Program-made: the position numbers and the translations under genes
Shown here: in pieces, positions 1 to 58,151 of the stretch
Layout: each line of letters opens with the position of its first letter
Position numbering within the stretch: the first letter of the stretch is position 1
Notes under the pieces: model-generated
Told to the model about the DNA's origin: nothing
Databases searched by the model: none
What the model saw: the letters and a program-made list of their open reading frames with translations, nothing else
Assembly (NCBI GenBank): GCA_041690355.1
Contig: JAWLHK010000012.1
Span: 62,001 to 120,151 of the forward strand
DNA length: 58,151 nucleotides
Origin: a bacterium
GTDB taxonomy: Bacteria > J088 > JAWLBW01
Reading direction: 5' to 3'

Positions 1-495
1 AACTCGCGCTACCTGCAGCAGCAGCTCGAGATGGAGATCCAGCGGTCGCGGCGCTACCACCTCTGCTTTTCGTTGATCTTCTTCGACCTCGATCACTTCA
101 AGCTCGTCAACGATAATCACGGCCACCTGATCGGCAGCCAGGTGCTGCATGAGACGGCGCAGATCGTGCGCCAGTGCCTGCGCGACGTCGACATCCCCAC
201 GCGCTACGGCGGCGACGAGTTCGTGCTGCTGCTCCCCGAAACCGATCGGGAGGATGCGCTCATCGTCACCCGGCGCATCCGCGACGCCATCCGCGCGCAC
301 CGCTACGCCGCGAACGAAGGGCTCGACATCCGCCTCACGGCCAGCTTCGGCATCGCCACCTATCCCTATGACGCCGAGAACAAGGTCGACATCGTGCGCA
401 TGGCCGATAACGCGATGTACTATGTGAAGGAAACTTCTCGCGACGACATCGCCACGGCCGCCGAGATCGCCGCGCGCAACAAGAGCGCGGTCTGA
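1..495 (+). CDS. Diguanylate cyclase (GGDEF domain), 5'-partial
   Basis: Frame is open from base 1 (NSRYLQQQLEME...). Has DLDHFKLVNDNHGH, an RxxD I-site (RDVD) and intact RYGGDEF. Confidence 0.93.
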   Translation, partial: NSRYLQQQLEMEIQRSRRYHLCFSLIFFDLDHFKLVNDNHGHLIGSQVLHETAQIVRQCLRDVDIPTRYGGDEFVLLLPETDREDALIVTRRIRDAIRAHRYAANEGLDIRLTASFGIATYPYDAENKVDIVRMADNAMYYVKETSRDDIATAAEIAARNKSAV

Positions 496-511
496 ACGCG
501 GAGACGGGCGG

Positions 512-1105
512 ATGCTGACGGCCCGCCAACGCGACATTCTGGCGTATATCGAGGCCTACGTCGCCGAGCAGGGGATCGCCCCGACCCTCGAAGAAATTGC
601 CGCGCACTTTTCGCTGCGTTCGGTCGCCACCGTGCACAAGCACATCGGCAACCTCGTCGCCCGCGGCCACCTTCGGCGCGGGACGGGAAGCCGCTCGCTG
701 GAACTGGTGCGCACCGTGCTCCCCTACGCCGAGGCGCCCCTGCGGGGCATCCTGCGGGCGGGCGCGCCGCTGGGGGAACCGCCGCACGACGAACGGATCC
801 CCGTCCCTTCGGCCATGGCGCGGGGGAGTGCGCCGCTGTTCTGTGTGCGCGTCGAGGGGGACGGTTTCCGCGAAGAAGGGCTGGCCGCCGGCGACCTGCT
901 GATCTGCACCGAGGCCGTTCCCCCGGCCGACGGCGACCTCGTGCTCGCCCTGCTCCCCGCCGGGCAGGCGGTCTGCGCGCGCTATGCCCTACAGCCCGCG
1001 GGAGGCGCGCTGATGAGCGGCGCCTCAGAGCTCTGGCCCGCCTCACTCTCGCTGCGCGTCCTGGGCGTGGGGGTGGGGGTTGTTCGCGTGCTGCCGCGCG
1101 GATGA
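512..1105 (+). CDS. lexA: LexA-like repressor with degenerate peptidase S24 domain
   Basis: N-terminal LTARQRDIL...PTLEEIAAHFSLRSVATVHKHI wHTH and the AG cleavage site (LRAGAP) are present. The usual GDSM reads GDGF and the usual TVKR reads VCAR. Confidence 0.85.
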   Translation: MLTARQRDILAYIEAYVAEQGIAPTLEEIAAHFSLRSVATVHKHIGNLVARGHLRRGTGSRSLELVRTVLPYAEAPLRGILRAGAPLGEPPHDERIPVPSAMARGSAPLFCVRVEGDGFREEGLAAGDLLICTEAVPPADGDLVLALLPAGQAVCARYALQPAGGALMSGASELWPASLSLRVLGVGVGVVRVLPRG

Positions 1106-1160
1106 ACCGGCTGCTTACCCAGGGGAGCCGGTTCCCGTTTTCCATAATCGACGTCCTGTT

Positions 1161-1360
1161 TCCGTTCGCCCTGAGGAGCCGGCATCATTTCGACAGCGCA
1201 GCCTGGGTGAACGAAACACCTGCCAGAACCTTTTTCGGCGTCTCGAAGGGCCAGCGAGCCGTGCACATAATTTTCAAAGAACTGTTTGCACTGGCGCACG
1301 AGTTCTCGAATACGCTTCCTCTTGACATTCTGGCCCTTCGACAAGCTCAGGGCGAACGGA
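1161..1360. repeat. Nested palindromic REP-like intergenic element
   Basis: Perfect IR TCCGTTCGCCCTGAG (1161-1175 / 1346-1360) and inner IR TCGAAGGGCCAG (1243-1254 / 1330-1341), between convergent genes. Confidence 0.8.
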
Positions 1361-1361
1361 T

Positions 1362-2819
1362 TTAGTCCACCTGTGAGGAAGAGGGTTCTTCGAGCGACGC
1401 GCGGACGGCCGCGCGCAGCGGCTTGCCGATGGCATTGTGGGGAATCTCAGGGCGGCGCACGTACCGCCGCGGGCGCTTCGCTGGGGAGAGGAGTTCGCGC
1501 ACATGGCGATCCAGATCCTCATCCCGCACATCCGGTTCCGCGACGAGCACGGCGACGACCCGCTCGCCCCACTCCTCGTCGGGCTCGCCCACGACGCATG
1601 CTTCGTGCACGCCCGGAACCCCGGCGAGCACCGCTTCGACCTCGGCGGGATAGACGTTGACGCCGCCGGAGAGGATCAGATCCGTGCGGCGATCGGACAG
1701 GTACACGTAGCCATCTGCGTCCGCATAGCCGATGTCGCCGACGGTGAGAAAGCCGTCGCGCCATTGCGCCGCGGACGCATCGACGCCCAGGTAGCCGCGC
1801 ATGAGCATGCCGCTCCGCACGTAAATCAGGCCCGATTCGCCGACAGGTAACTCATCTCCTTCGTCGTCGAGAATGCGCACCTCGACGCCGGCCGGCGGCC
1901 TGCCCACGCTTCCCGGACGTGCAAGGTGGCCGTCGGGGGGCATGACCGCCATCGTGCCCGTCTCGCTGCTGCCGAGAAATTCCCAGAGCCGCCCCGGGCC
2001 AACGCGCTCCACGATGCGCGCTTTGAGGGCCGCGCCGGCGGGGGCCCCGGCAATCCACCAGGTTTTGATGGACGACGCGTCGCCGCCCGGATCCTCGCGC
2101 AGCAGGCGGTGATAATGGGTCGGCACGAAGAACGCCGTCTGCGCGCGCCCGTCGCGCACGTGCGCCCAGACGGCGGTCGCAGAGAAGCGTGGCTCGAGCA
2201 CCGTGGGGGAACCGAGGGCCATGTGCGTCCGCTGAAAGATCGTGGGGCCGCTGTGATAGAGCGGCGCGGCGACCAGGTGCGATTGTTCCGCCCGCAGCGA
2301 AAAGGTCTTCACCATCGAGGCCATGCGCGCCGCGTCGGCGGCCACCGGGCGCTCGCACGCCTTGGGGAGCCCCGTGGTGCCCGACGTGAACAGCAGCGTG
2401 CGCGCACGCTCGCGTAGCGCTGGGTCGAGGTCCGTCGTGTCCGGCGGAAGGTTTTCCCAGGCGTCCCACGCGAGCGCGCGGACCCCCTCGGGAACCGTCA
2501 TGTCGGGCGCGGCGAGCAGGAGGCTCGCGCCGGTCAGGGTCATCAGATGCCGTAACTCGGGCGCGGCCGCCTGCGGGCTCACGGCGCCGTAACCGAGGCC
2601 GCTGCGGTAGATCGCCTCGCGCAGAACGATCAGATGCGCATCGTTCCACCCCTGCAGCAGCACGGTCGCGCCGGCGGGCACGGTCTCCTCGAGGAAGCGC
2701 GAGGCGCGCCGCACGGCGTCTTCGAGCTGCGCCCACGTCCACGCGGCTTGCGGCGTGCGCAGGGCGATCGCCTGCGGGCGCTGCTGCGACCAGTGCGCGA
2801 TTGGGTCTTGGGGGAGCAT
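1362..2819 (-). CDS. AMP-binding acyl-CoA synthetase / adenylate-forming enzyme
   Basis: FTSGTTGLPK, GSSE, GD, DRRTDLILSGGVNVYPAEVE and C-terminal GK motifs. Confidence 0.92.
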   Translation of the reverse strand: MLPQDPIAHWSQQRPQAIALRTPQAAWTWAQLEDAVRRASRFLEETVPAGATVLLQGWNDAHLIVLREAIYRSGLGYGAVSPQAAAPELRHLMTLTGASLLLAAPDMTVPEGVRALAWDAWENLPPDTTDLDPALRERARTLLFTSGTTGLPKACERPVAADAARMASMVKTFSLRAEQSHLVAAPLYHSGPTIFQRTHMALGSPTVLEPRFSATAVWAHVRDGRAQTAFFVPTHYHRLLREDPGGDASSIKTWWIAGAPAGAALKARIVERVGPGRLWEFLGSSETGTMAVMPPDGHLARPGSVGRPPAGVEVRILDDEGDELPVGESGLIYVRSGMLMRGYLGVDASAAQWRDGFLTVGDIGYADADGYVYLSDRRTDLILSGGVNVYPAEVEAVLAGVPGVHEACVVGEPDEEWGERVVAVLVAEPDVRDEDLDRHVRELLSPAKRPRRYVRRPEIPHNAIGKPLRAAVRASLEEPSSSQVD

Positions 2820-2840
2820 GTCGTTACATGGTACCAAGCG

Positions 2841-2947
2841 ATTCCTGATTCCTGATTCTTAATTCCTGAGCCGGAAAGTACCGAGGGAAAACCTGGTCGG
2901 GCTTGTGGTTCTTGTTGGTCAAGAATCAGGAATCAGGTATCAGGAAT
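2841..2947. repeat. Inverted pair of GAATCAG heptamer arrays with inner RMAAGDRC motifs
   Basis: (TTCCTGA)n at 2841-2869, GAAAGTAC at 2874-2881, GTTCTTGT at 2908-2915, (TCAGGAA)n at 2919-2947. Confidence 0.9.
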
Positions 2948-2975
2948 GGGCCGCCGGCCCGGTATACTGATTCGC

Positions 2976-3425
2976 ATGCGCTTCCAAGCGGTATCGGAGT
3001 TCGCCTGCACGCCGGCGGCCCTGTGGGGTTTTCACGAACGCCCCGATGCGCTCGCGCTGCTCACGCCGAAGTGGCCGCCCGTGAAGGTGATTCAGCCGCC
3101 GGCGTCGCTGCACGTGGGCGCCGAGGCGATTCTCGAGCTGCATCCGGTTCCCGGCGTGCGCATCCGTTGGCATGCGCGACATACGGAGTACGATCCGCCG
3201 CACCGCTTCGTCGACGTGCAGCTTTCCGGTCCGTTCGCGAGCTGGCGCCACGAACACCGCATCGAACCGGCTCCCGGCGGCGCCCGCCTGATCGACACCG
3301 TGGAGTACGAGCCGCCCCTCGGGGTCCTGGGGAAGCTCGCGAACCCGCTGTTCATCCGGCCGCAGTTGAAGGCCATGTTCCGCTACCGCCATGCGGTGAC
3401 GCGGAGGCACGTGGAGCAGGCGTAG
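2976..3425 (+). CDS. SRPBCC/START-like family protein
   Basis: FHERPDALALLTP...FVDVQLSGPFASWRHEH...DTVEY...MFRYRH pattern. Confidence 0.85.
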   Translation: MRFQAVSEFACTPAALWGFHERPDALALLTPKWPPVKVIQPPASLHVGAEAILELHPVPGVRIRWHARHTEYDPPHRFVDVQLSGPFASWRHEHRIEPAPGGARLIDTVEYEPPLGVLGKLANPLFIRPQLKAMFRYRHAVTRRHVEQA

Positions 3426-3426
3426 A

Positions 3427-3459
3427 CTGAATTCCTGATTCCTGATTCTTGATTCCTGA
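3427..3459. repeat. CTGATTC heptamer array
   Basis: ctgaattcctgattcctgattcttgattcctga immediately after the SRPBCC stop. Confidence 0.9.
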
Positions 3460-3490
3460 GCAGTCTGTCCGGAATAGTTACAGCGCGTAA

Positions 3491-3580
3491 CCGTTCGGCC
3501 TGAGGAGCCGGGCCTTGGGGAACCGGAATTGAATTCGGCCGCTTCGTCTCGCAAGATCGTCGTCCCGGCGTCTCGAAGCC
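3491..3580. repeat. Second, partial copy of the 1161 REP-like element
   Basis: CCGTTCG(G/C)CCTGAGGAGCCGG-N53/54-CGGCGTCTCGAAG is shared with 1162-1248. Confidence 0.7.
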
Positions 3581-3656
3581 CCGGCACCCCGTGAGCACCG
3601 TGCTCGAGGCGATTGCTCCTGCTACGAGCCCGGCCGCACAAGCACTAAGGGCTTGC

Positions 3657-3830
3657 TCAAATATCCAGGCGCAGGCTTTCCTGTATGTCTTTCATAACTC
3701 CTCGGATATGATGAGTTACCTCAATGATTGTAGATTGCTCTTCTAAATTGATGAGTTGCGTAGCCGACGCTCTCAGAAGGTCCTGAACGGTAAAGCGGTC
3801 ACTTGTATTCGCGGAACACTTCGTTAAAAA
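3657..3830 (-). pseudogene. AT-rich 3' gene remnant with no start codon (57 codons)
   Basis: Open frame FLTKCSANTSDRFTVQDLLRASATQLINLEEQSTIIEVTHHIRGVMKDIQESLRLDI* begins exactly at the heptamer array edge. Base composition is visibly lower in GC than the flanks. Confidence 0.45.
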
Positions 3831-3853
3831 TTAAGAATCAGGAATCAGGAATC
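3831..3853. repeat. GAATCAG heptamer array
   Basis: ttaagaatcaggaatcaggaatc just upstream of tam. Confidence 0.85.
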
Positions 3854-3857
3854 TCAC

Positions 3858-4640
3858 GTGCCCTGGAACCCCTCGCAGTACCAACGCTTCCGCCACGAAC
3901 GCCGGCAACCGGCGGTCGATCTCATCGCGATGACCCGCGCCGAGCACCGGATGCGCGTGGCCGACCTCGGCTGCGGCCCCGGCGACGTTACGCTGCTGCT
4001 GCACGAGAAGCTGCACGCGCGCGAGACTGTCGGGTTCGACAGCTCGGCCGCCATGCTCGAACGCGCGCGCACCCTGGAGGCGCCGGGCCTGCGCTTCGCC
4101 GCCGCCGACATCGCAGATCTTCCGGAGGAGCACGGTTCTTTCGATCTGATTTTCTCCAACGCAGCGCTCCACTGGATCCCCGATCACCCTGCCCTACTTA
4201 GGCGACTCGCGAGTCGCCTCGCCCCCGGCGGACAGCTCGCCGTGCAGGTGCCCGCCAACGTGCACCGGCCCTCGCACACGGTCGCCGACGAGGTCGCCGC
4301 AGAGGAACCGTTCGCGTCTGCACTCGGCGGCTACCGCCATCCGCGCCATGTGCTGGAACCGGAAGCCTATGCGGAACTCCTGCACGAGCTCGGCTTCGCG
4401 GCGCAGCGGGTCGAGATGCGCATCTACGGCCACACGCTGGCGCACAGCGCCGACGTGGTGGAGTGGGTCAAGGGGTCGCTGCTCACGGATTACGAGGCGA
4501 AGCTGGAACCTGTGCTCTACGAGAAGTTCGTGGCCCGCTACCGCGCGCGGCTGCTGGAGCGGATCGGAGAGAGCGCGCCGTATTTCTTCACGTATCGGCG
4601 GCTGCTGCTCTGGGCGGCGCGCGCAAGCGCCGAGCGCTAA
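3858..4640 (+). CDS. tam: Trans-aconitate 2-methyltransferase-like SAM methyltransferase
   Basis: WNPSQYQRF...DLGCGPG...FSNAALHW...LAVQVPAN. Confidence 0.85.
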   Translation: MPWNPSQYQRFRHERRQPAVDLIAMTRAEHRMRVADLGCGPGDVTLLLHEKLHARETVGFDSSAAMLERARTLEAPGLRFAAADIADLPEEHGSFDLIFSNAALHWIPDHPALLRRLASRLAPGGQLAVQVPANVHRPSHTVADEVAAEEPFASALGGYRHPRHVLEPEAYAELLHELGFAAQRVEMRIYGHTLAHSADVVEWVKGSLLTDYEAKLEPVLYEKFVARYRARLLERIGESAPYFFTYRRLLLWAARASAER

Positions 4641-4816
4641 GCGCCAAGCGCCGATTCAACAAGGACAGGGCCCAGCGCCGAGCGCTAAGCGCCAAGCGCC
4701 AAGCGCCGATTCAGCAAGGACGCACAGGAGCATGTAAGGAAGGTCGGCATCATCGCCCGGTCGGAGCGTCGATAGCCCTTTCCGGCTCAGCGCTCAGTGC
4801 TTGGCGCTTGGCGCTC
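4626..4816. repeat. AGCGCYA heptamer arrays (tandem-duplicated left arm, inverted right arm)
   Basis: Arrays at 4626-4653, 4674-4708 and, inverted, 4787-4816. Motifs ACAAGGAC 4659-4666, GCAAGGAC 4714-4721, GCCCTTTC 4775-4782. Confidence 0.9.
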
Positions 4817-4826
4817 GAGCTTCGAC

Positions 4827-7049
4827 TCAGTCGACTAGTTCAAGCGGTACGTAGCGCGCCATGATCTTCTTGACCCCCGAGGGGAACTTCACGGTGAGCT
4901 TCGGGTTGTCGGGGGTGCCTTCGGCGTAGACAACGAGCCCCGTGCCGAAGGTCGGATGGCTCACCTTCGAGCCCTGCTTGAACTTGCCGACCGTCTTCTC
5001 GGTCTGCTGGAGCACCGGTTGCACCACGGAACGCACGCTCTGCGACGGCCGGCTCGGGGCCGCGAATTCCGGATCGTACTCGTAGTCCACATCGCGCCGC
5101 GCTGGCGGCCGCTCGAGCCACGCCGGCTTCGCCGGCTGGATATGTTCGACGAGCTCCTGCGGAATGTCGGCGAGGAACTGGCTGGGGTAGAACATCTCGT
5201 AATCGCCCCAGAGGCGGCGCCGCTTCGAGTGCGAAAGGTAGAGCCGCTTCTCGGCGCGCGTGATCCCCACGTAGCAGAGGCGTCGCTCTTCTTCCATCTG
5301 CTGCGGATCGCCCTGGCTGCGGCTGTGGGGGAAGATTTTCTCTTCCATGCCGACCAGGAAGACGACCGGATACTCGAGCCCCTTGGCCGAGTGCAGGGTC
5401 ATGAGCGTCAACTTGTCTTCGGACTCCCGCATGTCGTCGAGATCGGAGACGAGGGCCACTTGATCGAGGTACTGCGGCAGGCCGGCTTCGGGATTCCGCT
5501 CTTCGAACTCGCCCATGGACGAGAGCAGGGAACCGAGGTTTTCGAGCCGGCTGCGCGCTTCTTCGGTCGCTTCGGTTTCGAGCGCTTCTGCGTACCCCGT
5601 GCGCTTGAGGAGGAAGGTGGCGAACTCGCGCAGCCCGAGATTCGCCATCTCGGCGCGCGCGTCGTCGAGCACGGTGAGAAACTGGCGGATCTTGTTCGCC
5701 GCCGCGCCGCCGACGATCTTCTCGTCGACGCAGACGCGCGAGGCCGTGATCAGATCCACGTTGCGCTCGCGGGCACAGCCTTCGATCCGCTCGATGCTCG
5801 TCTTGCCGATCCCCTGCGTGAAGTTGCCGAAGACGCGGCGCAGGCTCATGATGTCGCGCTCGTTGACGAGAAAGCGCAGCAGGCTGAGCAGATCCTTGAT
5901 CTCCTTGCGGTCGTAGAACTTCATCCCCCCGATGACCTGGTAGGGAATGCGATTGCGCAGGAGAGCTTCTTCGAAGACGCGCGAGAGCGAGTTCATGCGG
6001 TACATGATCGCCATGTGGCGCAGGGCGTGACCGTGACGCTGCTCTTCGCGCAGCTTGCCGACAACCCAGTTCACCTCGTCGCGATCGTCTTCGGCCGTGT
6101 AGAGCATCAGCCGGTCGCCCGGCGGATTCTCGGTCCACAGCGTCTTCTCGATGCGGTCGCGGTTCTTCTGCACGACGTTCTGCGCGGCCGAGAGAATGTT
6201 CTTCGTCGAGCGGTAGTTCTGCTCGAGCTTGATCGTCACGGCGTGGGGAAAGTCGCGATTGAAGTCGAGGATGTTGCGGATATCCGCCCCGCGCCAGCTG
6301 TAGATGCTCTGGTCTTCATCGCCGACGACGCAGAGGTTGCCGTGCTTGCCGGCCAGCATCTTCACGATGAGGTACTGGATGCGGTTCGTGTCCTGGTACT
6401 CATCCACGAGCAGATAGCGCAGGCGCTCCTGGTACATCTGGAGCACGTCGGGCGCCTCGCGGAACAGGCGCAGCGTGTAGAGCAGCAGGTCGCCGAAGTC
6501 GAGGGCGTTGCAGCGCGCGAGCTCTTCCTGATAGAGACGGTAGACCTCGCTCGCCTTCTCGTGGAACATGCTGAGCGTGCGTCCGGCGACGTCTTCGGGG
6601 AAAAGTCCGTCGTTCTTGGCCTTGTCGATGAGCGAGGCGACGGCACGCGGCTGATACCGGTCGGTATCGAGGTCGAGGTTCGTGATGACCGTCTTGAGCA
6701 GGTCGAGCTGCTCCTTGTCGTCGTAGATGACGAAGTTCGGGTCGCGGCCGATGGCGTGGATGTGGCTGCGCAGGATCTTCACGCAGGCCGAGTGGAACGT
6801 GCTGACCCAGAGCCCCTCGCCACCGCTGCCGAGCAGGTTGTGCACGCGTTCGCGCATCTCGCCAGCGGCCTTGTTTGTGAACGTCACGGCCAGAATTTCG
6901 GAGGGATGGGCCAGACGTTCGTGCACGATGTGGGCGATGCGGTGGGTGAGCACCCGGGTCTTGCCCGAGCCGGCGCCGGCCAGGAGCAGCACCGGCCCGT
7001 CGGTCGCGAGAACGGCTTCGCGCTGGCGGGGATTGAGTCGTGAAAGCAT
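4827..7049 (-). CDS. pcrA: ATP-dependent DNA helicase UvrD/PcrA
   Basis: AGAGSGKT, VDEYQDTN, VGDEDQSIY, QNYRST, TLHSAKGLE, EEERRLCYVGITRA and a Tudor-like C-terminus. Confidence 0.97.
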   Translation of the reverse strand: MLSRLNPRQREAVLATDGPVLLLAGAGSGKTRVLTHRIAHIVHERLAHPSEILAVTFTNKAAGEMRERVHNLLGSGGEGLWVSTFHSACVKILRSHIHAIGRDPNFVIYDDKEQLDLLKTVITNLDLDTDRYQPRAVASLIDKAKNDGLFPEDVAGRTLSMFHEKASEVYRLYQEELARCNALDFGDLLLYTLRLFREAPDVLQMYQERLRYLLVDEYQDTNRIQYLIVKMLAGKHGNLCVVGDEDQSIYSWRGADIRNILDFNRDFPHAVTIKLEQNYRSTKNILSAAQNVVQKNRDRIEKTLWTENPPGDRLMLYTAEDDRDEVNWVVGKLREEQRHGHALRHMAIMYRMNSLSRVFEEALLRNRIPYQVIGGMKFYDRKEIKDLLSLLRFLVNERDIMSLRRVFGNFTQGIGKTSIERIEGCARERNVDLITASRVCVDEKIVGGAAANKIRQFLTVLDDARAEMANLGLREFATFLLKRTGYAEALETEATEEARSRLENLGSLLSSMGEFEERNPEAGLPQYLDQVALVSDLDDMRESEDKLTLMTLHSAKGLEYPVVFLVGMEEKIFPHSRSQGDPQQMEEERRLCYVGITRAEKRLYLSHSKRRRLWGDYEMFYPSQFLADIPQELVEHIQPAKPAWLERPPARRDVDYEYDPEFAAPSRPSQSVRSVVQPVLQQTEKTVGKFKQGSKVSHPTFGTGLVVYAEGTPDNPKLTVKFPSGVKKIMARYVPLELVD

Positions 7050-7149
7050 GTCGGAGCCTAAACGTTTCAGTCTATCAGACCGGGTTGAGACGATGCGAAC
7101 GCATGGTTCGAGGTGATTGCGGCGGGCACGCGGGTGCTAAACTGACTAA

Positions 7150-8067
7150 ATGGCAAATTTGAGCGAATCAGATCCTCTGTTCCTGACGACGGGCGAAGTG
7201 GCCGAAATGCTGGATGCGCATCCGTCGAGCGTGAAGCGCTGGAGCGGGCGGCAGGAGCTGGCCTATGTGACGACGGCGGGCGGGCATCGCCGGTTCACCG
7301 TCGATGCCGTTCGGACGTTCAGCGAAGCCTCCGGGGTTCCGTTCGCGTTCGCCGTGCTGGAAGAGGATCTGGAGCCGTATCTGAAGGCGCTTCGCGCCCC
7401 CGCCTCGGGGCTCGACGCGCAGGTGCACGACCTGCTCTTCGGCTGGCTGTCGGCCGGCATGACCGGTCGGCTCGAATGGTCGCTTTCGCATCTGCACCGC
7501 ACGCGCTACACGCTCGGCGGGCTGTTCGATCGCATCGTCATGCCGCTGCTCACGCGCATCGGCGGCGCCTGGGAGCACGGCGAGCTCTCGGTCGCGCACG
7601 AGCACTTCATGAGCCAGCAGCTTTTCGAGGGGCTCTACCGGCTGCGGCCTCAGGTCGGCGCGCACGGCGGCACGCGGCCGATCGCGATCTGCGCGGGGGC
7701 CGAAAACACCAACCATGTCTTCGGCCTCATGATGAGCCGGCTGATTCTCGAGCATCTGGGCTGGGCGGTGATCTACCTCGGCGCGGCGGTTCCCAATGAG
7801 GATCTTGGGGCCTTCATCCTCGAGCGCGAGACGCAGATGGTCGTCATCTCGTTCAGTTATCCGCAGTCGGTCAACGACGTGCAGCGCACGTTGCGCACAC
7901 TGGCGACGCTGGCGCAGGTCAAGCGCTTCTCGCTCGCCCTGGGCGGCAAGCCGGCCGAAAAGGCGGTTCTTCCGGCAGCGCTTTCTCACGGCGAGATCTT
8001 CCAGTCGATGGCGGCGTTCGAAACGTGGGCGCTGGCGTCGAAGCTAGGACTGGCGGGGGGCTCCTGA
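7150..8067 (+). CDS. HTH + cobalamin-binding transcriptional regulator (CarH/LitR-like architecture)
   Basis: MerR/excisionase-like HTH (LTTGEVAEML...TAGGHRRF), W...EH motif (GAWEHGELSVAHEH), HxxG...YLGAAVP B12-binding domain. Confidence 0.85.
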   Translation: MANLSESDPLFLTTGEVAEMLDAHPSSVKRWSGRQELAYVTTAGGHRRFTVDAVRTFSEASGVPFAFAVLEEDLEPYLKALRAPASGLDAQVHDLLFGWLSAGMTGRLEWSLSHLHRTRYTLGGLFDRIVMPLLTRIGGAWEHGELSVAHEHFMSQQLFEGLYRLRPQVGAHGGTRPIAICAGAENTNHVFGLMMSRLILEHLGWAVIYLGAAVPNEDLGAFILERETQMVVISFSYPQSVNDVQRTLRTLATLAQVKRFSLALGGKPAEKAVLPAALSHGEIFQSMAAFETWALASKLGLAGGS

Positions 8068-8088
8068 CGGTTTCTCCCCGTTTCCGCC

Positions 8089-8121
8089 GACTGAGGACTG
8101 AAGACTGGAGACTGACGACTG
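8089..8121. repeat. GACTGA(A/G) heptamer array
   Basis: gactgaggactgaagactggagactgacgactg between convergent genes. Confidence 0.85.
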
Positions 8122-8131
8122 CAGGGCCCCG

Positions 8132-8902
8132 TCAGAACCTCGCCGGCCGCTTCTCCCGCACGGATGCAATCCCTTCGAGGATCTCCTCGCCGCCGCCCGC
8201 CTGCGCCGCCGCCTCGTCGTCGAGCGCCGCCTGAAGTTCGCGGAAGATGCGGTTGCGCAGATTCCGCTTGAGGACGCGGGTGGCCACGGGGGCGTTCGCG
8301 GCGATCTCTTCGCACATGGCGAGCGCCTCGGTGAGAACCGATTCAGCGGGCACCGCGCGGTTCACGAGCCCCATGGCCTCGGCTTCGCGGCCGGTGATCA
8401 GCTTGCCCGTGTAGAAGAGTTCGGCCGCGCGCGGATAGCCGATGAGCAGAGGCAGCGTATACGTTCCGCCGAGGCCCGGGTGCAGGCCGATCTTGAGGAA
8501 GTTGACACCCATTTTCGCCGTTTCGCTTGCAATGCGGATGTCGGCGCTCAGCGCCACGAGCAGCCCGGCGCCGACCGCCGCGCCGTTGATGGCGGCGACG
8601 ACGGGCACGTCGAGCTGCAGCAGCGAGAGATAGCGGTTGTAGAACTGGAGCATGTACTCGCGGTTGCGGCTCCACGCGCCGCGCCCGAGCTCTTCGATCA
8701 TCTCGAGGCGTCCGCCGCCGCTGAACGCCTTACCCTTGCCCGTCAGCAGCACGACGCGGGTCTCCGCATGCGCCTTGATTTCGGCGACGGCCGCCTCGAA
8801 CTCGGGGGCCATCTCGGGGCTCATGACGTTGGCTTTGTCGGGTTCGTTCAGCGTGAGCCGCGCGATGCGGCCGAGCTCCAGTTCCACATATTGGTACGGC
8901 AT
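8132..8902 (-). CDS. Enoyl-CoA hydratase/isomerase family protein
   Basis: GKAFSGGG, PVVAAINGAAVGAG, DIRIAS, EAEAMGLVN, REKRPARF. Confidence 0.93.
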   Translation of the reverse strand: MPYQYVELELGRIARLTLNEPDKANVMSPEMAPEFEAAVAEIKAHAETRVVLLTGKGKAFSGGGRLEMIEELGRGAWSRNREYMLQFYNRYLSLLQLDVPVVAAINGAAVGAGLLVALSADIRIASETAKMGVNFLKIGLHPGLGGTYTLPLLIGYPRAAELFYTGKLITGREAEAMGLVNRAVPAESVLTEALAMCEEIAANAPVATRVLKRNLRNRIFRELQAALDDEAAAQAGGGEEILEGIASVREKRPARF

Positions 8903-8967
8903 GGTTCCCCCGAGGCGGAAAAAAAGGAAACATTGTAACAACCGGAGCGCTGCGGCGATAATGTGGC

Positions 8968-9345
8968 ATGCTGCGTGAACTTCTCGTCGTGGCGGGCGGC
9001 GGTGCGGCCGGGGCCGTGGCGCGATATTTGGTCAGCGCCGCCGTGCAGTCGCGTACGGGGCCTGGATTTCCGTGGGGAACGCTCGTCGTGAATCTTTCCG
9101 GCGCGTTTCTGCTCGGACTGCTCGCCGAGGCGGCAACGCGCATGCCGGCACTCACGCCCGAGATGCGGCTTCTGCTCGCCACCGGCTTTCTCGGCGCCTT
9201 CACGACCTTCTCGACGCTCTCGCTCGAGAGCCTTGCCCTTCTGCGGAGCGGAGCCTTCGGAGCCTTCGCTGCAAACACGCTCGGTGGTCTCGCCCTCGGA
9301 CTCGCCGCCTGCTGGCTCGGCATGCTGGCCGCGCGCGCCCTTTAG
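8968..9345 (+). CDS. crcB: Fluoride efflux channel Fluc/CrcB
   Basis: GGAAGAVARY, FPWGTLVVN, TGFLGAFTTFST. Confidence 0.96.
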   Translation: MLRELLVVAGGGAAGAVARYLVSAAVQSRTGPGFPWGTLVVNLSGAFLLGLLAEAATRMPALTPEMRLLLATGFLGAFTTFSTLSLESLALLRSGAFGAFAANTLGGLALGLAACWLGMLAARAL

Positions 9346-9349
9346 AAGA

Positions 9350-9393
9350 ATGGCAGATTGCGGTTGGCAGATGGCAGATCCTTCGGAAAGGGC
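9350..9393. repeat. TGGCAGA heptamer array plus GAAAGGGC motif
   Basis: atggcagattgcggttggcagatggcaga followed by GAAAGGGC at 9386-9393. Confidence 0.75.
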
Positions 9394-9404
9394 ATGCCGC
9401 CGCG

Positions 9405-10133
9405 TCAGCCGCGGGCGCGGAAACGCCGGAACAGCAGAAAGCCAATCAGGCCCGACCATCCCCAGGCCGCCGCAAGCCAGAGCAGTGGAGCACAGGTCTC
9501 CCACTCCCAGAGCGCGCGGGCAATGGGCGCGGTGGGCACGAGGGTGAGCACCGCCTTCCACGTTCCCGATACGAAGGGGAGCAGGATGGGCGCAAAGAGC
9601 GGAACTCCCGCGGCTTTCATGACGGCGAGCCCCTGCACCTTGTTCTGTGCGAACGCGGCGAGGGTCATGGCATAGAGCGGCGCGAGGGGTGCGGCGGCGA
9701 GAGCGCCGACGGCAGCATGCAGGGGATTCTTCGCAAGGCCGGCGAGCAGGAGGCTTACGGCGCCGAGGACGAAGCAGAGCAGCGTGGGGGACGCGAGCCG
9801 CCAGAGTACGAAGCGCGCCAACGGCACCGGGGTCACGCGCAGAGCAGCCGAAGTACCCTCGTCGCGCTGGTCGAGAAAGAGAAAGCCGACGATCAGTCCG
9901 CACAGCGACGGCCCGATGAGCAGCAGGGCGTAGCCCATGAACATCGGGTACCAGACGAGCAGATCGCGGCCGATCAGCCCGCCAACGTGGGCGACGATGT
10001 CCGGCAGAACCTTACGCGCGAGCAGGGCGAGCCCGAGGGGAATCAGAAGGAGCCAGCGTAACAGGGCGTCGCGGCCCACCAGACGGGCGTCGGCAGCTGC
10101 GAAGGCGCGTATCGTCTGCAGAGTCGCGCTCAT
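9405..10133 (-). CDS. ABC exporter permease (fluoroquinolone-export type)
   Basis: Hydrophobic; GFLFLDQRDEGTSAALRVTP and AQNKVQGLAVMK motifs. Confidence 0.85.
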   Translation of the reverse strand: MSATLQTIRAFAAADARLVGRDALLRWLLLIPLGLALLARKVLPDIVAHVGGLIGRDLLVWYPMFMGYALLLIGPSLCGLIVGFLFLDQRDEGTSAALRVTPVPLARFVLWRLASPTLLCFVLGAVSLLLAGLAKNPLHAAVGALAAAPLAPLYAMTLAAFAQNKVQGLAVMKAAGVPLFAPILLPFVSGTWKAVLTLVPTAPIARALWEWETCAPLLWLAAAWGWSGLIGFLLFRRFRARG

Positions 10134-10840
10134 GCCGCCTCCCGTTCGCCGTCCTGCATGCTGCGGAGGGCGCGGCCGGCCAGGCGCGCGAGTACGCTCG
10201 CCCAGAGGACGAGGCTCAACGCTGCGAGCCAGAGGGAGTCACCGGTTGCGCCTGCCGGTTCGTAGGCTGCGCGGAGGAATTCCATGGCGGCCTGGATGGG
10301 GTGAATCACCAGGGCGGGGTGGTGCCACTGCAGAAGCCACGTCACGGTTGGGAGTGCGATGACGCTGCTCCAGAGCATGGACGGCATGAGAAACGTGTTG
10401 AGACTCGCGTGCCGGCTGACCGCGATGACGCCGAGAAAGATCAGAATCGCCATGCCTCCGATCAAGCCCAGGAGGAGCAAGATGGGGGCCGCGGGCAGGC
10501 CGGAGAGGATGAGCGCGACGAGCACGTTCTCGATGAGCCCGAGCACGAGCAGGCCTGCCGCGCGGGCGCCCAGCAGGCCTCGGGTCGACAGGGGGGTGAC
10601 CCGGCGCGCCTCGAGGGTGCCCTCATCGCGCTCGAGCAGGAAGAAGCCGCAGACGAAGTAGAAGCCGGCCATGAGCAGATTGCCGGCGAGCAGCGGCGGA
10701 AGCAGCCACTGAGCAGATCCGGTGATCAGGCCCCGCCCCACGGCGAGCCAGAAGAGAAGGACGAAGGCGGCGGCGTGATAGAACCCGGCGCGGTACTGCA
10801 GGCGCACGTCCCAGAGAAATGCAGAGATCACGGCCGTCAT
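10130..10840 (-). CDS. ABC exporter permease (fluoroquinolone-export type)
   Basis: DVRLQYRAGFY and LERDEGTLEARRVTP. ATGA overlaps with both neighbours. Confidence 0.85.
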   Translation of the reverse strand: MTAVISAFLWDVRLQYRAGFYHAAAFVLLFWLAVGRGLITGSAQWLLPPLLAGNLLMAGFYFVCGFFLLERDEGTLEARRVTPLSTRGLLGARAAGLLVLGLIENVLVALILSGLPAAPILLLLGLIGGMAILIFLGVIAVSRHASLNTFLMPSMLWSSVIALPTVTWLLQWHHPALVIHPIQAAMEFLRAAYEPAGATGDSLWLAALSLVLWASVLARLAGRALRSMQDGEREAA

Positions 10841-11688
10841 TGGAGGCTCCGTCCGGTGACGCGGCGGAAGATGTCGTCGAGCGTCGCTTCCTGCGTGTGG
10901 ATGGTCTGCACCCCGGTCTGCAGCGCCGCGAGAAAGGCGGCATTGGCTCCAAGATCGTCGAGCGGAAAATCGGTCTGCCGCAGGGCGCCGTCCACAACGG
11001 ATTCCACGCGAACCATCGGTTTGCCGTGCTGCAGTCTGAGCGCGCGCGGGCTGTCGATGAGGCGAATGGCGCCGTCGACGAGAAAGGCGACGCGATCGCA
11101 CAGTTCGTCGGCAAGGATCATGTTGTGCGTCGTGAGAAACACGGTTTTTCCCACGTCGCGTTGCGCCCGGATCAGCTCGCGGACGTTGTGCGCGTTCACC
11201 GGATCGAGCCCCGAAGTCGGCTCGTCGAGATAGAGGAGCCGGGGATCATGCAGCAGCGCCCGGGCAAGGTTGAGCCGGCTCTTCATCCCCTTGCTGAACT
11301 CGCTGACGCGCGTGTGGGCGTCGGCGGCCAGGCCGAGTCGGTCCAGAACGGTGAGCGGATCGTGGCCCGCCTGCGGATAGAGGGACTGAAAGTAGCGAAG
11401 GTTCTCGAGCGCGGTCAGGCGCAGGAAGTGGTTGGGGAGCTCGAAGCCGACCCCGATACCCGCATTGTCGGCCGCCCGCCACGCGTGAAGCTCGCGGCCG
11501 AGCACCTCGGCACGCCCCCGGTAGCCGCGCAGGAGGCCGATGAGAATCTTCTGGGTGGTCGACTTGCCGGCGCCGCTGGGACCGAGAAAGCCGAAGATTT
11601 CGCCGGGTTCCACCGTGAAGGAGAGATCGCGCACGGCCGGCCCGGCAGCCCCCGGATAGGTAAACGTCAGATTCTCGACACGGATCAT
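10837..11688 (-). CDS. ABC transporter ATP-binding protein
   Basis: GPSGAGKST, FSKGM signature, LDEPTSGLD, TTH. Confidence 0.95.
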   Translation of the reverse strand: MIRVENLTFTYPGAAGPAVRDLSFTVEPGEIFGFLGPSGAGKSTTQKILIGLLRGYRGRAEVLGRELHAWRAADNAGIGVGFELPNHFLRLTALENLRYFQSLYPQAGHDPLTVLDRLGLAADAHTRVSEFSKGMKSRLNLARALLHDPRLLYLDEPTSGLDPVNAHNVRELIRAQRDVGKTVFLTTHNMILADELCDRVAFLVDGAIRLIDSPRALRLQHGKPMVRVESVVDGALRQTDFPLDDLGANAAFLAALQTGVQTIHTQEATLDDIFRRVTGRSLQ

Positions 11689-12356
11689 TTGCGGACCCCT
11701 TTTGGCGCTGGTTTCGGCGCACGGGAGCGCGGGATCGGTTGCAAAGCCGGTTCGGCGGAGGAAGGTTCGAGCAGTCTCCTTACGACCAGGTCGACGTAGG
11801 TCTCGAGCACGGCGGCGTAGTCTTCGGAGGCGAAGTCGGTTTCGTGCAGCGAAAGAAAGAAGAGTCCGCGGATGAGCCCCGTGGCCAGGATGGTATCGAC
11901 GCGGATGCGCGCGCCGCCGCCGCGCAGGCGTTCGAGTAGTTCGGCGATGAAGACGTGATCGTCCTGCTGGTGGCGAGCGAGTACGTCGGGAGGAAGGCGG
12001 CGGGCAAGCGTGGCCATGGCGCCGGCGTCGAACGTATGAAGCAGCGGATGGGCCCGCCAGGCCTGCAGGGCGGCCAGCAGCGCACGGCGGAGAGCGGCCT
12101 GCGGATTTTCTCCGCCGGCGATGGTGCCGAAGACCGCTGTGCGTAAGCGCACCTCGAAGTCCTGCAGGATGGCGAGAAAGAGGTGCTCCTTGGACTCGAA
12201 GAAGAGGTAGAAGCCCCCCTTGGAGATACCGGCTTCGCGGGCGAGATCGGCGACGGTGGTCTTCGGCAGTCCGAGCCGCGCAAAAAGCGTGGTGCCGGCA
12301 TCGAGCAACCGGGCTCGCACCCGGGTTCGTTCATCGGCGGAAAAGGCTCTGGGCAT
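11685..12356 (-). CDS. TetR/AcrR family regulator
   Basis: TTVADLAREAGISKGGFYLFFESKEHLF HTH; first gene of the ABC operon. Confidence 0.93.
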   Translation of the reverse strand: MPRAFSADERTRVRARLLDAGTTLFARLGLPKTTVADLAREAGISKGGFYLFFESKEHLFLAILQDFEVRLRTAVFGTIAGGENPQAALRRALLAALQAWRAHPLLHTFDAGAMATLARRLPPDVLARHQQDDHVFIAELLERLRGGGARIRVDTILATGLIRGLFFLSLHETDFASEDYAAVLETYVDLVVRRLLEPSSAEPALQPIPRSRAPKPAPKGVRK

Positions 12357-12442
12357 CTATGACTCAATGAATACGACTGGTCACAGCGTAACAGAGGGAG
12401 CAGTCGGCCGCAAAGGGGTTTCCGTCTTCCGCTTTTCGCGGC

Positions 12443-12500
12443 TGTCCCCCTAGTCCCCCCAGTCCCCCTCTCCCCCACTCCCCCACTCCTCGCCCAGGAC
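12443..12500. repeat. TCCCCCAC-type octamer array
   Basis: tgtccccctagtccccccagtccccctctcccccactcccccactcc followed by the motif variant CCCAGGAC. Confidence 0.7.
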
Positions 12501-12623
12501 CCTCGCGGCAACCCCGACTGAATTGCTGCACTTATGTGCATCATTTTCCCTTGCGCCCGGTCGGATATCCCGCTAAGATGAGTGTAGATACAGGGAGACA
12601 ACCCTACTAAGTAAGTCGGAATT

Positions 12624-13049
12624 ATGGAACTCGCGACCCTTCTGCCGCCCCTCGCCGGCGGTCTGCTCATCGGACTGGCAACTTCACTGCTGCTGTGGTC
12701 CAACGGACGCCTCGCCGGCGTCAGCGGCGCCTTCGCCGATCTGCTCATGCCGTCGAAGGCGGGCACGTCCTGGCAGGGGACCTTTCTCAGCGGCCTGCTC
12801 GCCGGCGGCGCGCTCGTGGCGCTCGCGCGTCCCGAAGCGTACGGCCCGATGGTCGCATCGACCCCGGTGCTGGCCCTCGCCGGGCTGCTCGTCGGTTTCG
12901 GCACGCGGCTCGGCAACGGCTGCACGAGCGGTCACGGCGTGTGCGGCAACAGCCGGCTGTCTCCGCGGTCGCTGATCGCGACGGTGACGTTCATTGCGAG
13001 CGGCGCGCTGGTCGTGCTTCTGCTGCGCGTTTTCGGAGGTGCCGCATGA
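12624..13049 (+). CDS. YeeE/YedE family sulfur-compound transporter subunit
   Basis: [39 protein letters not shown]. Confidence 0.92.
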
Positions 13050-13495
13050 AAGCCCACCTGACCTCGTTTGCCAGCGGCGTTCTTTTTGCCATCGGCCTCG
13101 CGGTCGCGGGGATGACCGAGCCGTCGAAGGTCGTCGGTTTTCTCGATTTCTTCGGCGCCTGGGATCCGAGCCTGGCGCTGGTCATGGTCGGCGCCATCGG
13201 CGTGAACCTCGTGCTGTTCCGCCTGATTCAACGGCGCGAGCGCCCGCGGTTCGCCGTGCGCTTCTACCTGCCGACGCGCCGGGATATCGATGTCCGGCTG
13301 GTCGGGGGCGCCGCCATCTTCGGCGCCGGCTGGGGCCTGAGCGGCTTCTGCCCGGCCCCGAGCCTCATGTCGGTCGCGACCGGCAATGGCCCCGTGCTCG
13401 TCTTCGTTGCGACCATGGCGGCGGGCATGTTTCTGCACGCGGGCGTTGAACGGCTGCGGGTACGCCGCGAGCTACGGGTCGCGCAGGCGAGCTGA
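13046..13495 (+). CDS. YeeE/YedE family partner subunit (DUF6691-like)
   Basis: MKAHL..., [13 protein letters not shown]...[21 protein letters not shown] overlap with the upstream gene. Confidence 0.9.
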
Positions 13496-13499
13496 GGTC

Positions 13500-13638
13500 A
13501 AGCGCCAAGCACTGAGCGCCAAGCGCCAACCGGCAAGGACCGGATCTCTGCAATGCCCGAAGGCCGTTGCCCACAAAGCGAGTACCTCTTGCACAAGGTA
13601 CTTGCGGCAAATCGTCAATCGTCAATCGTCAATCGTCA
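13500..13638. repeat. Chimeric element: AGCGCCA array / motif ... motif / TCGTCAA array
   Basis: Array 13500-13528, GCAAGGAC 13533-13540, GTACTTGC 13598-13605, array 13610-13638. Confidence 0.9.
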
Positions 13639-14764
13639 CTTGTAAATTTGCCTTCATCCACGTGGTGACGCGGGCGAGCACGGCGTCGATCTGCTTGCGC
13701 AGCGTGGGATCCATGCGGCCCACCGCCTCCCAGCGCAGATCGTTCCCCTGCAGATTCCACGCGGCCACCGGGCGCCCCTGGCGCAGCACGAGCGGGCGCG
13801 GCGTAACCGAGTGCGGGCGGAAGATCTTCGCGCCTTCGGGCGCCGTGCGTTCGAGCAGGTGCGGCTGATGCACGAAGAAGGGGTCCCGTCCCGGAAGCGC
13901 GAATACCGGGCCCTCGCGCGTCGCTTTGGTCTGCTTGAGGGAATCGGTGAACTGGCTGTGCACCATGAGCCCGCTCGCGCGGCTCCCGGCGAGCACGAGG
14001 TGGCTGAGCGGAAGTTCGCCCGCGTTGAGAATCGCTTCGCACTCGCGCACCGGCCAGCCCCCCCACCACGCCAGATCCTCGGCGTTGGCCACGTTGCCCC
14101 ACGCGAAGAAACGCTCGATGACGCGCAGGCGCGCCTCGAGCGGGTCGGCTTCGGCGGGGAGCAGCGAGCCGGCGAAACGGTGCGCGGCCGTCGCCCACCG
14201 GCCTAGATGCTCGTGCACCTCGCCGCGTTCTTCCATCTCCGTCAGCAGCAGGCTGAAGAAGCTGTCGTGGCCGCTGGCACGCCTGTTGAACGAGGCGTCT
14301 CCCTTGCGCGTCAGCTCCTGGGGGAGGGCCGCCAGCAGCTCCTCGCGCGTGCGCTCCCGGTTCCCCAGCTCAGAGAGAATGCGTTCGCGCCAGGCTTCTT
14401 TGCGTGAGGCGGGCACGTCGGCGGCGCGCCAGGCCGCCCGCCAGCGCTTCTCGAGCGCCGGGCCCGATGCGGCGACCGCCCAGGGAACCATGGATCGCTC
14501 CAAGATCATGCGCGCCCCGCGCACGGTGCGCACTTGCATGAGCGAGCCGGCCTTCAGGGCCTTTTCGAGGTCGCCCGGCGCTGCGTCGTATCCGCGCACG
14601 AAAAGGGCGAGCGCCGGAATGCCCGCCGCCGGCGGAAGCCAGCCGCAGGTGCGCACGGTGCGCACGAGATCGAGCTCGCCGCGGCGCACGAGCTGCTGCT
14701 GCTGAAGGCGCCACTGCAGATACGTGTCCAGCGTGGCCTGGAGCGTGGGAATGTATTTCGCCAT
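13622..14764 (-). CDS. Winged-helix HTH_42 (AlkZ/YcaQ-like) protein
   Basis: WRLQQQQL start, LALFVR, RTVRG, RFFAWG...DLAWWGGW, LPGRDPF and V-x-x-GRPVAAW pattern. Confidence 0.7.
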   Translation of the reverse strand: MAKYIPTLQATLDTYLQWRLQQQQLVRRGELDLVRTVRTCGWLPPAAGIPALALFVRGYDAAPGDLEKALKAGSLMQVRTVRGARMILERSMVPWAVAASGPALEKRWRAAWRAADVPASRKEAWRERILSELGNRERTREELLAALPQELTRKGDASFNRRASGHDSFFSLLLTEMEERGEVHEHLGRWATAAHRFAGSLLPAEADPLEARLRVIERFFAWGNVANAEDLAWWGGWPVRECEAILNAGELPLSHLVLAGSRASGLMVHSQFTDSLKQTKATREGPVFALPGRDPFFVHQPHLLERTAPEGAKIFRPHSVTPRPLVLRQGRPVAAWNLQGNDLRWEAVGRMDPTLRKQIDAVLARVTTWMKANLQVTIDD

Positions 14765-14869
14765 GGGAAAGATCGCAAAACGAATATTATATCGGCTCGG
14801 GCATGCGGGTACGAATTGCGTTCCCGAAGGCAGACGGATCCAAGCCCACGTGACCGCGGGATCGGCGGT

Positions 14870-15967
14870 TCACTGGAAGAAAGCCGCCCCCACCTCGTAG
14901 GCGATGAGCAGGATGATGATGATCTCGAGCCAGTGGCTGCGCGTCACGTCGACTTCGCCCTGGAGCAGGTCGGAGACGCGCGCGAGCAGGTTCATCTTGC
15001 GGGTCACGTTCTGCTGCCAGTCTGCCAGGCGGAAGCGGCGGCCGGCGGCGCGGAAAATGGTGGCCAGATAGAGATCGCCCACGACCTTGAGCGAGTTCTC
15101 GACGCGCTCGATGAACTCGGAGAGCTCGATGTAGCGGGCATTGGCTTCGCGGGTCAGGGCGGCGATGCGGCGCCCGAACAGACGCCCCCGGCGCACCTGA
15201 AAAGTGTCGTAGACGGCGTCGAGCCGGCGGTCGAGCAGGTCGTCGTAATAGCGCATCTCGAGCAGATGCGTGAGGGCGAACTCGAGCACGTCGGCGATGT
15301 CTCGCGAGCCGGTCGGCTCGAGCACGATCGCGCTGTTCCAGTCGACGATGGCCATGTCGTGCATGCCGTACTGAAAGACGCTGTCGAGAATCGGCCGGCG
15401 CGACGCATCGGCAAGTTCCTCTGCGCGCTCGGCAAGAATCAAGGCCGCCACGTCAACCTTCTCGAGCAGATCGGCGGCCTTGTCGATGCCGTCGACCTGT
15501 TCGAAGAAATAGATGACGTAGTCTTCGATGACGTTCCACGCGTGCCGATCGCTGAGCGCCGACTGCAGCACGTCGGCCAGCTCGCTCGCCCTGCGCTCAG
15601 CCACTTCGTCGATGTTGTTGTCGTCCTCGAGCAGCACGGCCTCGTCGAGCAGATCCTGCCAGGGCGTCGCTTCGGCGATGCGATGCTGAAAGATGATCGA
15701 GATGACGCCGTAATCCCACACCTTGGCGTAGGTCTCAATGCGCAGCAGCTGCGAGCCGATGCGCACCTGCGATTCTCCCAGGTTGAACGTGACGGGGGGG
15801 TTGCGCACGACGATGGCGCGGCTGCGGGTGGCGCGCGACGGGCGCAGGTTGACGCGCCCGGTCCCCTCGCGCAGCAGGCGCTGGACTTCGGCGAGGTCGA
15901 TCTCTTCGGCGAGATCGAAGAGACGATAGACGAGCACCGAGCCTTTCTGAATACGGACGTCCGACAT
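14870..15967 (-). CDS. Conserved protein of RMD1/DUF155 (CorA-like C-terminus) type
   Basis: YRLFDLAEEIDL, VDWNSA, LLEMRYYD, VGDLYLA, and C-terminal TM LEIIIILLIAYE. Confidence 0.7.
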   Translation of the reverse strand: MSDVRIQKGSVLVYRLFDLAEEIDLAEVQRLLREGTGRVNLRPSRATRSRAIVVRNPPVTFNLGESQVRIGSQLLRIETYAKVWDYGVISIIFQHRIAEATPWQDLLDEAVLLEDDNNIDEVAERRASELADVLQSALSDRHAWNVIEDYVIYFFEQVDGIDKAADLLEKVDVAALILAERAEELADASRRPILDSVFQYGMHDMAIVDWNSAIVLEPTGSRDIADVLEFALTHLLEMRYYDDLLDRRLDAVYDTFQVRRGRLFGRRIAALTREANARYIELSEFIERVENSLKVVGDLYLATIFRAAGRRFRLADWQQNVTRKMNLLARVSDLLQGEVDVTRSHWLEIIIILLIAYEVGAAFFQ

Positions 15968-16000
15968 TCCCTTCACGGTATCAGAGAAGCGGTCGGCCGG

Positions 16001-16948
16001 TCAGCGGGGAGGGTCGGAAAGGGGGGGCCTCAAGGCTGCCCGGGGCCAGGGGTTCCCGGCCGCGTCGCGCAGCACAAACCGCGGATCCAGCAGTTCACCC
16101 AGCGAGATCCGGTCGGGCGTCGCCCACCCGAGGCTTCGCGCCATGAAGGCCAGGGCCTGCTCGGGCGCCACGCCTTCGGTGCGCAGGTCGGCGATCAGGT
16201 AACCGCCCGAACGCTTGGCAAGCCGTTCACCCGCGTCGTCGAGCCAGAGGGGCACATGGTGCCAGCGCGGCGCGGGCCGGCCCAGCGCGCCGAAGAGGAG
16301 TATCTGGCGTGCCGTCGAGGCGAGCAGGTCGGCGCCGCGCACGACGTCGGTGATTTCCATATCGGCGTCGTCGCACACGACCGCCATCTGGTACGACGGC
16401 CATCCGTCGTTGCGCCAGACAATGAAATCGCCCACCTCGCGGGCGGCGTCCTGCGCTTGGCCCCCCAGAAGCCCGTCGGCGAAGCGGACCTCGGTTCCGC
16501 GCGGAACGTGGAAGCGCCACGCCCGCGGCCGTTCGGGATGCGAGAGCGCTTCGCGGCAGGTGCCCGGATAGACGGGCCCCTCTTCGCCGGCATGCGGCGC
16601 TCCCGCCGCGGCGAGCAGGTCCTTGCGGCTGCAGGTGCAAGGATAGACCCACGCTTCGGCCTGCCACCGCGCAAGGACCTCACGGTAGCGATCGAGCCGC
16701 TCGCTCTGCGTATAGGGTGCGAACGGGCCGCCGACGTCGGGGCCTTCGTCCCAGTCGAAGCCGAGCCAGCGCAGATCCTCGAAGATTCCGGCCGCGTACT
16801 CGGCCCGGCTGCGGCCCCGGTCGATATCTTCCATGCGCAGTACGAAGCGCCCCCCCGCGCGGCGCACCTGCAGCCAGGCGAGCAGGCAGGTGCGCAGATT
16901 CCCCAGGTGGAGGCGGCCGGTAGGACTGGGGGCAAAGCGGCCGCGCAT
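16001..16948 (-). CDS. gluQ: tRNA glutamyl-Q(34) synthetase GluQRS
   Basis: RFAPSPTGRLHLGN, CxC...YxGTC zinc site, VVRGADL, RLAKR; no anticodon-binding domain. Confidence 0.93.
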   Translation of the reverse strand: MRGRFAPSPTGRLHLGNLRTCLLAWLQVRRAGGRFVLRMEDIDRGRSRAEYAAGIFEDLRWLGFDWDEGPDVGGPFAPYTQSERLDRYREVLARWQAEAWVYPCTCSRKDLLAAAGAPHAGEEGPVYPGTCREALSHPERPRAWRFHVPRGTEVRFADGLLGGQAQDAAREVGDFIVWRNDGWPSYQMAVVCDDADMEITDVVRGADLLASTARQILLFGALGRPAPRWHHVPLWLDDAGERLAKRSGGYLIADLRTEGVAPEQALAFMARSLGWATPDRISLGELLDPRFVLRDAAGNPWPRAALRPPLSDPPR

Positions 16949-18309
16949 CACTCGGGGATCAGCTCGAGAGGATGTCCCGCGCGCAAGCGCACCCAGGGCT
17001 GCCATTTTTCGATGAAGGCCTTACGCGCCCGGCCTTTGACCGGCCGCGCGAGGGCCGCGCGAACGAGCCAGGTACCCTCGCCGGTCACCGGCTGAAAATA
17101 TTCGACGGCGCGCAGAGAGGGCTCGAGCATGCGCCACTCCTGCGTCAGCGCCGCCCCATCGAACCGGGGCGTCAGCGCGGCGGCTTCGGCGGCCTGGGCG
17201 CGCTGCTGTTCCACGGCGTCTTCGATGCGTCGCAGCGCCGTCTGCGAGTCGATGACCGATGACTGGAGCTTGTCGATCGTCTCACGCACGGCCGGCTCGA
17301 GGCTGGTCGTCTGCAGACGGATCTGCGTATCGGGCAGGCGCAGTTCGATCTCGGCCTGCAGGCTTTCGAGTTCCAGTTCAGAGGGGGATCCGAAGAGAAA
17401 GAGAGAGAGGTGCGGACGGTCGTCTTCTTTCACGTACTGCCAGTTCGCGACGCTGTAGCGTTCGCCGACCCACTCGACCACCTCGGTAGCCGCTTTGCGC
17501 CGGGCCGAGTCCATCGAGAGCTGATAGAGCGTCCAGGTGAGCGGCGCCAGAAAAACAATCGTCAGCGCGATCATGGTCGCCTTCGGCACGCGTTGCCCGC
17601 TCTCCTCCGACTGTTCGGCCAGGTGCATGCGGCGGAAGAGGAACAGCGAAGCGAGTACGATGGCGACGCCGTTCACGACGAAGAGATAGAAGGAACCGAG
17701 GGCGACGGACGGCTCGCCGTTCGCAATGCCGTAGCCGGTGGTGCAGAGCGGCGGCATGATGGCCGTGGCGATGGCCACGCCCGGCAGGGTGGCTGAGACG
17801 TCGCGGCTGGCCAGGGCGATGACGCCGGCGAGCGCCGCGGCCACCGCTACCGCGAGGTCGAGCAGGGTCGGCTGCGTTCGCGCCAGGAGCTCGGGAGTCA
17901 ATTCGTCGAGCGGCGTGAGCAGGAAGTACAGCGTGCTCACGAGCAGGCTGATGAACACCGAGACGCCGAGGTACTGAACCGAGATGATCGTCAGCCGCCG
18001 GTTGAGGGTCGCCATGGCATAGCCCATGCCGACGAGCGGCCCCATGAGCGGTGACACGAGCATGGCCCCGATGACCACTGCGGCGCTGTTGGTGTTCAGG
18101 CCGACCGAGGCGATGACGGCCGACGCCACGAGAAACCAGAGCCGCGCATTCTTGATGGCGACGAGGTTCTTCATGCTCTGCGCGACTTCTTCTTCGTCGG
18201 CGTCGAGCCGCAGGCGCGCCCACCAGCGCAGAATGCGCAGCAGGCGGGCCGGCGAGAAACGCGGCGCCGGTGATTCGGGCGGGACGGAGACGGGTTGCAT
18301 ATCGGGCAT
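16948..18309 (-). CDS. DUF389 family membrane protein
   Basis: IASVGLNTNSAAVVIGAMLVSPLMGP, ELLART-PT-LDL, PGVAIATAIMPPL. Confidence 0.9.
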   Translation of the reverse strand: MPDMQPVSVPPESPAPRFSPARLLRILRWWARLRLDADEEEVAQSMKNLVAIKNARLWFLVASAVIASVGLNTNSAAVVIGAMLVSPLMGPLVGMGYAMATLNRRLTIISVQYLGVSVFISLLVSTLYFLLTPLDELTPELLARTQPTLLDLAVAVAAALAGVIALASRDVSATLPGVAIATAIMPPLCTTGYGIANGEPSVALGSFYLFVVNGVAIVLASLFLFRRMHLAEQSEESGQRVPKATMIALTIVFLAPLTWTLYQLSMDSARRKAATEVVEWVGERYSVANWQYVKEDDRPHLSLFLFGSPSELELESLQAEIELRLPDTQIRLQTTSLEPAVRETIDKLQSSVIDSQTALRRIEDAVEQQRAQAAEAAALTPRFDGAALTQEWRMLEPSLRAVEYFQPVTGEGTWLVRAALARPVKGRARKAFIEKWQPWVRLRAGHPLELIPE

Positions 18310-18366
18310 AGTGTATCAGACGGGCCGCCGCCCGGTTCCCTGCACGGGCGCCGGGCGTCCACAAAG

Positions 18367-18402
18367 AAAAAGGCCCGGCGGACAACAAGTTCCGCCGGGC
18401 CT
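18367..18402 (-). terminator. Rho-independent terminator
   Basis: AGGCCCGGCGG...CCGCCGGGCCT hairpin followed by a T-run on the minus strand. Confidence 0.8.
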
Positions 18403-18420
18403 GCAGGAGAGAATCGGAGA

Positions 18421-19302
18421 TCAGTGGAAGGCTTTGCCGATCTTGCCGAGCGCGCGCGCTTCGTCGGGCGTGCAGGGCTCGCGGCCGCTCTCGCGGGCGA
18501 TCTTCACGATCGCTTCGATGAGCTGGCCGTTGCTGGTGGCCTTCTCGCCGTTGGGCAGGTAGAAGGTGTCTTCGAGGCCGGTGCGCAGATGTCCGCCGAG
18601 CTCAGCGGTCCTGCGGTGCACCGCCCAGACTTCCTGGCGGCCGATGGCGATCGTCTGCCACTTGAAGTCGTCGGGCATTTCGCCGACGAGCAACGGCAGC
18701 CATTCGGGCTTGGCGGGCATGCCGCTGGCGACGCCCATGACGAGCGAGACGTGCACCTGCCCCTTGAGAATGCCGGCGTCGCGGAACATCGAGACGCTGC
18801 GCACGATGCCCGTGTCGAAGCACTCGCACTCGGGCGTGATGCCGTTGCGCTCCATGACTTCGGCGAACGCCTGGACCTTCTCGACCGGGTTGTCGAAGAC
18901 CATCGGCGGCCAGGCCCAGGTGTGGTCGGCCTTCAGCTTGAGATAGTTCAGGCTGCCGGCGTTTAACGCGGCCATCTCGGGCTTGACCCGTTCGAGGCAG
19001 GCCACCGGCCCGCTGATGTCGGGGCCGACGACGCCGGTCGTCATGTTGATGATGATGTCGGGAACGACTTCCTTGATGCGGTTGCAGATCTTTTCGACAT
19101 CGTTCGGATCCCAGGTGGGCAGGCGGCCCATGCCCGGCGACTGGTTGCGGAAGTGCAGATGCACGATGGCGGCGCCGGCGTCGCGGGCCTCTTTGCACGC
19201 CTGGGCCATCTGATCCGGATCGACCGGAACGTTGTGCTGGGCCGGGTCGGTGAGCACGCCCGTCACCGCGCAGCTGACGATAACCTTGTCTTTCGCCGCC
19301 AT
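18421..19302 (-). CDS. 3-keto-5-aminohexanoate cleavage enzyme family (BKACE/DUF849)
   Basis: SCAVTG, GAAIVHLH, PEMAALNAGSLN, GGHLRTGLEDTFY. Confidence 0.93.
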   Translation of the reverse strand: MAAKDKVIVSCAVTGVLTDPAQHNVPVDPDQMAQACKEARDAGAAIVHLHFRNQSPGMGRLPTWDPNDVEKICNRIKEVVPDIIINMTTGVVGPDISGPVACLERVKPEMAALNAGSLNYLKLKADHTWAWPPMVFDNPVEKVQAFAEVMERNGITPECECFDTGIVRSVSMFRDAGILKGQVHVSLVMGVASGMPAKPEWLPLLVGEMPDDFKWQTIAIGRQEVWAVHRRTAELGGHLRTGLEDTFYLPNGEKATSNGQLIEAIVKIARESGREPCTPDEARALGKIGKAFH

Positions 19303-19332
19303 GGCAGCCTCCTGAAGGGGAAGTTCGGTAGC

Positions 19333-19350
19333 TGATTGACTCGTCAATCA
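19333..19350. promoter_or_regulatory. Palindromic operator candidate
   Basis: TGATTGAC-TC-GTCAATCA, a perfect 8-bp inverted repeat about 30 nt upstream of the BKACE start. Confidence 0.6.
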
Positions 19351-19467
19351 ACAATCATGCTCATGCTATCCAACCGGTCTGCCGCTGTCAAGCGCCGGCG
19401 TGGCACAGCGACGGGCCGAAGCCTTACAATATAGCCTCCAAGTGAGCCTGTTGATTCCCGTTTTCGA

Positions 19468-21147
19468 GTGAACACCCGCGTGCCCTCCCCATCATCGCCC
19501 TCCCCCGACTCAGGTGTCGCCCGCGGGGCCGCCATTGCCGCCATCGCCGTCCTGGGCAGCCGTGTGCTCGGCCTCGTGCGCGAGCAGGTCTTCGCGGTGT
19601 TCTTCGGCGCAAGCCGCGAGTACGACGCGTTTCTCACCGCCTTCCGCATTCCGAACCTCCTGCGCGACCTGCTGGCCGAGGGTGCGCTGTCGGCCGCCTT
19701 CGTGACGACCTTCTCGAAGACCATGGCCCGCGACGGCAAGGAGGCCGGTTTCCGCCTGGCGAACACGGTGGCCAACACGCTGGCCCTTCTGCTGATCTTC
19801 GTCGTGCTCGCGGGCATTTTCTTCGCGGAACCGGTTGTGCAGGCCATCGCCATCGGCTTCGACGCCGAGAAGACGGCCATGGCCGCCGAGCTGACGCAGA
19901 TCATGATGCCGTTCATTCTCTTCGTCGCGCTGGCCGCGCTGGCCATGGGCATGCTGAACGCGCAGCATTACTTCGCCCTCCCGCAGTCTGCCTCGACCTT
20001 CTTCAACGTCACGAGCATCGTCGTCGGCCTCGGCACGGCCTTTCTGCTCGCCCCCGAGTACATGACGGCGCTGTGGGACAACTCCGCGTTTCCCTCGGGC
20101 ACCGGGGCTCCGGCGCGCGCCATGACCGGCATGGCCGTCGGCACGCTCGCGGGCGGCCTCGTCCAGTGGCTCGTCCAGATGCCGACGCTGCGGCGCACCG
20201 GCTACCGCTGGCAACCCCGGCTCGACTGGAAGGACCCCGGCTTTCGCGCCGTGCTGGTGCTCATGGGGCCCGCGCTCATCGGCGCCGCCGCCGTGCAGAT
20301 CAACGTCTTCGTGAACTCGAACTTCGCATCGCTGCTCGGCGACAAGCCGATCAGCTGGCTCAATTACAGCTTCCGCCTCATGCAGTTTCCCATCGGGGTC
20401 TTCGGCGTGGCCATCATGACCGCCTCGCTGCCCGCCCTCTCGCGGCACCTGGCGGCGGGCGACCACCCGGGGTTCCGCACGACCCTGACGCAGTCGCTCG
20501 AGCTGGCCCTGCTGCTGACCCTCCCGGCGGCCGTGGGGCTCGCCGTGCTGGGCGAGCCGATCATCCGCCTCGTCTACGAGCACGGCCGCTTCGACCACGC
20601 CGATACCCTGGCCACGGCGGCGGCCCTCGGCGCCTACGCCTTCGGGCTGCCCGGCTACGCGGCCCTCAAGATCGTGCAGCCCGCCTTCATTTCCCTCGAT
20701 GACGCAAAGACCCCGATGTACGTGAGCCTGGGCGCCGTCGCCGGCAACGCGGCCCTGAACGCCCTCTTCGTTTTCGGCCTCGGATTCGGCCACGTGGGCC
20801 TGGCCGCGGCCACGGCAGCCATGGCGACCGTGAACGTCGTCGTGCTGCTCGTCATCCTGCGCCGCCGGCTGCGCACCACCGCCGCCCTGGACGCCCGCCG
20901 GTTCGCCGGCCAGGTTCTGCGCATCGGGGTCGCCGCCGCCGTCATGGGCGCCGCCGCCTGGGGGGGATACCGCGGGCTGCAGCGGGCCGGCCTCGCCGAG
21001 GGTTCCCTTGCCGCCGGCATCGAGGTCGTCCTCCTCCTGCCCACCGCCGTGGCCGTCTATGCCGCCGTGTGCCGCGTGCTCGGGATCGCCGCCTTCGACC
21101 AGGCGGCCGCCCTGGTAACCAGCCGCCTTCGACGCCACAGGGCCTGA
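19468..21147 (+). CDS. murJ: Lipid II flippase MurJ
   Basis: SRVLGLVRE, AFRIPNLLRDLLAEGALSAAFV, RLMQFPIGVFG. Confidence 0.96.
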   Translation: MNTRVPSPSSPSPDSGVARGAAIAAIAVLGSRVLGLVREQVFAVFFGASREYDAFLTAFRIPNLLRDLLAEGALSAAFVTTFSKTMARDGKEAGFRLANTVANTLALLLIFVVLAGIFFAEPVVQAIAIGFDAEKTAMAAELTQIMMPFILFVALAALAMGMLNAQHYFALPQSASTFFNVTSIVVGLGTAFLLAPEYMTALWDNSAFPSGTGAPARAMTGMAVGTLAGGLVQWLVQMPTLRRTGYRWQPRLDWKDPGFRAVLVLMGPALIGAAAVQINVFVNSNFASLLGDKPISWLNYSFRLMQFPIGVFGVAIMTASLPALSRHLAAGDHPGFRTTLTQSLELALLLTLPAAVGLAVLGEPIIRLVYEHGRFDHADTLATAAALGAYAFGLPGYAALKIVQPAFISLDDAKTPMYVSLGAVAGNAALNALFVFGLGFGHVGLAAATAAMATVNVVVLLVILRRRLRTTAALDARRFAGQVLRIGVAAAVMGAAAWGGYRGLQRAGLAEGSLAAGIEVVLLLPTAVAVYAAVCRVLGIAAFDQAAALVTSRLRRHRA

Positions 21148-21195
21148 CCCCGGTTGCCCCTTCGACGGCAACCTGTGATAAAATCGGCAGTGCCC

Positions 21196-23079
21196 ATGCC
21201 GGCCTACATCCCACATTCCCTCCTGATCGGAATCATGGCGGTCTCGGCCCTGCTGTTTCTGCGCATGGGCCTCGAACGCCGCGAGATGCTGCCGCTGGGC
21301 ATTTCGGCCGTGCTCGCGAGCGTGTGGATGCTGGCCGTCACGATCGGCGACGCCGCCGTGCAGACGGGGCACGTCCCGCTGGCGTGGCTCGCCGTCGCCC
21401 ACGCGACCATGGCGCCGGCCGTCTTCTTCGCCTTCGTGGCCGTTCTGCTCCTCGAGCATCACTACTATCCCGGCGCGCCGATCTCCCGGCGCATCTGGAT
21501 ACCTCCGGCCCTGGCCGTGGTCGCCCTGGCCGGGGCACAGACCCTCGACCCGCAGTTCTTCGTGCGCGACGCCGAGGCGGCCCCCGTCGGGCCCGGACAT
21601 TTCGTGCTCGAGCTCGTGCCGGGCCCCGGCTACTATCTCTTCATCGCGCTCACCGGCTACGTCCTCTATCAGGTCGCCCGCCGTTTTCCCCGCATCGTCC
21701 AGGCGATGGGCCTGACCGAGTTCGAGCGGCGCACCCGCGTGCTCTACATGCTGGTCGTCGTCACGGCCTTCTGGTGCACGGCTTTCGAGCTGCTGCCCGT
21801 GCTGCTCGGGCGGGCCATGCCGGCGGGTCCCGGCCCCAGCCTCCCGCGCGTCGCGGGCCCGATGATCGGCCTCGCCGGGGCCCTGGCCCTGATCGGCCTC
21901 ACGGGCAGCCTCAAACCCGCCGTGATTGCCGGCGCGGCGTTTCGTTTCGCGCTCCGCGTCGCCCTGCTGAGCGCCATCCCGGCGGCCGTCTACCTCGGGT
22001 GGACCGAATGGGTGCTCGGCCTGAGCCGGCCGGCATTCGTGCTGGCTATCTTCGCGATGACCGCGCTGCTGGCCGTGCTCTCCGTCTACCTGAAGAACCT
22101 CCTGGCGGGACCGGTCGACCGGGACGGGATGCGCAACATCGTCGCCGTCAATCACCTCGTTCACGAGCTGCTGCTGCTGCGCGACCTGGACGGATTCACG
22201 GCGGTCATCACGGCTTACCTCCGAGACACCGTCGGTGCCGAAGACGTGACCCTGCTTTCAGTCCAGGGACGGCAAGGTGAAGAGCTTTACGATCCGGAGT
22301 CGCGCTCGGTGCTCGCCTTTCCGGCCGACGTTCGGACGGCGCTGCGCGGTTGCCAGCGGGCCCTGACCCTGCGCGACGTCGGGGAAGATCCGCGCCTGGC
22401 CGAGCACCGTGACGCCCTGCGCGCCTTTTTCGTCCACCTGCGCGCCGAAGTGCTGCTCCCCCTCAGCGACGAAGGGCGGCTCAACGGCATTCTCGTCCTC
22501 GAAGCGCGCAGCTCGAAAAGCCCATACGAGCGGAACGATGTGGATTTTCTCGATCGGGTCATCGACCCCCTGTCGCTCGCCTTTGCCAACACGGTGAACT
22601 TCGAACTCTCGAAGTCGGGGCGGCCGGGCAAGCTGTTTCCGGCCCGCGAATTCCAGGCCATGCTCGAGCAGCAGTGGCACCGGGCGCGGCGGTATGAGGA
22701 AGCGCTTTCGGTCGTCCTGTTCCGCCTCGAAGACGCCGGCGCGTTCGAAGCCAGCCACGGCGAAGAGGCGGCGGCGCAGGCCGTGCGCGACGTGGGCTCG
22801 CGGCTGCTCACCGAACTGCGCGCCTTCGACGTCCCCGCCCTGCTCGACCCCCACACGATTGCCCTCCTGCTGCCCCAGACCGAAAAGGAGGGGGCGTCCG
22901 TGGCCGGGCGGCGCATCCGCAGCTGGCTCGAGGCCCAGCCCGTGGGTGACGGCGAAACGCCCGTCACCCTGCGCTTCAGCCTCGGTACCGCCGGGCGCGA
23001 CCTGCGCACGCAGAGCTCCGCAGCCGATCTGCTTGCCGAGGCCGAGGCGAGCCTGGCCGCCATGGCCGGGGCGTCCTGA
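21196..23079 (+). CDS. Multi-TM + GAF + degenerate GGDEF protein
   Basis: About 8-9 TM helices, GAF-like LLPL...GILVL...YERNDVDFL, and a GGDEF-like fold with RAFD but DPHTI in place of GGDEF. Confidence 0.75.
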   Translation: MPAYIPHSLLIGIMAVSALLFLRMGLERREMLPLGISAVLASVWMLAVTIGDAAVQTGHVPLAWLAVAHATMAPAVFFAFVAVLLLEHHYYPGAPISRRIWIPPALAVVALAGAQTLDPQFFVRDAEAAPVGPGHFVLELVPGPGYYLFIALTGYVLYQVARRFPRIVQAMGLTEFERRTRVLYMLVVVTAFWCTAFELLPVLLGRAMPAGPGPSLPRVAGPMIGLAGALALIGLTGSLKPAVIAGAAFRFALRVALLSAIPAAVYLGWTEWVLGLSRPAFVLAIFAMTALLAVLSVYLKNLLAGPVDRDGMRNIVAVNHLVHELLLLRDLDGFTAVITAYLRDTVGAEDVTLLSVQGRQGEELYDPESRSVLAFPADVRTALRGCQRALTLRDVGEDPRLAEHRDALRAFFVHLRAEVLLPLSDEGRLNGILVLEARSSKSPYERNDVDFLDRVIDPLSLAFANTVNFELSKSGRPGKLFPAREFQAMLEQQWHRARRYEEALSVVLFRLEDAGAFEASHGEEAAAQAVRDVGSRLLTELRAFDVPALLDPHTIALLLPQTEKEGASVAGRRIRSWLEAQPVGDGETPVTLRFSLGTAGRDLRTQSSAADLLAEAEASLAAMAGAS

Positions 23080-23117
23080 GCGCCCGGGCCGGGGCACGCA
23101 GTTTCACGGCCGTTTTT

Positions 23118-23146
23118 TTGCAGGCGGCCTGCCGAGTGGATAGAAT
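23118..23146 (+). promoter_or_regulatory. Sigma70-type promoter
   Basis: TTGCAG-17nt-TAGAAT. Confidence 0.55.
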
Positions 23147-23177
23147 AGACATGGCCATCGGAGGGCCGCCCCCAGCC

Positions 23178-25118
23178 ATGTCGTCCCTGACTCCATCTCC
23201 CGCCGAACTCTTCCTGCAGGCGCGCGACGCAGACCCCGCACTGCGCCAGGTCGCCGTCGAGTTCGAAGAGGCCGAGGGACTGCTGCTGGCCGAAGGCGAC
23301 CTCCGGGTCCTCGTCTACCAGTTCCGCGACGACGACCCGCGTCAATCCGAGATGCACGCCCGTTCGGTTGCGCGCGGCGCCGGCGTGCTCGCCCTGCTTA
23401 CCGACAGCGTCGTACCCGACCGCATCGGCCGGCTGCTGCACGAATTGCCGCATTTCGACTATCTCGAAGCGCCCCACGAGCCGCAGCGCCTCGCGCGCCA
23501 TCTGCGGCGGCTGTTCTCGACCCTGCGCTGGGAGCGCGAAGCGCGCGAGGCCCGGTCAGAGCTCGCGGCGAACCGCGACCAGCTCAAAGAGATCCAGTCG
23601 ATCGGCATCGCCCTCTCGGCCGAGCGCAATCTCGATACGCTGCTGACCATGATCGTCGAGAAGGCGCGCCAGATCACGCATGCCGACGCCGGCAGCCTCT
23701 ACATCGTCGAGGGCGACCGCGACGGCGACGACACCCAGCGGCGGCTGCGGTTCAAGATCTCGCAGAACGACTCCATTCAGGTCCCGTTCAGCGAGTTCAC
23801 GCTGCCGCTCGACGCGTCGAGCATCGCGGGTTACGTCGCTACATCGCGCAAGTCGCTGATCCTGGACGACTGCTACCTGCTGCCCGATGATTCGCCGGTG
23901 CGCTTCAACAAGTCGTTCGACGAGAAATTCAGTTACCGCACGAAGTCGATGCTGGGCGTACCGCTCGTCACCCGGGGCGGCGAGATGATCGGCGTACTGC
24001 AGCTGATCAACCGCAAGCTCGACCCGAACGTCCGCCTCACGCCCGAGAAGACCGAGGCGGCGGTCATTCCGTTCACGCGCGCCGACGTCGAGCTCGTCGA
24101 ATCGCTGGCCAGCGCCGCCGCCGTCGCCATGGACAACGCGCTGCTCAACGAAGAAATCCGCAACCTCTTCGAGGGCTTCGTGCTCGCCTCGGTCAAGGCC
24201 ATCGAGAGCCGCGATCCGACCACGTCGGGTCACAGCGGGCGCGTGGCCGAGCTCACGGTAGGTCTCGCCGAGAAGGTCGACCGCCTCGACAGCGGGCCGC
24301 TGCGCGAGCTGCGCTTCTCGGTGCAGCAGCTGCGCGAGATCCGCTACGCGAGCCTGTTGCACGACTTCGGAAAGATCGGCGTGCGCGAAGAAGTGCTCGT
24401 CAAGGCGAACAAGCTCTACCCCTGGGATTACGATCTGGTCGAAGCCCGCTTTCGCTACGTGAAGAAGGCGCTCGAGGCCGGCTACCTCAAGAAGGAGCTC
24501 GCCCTGCTGCGCGCGAAGCGCACCGACGAGACGCAGGCCCTGCGCGCGCTGCGCAGAAAGTACCGGGAAGAGTTGGCCGAGCTCGACCGCTTCACCGACA
24601 TCATCGCCGAGGCGAACCGGCCGACCGTGCTCGCCGAGGGGAACTTCGATGCGCTGCAGAAGATCGCCAGGCAGACGTTTCGCGATCTGGACGGCACCCG
24701 CAAGCCCTTGCTCGAGCCCCACGAGGTGGCCAACCTGAGCATACGCAAGGGGAGCCTCAACGACGAAGAGTTCCGCCAGATCCAGAGTCACGTCACGCAC
24801 ACCTACGAGTTCCTCCAGAAAATCAGCTGGACGCGCGACCTGAAGAACGTGCCGGTCATCGCCTACATGCACCACGAGAAGCTGAACGGCCGCGGCTATC
24901 CCGAGCGCAAGCCGGCGCCCGAAATTCCGGTGCAGAGCCGCATGATGACGATCTCCGACATCTACGACGCGCTCACGGCCAGCGACCGCCCGTACAAGAA
25001 GGCCTTGCCGGCCGAGAAGGCGCTCTCGATCATCGAAGACGAAGTGAAACTCGGCCAGCTCGACCCGCATCTGTTCGAGGTCTTCGTGCAGGCCGGGGTG
25101 TACAAGCTCACCGCGTAG
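23178..25118 (+). CDS. GAF + HD-GYP c-di-GMP phosphodiesterase
   Basis: GAF domain (YRTKSML, GVLQLIN), LLHDFGK, HHEKLNGRGYP, DIYDALTASDRPYK. Alternative start at 23151. Confidence 0.92.
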   Translation: MSSLTPSPAELFLQARDADPALRQVAVEFEEAEGLLLAEGDLRVLVYQFRDDDPRQSEMHARSVARGAGVLALLTDSVVPDRIGRLLHELPHFDYLEAPHEPQRLARHLRRLFSTLRWEREAREARSELAANRDQLKEIQSIGIALSAERNLDTLLTMIVEKARQITHADAGSLYIVEGDRDGDDTQRRLRFKISQNDSIQVPFSEFTLPLDASSIAGYVATSRKSLILDDCYLLPDDSPVRFNKSFDEKFSYRTKSMLGVPLVTRGGEMIGVLQLINRKLDPNVRLTPEKTEAAVIPFTRADVELVESLASAAAVAMDNALLNEEIRNLFEGFVLASVKAIESRDPTTSGHSGRVAELTVGLAEKVDRLDSGPLRELRFSVQQLREIRYASLLHDFGKIGVREEVLVKANKLYPWDYDLVEARFRYVKKALEAGYLKKELALLRAKRTDETQALRALRRKYREELAELDRFTDIIAEANRPTVLAEGNFDALQKIARQTFRDLDGTRKPLLEPHEVANLSIRKGSLNDEEFRQIQSHVTHTYEFLQKISWTRDLKNVPVIAYMHHEKLNGRGYPERKPAPEIPVQSRMMTISDIYDALTASDRPYKKALPAEKALSIIEDEVKLGQLDPHLFEVFVQAGVYKLTA

Positions 25119-25153
25119 CCCGCGCCACCTCTACTCCGCACCCCTTGCTCCCC

Positions 25154-26035
25154 ATGTTGCGTACCAACCGCCAGCAGGTCATCGAGACGGCGCTCCAGGG
25201 GCGCATCATCCCGCCGCGAGCCTACGGCTGGGAGATTACCCACGACGGCCGGCCGGCCATGACCCCGCCGGGACTCGGGGGAATTACCTACAACGTGAAG
25301 GTCGGCGACTCCTGTTTCGGCTGGGCGTCAGACCACGTCGAGCCGTGCGTTTCGCTCACCTTCGGCCTCGACAAGCTGAGCGAAAACCCGAACAAAGGAC
25401 TCAACGTCTTCGCCTGTATCGGCAACGACGTCACCATCGTTTCGGGCGACGCCAGGGGCGCGCGCGGCAAGGTTACGGGGCACCACGGCGGCGTCGAGCA
25501 CGTGCTCGTCGATTTCGCCGACGAGGTGCTCGAGAAGCTGACCCTCGACGACAAGTTTCTCATCCGCGGCTGGGGCCAAGGCCTGCGGCTGCTCGACCAC
25601 CCCGAGGTCACCGCCTACAACCTCGATCCGCGCCTGCTCGATGTGCTGGGAATCGTCGAGTCGGACGGAGGTCTCGAAGTGCCGGTCGTGGCCGAGGTGC
25701 CCGCCATGCTCATGGGGAGCGGCATCGGACATAACGATATCTTCAAGGGCGATTACGACATCCAGACGTCGGAGTGGAGCGTCATCGAGCGCCAGGGGCT
25801 CGATCGGCTCCGGCTCGGCGATCTGGTCGCCATCCTCGATCACGATGCCACACACGGCTGGTCGGTCAAGAACGGCGCGATCACGATCGCCGTCGTCTCG
25901 CATGGCGATTCGTTTCTCGCCGGGCACGGCCCGGGCGTATCGACCATCCTCACCTCGCGCACGGGGCGCATCCGGCCGCGGCGCGATGCCGACGCCAACG
26001 TCGGCCGCATGCTCGGCGTCGGGCGGTACCGCTGA
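25154..26035 (+). CDS. DUF4438-like protein
   Basis: GGITYNVKVGD, DHVEP, ACIGN, GHHGGVEH, MGSGIG, GDYDI, GHGPG. Confidence 0.8.
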   Translation: MLRTNRQQVIETALQGRIIPPRAYGWEITHDGRPAMTPPGLGGITYNVKVGDSCFGWASDHVEPCVSLTFGLDKLSENPNKGLNVFACIGNDVTIVSGDARGARGKVTGHHGGVEHVLVDFADEVLEKLTLDDKFLIRGWGQGLRLLDHPEVTAYNLDPRLLDVLGIVESDGGLEVPVVAEVPAMLMGSGIGHNDIFKGDYDIQTSEWSVIERQGLDRLRLGDLVAILDHDATHGWSVKNGAITIAVVSHGDSFLAGHGPGVSTILTSRTGRIRPRRDADANVGRMLGVGRYR

Positions 26036-26142
26036 CACCGTTGTCAGGGCGGGGCATGAAAGACCCGCCGACGGCGAAGAGAACCGGCCGGCGGCACAGA
26101 AGTTGCTTCGTTCCGGGAAATCCTTTCATGGAGAATGAAAGC

Positions 26143-26508
26143 ATGGGTCGCATCGTTCCTCTTCTGCTGCTCTCGCTGGCGGCCTGCGGCGCCGCCGCTC
26201 CCGACGAAGTCGTCTGCACCATGCAGGCCGTCGCCGGGCTGAACATCCGTGCGCAGGACGCCGTCTCGCAGGCGCCCCTGTGCAACGCCGTCGTGACGGC
26301 CGATGACGGCACGGGCGATCCCGAGCGGCTCGAGAAGCTCGGCGAGCCCGATTGCGTTTATGCCGGCGCCTGGGAGCGCGAGGGGACGTATGCCGTCACG
26401 GTCACCGCCCCCGGCTACCGCCCCGTCACGCTCGAGGGGCTCGTGGTCAGCGCCGGCGAATGTCACGTGACCCCCGTGCAGCGCACGGTGAATCTGGAGG
26501 CCCGGTGA
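26143..26508 (+). CDS. Small lipoprotein with carboxypeptidase-regulatory-like fold (paralog 1)
   Basis: Lipobox LAAC; CT-x2-A, YAGAWERxGTY, CHV. Confidence 0.8.
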   Translation: MGRIVPLLLLSLAACGAAAPDEVVCTMQAVAGLNIRAQDAVSQAPLCNAVVTADDGTGDPERLEKLGEPDCVYAGAWEREGTYAVTVTAPGYRPVTLEGLVVSAGECHVTPVQRTVNLEAR

Positions 26509-26885
26509 TGCGCGCGCTCGTTCTCCTAGCCTGTGCGCTGCTCGCGGCCTGTGGTTCTCCCGAGCCGCCGCCGCCGGGCACGCAGTGTACCGAAGAGGCG
26601 CGGGCCGCGATCACGCTGGCCGTCGTCGACGGCGCAACCGAGGATCCCGTCTGCGATGCCGTCGTCACGTTGCGGGACGGCGACTACGTCGAGCGGATCG
26701 AGGGAGCCGAGGGGGTCAACGCCTGCCCCTATGCCGGCGCGTGGGAGCGTCCGGGCACCTATGCGATCTCGGTCACTCACCCCGCCTTTGAGACCTACAC
26801 GCGCGAAGGAATCGATATCGGCGCCGACGAGTGCCACGTCTTTTCCTTCTCCATGACGGTTCGCCTTCAACCTGTCGAGCCCTGA
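26508..26885 (+). CDS. Small lipoprotein with carboxypeptidase-regulatory-like fold (paralog 2)
   Basis: TGATG coupling to paralog 1; lipobox LAAC; same motifs. Confidence 0.8.
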   Translation: MRALVLLACALLAACGSPEPPPPGTQCTEEARAAITLAVVDGATEDPVCDAVVTLRDGDYVERIEGAEGVNACPYAGAWERPGTYAISVTHPAFETYTREGIDIGADECHVFSFSMTVRLQPVEP

Positions 26886-26909
26886 GCTTTCAAGATGGAA
26901 TCCCGGGCG

Positions 26910-28787
26910 ATGCTGAGGACCGACGGAATCTGGTTCAAGGACGAAACCGGACGCACGAGAATCCTGCGCGGCGTGAATCTGGGCGGAAGCACGAAGGTCC
27001 CCTGTCGCCCCGACGGCAGCACCCACCGCGCCGAAGCGCTCACCGATTCGCGGCAGGTCTCCTTCGTCGGGCGGCCGTTTCCGCTCGAGGAGGCGGACGA
27101 ACATTTCGATCGCCTGCGCCGCTGGGGGCTGACGTTTCTGCGCTTTCTGATCACGTGGGAAGCCGTCGAGCATGAAGGTCCCGGCCGGTACGACGAAGAT
27201 TACCTGAGGTATCTCGCGGCCGTCGTGCGCAAGGCCGGCGAAAAGGGGTTCCTGCTCTTCATCGATCCGCATGAGGACGTGTGGAGCCGCTTCAGCGGCG
27301 GCGACGGCGCCCCCGGGTGGACCCTCGAGGCGGCCGGATTCGATCTGCTGAACCTGCACGCCTCCGGCGCCGCCTTCGTCCACGGCCGGCACCACCCGAA
27401 GCGCTACCCGCGCATGATCTGGCCGACGAACGCCACCAAGCTGGCCGCCGCCACGATGTTCACGCTCTTCTTCGGCAGCAACACGTATGCGCCGCGCACG
27501 ACGGTCGAGGGTGAGCCGATCCAGGAGTATCTGCAGCGGCATTACTGCGCGGCCATGCGCGAAGTCATGCTGCGCCTGCGCGGCATGCCGCACGTGGTCG
27601 GCTTCGACACCATGAACGAACCGTTCGCCGGCTGGATCGGTTGGCCGGATCTGCAGAAGACCGGAGGCCTCGTGCGCCTCGGCGACACCCCCACCCCGCT
27701 GCAATCGATGGCGCTCGGCGACGGCATTCCACAGGAGGTCGACGTCTGGGGGGTCGGTCTGCGCGGCCCGCAGAAGGTCTCGACCCGCCTCGTGAATCCG
27801 GCCGGGGTGCGCGCGTGGCGGCAGGAGCGCACCTGCGTATGGCGCGAGAACGGCGTATGGGATGTCGACGGTGGCGGAAAGCCACGGCTGCTGCGCCCCG
27901 ACTGGTTCGCGCGTTACGGCGCCGGCAAGGCGGATTTCGCCCGGGATTTCTACCGGCCGTTCGCCAACCGGGTCGCCGCCGCGGTGCGCGAGGCGCAGCC
28001 GAAGACGATGATATTCATCGAAGCCGAGACCGGTCAACAGCCGCCGGAGTGGAAAGAAGGCGACGCGCGGAACATCGTCTTCGCCCCGCACTGGTACGAC
28101 GGGCTCACGCTCTTTCTCAAGCGTTACTTCTCGTGGCTCGGCGTCGACTACCGCAATCAGAAGCCGGTTTTCGGCCGCCGTGCCGTGCTGCGTGCCTTCA
28201 TTGCCCAACTGCGGGATCTGCGGGACGCGGCCACGACGAAGCTCGGCGGCGTGCCCACGGTGATCGGAGAGTTCGGCATCCCGTTCGACATGAACGAGCG
28301 CAAGGCCTATCGAACGGGGAACTACCGGGATCAGATCGCGGCGCTCGACCGAAGCTTTCAGGCGCTCGATGCGAACCTTCTCAGCGCAACGCTGTGGAAC
28401 TACACGGCCGACAACACGCATCCGCTGGGAGACCGCTGGAACGAAGAAGACCTGTCGATCTTCAGCCGTGACGACCGGAGAGACCCAATGGACCCGGATT
28501 CCGGCGGGCGCGCCCTCGAGGCCGCCGTCCGCCCCTATCCCATGGCCGTCGCCGGAGAGCCGCTCACGTTCCACTACGATCTGAAGCGGCGCAGGTTCAC
28601 GTTCCGCTACCGGCCAGACCCGGCGGTCACTTCGGAGACCGAACTCTTTGTGCCGGCGCTGACCTATCCGCGTGGAGTTCGGGTTACGATCCGCGGAGGA
28701 ACGTGGACCCACGATATTCCCAAGCAGGTTCTGCGGCTGCGCGCCGACGGCGGCGGCGAGGTCTCGGTCGTCATCGAACCCGCCTGA
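26910..28787 (+). CDS. Glycoside hydrolase family 5, endoglycoceramidase/glucosylceramidase-like
   Basis: LRGVNLGG, WEAVEH, DPHEDVWSRFSGGDGAP, NEP acid/base, IGEFG nucleophile, WNY, RPYP. Alternative start at 26895. Confidence 0.9.
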   Translation: MLRTDGIWFKDETGRTRILRGVNLGGSTKVPCRPDGSTHRAEALTDSRQVSFVGRPFPLEEADEHFDRLRRWGLTFLRFLITWEAVEHEGPGRYDEDYLRYLAAVVRKAGEKGFLLFIDPHEDVWSRFSGGDGAPGWTLEAAGFDLLNLHASGAAFVHGRHHPKRYPRMIWPTNATKLAAATMFTLFFGSNTYAPRTTVEGEPIQEYLQRHYCAAMREVMLRLRGMPHVVGFDTMNEPFAGWIGWPDLQKTGGLVRLGDTPTPLQSMALGDGIPQEVDVWGVGLRGPQKVSTRLVNPAGVRAWRQERTCVWRENGVWDVDGGGKPRLLRPDWFARYGAGKADFARDFYRPFANRVAAAVREAQPKTMIFIEAETGQQPPEWKEGDARNIVFAPHWYDGLTLFLKRYFSWLGVDYRNQKPVFGRRAVLRAFIAQLRDLRDAATTKLGGVPTVIGEFGIPFDMNERKAYRTGNYRDQIAALDRSFQALDANLLSATLWNYTADNTHPLGDRWNEEDLSIFSRDDRRDPMDPDSGGRALEAAVRPYPMAVAGEPLTFHYDLKRRRFTFRYRPDPAVTSETELFVPALTYPRGVRVTIRGGTWTHDIPKQVLRLRADGGGEVSVVIEPA

Positions 28788-28791
28788 CCCC

Positions 28792-29919
28792 TCAGGAAAG
28801 GATGTGCCGGAGCGCGGCGACGAGCGTTTCGATCACGTCTTCCGATGCGTTGATCCCCATCAACCCGACACGCCAGGTATCTCCCGCCCATTCCCCGAGA
28901 CCGGCGCCGACCTCGATCCCCTGGGCCAGCAGTTCGGGGCGGCGGCCAGCTTTGCCCTCCGGGGGAATTACCGCGTGCAGCATCGGGGCGCGATGTTCCG
29001 GATTTCCAACCCGGTAGCGGAAACCGAGAGCTTCGAGTGCCTGCGTGAGCCGGTCGCCCATCTGAAGATGGCTTGCCCAGCGATTCTCCAGCCCCTCTTC
29101 CAGCGCGAGCCGGGCCCCCTCGTGCAACGCGTATACACTCGTGATCGGCGCCGTATGGTGGTAGACGCGCGTCCCCTCGCCCGAGGTCCAGTAGCGGGTC
29201 AGCAGCGACAGATCGAAGTACCAGCTGGGGACGGGATGCTTGCGGGCGGCCAGCTTCGCGAGCGCGCGCTCGCCCAGGGTCACCGGCGCAAGACCGGGGG
29301 TCACGTTGAGGCACTTCTGCGTGCCGGAGAAGGCGGCGTCGGCCTGCCACGCATCGATGCGCACGGGCGCGCCGCCGAGCGAAGTCACGCAATCGACGAG
29401 GAAAAGGCCGTCGTGGCTGCGGGCGATCGCGCCGAACGCTTCCATGGCGGGCTGCAGGACACCGGTCGACGTCTCGGCGTGCACAATCCACACTGCTTTC
29501 GCATCCGGATGCGCCTTCCACGCGGCCGCAACGGCGTCGGGCGCAATCGGTTCCCCCCAGGGCGCGTCGACGGGAATCGGGCGGGCGCCCAGTTTGGTCA
29601 GGGCGTCGCCGATGCGGCCGCCGAACACGCCGTTGCGCCCGACGATCACTTCGTCGCCCGGCTCGAACAGGTTCGCGGCAAGCAGCTCCATTCCGGCGGA
29701 TCCCGTCCCCGACGCAGCGAAGGTTACCTTATTCTCCGTCTGAAACAGCTGCCGGAGCATGCCCTGCAGCTCGTCGAGGATCTGCGTGAAGACCGGATCG
29801 AGGTGCCCGACCAGCGGCAGCGCCGATACCCGCAGAACGCTTTCGGGGGAATTGCTGGGACCCGGGCCGAGAAGGAGGCGCGGGGGGATGCGGTCAAGGA
29901 TCGACGGAGGGAGAGGCAT
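28792..29919 (-). CDS. Alanine-glyoxylate / serine-pyruvate aminotransferase (class V)
   Basis: LLGPGPS, HAETSTGV, DCVTSLGG, SGTQKCL, YHHT. Confidence 0.92.
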   Translation of the reverse strand: MPLPPSILDRIPPRLLLGPGPSNSPESVLRVSALPLVGHLDPVFTQILDELQGMLRQLFQTENKVTFAASGTGSAGMELLAANLFEPGDEVIVGRNGVFGGRIGDALTKLGARPIPVDAPWGEPIAPDAVAAAWKAHPDAKAVWIVHAETSTGVLQPAMEAFGAIARSHDGLFLVDCVTSLGGAPVRIDAWQADAAFSGTQKCLNVTPGLAPVTLGERALAKLAARKHPVPSWYFDLSLLTRYWTSGEGTRVYHHTAPITSVYALHEGARLALEEGLENRWASHLQMGDRLTQALEALGFRYRVGNPEHRAPMLHAVIPPEGKAGRRPELLAQGIEVGAGLGEWAGDTWRVGLMGINASEDVIETLVAALRHILS

Positions 29920-29973
29920 GGCAGTCGTCAGTCGAAAGTCTCTGGTCACCGGTCAGGAAGCAAGAGAGCGGAA

Positions 29974-31143
29974 TCAGGAATGGCGGGGCGCGCCCAGGAC
30001 ATCCGCGATGGCCTGCGCCGCGCCGAGAACCTGCGCCTCCGTGTGCGCGGCGGTGACCGTGGTGCGCAGCCGGCTGGTTCCCTCCGGAACGGTCGGCGGA
30101 CGGATCGCCTGCATATGATACCCCCGCTCGAACAGCCGCTGCGAGGCCGCAACCGCCTCTTCGGGGGCGCCAAGCACGAGCGGAACGATGGGCGATTCTC
30201 CCAGCGCACGATGGCCGGCCTTGCGCAGGGCCGCACGGTACGCGGCCGTGAGCTGCCAGAGCTTCGCGATACGCTGCGGCTCCTGTTCCAGGATGTCGAG
30301 CGACGCCAGGGCCGCGCCCGCGGCCGCCGGCGGGAGCGCCGTCGTGAAGATGAAGCTGCGGCTGCGGTTGACGAGCAGGTCGATCAGCTCGCGGCGGCCG
30401 GCTACGTAAGCGCCGAAAGACCCGAGCGATTTGCCGAGCGTACCCATCTGAACCCCGACGGCCCAGCGAAGATTGAAGTGATCGACCACGCCCCGCCCGT
30501 TCTTGCCGAAGACCCCCGTGCCGTGCGCCTCGTCGACCATGATCTCGGCGCCGTATTTATGCGCGACGGGAACGATCTCCGGCAGGGGCGCCAGGTCGCC
30601 GTCCATGGAAAAGAGGGAATCGGTGACGACGAGCTTTTTGCCCGGCTTGTCGGCGTCGGCCGCCAGCAAATCCGAAAGATGCTGTACGTCGCCGTGCCGG
30701 TAGACGCGCACCGTGGCGCGCGAGAGGCGGCAGCCGTCGATAAGCGACGCGTGGTTCAGCGCATCCGAATAGATGTGGTCATCGGGCCCGACGAGGGCCG
30801 TGATGATTCCGATGTTCGCGTGGTAGCCGGAGTTGTAGAGCAGCGCAGCCTGGGTCCCTTTGAAGGCGGCAAGGCGCGCCTCCAGTTCCTCGTGGATGGC
30901 GAGGTTGCCGCTGATGAGGCGGCTGCCGCCCGAGCCCGCGCCGTACTGCTCGACGGCCCGGATGGCGCCGGCGCGCACGCGCGGGTCGGCCGCGAGCCCA
31001 AGGTAATCATTCGAGCAGAAGCCGAGCACCGTCTTTCCATCGATCGCGTACTCGGCGCCCGTCGGGCCGTCGACGCGCCGCAGAGAGCGCCAGAGCCCGC
31101 TCGCGCGGATCTTCTCGAGGATCGGTTTCAGATCGATGGGCAT
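29974..31143 (-). CDS. bioF: 8-amino-7-oxononanoate synthase
   Basis: SNDYLGL, NHASLIDG, SMDGD, DEAH, TLGK, AIRPPTVP. Confidence 0.95.
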   Translation of the reverse strand: MPIDLKPILEKIRASGLWRSLRRVDGPTGAEYAIDGKTVLGFCSNDYLGLAADPRVRAGAIRAVEQYGAGSGGSRLISGNLAIHEELEARLAAFKGTQAALLYNSGYHANIGIITALVGPDDHIYSDALNHASLIDGCRLSRATVRVYRHGDVQHLSDLLAADADKPGKKLVVTDSLFSMDGDLAPLPEIVPVAHKYGAEIMVDEAHGTGVFGKNGRGVVDHFNLRWAVGVQMGTLGKSLGSFGAYVAGRRELIDLLVNRSRSFIFTTALPPAAAGAALASLDILEQEPQRIAKLWQLTAAYRAALRKAGHRALGESPIVPLVLGAPEEAVAASQRLFERGYHMQAIRPPTVPEGTSRLRTTVTAAHTEAQVLGAAQAIADVLGAPRHS

Positions 31144-31985
31144 CAGCGGATCGGAATCCCCTTCTCCTTCAAGTAGCGCTTCACCTCAGGAACGGGGATC
31201 TCATTGAAGTGGAAGACGCTCGCCGCCAGGGCCGCATCTGCGCGCCCCTCGGTGAAGCCGGTGAGGAAATGTTCGAGCTTCCCCACGCCCCCCGAGGCGA
31301 TGACCGGGATACGCACCGCGTCGCTCACGGCGCGCGTGACACCGATGTCGTAGCCGTCCTTGGTTCCGTCCTTGTCCATGGACGTAAGCAGAATTTCACC
31401 AGCGCCCAGGCTTTCCATCCAGCGCGCCCAGCGCACGGCATCGATTCCCGTGCGGTTGCGTCCACCATGGGTGAAGACCTCCCACTGCGAATCCTCGCGC
31501 ACCCAGACGTCGGCTTCGGGATGCCGCGCCTTCCACTCCCACTCCGGAAACGTCTGGGCCGCCTGCTCGGGCTTGAGCGTCGCGACGGCCTTGGCGTCGA
31601 TGGCGACGACGATGCACTGATCGCCGAAGCGCCGCGCGGCGTCGCGCACGAAGTCGGGGTTCTGCACGGCGCGCGTGTTGATCGACACCTTGTCGGCGCC
31701 GGCGCGAAGCAGATTCTTGATGTCGTCGAGCGTGCGCACGCCGCCCCCCACGGTGAGCGGAATGAACACCGATTCGGCCGTGCGGCGTACGACGTCGATC
31801 ATCGTGTTCCGGTTATCGCTGCTGGCGGTGATGTCGAGAAAGCAGATCTCGTCGGCGCCGGCCGCGTTGTAGGCCGCGGCGGTTTCGACCGGGTCGCCGG
31901 CGTCTCGCAGCTGCACGAAGTTGACCCCTTTGACGACGCGGCCGTCCTTCACGTCGAGGCAGGGAATGATGCGCTTGGCGAGCAT
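31143..31985 (-). CDS. hisF: Imidazole glycerol phosphate synthase cyclase subunit
   Basis: [32 protein letters not shown]. Confidence 0.98.
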
Positions 31986-32707
31986 CAGCCGTTCTCCCCG
32001 ATGGCGAGCGCATCGGCGAGCGCGATGTTGCCGTTGTAGAGCGCCTTGCCGACGATGGAGCCGACGATCCCCGGGTGCTTCGCGAGCGCGCGCAGGTCGT
32101 CGAGGGTGCTGATGCCACCCGAGGCGATGACCGGGATCGGGCTGGCCCCGGCCATTTCGGCCGTCGCCGGGATATTCGGTCCGCTCAACATGCCGTCGCG
32201 GCTGATATCCGTGTAGATGATGGCGGATACGCCGGCATCGCCCAGTACCTTCGCCAGATCGACGGCGCGGGTCGCGCTCGTCTCGGCCCAGCCGCGGATG
32301 GCGACCAGGCCGCCGCGGGCGTCGATGCCGACCGCAATCCGCCCGGGATATTTCGCGCAGGCCTCGCGCACGAGCTGCGGGTTCTCGAGCGCAGCCGTTC
32401 CGAGGATGACCCGCTCGACCCCCATGCCGAGATAGGCGTCGATGCGCTGCATGTCACGGATGCCGCCACCGATCTGCACGCGGGCCTTCACCCGCTTGAC
32501 GATGGCCTCGACAGCCTTGCCGTTGACCTGCTCGCCTTGCACGGCGCCGTCCAGATCGACGACGTGGATCCACCCCGATCCCTGCGCCTCCCACTCGGCG
32601 GCCTGGTCGGCGGGATTCTCATTGTAGACGGTCACCTGATCCATCTCGCCTTGGCGCAGACGAACGCAGCGGCCGTCCTTGATGTCGATTGCGGGGTAGA
32701 TTTCCAT
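31985..32707 (-). CDS. hisA: ProFAR isomerase
   Basis: [29 protein letters not shown]. Confidence 0.97.
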
Positions 32708-32729
32708 GATGCGGTATCTCAGAGAAGAT

Positions 32730-33350
32730 TCACTTGATCGCTTCGGCCGCGAAGAGCTCGAGCAGGCGCAGGCCGACCGCCCCGCTCTTTTCCGGGTGAA
32801 ACTGGGCGGCGACGATGTTGTCCCGCGACGCCATGGCGCAGAACTCGATGCCGTACTCGCAGGTGGCGGCGACATGCGCGTCGTTCGCCGCGGCGACGTA
32901 GTAGCTGTGCACGAAATACACATGCATTCCGTCAAGCTCGCGCAGGGCGGGGTGCCGGACGCGCAGTTCGTTCCACCCCATGTGCGGAACCTTGAGGCGT
33001 TCGCCCTGCCAGGCCAGATCGTCGGGGAACTTCAGGACGCGGCCGGGGAAAAGGCCGAGCCCCTCGTGATCGCCGTATTCCTCGCTGTGATCGAAGAAGA
33101 GCTGCATGCCGAGACATACGCCGAGCAGCGGCGTTCCGGCTTTCGCCACTTCCTGCACGGCCGCGTCCATGCCGCGCTCGCGCAGGTGGGCCATGGCGTC
33201 GGGAAACGCCCCGACCCCGGGCACGACGACCTGCGCGGCCTTGCGCACGACGTCGGGGTCCTCGGAGGTCTGCGCCTGCAGCCCGAGCGATTCGAAGGCT
33301 TTCTGCACGCTGCGCAGATTGCCCATGCCATAGTCCACGATGGTAATCAT
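32730..33350 (-). CDS. hisH: IGP synthase glutaminase subunit
   Basis: DYGMGNL, PGVG, GVCLGMQ, QFHPEKS. Confidence 0.98.
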   Translation of the reverse strand: MITIVDYGMGNLRSVQKAFESLGLQAQTSEDPDVVRKAAQVVVPGVGAFPDAMAHLRERGMDAAVQEVAKAGTPLLGVCLGMQLFFDHSEEYGDHEGLGLFPGRVLKFPDDLAWQGERLKVPHMGWNELRVRHPALRELDGMHVYFVHSYYVAAANDAHVAATCEYGIEFCAMASRDNIVAAQFHPEKSGAVGLRLLELFAAEAIK

Positions 33351-33363
33351 GTCACTTCAGAGA

Positions 33364-33513
33364 AAGCGCTGAGCGCCAAGCACCAAGCACTGAGAATGCA
33401 ACCGACTCGGATTTGTGCCCTTTCCGGTAACTCGTCACCCGTCACTCGTAACTCGTAACTTCGTGTGACTCGTCACTGGAAAAATCGTCAATCGTAAATC
33501 GTAAATCGTCAAT
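33364..33513. repeat. Compound element of three heptamer classes inside the his operon
   Basis: AGCRCYA array 33364-33394, GCCCTTTC 33417-33424, TCGT(A/C)AC array 33427-33477, TCGT(A/C)AA array 33483-33513. Confidence 0.9.
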
Positions 33514-34107
33514 TTAGAGCAGGCCTTTGGTGCTCGGGAGCCCCTGCACCCTGCCTTCGACGCGCACCGCCTTCGAGAGCGCCTTCGTGAACGACTTGAA
33601 GGTCCCTTCGATGATGTGGTGCATGTTCTCGCCGCGCAGCAGATCGAGGTGCATCGTGACGCCGGCATGGTTGCAGAAGGCGATCAGGAACTCCTGCACC
33701 AGCTCGGCGTCGAACGTGCCCACCTTGGCGTGCGGATACTTCACGTTGAAGAAGAGAAACGGGCGGCCGCAGATATCCAGCGACGTGCGGATGAGCGCTT
33801 CCTGCATCGGAAGCGTGCATTCGCCGTACCGGTTGATTCCCTGCATGTCGCCGAGCGCCTTCTTGAACGCCTGCCCCAGACAGATGCCGACGTCTTCGAC
33901 GGTGTGGTGGAAATCGATTTCGACGTCCCCCTCGGCGTCGACGGTCAGATCGAAGCCGCCGTGCCGGGCGAGCTGCTCCAGCATGTGGGTGAAGAACGGC
34001 ACCGGGGTCTTGACCATGTAGGCCCCCGTTCCGTCCAGGTTCACGGTCAGCGAGATGCGGGTTTCCTTGGTCTCTCGCTTGACTTCGCCGATGCGATTGC
34101 GGCCCAT
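33514..34107 (-). CDS. hisB: Imidazoleglycerol-phosphate dehydratase
   Basis: RETKET, HHTVED, NMHHIIE, PSTKG. Confidence 0.98.
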   Translation of the reverse strand: MGRNRIGEVKRETKETRISLTVNLDGTGAYMVKTPVPFFTHMLEQLARHGGFDLTVDAEGDVEIDFHHTVEDVGICLGQAFKKALGDMQGINRYGECTLPMQEALIRTSLDICGRPFLFFNVKYPHAKVGTFDAELVQEFLIAFCNHAGVTMHLDLLRGENMHHIIEGTFKSFTKALSKAVRVEGRVQGLPSTKGLL

Positions 34108-34128
34108 GTTCTCACTCCTCGAACAGGT

Positions 34129-35430
34129 TCACTGCCGGATGCGTACCGAGTTGCCGTGCGCCGTCAATCCCTCGGCGTCGGCCAGCGTCGTAATGTTGCG
34201 CCCTTCGGCGGCGAGCGCCTGCGGGCCGAAGCGGATGACGCTGCTCCGCTTGATGAAATCGTAGGGTCCGAGCGGCGAGCTGAAGCGCGCCGTGCCTCCC
34301 GTGGGGAGCACGTGGTTCGGACCGGCAACGTAATCCCCAACCGCTTCGGGCGTGTGGTGCCCGAGAAAGATCGCGCCCGCGTGGCGAATCCCCGCCAGCA
34401 GCGCTTCGGCGTCGTCGCAGCAGATCTCAAGGTGCTCGGCGGCGAACCGGTTCGCGAGTTCGACGGCCTCTTCGCGCGTCTTCGTCTCGACGAGCACGCC
34501 ATGGCGCGCCAGCGAGGCGCGAGCGATGGCCGATCGCGAGAGCGCCGCCGAGTGGACCTCGAGCGCCGCCGCGACCTTGTCGACCAGGCCGGGGGTCCAC
34601 GTGATGAAGCGCGGCACCGCGTCCTCATCATGTTCCGCCTGGCTCAGCAGATCCATGGCGACCCAGTCCGGATTCGCCGTGCCGTCGGCCAGAACGAGAA
34701 TTTCGCTCGGGCCGGCAATCATGTCGATGCTGACGGCGCCGAAGACGAGCCGTTTGGCGGCGGCGACGTACTTGTTGCCCGGCCCGACGATCTTGTCGAC
34801 GCGCGGCAATCCGGCGCTCCCGTAGGCCAGCGCGGCCACGGCCTGGGCGCCGCCGACGCGGAAAATGCGGTCGACGCCGGCCACCTCGGCGGCGGCGAGC
34901 ACGAGCGGGGGTATGCCGTCGCGGCCCGGCGGCGTAACCATGACGACTTCGGGCACGCCGGCGATCTTGGCCGGAATCGCGTTCATGAGCACCGACGACG
35001 GATAGGCCGCCTTGCCCCCCGGCACATAGAGGCCGACGCGATCCATCGGGGTCACTTTCTGCCCGAGGGTCTCGTCGCCGCGGCTGGCCATCCACCCCTT
35101 GGGGACCAGCTTCTTCTGGTAGGCGCGGATGCGCTTCGCGGCAGCCTTGAGCGCGCGCACTTCTTCTTTCGGCGCCTTGCGCAAAGCGGCGCGGCGTTCC
35201 TCGGTCGTCACCTCGAGGGCCTCGACCGTCAGCTTGACGCCGTCGAAGCGCGCCGTGTAATTGAGGAGCGCCTCCACGCCGCGCGCGCGCACGGTGTCGA
35301 TGATCTCGCGCACCGCCGGCTCCACGTCGGTCGTGGAGTCGACGCCGACGACGGCCTCGGTTTCCAGGTACTGCCGGAACTCGGGTTGGTCGGAACGGAA
35401 GCGGCGGATCGAAAAGGCAACCGTGCTCAC
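34129..35430 (-). CDS. hisD: Histidinol dehydrogenase
   Basis: YVPGG, GPGN, DMIAGPSE, SQAEH, EHLE, GDYVAGPNHVLPT. Confidence 0.98.
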   Translation of the reverse strand: MSTVAFSIRRFRSDQPEFRQYLETEAVVGVDSTTDVEPAVREIIDTVRARGVEALLNYTARFDGVKLTVEALEVTTEERRAALRKAPKEEVRALKAAAKRIRAYQKKLVPKGWMASRGDETLGQKVTPMDRVGLYVPGGKAAYPSSVLMNAIPAKIAGVPEVVMVTPPGRDGIPPLVLAAAEVAGVDRIFRVGGAQAVAALAYGSAGLPRVDKIVGPGNKYVAAAKRLVFGAVSIDMIAGPSEILVLADGTANPDWVAMDLLSQAEHDEDAVPRFITWTPGLVDKVAAALEVHSAALSRSAIARASLARHGVLVETKTREEAVELANRFAAEHLEICCDDAEALLAGIRHAGAIFLGHHTPEAVGDYVAGPNHVLPTGGTARFSSPLGPYDFIKRSSVIRFGPQALAAEGRNITTLADAEGLTAHGNSVRIRQ

Positions 35431-36056
35431 GAGCCCACCTGTTCGCAGACGGCCCGCAGGCGCGCGACCAGATCCTTCACGGCGGCGCTGCGCGTCTTCA
35501 GGCTGGCCCGGTTGACGATCAGGGCCGAGCTGATCTCGCGGATGACCTCGACCTCTTCGAGGCCGTTCTCGAGCAGCGTGCGGCCCGAAGAGACCAGGTC
35601 AACGATGCAGTCGGAGAGTCCGGTCAGCGGCGCCAGCTCGATGGAACCGTAGAGCTTCACGATCTCGATCTGACGGCCGCGCGCGCTGAAGAACTGCTCG
35701 GCCAGCCGCGGATATTTCGTGGCCACGACCAGCGGCTGCGGTTCGCTCTGATCTCCCTTGCGGCGCGCGACGCTCAGCCGGCACCTGCCGATGCCGAGAT
35801 CGAGCGGTTCGTAGACGTCGGGCGCCGCTTCGAGCAGCGTATCCTTACCGACGATGCCGAGATCGGCCGCGCCGTGCTCCACATAAACGGGCACGTCCGT
35901 GGCGCGCACGATCATGACGCGCAGATTGTCTTCGGGCACTTCATGGATGAGCAGGCGCGAGTCACCCGTCCACGCTGCGGGGTTGAACCCGGCGCGGCGG
36001 AAGAGTTCGGCGGCTTCTTCCAGAATGCGGCCCTTGGCCATCGCGATCGTCAGCAT
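35427..36056 (-). CDS. hisG: ATP phosphoribosyltransferase (short form)
   Basis: AKGR, ATKYP, GSIELAP, DLVSSGRTL; 209 aa with no C-terminal regulatory domain. Confidence 0.97.
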   Translation of the reverse strand: MLTIAMAKGRILEEAAELFRRAGFNPAAWTGDSRLLIHEVPEDNLRVMIVRATDVPVYVEHGAADLGIVGKDTLLEAAPDVYEPLDLGIGRCRLSVARRKGDQSEPQPLVVATKYPRLAEQFFSARGRQIEIVKLYGSIELAPLTGLSDCIVDLVSSGRTLLENGLEEVEVIREISSALIVNRASLKTRSAAVKDLVARLRAVCEQVGS

Positions 36057-36073
36057 GATTCCCTTGCCATCCG

Positions 36074-37339
36074 TCAGAACAGGGTCGGCTCGCGCACCCG
36101 CTCGACACGGGCCCCCAGCGCCGACAGTTTCTCTTCGATCTTCTCGTATCCGCGATCCAGGTGGTAAATGCGGTTCACCTGGGTCGTTCCCTCGGCCACC
36201 AGCCCGGCGAGCACGAGCGCGGCGCTGGCGCGCAGATCGCTCGCCATCACGGGGGCGCCGAAGAGCCGCGGCACGCCGCGCACGGTGGCGGTTTTACCCT
36301 CCACTTCAATCTGCGCGCCCATGCGGCGCAGCTCGCTCACGTGCATGAAGCGGTTCTCGAAGACGTTCTCGGTCATGACGCTCGTGCCGTCGCTCAGGCA
36401 CTGCAGCGCCATGAGCTGCGCCTGCATGTCGGTGGGGAATCCGGGGTACGGCCAGGTCTTCACGGAAATTCCCTTCGGCGCGCGATCGAGCGAAGCGCGG
36501 ATCCAGTCGGGCCCGATTTCGAGGGTGACGCCGGCTTCGCGCAGTTTCTCGAGCAGCGGCTCCTGGTGCCGCGGATCGCAGTGGGTCACGCGCACGTCGC
36601 CGCGTGTAATCGCGGCGGCGCAGAGAAACGTGCCCGCTTCGATGCGGTCGGCGATGACCGAATGCCGTACGGGGCGCAGCTCGCGCACCCCTTCGACGCG
36701 GATGACGTCGGTGCCCGCTCCCTGAATCCTGGCGCCGGCCTTGGTGAGAAAATCCGCCAGATCGACAATTTCCGGTTCGCGGGCGGCGTTCTCGATGATC
36801 GTCTCGCCTTCGGCCAGGGTCGCGGCCATGAGCACGTTCTCGGTGCCGCCGACCGTCGAGATGTCGAAGTAGATGCGCGCGCCGCGCAGGCGATCAGCCG
36901 AGGCCTCGACGTAGCCGTGCTTGAGCTCGACCTTCGCGCCCAGCTTCTCGAATCCCTTGAGGTGCAGATCGATGGGGCGCTCGCCGATGGCGCATCCGCC
37001 GGGCAGGCTGACACGCGCCTTGCCCCAGCGGGCGAGCAGCGGCCCCAGCACGAGCACCGAGGCGCGCATGGTGCGCACGAGATCGTACGGCGCCTCGAAC
37101 GTGTGCACGTTGTCAGCCGAGATGGCCAGCGTGTCGCCATCGCGGCGCACGGTCGTCCCCAGCGTCTCCATCAGGCCGCCCATGGTGCGGATGTCCTTGA
37201 GGCCGGGCACGTTGCGCAGCACGCTCTCGCCCTCGGTCAGCAGCGCGGCTGCCATGAGGGGAAGCGCAGAGTTCTTGGAGCCCGAGGTGCGGACTTCACC
37301 GGCGAGCCGATACCCGCCTTCGATGACGATCGATTCCAT
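36074..37339 (-). CDS. murA: UDP-N-acetylglucosamine 1-carboxyvinyltransferase
   Basis: [34 protein letters not shown]. Confidence 0.98.
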
Positions 37340-37412
37340 GTGGAAAGCGCAGGGTTTTCAGTGGACGAAAAAGCGGCGGCGGGCCGGTCCCCGGCCGCAT
37401 GCCGTGAATCTT

Positions 37413-38279
37413 TTATTGTCGCCGATGCGCAACGAAAAGTCTCGGAATGCCCGCGAGGTCGTTTTCGAAGGCCGGCGCCCAGCCGCGCGCCGCGAGCAGA
37501 TCGGCGATGGCGTCGCGCTCGCCCGCGCCGAACTCGCAGGCCCAGAACCCGCCGTCGCGCAGCAGCGTCGGCAGCCCGTCGGCGAGGACCGTGATTGCTT
37601 CGAGCCCCGTCGGCCCCGCATAGAGCGCCACGTGGGGCTCGTATTCCTTCACCCCCGGTTCGACGCGGGGGTCACCGTCGGCGATATACGGGGGGTTGGC
37701 GACGACGAAATCGAACGTGAGGCCCGCCAGCGGTTCGACCCAGCTGCCGCTGTGGAAACGGATGCGCTCCGAGACGCCGTGCGCCTCGGCGTTTTCGCGG
37801 GCGAGGGCCAGGGCCGCCTCGTCGACCTCGACGGCGTGCACAGTCGCCTGCGGATATTCGGCGGCCAGCGTGACCGCGATGGCCCCCGAGCCGGTCCCCA
37901 GATCGGCCGCCGTCCAGGCGGCGTCGCGGTCGGGCCGCAGGCGCAGGACGGCGTCGATGAGCAGCTCGGTCTCGGGCCGGGGGATCAGCGCACGGCGGTC
38001 GGTTCTGAAGACGCGGCCGTAGAATTCCTTCTCGCCGATCAGGTAGGCCACCGGCTCGCCCGCGGCGCGGCGGCGCACGAGCTCCCGATAGGCGGCCCGT
38101 TCGGCATCGGTGACCGGCTTGTCGAAATCCACGTACAGGCGGATGCGCTCGGTCTTCAGAACGTGCGCCAGCAACAGCTCGGCATCAAGACGGCCGCTGG
38201 GAGACCCTTTTTCGGCCAGATACCGGGCCGAAGTCTGCAGCAGACGCATGGTCGTCCAGACTTCCGGCTCCGCGGTCAC
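37413..38279 (-). CDS. prmC: Release factor glutamine methyltransferase
   Basis: [19 protein letters not shown]; directly downstream of prfA. Confidence 0.96.
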
Positions 38280-39355
38280 GACTCCCTCGTCGCGCCCTGG
38301 AGCGCCTCGGCCTGGTAGTGCGAGATGAGCGGATCGAGCAGCTCATCGAGGCCGCCGTCGATCACGCTCTGCAGGTTGTAGATCGTGAGCCCGATGCGGT
38401 GATCGGTGATGCGCGACTGGGGAAAGTTGTAGGTGCGGATCTTGGCCGATCGATCGCCCGAGCCGACCATGGCCCGGCGCGCCTCGCTGATCTCGGCCGC
38501 CTGCGCCGCCTGGGCGGCGTCGAGCAGCCGGCTGCGCAGCACCTTCATGGCCTTGATCTTGTTCTTGAGCTGGCTTTTCTCGTCCTGGCACGAGACGCTG
38601 ATGCCCGTCGGCAGGTGCGTGATGCGCACGGCGCTGTCGGTCGTGTTCACGCTCTGGCCGCCGGGGCCGCTCGAGCGGAAAACGTCGATGCGCAGGTCCT
38701 TGTCGGCGATCTGCACGTCGACCTCTTCGGCCTCGGGGAGCACGGCCACGGTGACGGCGCTCGTGTGGATGCGTCCCTGGGCCTCGGTGGCGGGCACGCG
38801 CTGCACGCGGTGCACGCCGCTCTCGAATTTCATACGCGAGTAGACGTCGCGCCCCGAAAGGCCGCAGACGATTTCCTTGTATCCGCCCAGCCCGGTTTCG
38901 CTGGCCGAGAGGATCTCCATGCGCCAGCCGCGCCGTTCGGCATAGCGCGTGTACATGCGGAAGAGATCGGCGGCGAACAGGCCGGCCTCTTCGCCGCCGG
39001 TGCCGGCGCGGATTTCGAGGATGACGTCCTTGCTGTCGTTCGGGTCTTTGGGCAGGAGGGCGATCTTGAGGCGGAACTCGAGATCCTCGATGCGCGCCGA
39101 CAGGCTCTCGACGTCGGCCTGGGCCATCTCGCGGATCTCGGGGTCGCTCTCGCGCAGCATCTCGCGCGCCCCGGCCAGATCGCTGCTGACCTTGCGGAAC
39201 TCGCGGTACAGGCCGACGACCTCTTCGAGGCTTGCCGACTCGCGCGCGCACTCCTGAAAACGGCGCGGGTTCGCGTTGACCTCCGGATCGCTCATGAGGC
39301 GACCCAGTTCTTCGTAGCGCGCTTCGACCGCGTCGAGTTTACGTTCGAGATCCAC
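38276..39355 (-). CDS. prfA: Peptide chain release factor 1
   Basis: PAT (PxT) motif, GGQ, RTYNFPQ. Confidence 0.98.
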
Positions 39356-39411
39356 GGTTATTCCGCGTAAAAGGGCGCGGGCTCAGGCGGCCCGGCCCGG
39401 AATCTGCGCAC

Positions 39412-39433
39412 AAAAAAAGCCCCTGGCGGGGCT
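39412..39433 (-). terminator. Terminator downstream of rpmE
   Basis: AGCCCC-GCCA-GGGGCT hairpin followed by a T-run on the minus strand. Confidence 0.7.
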
Positions 39434-39455
39434 TCTTCGTCCGTCAGAGAAACGG

Positions 39456-39662
39456 TCAGGACTTGGCTTTGTTGTAACGGCGCTGGAACTTCTCGACGCG
39501 ACCGGCGGCGTCGACCAGCTTCTGCTTACCCGTGTAGAACGGATGGCACTGGGCGCAGATGGCCACGTGAATTTCGCCCACCGTCGTGCGCGTCTGCATG
39601 ACGTTGCCGCATGCGCAGTGGATGTTGGCCGCTTCGTACTTGGGATGAATGCCCGCTTTCAC
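39456..39662 (-). CDS. rpmE: 50S ribosomal protein L31 (Zn-binding type)
   Basis: GTG start, KAGIHPKY, CACG, CAQCHPFYTGKQK, GRVEKF. Confidence 0.96.
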   Translation of the reverse strand: MKAGIHPKYEAANIHCACGNVMQTRTTVGEIHVAICAQCHPFYTGKQKLVDAAGRVEKFQRRYNKAKS

Positions 39663-39761
39663 AGTACCCTCACAAAATTCGGAGTCGAAACCTAAGATCT
39701 TATCAGGGTCGGCACGGCGGTGCAAGGGGACCCGGACCGGCCGCGGCACGTCCGAAACCCA

Positions 39762-39864
39762 TGCCCCAAGCCCGACGCCCAATGCCCGATCGGCAGGAGC
39801 CCGGCCAGGTCGCAGCTAAACCGTTGGTCTTACTCAGGAATTAAGAATCAGGAATCAGGAATTC
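39762..39864. repeat. NGCCC(C/G/A)A array ... GAATCAG array element
   Basis: tgcccca-agcccga-cgcccaa-tgcccga at 39762-39789 and tcaggaattaagaatcaggaatcaggaattc at 39834-39864. Confidence 0.8.
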
Positions 39865-39872
39865 CGCCCTCG

Positions 39873-40118
39873 CTACTGGGCCCTTGCCCCCACGTGATCG
39901 ACCAGCCCCTGACGCCCCTCATGGGCGGCGCAGCTGGCGCAGCAGAAAATCGTGTCGCCGTCTTCGACCCCGTGACCGATGACCCGGCAGCCGCAGTGGG
40001 CGCACGCCGGAGCCAGGGCGTGAATGGCGCATTCGAAACTGTCGAAGGTGTGGGTCGTCTCGCCCTGGATGACCTGGAATGCTTTGTCGTATTCGTTGTG
40101 GCAGACTTCGCACTGCAT
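39873..40118 (-). CDS. Small Cys/His-rich metal-binding (metallothionein-like) protein, 81 aa
   Basis: CEVC-N-YDK, FDSFECAIH, CAHCGCRVIGHG, FCCASCA. Confidence 0.85.
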   Translation of the reverse strand: MQCEVCHNEYDKAFQVIQGETTHTFDSFECAIHALAPACAHCGCRVIGHGVEDGDTIFCCASCAAHEGRQGLVDHVGARAQ

Positions 40119-40259
40119 ACGCTCGTTCTCCGGCAGAGAGGTTCTCGGCCATTGTCGGGCCCTGGCGCGAGGCACGCGAGAGCGGCGCCCCGGATCCCGG
40201 CAGGGCGGCCCGGCGGTCGCTTCGTGCATGGATGCCGCCGGGGCGGGTACACTTTGTCC

Positions 40260-42275
40260 ATGCTGAAACTCATTCTCCCCATCGCCGTGCTGGCGCTCGC
40301 CGCCTGTACGACCGAACCCGCGCCCGCGGCCCCCGCCTGCCGCGCCGACCTCGCCGACGCCGTCGACGGCCTGGATGCCGCCTTCGACGCCACGGGCTCC
40401 TGCGCCTCGGCGCTCACGCTCTCACTCTGGGTGGCCGTCGAAAAGGACGGCGGTTCGATCGTCTGGGTGCCCGCGGCCGAAGCCCCGCTCGCCATCGAGG
40501 GGAGCTGGGGGGCAGACGGGGACGCCTTCGTGCGCGACGTGACCCTGCGTAATACGGGGTCGGCAGCCGCGACCGTCCACGGCCTGCTCTGGACGGGCAC
40601 CCTGACGGGCGGCTCGCTGCAGGCCGACCGCATGCTGCACAACGGCTACCAGAGCTGGAACTACATGGGCATCGAAACGATCCCCGCGGACAATGGGGAA
40701 CTGTTTGCGCCCACCGACGGGGCAGAAGTGTCGCTGCAGACGAGCGGCGGCCAGAACGAATTGACGCTCGAGGAGCTGCCCGGCCTGTCGTGGTGGTGGA
40801 CGGCCGTGGGCGCGGCTTCGGACCAGGCCCTGATCGCCGGCGCCGACGGGGGCACGGTGTGGAAAACGTACTTCCTCGCCGAACGGGACGAAAGCGGCGA
40901 CGTCACCTTCCAGATCGCCATGGGGCTGACGGGAGATCCGGTTGCGCTCGACGCCGGTTCCGCCAGGTCTCTCGACGGCCTCTACCTGCGCTGGGACGAC
41001 ATCGGGAAGGGGCTCGACGCCTATGCCGAAACGGTGGCGGCGAAACATCCCCCCACGTTCGAGAAGGGGGCGCCGCTCGCCGGCTGGGGCTCGTGGAATC
41101 TCTACTATACGGATATCTCGGCCCCCACGCTGCGCGAAGACCTCGCCTGGCTCACGAGCGAACTCGACGGATTCGGACTCGATACCTTTCTACTCGACGA
41201 CGGCTACCTCAATCATTGGGGGAGCTGGTCGGCCTCGGTCACGTTCGGCACGTCGCTCGCGAACTGGGCCGGCGAGGTCAAGGCGGCCGGCATGAACCCG
41301 GCGATCTGGCTGGCGCCGATGTACGTCGACGTCAAGGATCCGGTCGTGACCGCGCACCCCGAGTGGTTCGTGCGCCGCGAAGACGGCTCGCTGCGCACCT
41401 TCAATAACTTCGGCCCCGACCACGCCGCCCTCGACATCACGCATCCCGACGCGCGCGCCTTCTTCCTCGATCAGCTCACGGCGCTGTGGGACGCGGGCTA
41501 CCGCATTTTCAAGATCGACTTTCTCTTCGGCGCCGCCATCGAGGGGCAGCGGCAGACAACCGTCACGACGCTCGAATCCTATCAGTTGTGGATGAAGGCC
41601 ATCCGCGACGCCGTGCCCGAAGCGCACCTGATCGGCTGCGGCGCCCCCATGCTCCCCTCGGTGGGCTGGGTCGACTCGATGCGCACGGGTCCCGACATCG
41701 CCTTCGTCGTGCTTCCCGACAACCGCTATCCCTTTCTCGCCGCGCAGGCCCGGCACACCGCCTACCGCCCATATACGGACAAGTGGTGGATTCTCGACGC
41801 CGACGTCGTGCTGCTGCGCGGGACGAACATCAGCGACGCCGAAGCGTGGACCCACGTCGTCTCGGCCATGCTGAGCGGGGGGAACTATCTGCTCGGAGAC
41901 GCGCGCCAGTCGACCGAGGCGCGCCTGGCCATGGCGCTGCGCACCGGGTTCGAGCAGCTGGCCGACGGCGTCGCGGCACGCCCGGTGGACTGGATGGCGA
42001 CGGTGGATCCGAAGATTTTCGGCACGCCGCCCGAAGACCTGCAGGGGAAAACCGCGTTGCCCCACGTCTGGGAAAAGACGGATCGCAACGGCGTGCGCTG
42101 GACCGCCGTGTACGGCTGGGAGCCGGGCGGCGAGTTCGCGGTGCGGCTCGATTCGACGGCGGTGGAAGTGATTCCGCCCGCGGATCTGTCCGGTACCGCC
42201 ACGTTCGTGAAGGCACCCGCGGGGCCGATCGCCGTCGACCGCCACGCCGTCCGCCTCTTCCGCAGCCGGCCTTGA
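40260..42275 (+). CDS. Lipoprotein, alpha-galactosidase family (GH36/GH27-like)
   Basis: Lipobox LAAC; GWGSWNLYY, LDDGY, IWLAP, FKIDF, MRTGPD. Confidence 0.85.
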   Translation: MLKLILPIAVLALAACTTEPAPAAPACRADLADAVDGLDAAFDATGSCASALTLSLWVAVEKDGGSIVWVPAAEAPLAIEGSWGADGDAFVRDVTLRNTGSAAATVHGLLWTGTLTGGSLQADRMLHNGYQSWNYMGIETIPADNGELFAPTDGAEVSLQTSGGQNELTLEELPGLSWWWTAVGAASDQALIAGADGGTVWKTYFLAERDESGDVTFQIAMGLTGDPVALDAGSARSLDGLYLRWDDIGKGLDAYAETVAAKHPPTFEKGAPLAGWGSWNLYYTDISAPTLREDLAWLTSELDGFGLDTFLLDDGYLNHWGSWSASVTFGTSLANWAGEVKAAGMNPAIWLAPMYVDVKDPVVTAHPEWFVRREDGSLRTFNNFGPDHAALDITHPDARAFFLDQLTALWDAGYRIFKIDFLFGAAIEGQRQTTVTTLESYQLWMKAIRDAVPEAHLIGCGAPMLPSVGWVDSMRTGPDIAFVVLPDNRYPFLAAQARHTAYRPYTDKWWILDADVVLLRGTNISDAEAWTHVVSAMLSGGNYLLGDARQSTEARLAMALRTGFEQLADGVAARPVDWMATVDPKIFGTPPEDLQGKTALPHVWEKTDRNGVRWTAVYGWEPGGEFAVRLDSTAVEVIPPADLSGTATFVKAPAGPIAVDRHAVRLFRSRP

Positions 42276-42289
42276 GTCCTCAGCCCTGC

Positions 42290-42329
42290 GAATCAGGAAT
42301 CGAGAATCAGGAATCAGGAATTCAGAATT
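42290..42329. repeat. GAATCAG heptamer array
   Basis: gaatcaggaatcgagaatcaggaatcaggaattcagaatt. Confidence 0.9.
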
Positions 42330-42374
42330 GATATAATCCCCGCTTTCACCCCGGGGCGCGCAGAGGAACGAACG

Positions 42375-42941
42375 ATGGCCATCAAGTGTGACAAGTGGAT
42401 CCGGAAAATGGCGACCGAGCACGGCATGATCGAGCCGTTCGCCGATGAACAGGTGGGCAAGGGGATCATTTCGTACGGGGTCAGCTCGTACGGCTACGAT
42501 CTGCGGGTGGCCGACGAGTTCAAGATCTTCACGAACATCAACGCGACCATCGTCGACCCGAAAGCCTTCGACCCGAAGAGCTTCGTCGACTTCAAGGGGG
42601 ACGTCTGCATCGTGCCCCCCAACTCGTTTGCCCTGGCGCGCACGGTCGAGTACTTCCGCATTCCCCGCAACGTGCTCACCGTCTGCGTGGGCAAGAGCAC
42701 CTACGCCCGCTGCGGCATCATCGTCAACGTCACCCCGTTCGAGCCCGAGTGGGAAGGGTTCGTGACCCTCGAGATCTCGAATACGACCCCGCTGCCCGCC
42801 AAGATCTACGCGAATGAGGGGCTGGCCCAGGTCATCTTCTTCGAGGCCGACGAAGTCTGCGAGCGCAGCTACGCCGACCGCAGCGGGAAATACATGAAGC
42901 AGGGGCGCGAAGTGACCCTCCCCCGCATTCTGCCCGGCTGA
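42375..42941 (+). CDS. dcd: dCTP deaminase
   Basis: [28 protein letters not shown]. Confidence 0.97.
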
Positions 42942-42950
42942 GGATTCAAG

Positions 42951-43637
42951 GTGCACTCTGAACCGCGGCGCGATCGCCTCGGCCGCCTGAGCCCCGGCGG
43001 CGAGGTGGCGCTCGTCATGGCGCTCACCTATGCCGTCATCTTCGGTACGGCCGCCGCCGGGGTCTTCACCTGGTTCGCCTACGCCATCTTTCTCTACCTG
43101 CCGGTGGGGGTCGCCTGGCTGCGTAACGAAGATTTCGCGCGCTACGGCCTGCTCGTCGCCGATCGCCGGCGTACGGTGCGCGAGGCAATCGGCAACGCGC
43201 TGGTCATTTTTCCGCTCTTCACGCTGGGATACGCCATCGCGCTGCGGTGGGTTCCCCAGCTCCCCCCGCTCCGGTTCGGCTTCGACGCCGACGTCGGCCA
43301 GGTGCTGCTTTTTGCCCTGCTGCAGGTGGTCGTGGTCGGCCTCGCCGAAGAGTACTTCTACCGCGGATACCTGCAGGAGCGCCTCGATCGCATCTGGCCC
43401 CCGCGCTGGCGCCTGCTGGGCGCCGTAGTGGGCCCCGGCTGGATCGTACAGTCGGTGCTCTTCGCCGTGGGCCATCTGGGGCAGGGTCTCAACCCCGGGC
43501 GCCTCGCCACGTTCTTTCCCGGGCTCTGGTTCGGGTGGGTCAAGGCCCGCACGGGCAATGTTTATGCGGGCATCGCGCTGCACGCTTTGGCGAACCTGCT
43601 GATCGCCTGGCTGCAGGGCCAGGCGGTCGGCGGCTGA
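42951..43637 (+). CDS. CPBP family intramembrane glutamic protease (myxosortase-like)
   Basis: EEYFYRG, FAVGH, LATFFPGLWFGW, HALAN. Confidence 0.88.
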   Translation: MHSEPRRDRLGRLSPGGEVALVMALTYAVIFGTAAAGVFTWFAYAIFLYLPVGVAWLRNEDFARYGLLVADRRRTVREAIGNALVIFPLFTLGYAIALRWVPQLPPLRFGFDADVGQVLLFALLQVVVVGLAEEYFYRGYLQERLDRIWPPRWRLLGAVVGPGWIVQSVLFAVGHLGQGLNPGRLATFFPGLWFGWVKARTGNVYAGIALHALANLLIAWLQGQAVGG

Positions 43638-43844
43638 CCCCCGCGGCGGCCCGTTTTTCTGGCTGCCTGCCGGGCGTTCGGGGGCCGGGGAGAAAAAGAG
43701 ACCCCGATTCCGTAAAGAAATCAGCCAATTGGCGGGGGTGTGAGTTGCGGCACAGTAATCATTCGGCTAGAATGGTTACGTCTCTCAGAGGCCTGTCCTC
43801 CGAGGGGCAGGGGTGTCTAACTTTCCGCAGGAGCAGCAGTCGCT

Positions 43845-44339
43845 ATGGCCGGGACCCAGTTGGTCATGTACGAAGAGGAGTTTCAGAAGATAAACTCCGT
43901 CATCGAGCGTCTGGCGCGCGAGGCCAATGCGAAGTTGATCTTTCTGGTCGACAAGAACGGCCAGCTGATCGCCAACTGCGGCGAGACCGAAAACATCGAC
44001 ACGACCAGCCTCGCCAGCCTGACCGCCGGCAACATCGCCGCCACGGGCGGCCTGGCCAAGCTGATCGGTGAAAAGGAATTTACGGTCCTTTTTCATGAGG
44101 GCGAAAAGGACAACATCCACATCTCTCTGATTGGCGCCCGGGTCATTCTGGTCGTCATCTTCGACGGACGTTCGTCCCTGGGGCTGATTCGACTGCGTGT
44201 CAAAAAGGCCGGCGAAGAGCTGCAGGGAATTTTCGATGCCCTGATGAAGAAAGTCGAGGCCGACGCCGGGGGTGGCGGGCTCGATTCGCCGTTTGCCGAG
44301 ATCACAGACGAAGACATCGACAACCTTTTCAGTGATTGA
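43845..44339 (+). CDS. mglB: Roadblock/LC7 GTPase-activating protein MglB
   Basis: [48 protein letters not shown]. Confidence 0.96.
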
Positions 44340-44350
44340 ATCCGGACCGT

Positions 44351-44938
44351 ATGTCGTTCATCAACTACTCATCCCGCGAGATCAACTGCAAGATCGTCTA
44401 CTACGGCCCGGGGCTGTGCGGTAAGACGACGAACCTGCAGTACATTTACGGCAAGACGTCGCCCGACGCCAAGGGAAAGATGATCTCGCTGGCGACCGAG
44501 ACCGAGCGCACGCTCTTTTTCGACTTCCTCCCGTTGTCGCTGGGGGCGATTCGCGGCTTCAAGACGCGTTTCCACCTGTACACGGTGCCGGGGCAGGTGT
44601 TTTACGACGCCTCGCGAAAGCTGATTCTCAAGGGGGTCGACGGCGTCGTCTTCGTGGCCGACAGCCAGAACGAGCGCATGGACGCCAACATCGAGAGCCT
44701 CGAGAACCTGCGCGTGAACCTCAAGGAGCAGGGCTACGAGCTCGACAAGATTCCCTACGTCGTGCAGTACAACAAGCGCGACCTCCCGAACGCCGCCTCG
44801 ATGGAAGAGCTGCGCAAGGCGCTCAACCCGACGAACGTGCCTGATTTCGAGGCCGTCGCCCCGAAGGGGGTCGGCGTATTCGATACGCTGAAGGCAGTCA
44901 GCCGGCTGGTGCTGCTCGAGCTCAAACAGGGCAAGTAA
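44351..44938 (+). CDS. mglA: Small Ras-like GTPase MglA
   Basis: [42 protein letters not shown]. Confidence 0.98.
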
Positions 44939-44963
44939 TCGTCCGGCCAACGGATTTTCAACA

Positions 44964-44990
44964 GGGGCTTCTTCGGGAGCCCCTTTTTTT
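44964..44990 (+). terminator. mglBA terminator
   Basis: GGGGCTTC-TTCG-GGAGCCCC followed by a T-run. Confidence 0.85.
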
Positions 44991-45085
44991 GTCTTTGGCC
45001 GGATTCGCGGGACGTGGTAAGATTTGGCGGACCGCAGAGCGGCCGCTCGGCGATCCATACCCCTTACTCATAACGAGGAATTCCT

Positions 45086-45241
45086 ATGAAGAAGCTTCTT
45101 GGTTCGGTGCTCCTGCTGAGCGCCCTGGCTTTCGTCCCCGCCTGCTCCGACGAAGATCCGCTGTGCACGGCCTGCAAGGACGCCTGCGAAGGCGACAGCA
45201 CCTGCGTCGCCGCTTGCGAAGCGCAGGACTACTGCCAGTAA
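45086..45241 (+). CDS. 51-aa Cys-rich lipoprotein (absent from the ORF track)
   Basis: RBS GAGGA at 45075-45079; MKKLLGSVLLLSALAFVPACSDEDPLCTACKDACEGDSTCVAACEAQDYCQ*; terminator follows. Confidence 0.85.
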   Translation: MKKLLGSVLLLSALAFVPACSDEDPLCTACKDACEGDSTCVAACEAQDYCQ

Positions 45242-45259
45242 GCAGCTGCGCCTCGGCGC

Positions 45260-45296
45260 AAAAAAGCCCCCGGGAGACCGGGGGCTTTTTCTTTTT
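45260..45296. terminator. Bidirectional terminator
   Basis: AAAAAGCCCCCGG-GAGA-CCGGGGGCTTTTT between convergent genes. Confidence 0.85.
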
Positions 45297-45323
45297 CGAG
45301 CAGGTGCAGTTGCGGGAGCGCAA

Positions 45324-45746
45324 TCAGTTCTGTTTGGCGCCGTCGGCGATCCACTTGCGCACGGCCGCGACGTCGTCGGCGTGCAGCGGGCTCCCCTGGG
45401 GCATCCGCTGCCCGTAGGTGTGCGTCCCGGCAATCTTCATGTAGAGCCAGCTCTTGTCCGGATTCCCCGGTTCAACCAGGCTCAGGGTCTTGGCCTGGGT
45501 CGATTTGGCGAGCACTTCCTGGTAGTTCTCGTCGGGCGTGCCGTCGAGCTTGAGGCCCGCGCGCGGGGCCGAACCGGCGTGGCAGCCCGAAAAAGCGCAC
45601 GTTTTCGCGAGCAGTTCGCCGTTGATCGACGCAAACGTCGGGTCAAGGCCGATGGGGTCGGCGGTCGCGGCGGGTTCATCTTCGGTTCCGCAGGCCACCA
45701 GGGTGACGGCGCAAAGCAGGCTCAGGAACAGCTTGGACAGGTTCAT
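45324..45746 (-). CDS. Lipoprotein with cytochrome c-like domain (CX4CH)
   Basis: Lipobox LVAC; CAFSGCH, VEPGNPDKSWLY, RMP, WIADGA. Alternative start at 45755. Confidence 0.8.
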   Translation of the reverse strand: MNLSKLFLSLLCAVTLVACGTEDEPAATADPIGLDPTFASINGELLAKTCAFSGCHAGSAPRAGLKLDGTPDENYQEVLAKSTQAKTLSLVEPGNPDKSWLYMKIAGTHTYGQRMPQGSPLHADDVAAVRKWIADGAKQN

Positions 45747-45846
45747 AATCTTCATCCGTCTGAAAAAATTCTGAGGGGCGTCGGCCCCTGCACTGGAGTC
45801 CCGGTATTTTACCCGGTGAGCGCACCGCCATGCCACCAACGGGGGA

Positions 45847-46028
45847 ATTGACGATTTACAATTTACGATTGACGAATTTCGAACAGGACTCTGACAGGTT
45901 CTTGCTTCGTTGGCGCTCGGCGCTCAGCGCTCGGCGCTTTCCTTGATTGACAATGCGGCCTGGACCGATAGACGATGAACACTTGCGAGCTGAGACTGAC
46001 TTGTGACTGAAGACTGGTGACTGAAGAC
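45847..46028. repeat. Compound TTGACGA / TGGCGCT / GACTGAA array element
   Basis: Array 45847-45876, AACAGGAC 45882-45889, GTTCTTGC 45898-45905, array 45910-45938, array about 46005-46028. Confidence 0.85.
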
Positions 46029-47039
46029 ATGCTTGCCATGCGCCTCCACGCCCCCGCCCCCATCGAGACCCGCCCGTTGCGGGCCGAAGAGGTGCCCATA
46101 CCCACGCCCGAGGTGGGCGAAGCGCTGATCCGCGTGCGCGCCTGCGGCATCTGCCGCACCGACCTGCATGTGATCGAAGGCGATCTCCCCTTCGGCGGGC
46201 GGCCCGTCACGCCCGGCCACCAGATCGTGGGGACGGTAGAGCGTCTCGGCCCCGGCGTCGACGCCTTCGAGCGCGGCGCAAGAGTCGGCATCGCATGGCT
46301 GCAGGGCACCTGCGGCGTGTGCGCCTTCTGCCGCCGCGGAGATGAAAACCTCTGCGCGCAGCCGCGCTTCACCGGATACCATCGCGACGGTGGTTTTGCG
46401 GAATATGTGACCGCGCCGGCCGACTGGCTCTACCCCATCCCCGACGTCTTCAGCGACGCCGAGGCGACCCCCCTGCTCTGCGCGGGGATCATCGGCTACC
46501 GCGCCCTGAAAAGGAGCGAAGTGCCCGACGGGGGGCGGCTGCTGCTCCTGGGGTTCGGCTCGTCGGCCCACATCACGCTTCAGATCGCGCGCCACCGCGG
46601 CTGCGAAGTGTATGTCGCGACCCGGGGAGAAAAGCACCGGGCGTTCGCCCGCGAGCTCGGCGCGGTCTGGGTCGGCGACGCGCAGGACGAGCCGCCGGTC
46701 AAGGTCGATAGCGCCATCGTCTTCGCGCCGGCGGGAGAACTGGTTCCTGTCGCGATGCGGGCGGTCGAACGCGGCGGCACGGTCGCCTGCGCCGGCATCT
46801 ACATGACCGACATTCCGGCCATGGACTATGAGCGCCATCTCTTCTACGAGAAGAATCTGCGCTCGGTCACGGCCAACACGCGGCGCGACGGCGAAGAGCT
46901 TTTGCGGATTGCGGCCGAAATTCCGATCCGCTCGCGCGTCACGGTCTTCCCCCTGCGCGAAGCCAATGAAGCCCTGCTCCAGTTGAAACGGGACGGCCTG
47001 AACGGCACGGGGGTCCTGCAAGTGACGAGTGACGAGTGA
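46029..47039 (+). CDS. Zinc-dependent alcohol dehydrogenase family protein
   Basis: CGICRTDLH, PGHQ, CGVCAFC...ENLC, PLLCAG, GFGSSAH. Confidence 0.93.
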   Translation: MLAMRLHAPAPIETRPLRAEEVPIPTPEVGEALIRVRACGICRTDLHVIEGDLPFGGRPVTPGHQIVGTVERLGPGVDAFERGARVGIAWLQGTCGVCAFCRRGDENLCAQPRFTGYHRDGGFAEYVTAPADWLYPIPDVFSDAEATPLLCAGIIGYRALKRSEVPDGGRLLLLGFGSSAHITLQIARHRGCEVYVATRGEKHRAFARELGAVWVGDAQDEPPVKVDSAIVFAPAGELVPVAMRAVERGGTVACAGIYMTDIPAMDYERHLFYEKNLRSVTANTRRDGEELLRIAAEIPIRSRVTVFPLREANEALLQLKRDGLNGTGVLQVTSDE

Positions 47040-47125
47040 CGAATTCCAGCAAGGACCTATGAATTGCTGGCTCAATGCGGGAGCGATGTCAGTGCTTGGT
47101 GCTTGGCGCTTGGCGCTCAGCGCTT
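47021..47125. repeat. GTGACGA array / motif ... TGGCGCT array element
   Basis: Array 47021-47043 contains the ADH stop; GCAAGGAC 47049-47056; array 47089-47125. Confidence 0.88.
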
Positions 47126-47209
47126 CCTGAAGCATGCCTTGAGAACCGTTCGTCTCGAGCCGACGGCGCGAGCAGAGCGAGCGCGACGGCGAGAGGGCCG
47201 GCATGATCG

Positions 47210-47449
47210 CTACCCTCCCCTCACGATGCGCAGAAGCCACCCGACGAGGTTCACGAGCAAGGTCAGCGCGACGCTCAGCAGAAGCATGCTGACCAGCGGG
47301 AAATAGACGCGCGACCGTTCTCCCTGCCAGCGGATGTCGCCCGGCAGCTTCCCGAACCAGGCGAACAGCCCGGGCGCCTTCCACAGAATAAGCGCGGCGA
47401 CGACCGCCAGGACGGCAACGAGGAAGAGGATTTTCACCGAAGCGGGCAT
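47210..47449 (-). CDS. DUF2905 family small membrane protein
   Basis: FGKLPGDI...VYFPLVSMLLLSVAL. Confidence 0.9.
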   Translation of the reverse strand: MPASVKILFLVAVLAVVAALILWKAPGLFAWFGKLPGDIRWQGERSRVYFPLVSMLLLSVALTLLVNLVGWLLRIVRGG

Positions 47450-47498
47450 ATCGGATCATTGTACGCGGGAAGGAAAACGAACGTCCCGCATGCACCAG

Positions 47499-47544
47499 GC
47501 CCTTGCTTGATCCCCCCTCTCCCACTCTCCCACTCCCCCACTCC
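47499..47544. repeat. Octamer array (TCYCCCAC) with adjacent GCCCTTGC motif
   Basis: gcccttgc at 47499-47506, then tcccccctctcccactctcccactcccccactcc. Confidence 0.75.
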
Positions 47545-47568
47545 GCTGCCCGTGACCACGCGCCCACA

Positions 47569-47597
47569 TTGCACCCTCCGGGAGCTTTTGCTATCAT
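47569..47597 (+). promoter_or_regulatory. tRNA promoter
   Basis: TTGCAC-17nt-TATCAT. Confidence 0.65.
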
Positions 47598-47635
47598 TTT
47601 AGATTCATCCCGGTGCTTTCCGGGCGACGCTTCAT

Positions 47636-47709
47636 TGGGGAGTCGTCTAACGGCAGGACAGCAGACTCTGACTCTGCTTATCTAGGTTCGAATCCTGGCT
47701 CCCCAACCA
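47636..47709 (+). tRNA. tRNA-Gln (anticodon CTG)
   Basis: Acceptor stem TGGGGAG/CTCCCCA, anticodon arm GCAGA-CT-CTG-AC-TCTGC, GGTTCGAATCC T-loop, encoded CCA. Confidence 0.97.
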
Positions 47710-47717
47710 TTCGAAGA

Positions 47718-47750
47718 GGCCCTGCTTGTTCCGCAAGCAGGGCTTTTTTT
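47718..47750 (+). terminator. tRNA terminator
   Basis: GCCCTGCTTG-TTCCG-CAAGCAGGGC followed by a T-run. Confidence 0.85.
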
Positions 47751-47981
47751 GCGACAGGGGATCCCACTTCTTGATCGTGGATCCCCCGGGCTTCCGCCAA
47801 TGCGAAGGGGGAACTCCCCAGCCATTCTAGAGGGGTAGCGCAAAAAAGGGCGCTGCCCCTTATTTTGTTTGGGCTCATGTGTTTGGGTAGCGCTTACAAG
47901 GCGCTTCCCGTTATTGGTCTGGAGCCCGACTGGAGCACCTTTGTTCTGGGGCAGGCCGAGCGAATAAGGTATGCTGAACCC

Positions 47982-48227
47982 ATGGAGATGACAAAGGAAA
48001 ATGCCCTGAAGTACCTTCGCCGTTGGGACGAAGTTCATCAAATCGAGATGGACGAATTGCGCGCCTCAACTGCCGACGACAACTTCCGCGCATTCAGCCT
48101 TCTCATGGAAGCCGGTCAGGACTACGGGTGGCAGAAAGCATTTGTCAAACACGAGGACGAGGTACGGCGACGCTGGCTCCGAATCAAGAACGCTCACGAT
48201 GCCCGAGAATCCACTCGAGAAGCATAG
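47982..48227 (+). CDS. Small helical protein, putative partner/antitoxin of the downstream nucleotidyltransferase
   Basis: 81 aa; overlaps the next gene; lower GC than the backbone. Confidence 0.65.
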   Translation: MEMTKENALKYLRRWDEVHQIEMDELRASTADDNFRAFSLLMEAGQDYGWQKAFVKHEDEVRRRWLRIKNAHDARESTREA

Positions 48228-48771
48228 CGCCGCGCTCCGCGACGTCCTCGGCTGGCTCACTTCCGAAAAAACACCGCATGTCGTCATCGGGGCGCTTGCC
48301 GTTGGTTTTCGCGGGCGCCCACGGATGACCAACGATATCGACCTGGTAGTGCTTGCCCCCGCCGAGAAATGGGGCCAGCTCGTCGAAAAAGCAGCCATGC
48401 ACAACATCGAGCCGCGTATCTCCGACGCGGTTGCTTTCGCAGATCGGGCACGCGTATTGCTTCTGCGTCATCGCCCGTCTGGCACCAGTATCGATGTTTC
48501 GATCGGTCTCCTTCCATTCGAAGAAGAGATGATTGCCAAGGCCTCGCCCGTACGCGTTCTCGGGATGGAGGTGCCTGTTCCGTCAGCCGAAGATCTGGTC
48601 GTCATGAAGGCTGTAGCGGGCCGTCTGCAAGACTGGCTGGATGTGGAGGGAATTGCTGCACGAACTCCGCAGCTCGATAAGGAATACGTCTTTCGTTGGG
48701 TTGAACAGTTTGCCCAGGTTCTCGAAGCGCCCGAGCTCATCGAAAAGGTTCGTGTATCTCTGGGGAATTAG
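48199..48771 (+). CDS. Nucleotidyltransferase (DUF6036/AbiEii-like)
   Basis: VIGALAV...PRMTNDID, EDLVVMKAVAGRLQDWLD. Confidence 0.85.
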   Translation: MPENPLEKHSAALRDVLGWLTSEKTPHVVIGALAVGFRGRPRMTNDIDLVVLAPAEKWGQLVEKAAMHNIEPRISDAVAFADRARVLLLRHRPSGTSIDVSIGLLPFEEEMIAKASPVRVLGMEVPVPSAEDLVVMKAVAGRLQDWLDVEGIAARTPQLDKEYVFRWVEQFAQVLEAPELIEKVRVSLGN

Positions 48772-49297
48772 CAGCCGCTCCTGCCTGAAGTCTAACGTCC
48801 CCCCAGAAACCCAACCATTCTGCAATCCCCTCGAAGATCCTGCTTCAAGGGAATTTGCTTTTGGGCCGCGTGGAGAGGCCCGTCCGCCTCAGGCGGGAAG
48901 CCTGCCCCTCCAGCCAATCGGGAAATCCCCCACGACCGCAAAAGTTTCCTCAAGATCGATGGTCTGACCCGACCCCTGCCGGCTTGTGCGGATGGCTGTA
49001 TGTTGCTCTGATGAAAACTCATGGCAGGAACAAGCTGGAGGCCGCGCCCGACATTGCAAAACGCCAGCAACTGGTCGGGAAGCTGCGCGCCGCCTGCACG
49101 CACGCTTTCAAGGCGGCAAAATCTCAGCCCGCCAGGTTTCAACAGCAGTTACACGCGGGCACGAAGGGGCTGTCAGACCATATTCAAAAGGCCCTCCCGC
49201 TAAGGACCTGATGCGACGCGTCCGCTTTCCGAATGCGCTCGAACCGAGGGGGCGGATTGTGGTATGGTACGCGCAATCCCTGCCCCGTGAGTCGCCC

Positions 49298-52015
49298 ATG
49301 AAACAGGTCTCGTATTTCCGTACCGGCTTTTTCGTCCTCGTCTGCCTGGTTGCCGCCGGGTGCAATCGGACAGCCCCGGAGCCGGCGGCGCCCGACCGGC
49401 TTTCGCTTGCCGAGCGGCCCGCCCCCGGCGAAGTCCGGGCCGGACGCATCGCCCACGATGAAGAGCGGATGCGCGGCGGTGCGGCCGACAGCGCCGTCGG
49501 CGATTATAAACTCATGAACCATGACGCCGTGTTCGTCATCCACGACGTCGGCGACTCGGGCGTCTACCTGATGAACGGCGGCGCGCTGCTCGATGCCGAC
49601 CTCTGGCGCGACGGCGAAAGCTGGGACCTCGTCTTCAATTTCGCGCCCATCGTCAGCAGCGTCTACCACCTCGAAGCGACCTCAGTCAGCGTCGAGTCGG
49701 ACGGTTCCGACGGTGAAGCCGTGCTCCGCGTCGACGGATATTTCCGGTCGGCCCGCCTGCTCGCGGGCATATCGGGCTTCGACCTGAACGAGCGGAAGGA
49801 CGGCCTCGAGGGAACAACCTGGTACCGGCTGCGCCCCGACTCCACCGCGCTCGAAATCGAGACGGTTGTCCGGAATACCGGCGCCGCGGCCATCCGGATT
49901 CCCGCCGGCGATGCCCACATTCCCTCCGATCACTACGGCGACCCCTTCGTGAACGGGGCCGGCTTCCGGCGCGACGGCATGCAGCAGCCGACCTCGCTGA
50001 TCGGCGCCGTCGGCGAGCGCAACGAAGGAACCTTCGCCCTCATTCCGGCCGACGGCGGACAGTACGATCTGCCCATGCCCGCGAATCTCGTCATTCAGAA
50101 AGACATGCCGGTGTATCTCGCTCCGCAGATCGAGTGCGCCGCCGAGCCGGGCGAATCCTGCGGCTGGCGGCGGTTCGCGGTCGTCGCCGAATCACCCGCG
50201 CGGGCAAGGGCCGCGGTTCTTGAAAGAGAGGGCAAAACTGAACGCACGCTCGAGGGGCGCGTCGTCGGGAACCCGAGCGGGAAACCCGTCGCCGGCGCAC
50301 GCGTTTTCGTGACGCCCGGCAACGATGCGACCGTCATCCTCGACATGGACATCACCGACGCCGACGGCCGCTTCGCCGTCCATCCGGGCGCGGCGACCCA
50401 TGTCACCCTGCATGCCCGCCCGACCGATCGGGGCGAAACGGCCGTCCATCCCGGTGCGCTCCCTCCGGTTGCGCAGGCTGAGGGATATGTCGCCGCGACG
50501 CCCCTGGATGTCCTCCTTTCGAATCCGCCGGCGAAGCTAGAACTCGTCATGGGCGAACCGGCTGTCGTGACGCTGCAGCTGCGCGAGCCCGGCGGCCGCA
50601 AACTGCCGGGCAAGGTCACGTTCGTCGCCCCGAGCGGCCCGATCGGCGCCAATGCGGCGTTCGGCGAATCACGCGCCTATGGCAACAGCGTGAACCAGCC
50701 CATCGAAAAGGTGGCTTGGCAGGCTCATGCCGAAGACATGACCGTCGCCCTGGCGCCGGGAACCTACGACATCATCGGGTCTTTCGGGATCGCCCATGAG
50801 CTCGGCCGGCAGGACGACGTTACGCTGGGGGCCGGAGAGAAGCGGACGATCACGCTCGAACTCGAGCCGGCCGTCGATCTGACCGGCTGGGCGCAGTGCG
50901 ACACGCACATTCATACCTCGTACTCCAACCACGGCCGCACAAGCCACACCGACCGGGTCATCACGCTTGCGGCCGAAGGACTCAACTGCGCCGCGATCAC
51001 CGATCACGACCGGATCATGGACTTTCAGCCGCTCGTGCGCGAGCTCGGGCTGGAGAAAACGCTCTTCACATTCCCTGCCCTCGAGGTCAGCACGTTCCTG
51101 CGCGGGCACATCAACGTCTACTCGCTCATCCCCGATACCACCAAACCGAACAACGGCGCCATCGCCTGGTGGGAAGAGGGCAACACGATCCCGATCCTTT
51201 TCCGGAAGATGCGCGACATCGGCGGCAGGGTGATTCAGATCAATCATGGCGCGGGCATCGGCGGATACTTCACGATGACGGGCTACAATCCCGAAACCGG
51301 CCGCGGCGGGCCCGAGTTCTCGCCGAAGTTCGACGTCATGGAGCTCGTCAACGGCAAAGGCTTCGGCGATGTCCCTGAACTGCGCGACATCGCCTTCAGC
51401 CTGTGGGATCGCGGGCGAAGAAAGGCCGTCGTCGGCGTCAGCGACTCGCACTACCGCATTCCCGAACCCGGCTATGCCCGGAGCCTCGTTTACGTCGGCC
51501 CCGAGTGGCATGGCGCCATGGGTGAAGAAGCCGTGCTCAGGGGATTTCTCGCCATGAACGCCGTCGTTTCCCGCGGTGTCTTCGCCGAGATGCGCATCGG
51601 AGAGGCCCGCATGGGCGCAACCGTCACGGGTGCGACCCAGCAGGTGGAACTCCGTGTCGAAGCGCCTTCCTGGGTTCTCCTCACGCAAGCCGAGCTCATC
51701 TGGAACGGCCAGGTCGTGCAGACCTTCGATATCCGCGGCCGGGAAAGTGACGTGGTCCGCCTTGATGTGACGGCGCCACTCAAACGCTCGAGCGACGGCT
51801 GGGTCGTGCTCCAGGTGTCCGGCGAGGGCGACCTGTGGCCGGTCGCGCCGGGCGCCAGGCCCTATGCCATGACGAATCCGATCTTCATCGATGCGAACGG
51901 CGACGGCTGGGTGCCGCCGAAGACGCCGCCGGGCGAAGGCGAGATCGGACTTGCGCCGCATCTCGGCTCGGCCCTCCACGGTCATGGTCACGGGCATGAC
52001 CACGACCACGATTAG
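49298..52015 (+). CDS. Lipoprotein, PHP-domain metallohydrolase (CehA/McbA-like) with N-terminal beta-sandwich domains
   Basis: Lipobox AAGC; DTHIHT, TDHD, E...GH, NH, SDSH, TNPIFID; His-rich tail. Confidence 0.85.
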   Translation: MKQVSYFRTGFFVLVCLVAAGCNRTAPEPAAPDRLSLAERPAPGEVRAGRIAHDEERMRGGAADSAVGDYKLMNHDAVFVIHDVGDSGVYLMNGGALLDADLWRDGESWDLVFNFAPIVSSVYHLEATSVSVESDGSDGEAVLRVDGYFRSARLLAGISGFDLNERKDGLEGTTWYRLRPDSTALEIETVVRNTGAAAIRIPAGDAHIPSDHYGDPFVNGAGFRRDGMQQPTSLIGAVGERNEGTFALIPADGGQYDLPMPANLVIQKDMPVYLAPQIECAAEPGESCGWRRFAVVAESPARARAAVLEREGKTERTLEGRVVGNPSGKPVAGARVFVTPGNDATVILDMDITDADGRFAVHPGAATHVTLHARPTDRGETAVHPGALPPVAQAEGYVAATPLDVLLSNPPAKLELVMGEPAVVTLQLREPGGRKLPGKVTFVAPSGPIGANAAFGESRAYGNSVNQPIEKVAWQAHAEDMTVALAPGTYDIIGSFGIAHELGRQDDVTLGAGEKRTITLELEPAVDLTGWAQCDTHIHTSYSNHGRTSHTDRVITLAAEGLNCAAITDHDRIMDFQPLVRELGLEKTLFTFPALEVSTFLRGHINVYSLIPDTTKPNNGAIAWWEEGNTIPILFRKMRDIGGRVIQINHGAGIGGYFTMTGYNPETGRGGPEFSPKFDVMELVNGKGFGDVPELRDIAFSLWDRGRRKAVVGVSDSHYRIPEPGYARSLVYVGPEWHGAMGEEAVLRGFLAMNAVVSRGVFAEMRIGEARMGATVTGATQQVELRVEAPSWVLLTQAELIWNGQVVQTFDIRGRESDVVRLDVTAPLKRSSDGWVVLQVSGEGDLWPVAPGARPYAMTNPIFIDANGDGWVPPKTPPGEGEIGLAPHLGSALHGHGHGHDHDHD

Positions 52016-52200
52016 GAATGAGGCCCTGTCGATGGATGTGGGTTGGCGCTGGCGTCGGACCCCGCGATCGTCAGGTCGTTGTCCGCCGGGGGCCCATTGG
52101 GTATGATTCCCCCATGCGCTCGCTCAGCCTCCAGGCCGCTTCTCACGAGGCGGCGCTTTCCATGCAGAAATCCTCAGGCGCCCTGCGCTATCTGGGGCGG

Positions 52201-54396
52201 ATGACCCTGCGCAAGCTTTGCGGCGTGACCGTGGCGGCGCTCCTGATTGCCGCGTGCAATGGAGATTCCGAATCGCCACGCGGACGCAGTCCGCTCACCG
52301 GCGCGGAGAACCCGGATACCGAGCAGCCCGAAACGGAGCGGCCCGACCCGGAACCATCCGATGCCACGCCCCCCGAAACGGTCCTCGTGTCGGGCCCCGT
52401 CCCGCTCGTCGCGTCGCGCACCGCTCACCTGGCCTTTTCCGGGTCGGACAGCGCGGGCCCGGTTCACTTTCTCTGCCGCATCGGCGCCGGGGCTTATCTG
52501 GCATGCGAATCGCCGGTCGTCCTGGCGGGACTCGCCGACGGCGCACAGTCCTTTTCCGTGAAGGCAGTGAATGCGGCGGGCCTCGAAGATCCCACACCCG
52601 CCACGCACGCATGGGTCGTCGACGCGACCGCGCCCGAGACGACGATTGATGCGGGGCCCTCGGCCGAAACGAGCGCCCTCCAGGCGACGTTCACGTTTTC
52701 GAGCGTCGACGATTCCGCGGATTATTTCGAGTGCAGCGTGGATGACGGTCCCTTCGCGGGATGCGGTTCTCCGCACACGCTTACCGGGCTGACCGAGGGG
52801 GATCATACCTTCGCGGTGCGCGCCGTCGACGCGGCGGGCAATGTCGACGCCACGCCCGCCGTGCGCGCGTGGACCGTCACGCTCCCCGCCTGGGCGCCCA
52901 ACGTGCTCTGGACCGAGCGGCTCGGCCAGCTGGTCGGCACGGCGCGTTCGCCCTATCATCCGATCGGCATGAAGGGGACGGATCTGGGGGTCGCGTTCCC
53001 CCTGAATGGCCAGCTGGTCATTCTCTTCGGCGATTCGTGGACCCTCGATGGGATGGACTGGGATGTCGATTCGGTCGCTCTCGCCGATCCCGCGTATGCC
53101 GGCGACGGCAGCCTGCCGCTGGTCAGCTGGCTCACGCAGCCGGGCGGGCGCTTTCTGCCGCTCACGGTTCCGGGCCTGCCGTCCGGACTGCACCTGGGCG
53201 GCATGAATGTGCCGGTCGACGGCTTCGCGAACGGCGCCACCACCTTCGTCTTCTTCAGCACCGGCTATTCGGGAAACCCCGCCGTACACACGCACTCGAT
53301 TCTGGCGCACACGACCGGCTTCGATTTCGGAACGATGGCCCTCGACCATGTGGAACCGAGCGAGAAATTCATCAACATCAATGTGATCGTCGAAGGCGAA
53401 ACGGCCTGGCTCTTCGGCAGCGGACCGTACCGCGCAAGCCCGATTTACCTGGCCCGCGCTCCGCTGGCGACGATCGCCGATCGCGGCACGTGGACCTATT
53501 ATCAGAGCGGCAGCGGATCGATGGCCGTCTATGGCCCCGGCGAAAGCTCAGCCGCCGCACTCGTCGGCACCACCGATGTCGGCGAGTTCTCCGTGCGCAA
53601 ACATCCGCGCCTCAATCTCTATCTCATGGCCTACCAGACCGGCGGCGCGCAGCGTGGGGTGCATCTGCGCACCGCCACGCATCCCGCGGGCCCGTGGAGC
53701 GCGCCGCTGCGCATCTGGAACCCCGATGTGCACGGCTACACCTACTTCATGCACGCGAGGGCAGACATTGTCGGCTACGACGACGGCCTTTCGGAGCCGG
53801 GGCGCGAGAACGAGTGGGGCGGGGAATACGGCCCGTACTTCGTCCCCGAGTGGTTCGACGGCCCGGGCACGCCCGAGGGGGCCTGGTCGATCGTCTATAC
53901 GCTCTCGTCGTGGAATCCGTACACCGTGCACCTGATCCGCACGGTGCTCGGCCCGGCCGGCCTGGCGTCTCCTCAGGTGCGCGGCGCCGGTCTCCCCTGG
54001 CCCACGCTCGCCAACGCCGACTTCGCCGGCGGGCTGCAGGACTGGTCGGCCTCGGGAGACACCTTCCGCACGTTCAGCCGCAACGGAAAGCAATGCGTGA
54101 CGACCTTCACGACGGAGAAGGGGGATGCCGCCGTGGGCCGTCTCTGGCAGGACTTCACGGTGAACGACACCGTCAGCGAGCTGCGCTTTCAGGTGCACGG
54201 CGGTCAGGCCGCCGTCCGGCTCGAGCTGGGTGACGACGTTCTCTTCGCCACCCGCGGGCGCAACAACAATGACGTCGACACGTCTGTGCGCTGGAAGCTT
54301 GCCGAACACCGCGGCAAAACCGTGCGGCTTGCCATCCACGATGACCTGACGGGAGGGTGGGGCTTCGTCAGCGTCTGCGGATTTTCCTTTCATTGA
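52201..54396 (+). CDS. Lipoprotein: two Ig-like repeats + DUF4185-like beta-propeller + C-terminal beta-sandwich
   Basis: Lipobox IAAC; DATPPET/DATAPET...AVDAAGNVD repeats; GTDLG...FGD, GPWS, YGPY, SSWNPY. Confidence 0.8.
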   Translation: MTLRKLCGVTVAALLIAACNGDSESPRGRSPLTGAENPDTEQPETERPDPEPSDATPPETVLVSGPVPLVASRTAHLAFSGSDSAGPVHFLCRIGAGAYLACESPVVLAGLADGAQSFSVKAVNAAGLEDPTPATHAWVVDATAPETTIDAGPSAETSALQATFTFSSVDDSADYFECSVDDGPFAGCGSPHTLTGLTEGDHTFAVRAVDAAGNVDATPAVRAWTVTLPAWAPNVLWTERLGQLVGTARSPYHPIGMKGTDLGVAFPLNGQLVILFGDSWTLDGMDWDVDSVALADPAYAGDGSLPLVSWLTQPGGRFLPLTVPGLPSGLHLGGMNVPVDGFANGATTFVFFSTGYSGNPAVHTHSILAHTTGFDFGTMALDHVEPSEKFININVIVEGETAWLFGSGPYRASPIYLARAPLATIADRGTWTYYQSGSGSMAVYGPGESSAAALVGTTDVGEFSVRKHPRLNLYLMAYQTGGAQRGVHLRTATHPAGPWSAPLRIWNPDVHGYTYFMHARADIVGYDDGLSEPGRENEWGGEYGPYFVPEWFDGPGTPEGAWSIVYTLSSWNPYTVHLIRTVLGPAGLASPQVRGAGLPWPTLANADFAGGLQDWSASGDTFRTFSRNGKQCVTTFTTEKGDAAVGRLWQDFTVNDTVSELRFQVHGGQAAVRLELGDDVLFATRGRNNNDVDTSVRWKLAEHRGKTVRLAIHDDLTGGWGFVSVCGFSFH

Positions 54397-54456
54397 GCGG
54401 CGAAGTCGACAGGCTTTCGCACCGCGCGACGATCCGGCATTCAGGCGGTCGCGGGC

Positions 54457-56181
54457 TCACACGCCGTCTGCGGGGGCGGCTGGCGCGCGGTCGAGCACCG
54501 CATCGCGGCCGTCTGCTTCGGAACGGAAGAAAGTAACGGTTACGCCTTCCAACAGCGCGGCATTGGCATCGCGAAAGCTGCGCAGGCGCTGCTTGGTGTC
54601 GACGAGCTCAACGCATTGGGGCAGTCCGGCCGACGGGATCTCGGTCAGGTTCCCGACAAACATCCGGTCGCCGGCCAGATAGCCTCCGGCGACAGGCTGC
54701 ATGACGGCCTGCCGGATGCCGGCTGCATGCGCGAGCTTCGCAAGATGGGTCGCGAGCGTCGGCGCGAGAAGGCGTGCATGCCATGCGCCGCCGCGGACGC
54801 GCGCCCCATGCCGGCAGTACAGGCGCATGACCCACAGATCTGCATCCTGCTCTTCGACCGCCTGCCCCGTTGCCGGCGCGACGCGGGAAACGGGTGCCGG
54901 GTGCGCGGCCGGTTGCGGCTCACGGCCCGTGGCGTGCGAAGCCGGCCGAATCCCGTGTGCGCCCGGTCCCTTGGCCAGACCGATGCGTTGCGCACGATAG
55001 ATGCCGGCGTGTCCCGAAAACAGGTAGGCGACGACGCACGCGATTCCCGCGTAGACTCCGGCCTGTGCGCCGAACAGCTCGATGGCCATGAGGGTCGACG
55101 CGAGGGGCGTATTCGAGGCGCCCGCGAAAACCGCGACGAAACCCATGCCCGCGAGCAGCGGCGTCGGCAGGGGCAGTATCCAGGAGAGTGTGCTCCCAAG
55201 CGTGGCGCCGATGAAAAAGAGCGGCGTCACCTCACCCCCCTTGAAGCCCGCGCCCAGGGTCACCGCGGTGAAAAGCAGTTTCGCGGCGAAATCCCATGCG
55301 GGCAGCGGCGTATCGAACGCTTCGAGGATGACCGGAATGCCGAGCCCGACGTACCGCGTTGAACCGAGAGCGGCGACGGCGAGTGCGAGGATGATCCCGC
55401 CGGCGGCGGGGCGCAGCGGAGCATACCGGATGAGCGCTTTGAACCGGTCGCCGACGACGTGCGTCGTGCGCGCGAAGAGCATCCCCACCGTTCCGAAGGC
55501 AACCCCCGCCGCAACCGCGGCCAGCAGACCCCATAACGTGAGCTGCGGAAATGACGAGATTACGTAGTGCGTGTGCCCGACACCCCACATTGTCGTCACC
55601 TGATCGGCGACGATTGCCGAGGCGAAGCAGGGGAAAATCGCGTCGTAACGCATCTTGCCGATGGCGAGCACCTCGAGGCCGAAGACCGCGCCCGCGAGGG
55701 GCGTGCCGAAGACCGAAGCGAACCCCGCGCTCATGCCGGCCATCAGGAGAATGCGGCGTTGCTCGGCGCGCATCCTGAAAAGCCGGGTGAGTTGATCGGC
55801 CAGGGAGCCGCCCATCTGTACCGCCGTCCCCTCACGTCCGGCAGAGCCCCCGAAGAAGTGGGTGGCGACCGTGCCGAGAAGTACCAGGGGGGTCATGCGC
55901 AGGGGAATTACGCGCTTCGGATCATGGATTTCTTCGAGGATCTGATTGTTGCCGCGCTCGACCGAGCTTCCGTACCGGTGATAGAGCCAGCCGACGAAGA
56001 AGCCGCCCGCCGGCAGCAGGGCGATAATCCAGCGATGCGATTCGCGCCAGTCGGTCGCCCATTCGAGTGCCGCGAGAAAGCCGGCCGATGCCGTGCCCGC
56101 CAGAAGTCCGACGATCAGAGAGATCCCAAGCCATTGGGCGACCTGGGGCGCAAGAGTGAAAGGTTCGAATCGTGAGCGCAT
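54457..56181 (-). CDS. eriC: CLC-F type fluoride/proton antiporter fused to a C-terminal DUF190-like domain
   Basis: GNNQI, GREGT and GGEVTP CLC-F signature variants; C-terminal GIRQA...GYL...LPQCVELVD. Confidence 0.9.
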   Translation of the reverse strand: MRSRFEPFTLAPQVAQWLGISLIVGLLAGTASAGFLAALEWATDWRESHRWIIALLPAGGFFVGWLYHRYGSSVERGNNQILEEIHDPKRVIPLRMTPLVLLGTVATHFFGGSAGREGTAVQMGGSLADQLTRLFRMRAEQRRILLMAGMSAGFASVFGTPLAGAVFGLEVLAIGKMRYDAIFPCFASAIVADQVTTMWGVGHTHYVISSFPQLTLWGLLAAVAAGVAFGTVGMLFARTTHVVGDRFKALIRYAPLRPAAGGIILALAVAALGSTRYVGLGIPVILEAFDTPLPAWDFAAKLLFTAVTLGAGFKGGEVTPLFFIGATLGSTLSWILPLPTPLLAGMGFVAVFAGASNTPLASTLMAIELFGAQAGVYAGIACVVAYLFSGHAGIYRAQRIGLAKGPGAHGIRPASHATGREPQPAAHPAPVSRVAPATGQAVEEQDADLWVMRLYCRHGARVRGGAWHARLLAPTLATHLAKLAHAAGIRQAVMQPVAGGYLAGDRMFVGNLTEIPSAGLPQCVELVDTKQRLRSFRDANAALLEGVTVTFFRSEADGRDAVLDRAPAAPADGV

Positions 56182-56197
56182 GAGACCTCACCAAATG

Positions 56198-56243
56198 AAA
56201 AAACGCTGACACTTCTACCGTGATTCGGTAGGAGTCATCAGCG
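56198..56243 (-). terminator. Riboswitch expression platform (intrinsic terminator)
   Basis: GCTGATGACTCCTACCG-AATCA-CGGTAGAAGTGTCAGC followed by a T-run; overlaps the aptamer 3' end. Confidence 0.85.
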
Positions 56244-56287
56244 TCGAGACCGGCGTTCCACGCGGTTAAGGCGAACTCCATCGCCTG
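56228..56287 (-). ncRNA. Fluoride (crcB) riboswitch
   Basis: GGCGATGGAGTTCGCC-TT-AACCGC...GCTGATGACTCCTAC consensus, upstream of a CLC-F gene. Confidence 0.95.
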
Positions 56288-56302
56288 CGGAATTTGTCTT
56301 TC

Positions 56303-56331
56303 AGCCTATCGGAGCAGAAAAGCAGTGTCAA
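56303..56331 (-). promoter_or_regulatory. Sigma70 promoter of the riboswitch/CLC-F transcript
   Basis: TTGACA-17nt-TAGGCT. Confidence 0.75.
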
Positions 56332-56732
56332 ACGCCCGCCGGGATGACCCTCGTCAGCGCGGGCGCGAGAGAACCCTGCCGCGCATTTCCCGCAGCGCGC
56401 CGTACATCACGCTCGGCCAAGCGCCGAGCTTCATGTGCTCCGTTGAAGAACCGGCAACCTGCGGTAGAACCGGCTTCGCCCCCACGAAGATACCACGTGC
56501 CCGACCGGCATACACTGCGGCCTGTGTCCGCCCGGCGCCCCTCTGCGGTAGGATTCAGGACATGAACAAGGTCGCTCTTTGTATCCTGTCGGCTGCCGTC
56601 CTGCTGGTTTTGCTTGTTCCGCGTGCGGGGGCCGGCGCCGCCGTGGTCGTATGGACTCAGGACGGTCGAGCTTTTCGACCTGGTTTCCTGGTTTTCCAGC
56701 CTCCCCCTATTTCGCCCTCGCGCTATAGATTT

Positions 56733-58151
56733 TCAACCTGCCTGAGTTGTCGGTGTCAGCCAGAAACACGAGAACCAATCAACGGCCATGCAGTAGTAGA
56801 GGGTCACTCCGAGAGATTGCGTAATATCCTCCACCGACGTCACGGCCCGATTCTTCACCTCGACCGTGTAAAGGTGGTCGGGCGGCGTGGCACCGTAAGC
56901 GACAAACGAGAGGCGGAGCGTATCGTCGGCCAGGTATCGGTGGACGACCGAATCACCCCACACGAACTCGTCTGGTCCCTGTACCCCCGTATCCACGGGA
57001 ATCGGCTCCGGCGTTCTTGGCGCATACAGGTATAGGAAATGCTCCAGGGATTCCCCTGCCTCGACCAAACCGTAGAGAAGCTCGTTACGCTCCGTGACCG
57101 TCGGCAAAAAGTTGGAACCAAGGCTCACGCCTTGGTACTCGCTGATTCGCTTGACCGTCGCCGTAGAAATATCGAGAGCAAAGAGTCCGTTTGGCGACGT
57201 GCTATCTGTGATCGGATACCGGTATACCAGTGTTCTCCTGTCTGGTGTAAGGCGATAGTCCCGCAGGACAGAGCCGAGAGACTGCATGCTTCCGGTCACG
57301 AGGGTCACCGGATCGGGATTGCCGAGCGCAGAACTATAAATACCCTCATGATTCATACCCAGGTAGCGTGAGAAAACGGCTCCGATGGTTCCCGAACCGT
57401 CAATCTCCGCGAAGTCATAGACCTTATCGACATTCCGATTGGAGACACTTTCGCCGGCTTGAACGGTTCCTGCAAACCCGGTCACGGCGTCGGCATAGTA
57501 TAGTCCCGGATAACTGGCGTCATGAGTGGCCCGATACATAACGCCGTTGTTGACTGGGCTGACCTTAAAGTCGTACACCGTACCTGTCGTTACGGGCTTG
57601 CTGATGAGCATCGGCGCGTAGGCCACAATGGGCGCCGAGTATAACTGGGCTCGATCCGCGATATACCCTTCCTGCCAATACACGACCCGCGAAGCGTCGG
57701 CGGTAAGTTGAGGACATACATCGTCAGAAACTTCGCGACAAACCTGTTCGGTGCCGGCGCTGAAATCGGTGAGCTGAATGGGCGTTCCGCCCGTGATGGC
57801 GACCGCGTACAGTGGCGCGTTGATGTAATTCCCCGCCTGATAGATGACGCGCTGGTCATCGGGCGTGATAAGGAAGTTGTCACGCACCTGATGGTTGGCG
57901 GGCATCGTTTCCGAGAGCCTCACGCTCGACTGCGTCGACACGTCGAAGGCATAGAGGTATTCGGTACCAGGTCCGTTATAGTCGACGACACAAACGACAC
58001 GCGAAGCAAGCGGCGATACCTTGCACAGGCGTACGTTGTCCGCGCCATCGGCGTCGATAAAAACCGGATTAAAGGCGTCAACGGTCGACAAATAGAATTT
58101 CGCCACACCGGTCTCGCCCCAAGTGTAATACACGTGCTGATCGTCAACGTA
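56733..58151 (-). CDS. Large beta-propeller-like (TolB/PD40-like) protein, 5'-partial, lower GC
   Basis: Frame is open to the window end. Repeated (I/L)TPD/SP-x3-V(I/V)Y...LY units; codon usage differs from the backbone. Confidence 0.75.
   Translation of the reverse strand, partial: YVDDQHVYYTWGETGVAKFYLSTVDAFNPVFIDADGADNVRLCKVSPLASRVVCVVDYNGPGTEYLYAFDVSTQSSVRLSETMPANHQVRDNFLITPDDQRVIYQAGNYINAPLYAVAITGGTPIQLTDFSAGTEQVCREVSDDVCPQLTADASRVVYWQEGYIADRAQLYSAPIVAYAPMLISKPVTTGTVYDFKVSPVNNGVMYRATHDASYPGLYYADAVTGFAGTVQAGESVSNRNVDKVYDFAEIDGSGTIGAVFSRYLGMNHEGIYSSALGNPDPVTLVTGSMQSLGSVLRDYRLTPDRRTLVYRYPITDSTSPNGLFALDISTATVKRISEYQGVSLGSNFLPTVTERNELLYGLVEAGESLEHFLYLYAPRTPEPIPVDTGVQGPDEFVWGDSVVHRYLADDTLRLSFVAYGATPPDHLYTVEVKNRAVTSVEDITQSLGVTLYYCMAVDWFSCFWLTPTTQAG

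Follow-up and report, generated by a model that had tools for sequence, protein, structure and literature searches.

Intergenic heptamer arrays with a common flanking motif form polar, paired modules and are associated with PF05635 four-helix-bundle genes

In the window, the 58,151-nucleotide stretch of bacterial DNA analysed here, short tandem arrays of dissimilar heptamers and octamers lie between genes, and the same 8-mer, RMAAGDRC, lies close to many of their ends. Are these arrays simple repeats beside a chance motif, or parts of one system, and if so, of which kind?

A polar module common to different heptamer families

The original prediction placed twelve RMAAGDRC motifs beside arrays in the window. 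All 12 of the 12 coordinates are exact matches on the strands stated, and the heptamer and octamer arrays at these sites were recovered by Tandem Repeats Finder (TRF) as well as by reading the sequence (Table 1). Judged by the direction in which motifs point from their arrays, two near-matches that it also listed (12493 and 39793) are on the wrong side or wrongly oriented and look fortuitous, and a unit it gave as NGCCCVA was not seen among the window arrays. Over the whole window, enrichment of RMAAGDRC is only mild, with 44 matches against 33.9 ± 5.4 in shuffled sequence, a count reached by 5 of 100 window shuffles. Nine motifs are found 0-8 nt off TRF-defined array ends and read away from them, where about 0.14 are expected.

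The 4.64 Mb of the genome outside the window provided an independent test set. There, RMAAGDRC occurs within 40 nt in 356 of 2024 array flanks, and in 291 of these it stands at offsets 2-7 and points away from the array; the density of the motif over the genome, 0.36 per kb on each strand, predicts ~4.4. In an unbiased count outside the window, the top 6-mer in array flanks is GCAAGG (180 observed, 12.8 expected). The association of the motif with array ends is not due to chance, and one flanking motif is indeed common to arrays of differing heptamers, as had been claimed.

The motif is present at 315 of 808 intergenic arrays, and on both sides in only one of these 315. Families are strictly oriented towards it (ACGATTG 46:0, ATTCCTG 43:0, ACGAGTG 30:1, AAGCGCC 29:1), and variant units keep fixed positions, ATTCtTG and AGCGCtG each being the second unit counted from the motif. 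Unit number per array spans 2 to 14, with a mode at 4-4.9 units (401 of 992 period-7 rows; 88 at 5 and 33 at 6) and a length peak at ~4.5 units. Array and motif are a single conserved polar module, which belongs to a genome-wide repeat system whatever the heptamer sequence.

Nearby arrays are oriented '><' in 119 cases and '<>' in 9. Head-to-head arrays pair around GCAAGGRC-N12/13-GYCCTTGC, the gap being 12-13 nt in 28 of 51 motif pairs. Arms do not combine at random (A-T 43, A-G 27, A-A 0): AGCGCCA preferentially partners KTGACGA, and the commonest composite has the form (KTGACGA)n-GCAAGGRC-N12/13-GYCCTTGC-(TGGCGCT)n. Composites of ~110-160 nt recur on different contigs with 80-90% identity, and similarity between copies does not reach into neighbouring genes. 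The outer array edge lies at most 15 nt from a gene in 157 of 431 cases and the motif side in 7 of 431, with gene borders taken from a simple ORF caller that mis-called hisB and hisD. The arrays are not independent simple repeats.

Table 1 Arrays, motifs and composites in the window. G001 is a genome of the same family.
Position	Strand	Feature	Context
2840..2881	+	Module pointing right: CTGATTC-type array x4.3 (2840-2869), linker, motif GAAAGTAC (2874-2881)	With 2908..2947, head-to-head composite (2840-2947), core 26 nt, between acyl-CoA synthetase and SRPBCC genes
2908..2947	-	Facing module: motif ACAAGAAC (2908-2915, minus), GAATCAG array x4.1 (2919-2947)	
3431..3853	.	Inverted CTGATTC/GAATCAG pair (3431-3459, 3835-3853); no motif	Encloses 375 nt of lower-GC DNA; tested ORF without Pfam match
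4619..4721	+	Two tandem AGCGCCA-type modules, motif-ended: ACAAGGAC (4659), GCAAGGAC (4714)	Methyltransferase gene takes its stop codon from the first array
4775..4815	-	Facing module: motif GAAAGGGC (4775-4782, minus), TGGCGCT-type array (~4788-4815, by eye)	Adjoins uvrD/pcrA stop codon
8089..8121	+	GACTGAR array x4.7, without motif	Convergent genes on either side
9350..9393	+	Module: ATGGCAG-type array x4.3, motif GAAAGGGC (9386-9393)	Directly after crcB
12444..12489	-	C-rich octamer array, CCCCCACT x4.2, without convincing motif	
13499..13638	.	Composite: AGCGCCA array, motif GCAAGGAC (13533), 57-nt core, motif GCAAGTAC (13598, minus), AATCGTC array x4.1 (13610-13638)	
33372..33513	.	Composite: AGCRCCA array, motif GAAAGGGC (33417-33424, minus), GTAACTC x4.9, AAATCGT x4.6	his operon, between hisB stop (33514) and hisH start (33350); in G001 57 nt only, without arrays
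39834..39862	-	GAATCAG-type array x4.1	Between rpmE and GH36-like gene
42290..42321	-	GAATCAG array x4.6	Upstream of dcd
45846..46028	.	Cluster: TTTACGA/TTGACGA-type array (45846-45879), motif GCAAGAAC (45898-45905, minus), GGCGCTC array (45912-45938), GACTGAA array (45998-46028)	
47021..47125	.	Composite: GTGACGA x3.1, motif GCAAGGAC (47049), 32-nt core, TGGCGCT-type array (47094-47125)	Follows ADH gene; at the orthologous place in G001, a different heptamer-type array of ~25 units
47499..47544	-	Module: motif GCAAGGGC (47499-47506, minus), C-rich octamer array (47513-47544)	Upstream of DUF2905, adjoins tRNA-Gln

Four-helix-bundle genes between arrays

The suggestion in the original prediction to search for enclosed four-helix-bundle genes was borne out: all 10 PF05635 matches above cut-off in the genome have heptamer or octamer arrays within 400 nt. 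TRF arrays lie on both sides of 7 of these genes and on one side of 3, with two extra second arrays recognised by eye. Of all 3841 predicted genes, by comparison, only 108 are flanked upstream and downstream by arrays no more than 200 nt away. Matches of the protein include TIGR02436 and the five-chain structure PDB 2GSC (E 4e-24), and its match to NCBIfam DivGenRetAVD (E 1e-8) is below that model's cut-off. Each divergent paralogue has its own repeat unit, while three 94-100% identical copies have GGACGTC in common. A GCAAGGRC-type motif stands beside an arm in four gene-bearing units (T, O, W and C families), a tandem of ~6 motif copies adjoins one of the genes, and the outer array edges mark where similarity between copies of the D-family unit begins or ends.

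The same arrangement is found elsewhere. Among 29 loci from 29 unrelated genomes, arrays are on both sides at 27 and on one side at 2, both of which are cut by a contig end; no locus is without arrays. Same-period array pairs at PF05635 loci are reverse complements within 1 mismatch in 17 of 24 cases, compared with 10 of 388 control pairs drawn from different loci. In one genome, G030, two-sided arrays with locus-specific units occur at 6 of 7 four-helix-bundle loci, and at 4 of these the two units are clearly reverse complements. A gene between inverted heptad arrays occurs as a unit across bacteria. At the level of whole genomes, the link between PF05635 count and array density is loose: G021 has 19 mostly partial matches and 0 period-7 arrays per 100 kb, G008 has 9 matches and 1.2 arrays (densities of both from 62-80-kb samples), and G013 has no match, yet 5.0 arrays per 100 kb.

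Origin of the gene-less composites

We consider it probable, with a fair margin for doubt, that the arrays are arms of a composite repeat family whose gene-less composites are MITE-like derivatives of units carrying a PF05635 gene; the arrays of the window would most likely be such derivatives. An arm consists of ~4.5 heptads (or octads), a short linker and the motif GCAAGGRC, and two arms face each other across a short core. Larger units have the same architecture, with a gene of PF05635, the family of the 23S rRNA intervening-sequence protein S23p and of the retroelement protein Avd, in the core. A pentameric four-helix-bundle ring may recognise its own heptad array, with about one heptad per subunit, and inverted arms may pair in RNA or DNA, like the stem of the 23S intervening sequence. 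The elements would be copied, by whatever route, into new intergenic sites, and their ending at gene borders would be what makes them tolerable to the host. To our knowledge, PF05635 proteins have no nuclease, recombinase or polymerase activity, which leaves the proposed mobility without an enzyme. The original prediction took array and motif for a site that an enzyme encoded elsewhere may act on; no other protein is found repeatedly within such units, and we know of no catalytic activity for this one.

Several observations speak against this reading, as does the loose genome-level link. The abundant AGCGCCA (119 arrays) and GTGACGA (87) families have no gene-bearing copy in this assembly, a tblastn search (E<=1) of the gene-less composites gave no remnants of a four-helix-bundle gene, and a clear GCAAGGRC motif is absent from 6 of the 10 gene-bearing units. 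In G111, 0 of 17 unselected arrays match the units flanking seven examined four-helix-bundle genes. Moreover, array-to-array folding is weak (mean z -1.1), and heterologous arms (A with T or G) are incapable of pairing. We saw no duplicated target sites, no site that is empty at nucleotide resolution and no polymorphism between strains.

The composites could instead be host regulatory or architectural sites, bound by IHF/HU or, in the manner of ribbon-helix-helix repressors, by a global DNA-binding protein with a dimer on each heptad, with GCAAGGRC-N12/13-GYCCTTGC as a dimer operator and the four-helix-bundle genes as one regulated target class. The spacing of the inverted motifs, about two helical turns, the inner positions without RNA-stem covariation and the ~6 tandem motif copies beside one gene fit such a role, and heptad-wise binding has a precedent in the omega repressor of inc18 plasmids, of which one dimer is bound per heptad. 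Paired tandem-repeat sites of Geobacter metallireducens have also been read as IHF/HU sites (PMC2700814). However, the sites are equally frequent at 5' (158) and 3' (153) gene ends, occur also within an operon, show no orientation preference relative to transcription and are absent from a sister-family genome at orthologous places. In addition, at least 10 unrelated heptamers would imply equally many regulators, and we regard this explanation as unlikely.

It is also rather improbable that the modules are REP/BIME-like and moved by the sole IS200/IS605-type Y1 transposase (RAYT), with the four-helix-bundle genes as passengers or preferred insertion sites. Exactly one PF01797 gene is present in the genome (C3:284649-284990, 150-aa ORF, HVHLL motif), single copy being typical of RAYTs, and head-to-head pairs around a short spacer look like REP doublets. 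Yet this gene has no flanking heptamer array or motif, and the modules are tandem arrays, unlike palindromes of 20-40 bp tagged with GTAG or CGTC. The stem at the centre of the composites has no more than moderate stability (mean dG -11.7, z -2.45), with no consistent covariation at stem positions 6-7 among motif pairs, and in a comparison that covered PF05635 genes and arrays the link between the two holds in the 29 other genomes. High intergenic copy number, head-to-head doublets, mosaic arms and gene-less derivatives of a coding parent are nevertheless features in common with REP/BIME, RAYT and MITE systems; here the coding parent would hold a four-helix-bundle gene rather than a transposase.

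The original prediction had the arrays delimit small accessory units, as ends of mobile gene cassettes that recombine at array and motif. The 42290 array is a direct repeat of the 39834 array, and both therefore bracket the GH36-like gene, which is missing from G001 at the corresponding position; inverted arrays also flank some genes, such as ndk. Against this, genes with arrays on both sides are few, core genes are among them, the neighbours of arrays include hisB/hisH, rpmE, dcd, uvrD/pcrA and lexA, and the motif is directed into intergenic space, never towards a gene. The repeated, conserved unit is the intergenic composite itself (array-motif-core-motif-array), with similarity ending at the arrays. 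We therefore hold the cassette model to be largely refuted here and highly improbable: the polar module, the genome-wide system and the enclosed four-helix-bundle genes stand, and the accessory gene units do not.

Replication slippage at heptamers has been suggested to explain long heptanucleotide repeats of numerous bacteria. As sole explanation here, with the motif incidental, it is likewise largely refuted and has very little likelihood: heptanucleotides are the most abundant long simple-sequence repeat (SSR) class in many genomes (Mrazek 2007, via PMC4679880 and PMC4692102) and copy number varies somewhat, but slippage predicts length decay instead of a sharp mode, and leaves unexplained the strict polarity, the fixed variant units, the preferred arm combinations, the dispersed composites and the limited set of families.

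Relation to known repeats and elements

No publication was found in the literature that ties heptamer arrays to PF05635 four-helix-bundle genes, and PF05635 elements may account for the origin of bacterial heptamer repeats. Heptanucleotide SSRs, cyanobacterial STRR and the TAACTGA repeats of Beggiatoaceae, Cyanobacteria and Bacteroidetes, described as of unknown function (PMC4679880), are likewise tandem heptamers that are over-represented between genes and patchily distributed among phyla. They are treated as single-unit repeats, whereas here many families are joined by motif and pairing rules; most TAACTGA arrays share one orientation and closely precede start codons, unlike the arrays here, which show no bias relative to genes.

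The GGGAATC arrays of Xanthomonas are also intergenic, mostly of ~4 units, and form 70-75 convergent opposite-strand pairs with positions conserved between two species (PMC4692102). They have one unit type and were studied as G-quadruplexes; that article describes no common flanking motif and no four-helix-bundle link (XCC0516, S23 and four-helix each occur 0 times). In Geobacter metallireducens, multicopy intergenic site classes are mostly opposite-strand pairs, some with 3-5 tandem repeats; the consensus MTYCTGA resembles the TTCCTGA unit found here, and sites also lie between operon genes (proBA), as here (PMC2700814). The portion of that article available mentions no enclosed gene family or common motif.

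Avd is a basic, pentameric partner of nucleic acid and reverse transcriptase. The PF05635 protein has a fold homologous to this four-helix bundle of diversity-generating retroelements (PMC10053308), although the contig that carries the sole reverse transcriptase gene here (C18:61429-61923) has no four-helix-bundle genes.

The architecture also resembles that of S23p-encoding intervening sequences, small elements that carry a PF05635 ORF with tandem heptamers beside it and have inverted repeats at their termini. The 23S intervening sequence of Coxiella comprises 428 nt and includes an S23p ORF; RNase III cuts its 28-bp terminal stem, and it contains three tandem heptamers, a number that differs among strains (PMC4990558). 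In contrast to these insertions in 23S rRNA, the elements described here lie between protein-coding genes, their arms are entire heptad arrays, gene-less copies number in the hundreds, and the inner motif GCAAGGRC ties different heptamer families together. The Coxiella intervening sequence has itself been viewed as selfish (PMC4990558).

Polar heptad modules and their facing pairs

Tandem Repeats Finder (TRF) recovers heptamer or octamer arrays at every site named in the original prediction, and all 12 of its motif positions are exact matches to RMAAGDRC on the strand given (12/12), a consensus that does cover 24 octamers. That prediction had made enrichment of the motif at arrays elsewhere in the genome its own refutation test, and the enrichment was found: outside the window, the motif lies at offsets 2-7 in 291 flanks, against ~4.4 expected, and within 40 nt of an array in 356 of 2024 flanks. 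In a motif-blind count, GCAAGG ranks first among the 6-mers at array flanks (180 observed vs 12.8 expected). Over the full window the motif is hardly more frequent than in shuffles (44 matches vs 33.9 ± 5.4), but nine matches, with ~0.14 expected, read away from a TRF-defined array end at a distance of 0-8 nt. Hence, the significance of the motif resides in its position relative to the arrays, not in its abundance.

The source genome (G000) is a 4.64-Mb draft of 42 contigs with 65.6% GC; the window is positions 62001-120151 of its contig C12. Arrays of at least three copies number 769 for period 7, 178 for period 6 and 94 for period 8, and few unit families make up most of the period-7 arrays (among them AATCGTC, 127; ACGAGTG, 93; AATCAGG, 84; AAGCGCC, 64). 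The genome is ~90% coding, and 820 of the 1039 merged arrays are intergenic, distributed over 490 intergenic regions. As in the heptanucleotide repeats classed as long SSRs or STRRs, the heptamers stand head to tail, are over-represented and are mainly intergenic.

The motif is borne by 315 of 808 intergenic arrays, on both sides in a single case, and polarity towards it is fixed family by family (46:0, 43:0, 30:1, 29:1, 18:0 and 14:0). The linkers are characteristic, as in TTTGCCG-GCAAGG and CTGAGCCG-GCAAGG. In addition, variant units occupy fixed positions (ATTCtTG and AGCGCtG second from the motif, TTTACGA farther out), and array length has a sharp mode at 4-4.9 units. It follows that the arrays were copied from master modules of ~45 nt that have a heptad periodicity within them, and did not grow independently as microsatellites. 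Slippage has been proposed for over-represented heptamers (Mrazek 2007, as summarised in the accessible text of PMC4679880, itself on TAACTGA repeats); here, local and independent slippage at each site is contradicted by the fixed variants, the ~4.5-unit mode, the polar motif and the dispersal of whole composites.

These composites consist of two facing arms across a short core. Neighbouring arrays stand head to head in 119 cases and in the opposite arrangement in 9 (36 and 2, respectively, inside one intergenic region), and 28 of 51 motif pairs are separated by 12-13 nt, giving GCAAGGRC-N12/13-GYCCTTGC. Core types recur (e.g. CTTGRAACACTTC), and entire composites of 110-160 nt are repeated across contigs with 80-90% identity. 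Arm pairing is non-random: AGCGCCA is paired with TTGACGA in 43 cases, with GTGACGA in 27 and with itself in none, and TTGACGA with itself in 11. Some of the counts in this analysis are inflated by kinship among copies. The motif is common to the seemingly unrelated heptamers because these form the left and right arms of a single family of composite dispersed repeats. Folding of the composite centre is moderate (mean dG -11.7, z -2.45 vs mononucleotide shuffles), with motif positions 6-7 frequently unpaired between the two motifs, and the array-to-array span is without notable folding (z -1.1).

Heptamer composites appear to break the genome assembly, and several of the top composite matches sit at contig ends (Table). 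A second dispersed repeat, CCGTTCGTCYCGAGCTGACGG...CGACAGCGAGRG, is present in 138 copies at up to 3 mismatches, often in inverted pairs with a unit of ~130 nt. A heptamer array is found within 120 nt of 96 of these copies, which are typically placed just inside a module.

Four-helix-bundle genes in the core position

Among the inverted array pairs listed as enclosing 250-6000 nt, one TTGACGA pair surrounds a 122-aa ORF matching TIGR02436, "four helix bundle protein". Genes of this type were among those that the original prediction suggested looking for between arrays, and all 10 PF05635 genes of the genome (10/10) have arrays within 400 nt. These are the 10 matches above cut-off in a profile search of the whole genome; none lies in the window, where the composites are gene-less. 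By TRF, arrays flank seven of the genes on both sides and three on one side, and at two of the latter a second array can be recognised on reading the sequence. By comparison, two-sided arrays within 200 nt were counted at 108 of the 3841 predicted genes. Protein matches include TIGR02436 (E 1e-35 and 6.5e-24) and PDB 2GSC (E 4e-24).

The arrays flanking these genes are inverted and of the same family. The divergent paralogues are 22-70% identical and each has its own unit (GGACGTC, CGCTGGG, a G-rich octamer, AGTCGTA/GACTGAA, GAATCAG, AGATGGC-type, TTGACGA or AATGGTC), GGACGTC being common to three copies that are 94-100% identical. Thus, for 8 of the 10 most frequent unit families there is one member that carries the gene: in the T (TTGACGA), D (GGACGTC), C, W, M, O, GACTGAR and AATGGTC families, a four-helix-bundle gene stands between arrays of the family itself. 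The AGCGCCA and GTGACGA families, which provide major arms, have no gene-bearing member in this genome. A GCAAGGRC-type motif lies between arm and gene in four gene-bearing units, one of which has six tandem copies; the motif may serve as an inner boundary or be recognised by a host factor. When the three GGACGTC units are aligned, similarity starts or stops at the outer array edges, and the ends of this D-family unit showed no target-site duplications. A tblastn search for four-helix-bundle remnants gave nothing convincing.

The four-helix-bundle gene occupies the core of units with this architecture across bacteria as well. PF05635 is present in 58 of the 151 genomes in the sample, which with few exceptions belong to different families. 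At one locus per genome in 29 genomes other than G000, short-period arrays, mostly of period 7, lie within 350 nt on both sides in 27 of the 29 loci; the other two have one-sided arrays and are cut by a contig end, so that no locus is array-free (0/29). The units on the two sides are reverse complements, with at most one mismatch, in 17 of 24 same-period pairs, compared with 10 of 388 cross-locus pairs. In the sampled genome G030, six of seven four-helix-bundle loci have two-sided arrays with locus-specific units, which are clear reverse complements in four, and one unselected array is identical to a gene-flanking unit. In G111, array pairs are found at four of seven such loci, and 0 of 17 unselected arrays matched.

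At the level of whole genomes, the link between PF05635 and arrays is loose. In samples of 50-197 kb, except for G000, which was taken whole and had been picked for its arrays, period-7 arrays per 100 kb in PF05635-positive genomes amount to 16.6 (G000), 14.1 (G111), 11.5 (G030), 5.9 (G125), 3.6 (G001), 1.2 (G008) and 0 (G021). The PF05635-negative genomes give 5.0 (G013, 28% GC), 1.2 (G024) and 0 (G007, G023, G022, G002 and G003). The module pattern, with 36 matches in G000, gave single matches at about chance level in 21 genome and 25 metagenome contigs, a set from which near relatives are possibly excluded; several of those contigs show unrelated TTGACGA arrays. The paired motif gave one chance-level match across 30 relatives. 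Multi-family heptamer arrays, including TTGACGA/TTTACGA and often in inverted pairs around short cores, also occur in public and metagenome contigs (Table).

Known systems and a possible mechanism

S23p intervening-sequence elements resemble the gene-bearing units in having a PF05635/TIGR02436 ORF inside the element and terminal inverted repeats, which are here inverted arrays. In the accessible text of PMC4990558, the Coxiella 23S intervening sequence comprises an S23p ORF and a terminal stem that RNase III cleaves, and carries three tandem heptamers of variable number. In G000, the flanks of the 10 four-helix-bundle genes look, on reading by eye, like protein-gene or intergenic DNA. MITEs are similar in that, the AGCGCCA and GTGACGA families excepted, the ends are common to a longer coding element of the same genome; the coding parent here encodes a four-helix-bundle protein only. 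REP/BIME elements differ, a REP being a 20-40-bp imperfect palindrome with a GTAG/CGTC tetranucleotide, whereas the module is a tandem array plus GCAAGGRC, and the central stem is here weak to moderate, without covariation. Unlike in Avd-containing diversity-generating retroelements, no reverse transcriptase gene is adjacent, and the sole PF00078 match is on a contig without four-helix-bundle genes (Table). A RAYT origin was rejected: the flanks of the single PF01797 gene have neither period-7/-8 arrays nor the motif. The flanks of this IS200/IS605-type Y1 transposase gene (Table) hold GC-rich inverted repeats, e.g. GGCCTGCAGGGCCGG.

Among published repeats, Xanthomonas has GGGAATC arrays in 70-75 convergent pairs, the accessible text of PMC4692102 making no mention of a four-helix-bundle protein, and the paired tandem-repeat sites of Geobacter metallireducens are interpreted as global-regulator sites in that of PMC2700814. 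PF05635 proteins resemble Avd, and 2GSC is a four-helix-bundle pentamer (accessible text of PMC10053308). No published link between PF05635 genes and genome-wide heptamer arrays was found in a search of part of the openly available literature.

Gene-less composites probably arose, in a MITE-like manner, from gene-bearing units that lost the core. The pentameric ring (five chains in 2GSC) would bind its own array, a modal length of 4-5 units being consistent with about one heptad per subunit. Same-family inverted arms would pair, as in intervening sequences, and the elements would be copied by some route, the reverse transcriptase and Y1 transposase of G000 not being linked to the arrays. Overall, we tentatively propose, as a reading somewhat short of probable, that PF05635 proteins are sequence-specific partners of small, pan-bacterial mobile elements ending in inverted heptad arrays, each paralogue reading its own heptamer with about one heptad per subunit, and that gene-less copies are the source of the intergenic heptamer repeats known from many phyla, such as the cyanobacterial STRRs, Xanthomonas GGGAATC, Beggiatoaceae TAACTGA and the Geobacter paired sites. 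Over-represented heptamer repeats have been noted in bacteria for decades, and we know of no explanation of their origin or function, nor of any role for the widespread four-helix-bundle "23S rRNA intervening-sequence protein" family. Linking the two gives each a testable explanation: a cognate repeat for the protein and a parent element for the arrays.

Position among genes

The arrays had been thought to delimit accessory gene units. Their neighbours in the window include lexA-region genes, uvrD/pcrA, crcB, rpmE, dcd, ADH and DUF2905 genes, the repeated unit is the intergenic composite, and one composite interrupts the his operon, at a hisB-hisH junction that in the same-family genome G001, syntenic with the window region, is 57 nt long and array-free. 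The cassette reading is unsupported because of these core-gene neighbours, the his-operon site and the G001 comparison; the way in which module orientation alternates from gene to gene is no guide to a choice between it and other models. At other places, G001 carries different heptamer arrays of its own, one of them with ~25 units following the orthologous ADH gene, and a 160-kb sample of it contains four period-7 arrays, none with the motif. Period-7 arrays were absent from samples of two same-phylum genomes. Hence, the elements are specific to the lineage, lie between genes and are tolerated at the borders of genes. The GH36-like gene of the window is bracketed by two direct GAATCAG arrays; in the syntenic G001 contig the gene is missing at this place, and 730 nt of unrelated sequence separate rpmE from dcd.

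With gene borders taken from crude ORF calls, the outer edge of the array comes within 15 nt of a gene, usually at the stop codon, in 157 of 431 cases, and the motif side does so in 7 of 431. Arrays adjoin 158 gene 5' ends and 153 gene 3' ends, and their orientation is unbiased relative to transcription (66 co-directional and 92 anti-directional between tandem genes). A role in supplying stops in all three frames was rejected, as forward TGA occurs in the top families and not in others, and TAA in some reverse units. Intrinsic termination is contradicted by the lack of a T-run after the central stem, the lack of orientation bias and the composite within the his operon. Promoters were dismissed, since -35/-10 spacing judged by eye in the outward sequences gave no consistent fit and 3'-end arrays are as common as 5'-end ones. 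Composites do supply stop codons to genes and occur inside operons; with the assembly breaks, annotation and expression studies should therefore account for them.

Table. Positions of the features discussed (C, contigs of G000; L, public contigs)
Feature	Contig	Positions	Remarks
Composite at contig end	C18	25-502	example; mutual identity of such composites 96-100%
Composite at contig end	C9	1-217
Composite at contig end	C7	238117-238196
Second dispersed repeat	window	47140-47200
Second dispersed repeat	C1	291468-291600	example
Iterated motif	C23	56490-56620	~6x GYTCTTGYC, period ~10-15 nt, 3' of one four-helix-bundle gene; precedes octamer array
PF05635 genes	C2, C5, C7, C20, C23, C26
PF00078 match	C18	61429-61923
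Y1 transposase gene	C3	284649-284990	150 aa, HVHLL motif, single copy
his-operon composite	window	33351-33513	between hisB and hisH
GH36-like gene	window	39834-42321	including the two bracketing arrays
Roadblock/LC7 and small Ras/Arf-like GTPase genes	window	43845-44938	MglB/MglA-type pair
crcB	window	8968-9345
Fluoride riboswitch	window	56222-56294	minus strand
CLC-type channel gene	window	54457-56181	downstream of the riboswitch
Array-bearing public contigs	L034, L037, L033/L062, L030, L028, L050, L056, L063, L064		labels: Chloroflexaceae, Chloroflexia, Planctomycetaceae, Acidobacteriota, Chitinophagaceae

A search of the window against Rfam at the gathering threshold gave no match at the arrays, the only matches being tRNA and a fluoride riboswitch, which lies upstream of a CLC-type channel gene, crcB being elsewhere in the window. 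The Roadblock/LC7 and Ras/Arf-like proteins share 93% and 97% identity, respectively, with the corresponding G001 proteins, which far exceeds the values for the genes around them.
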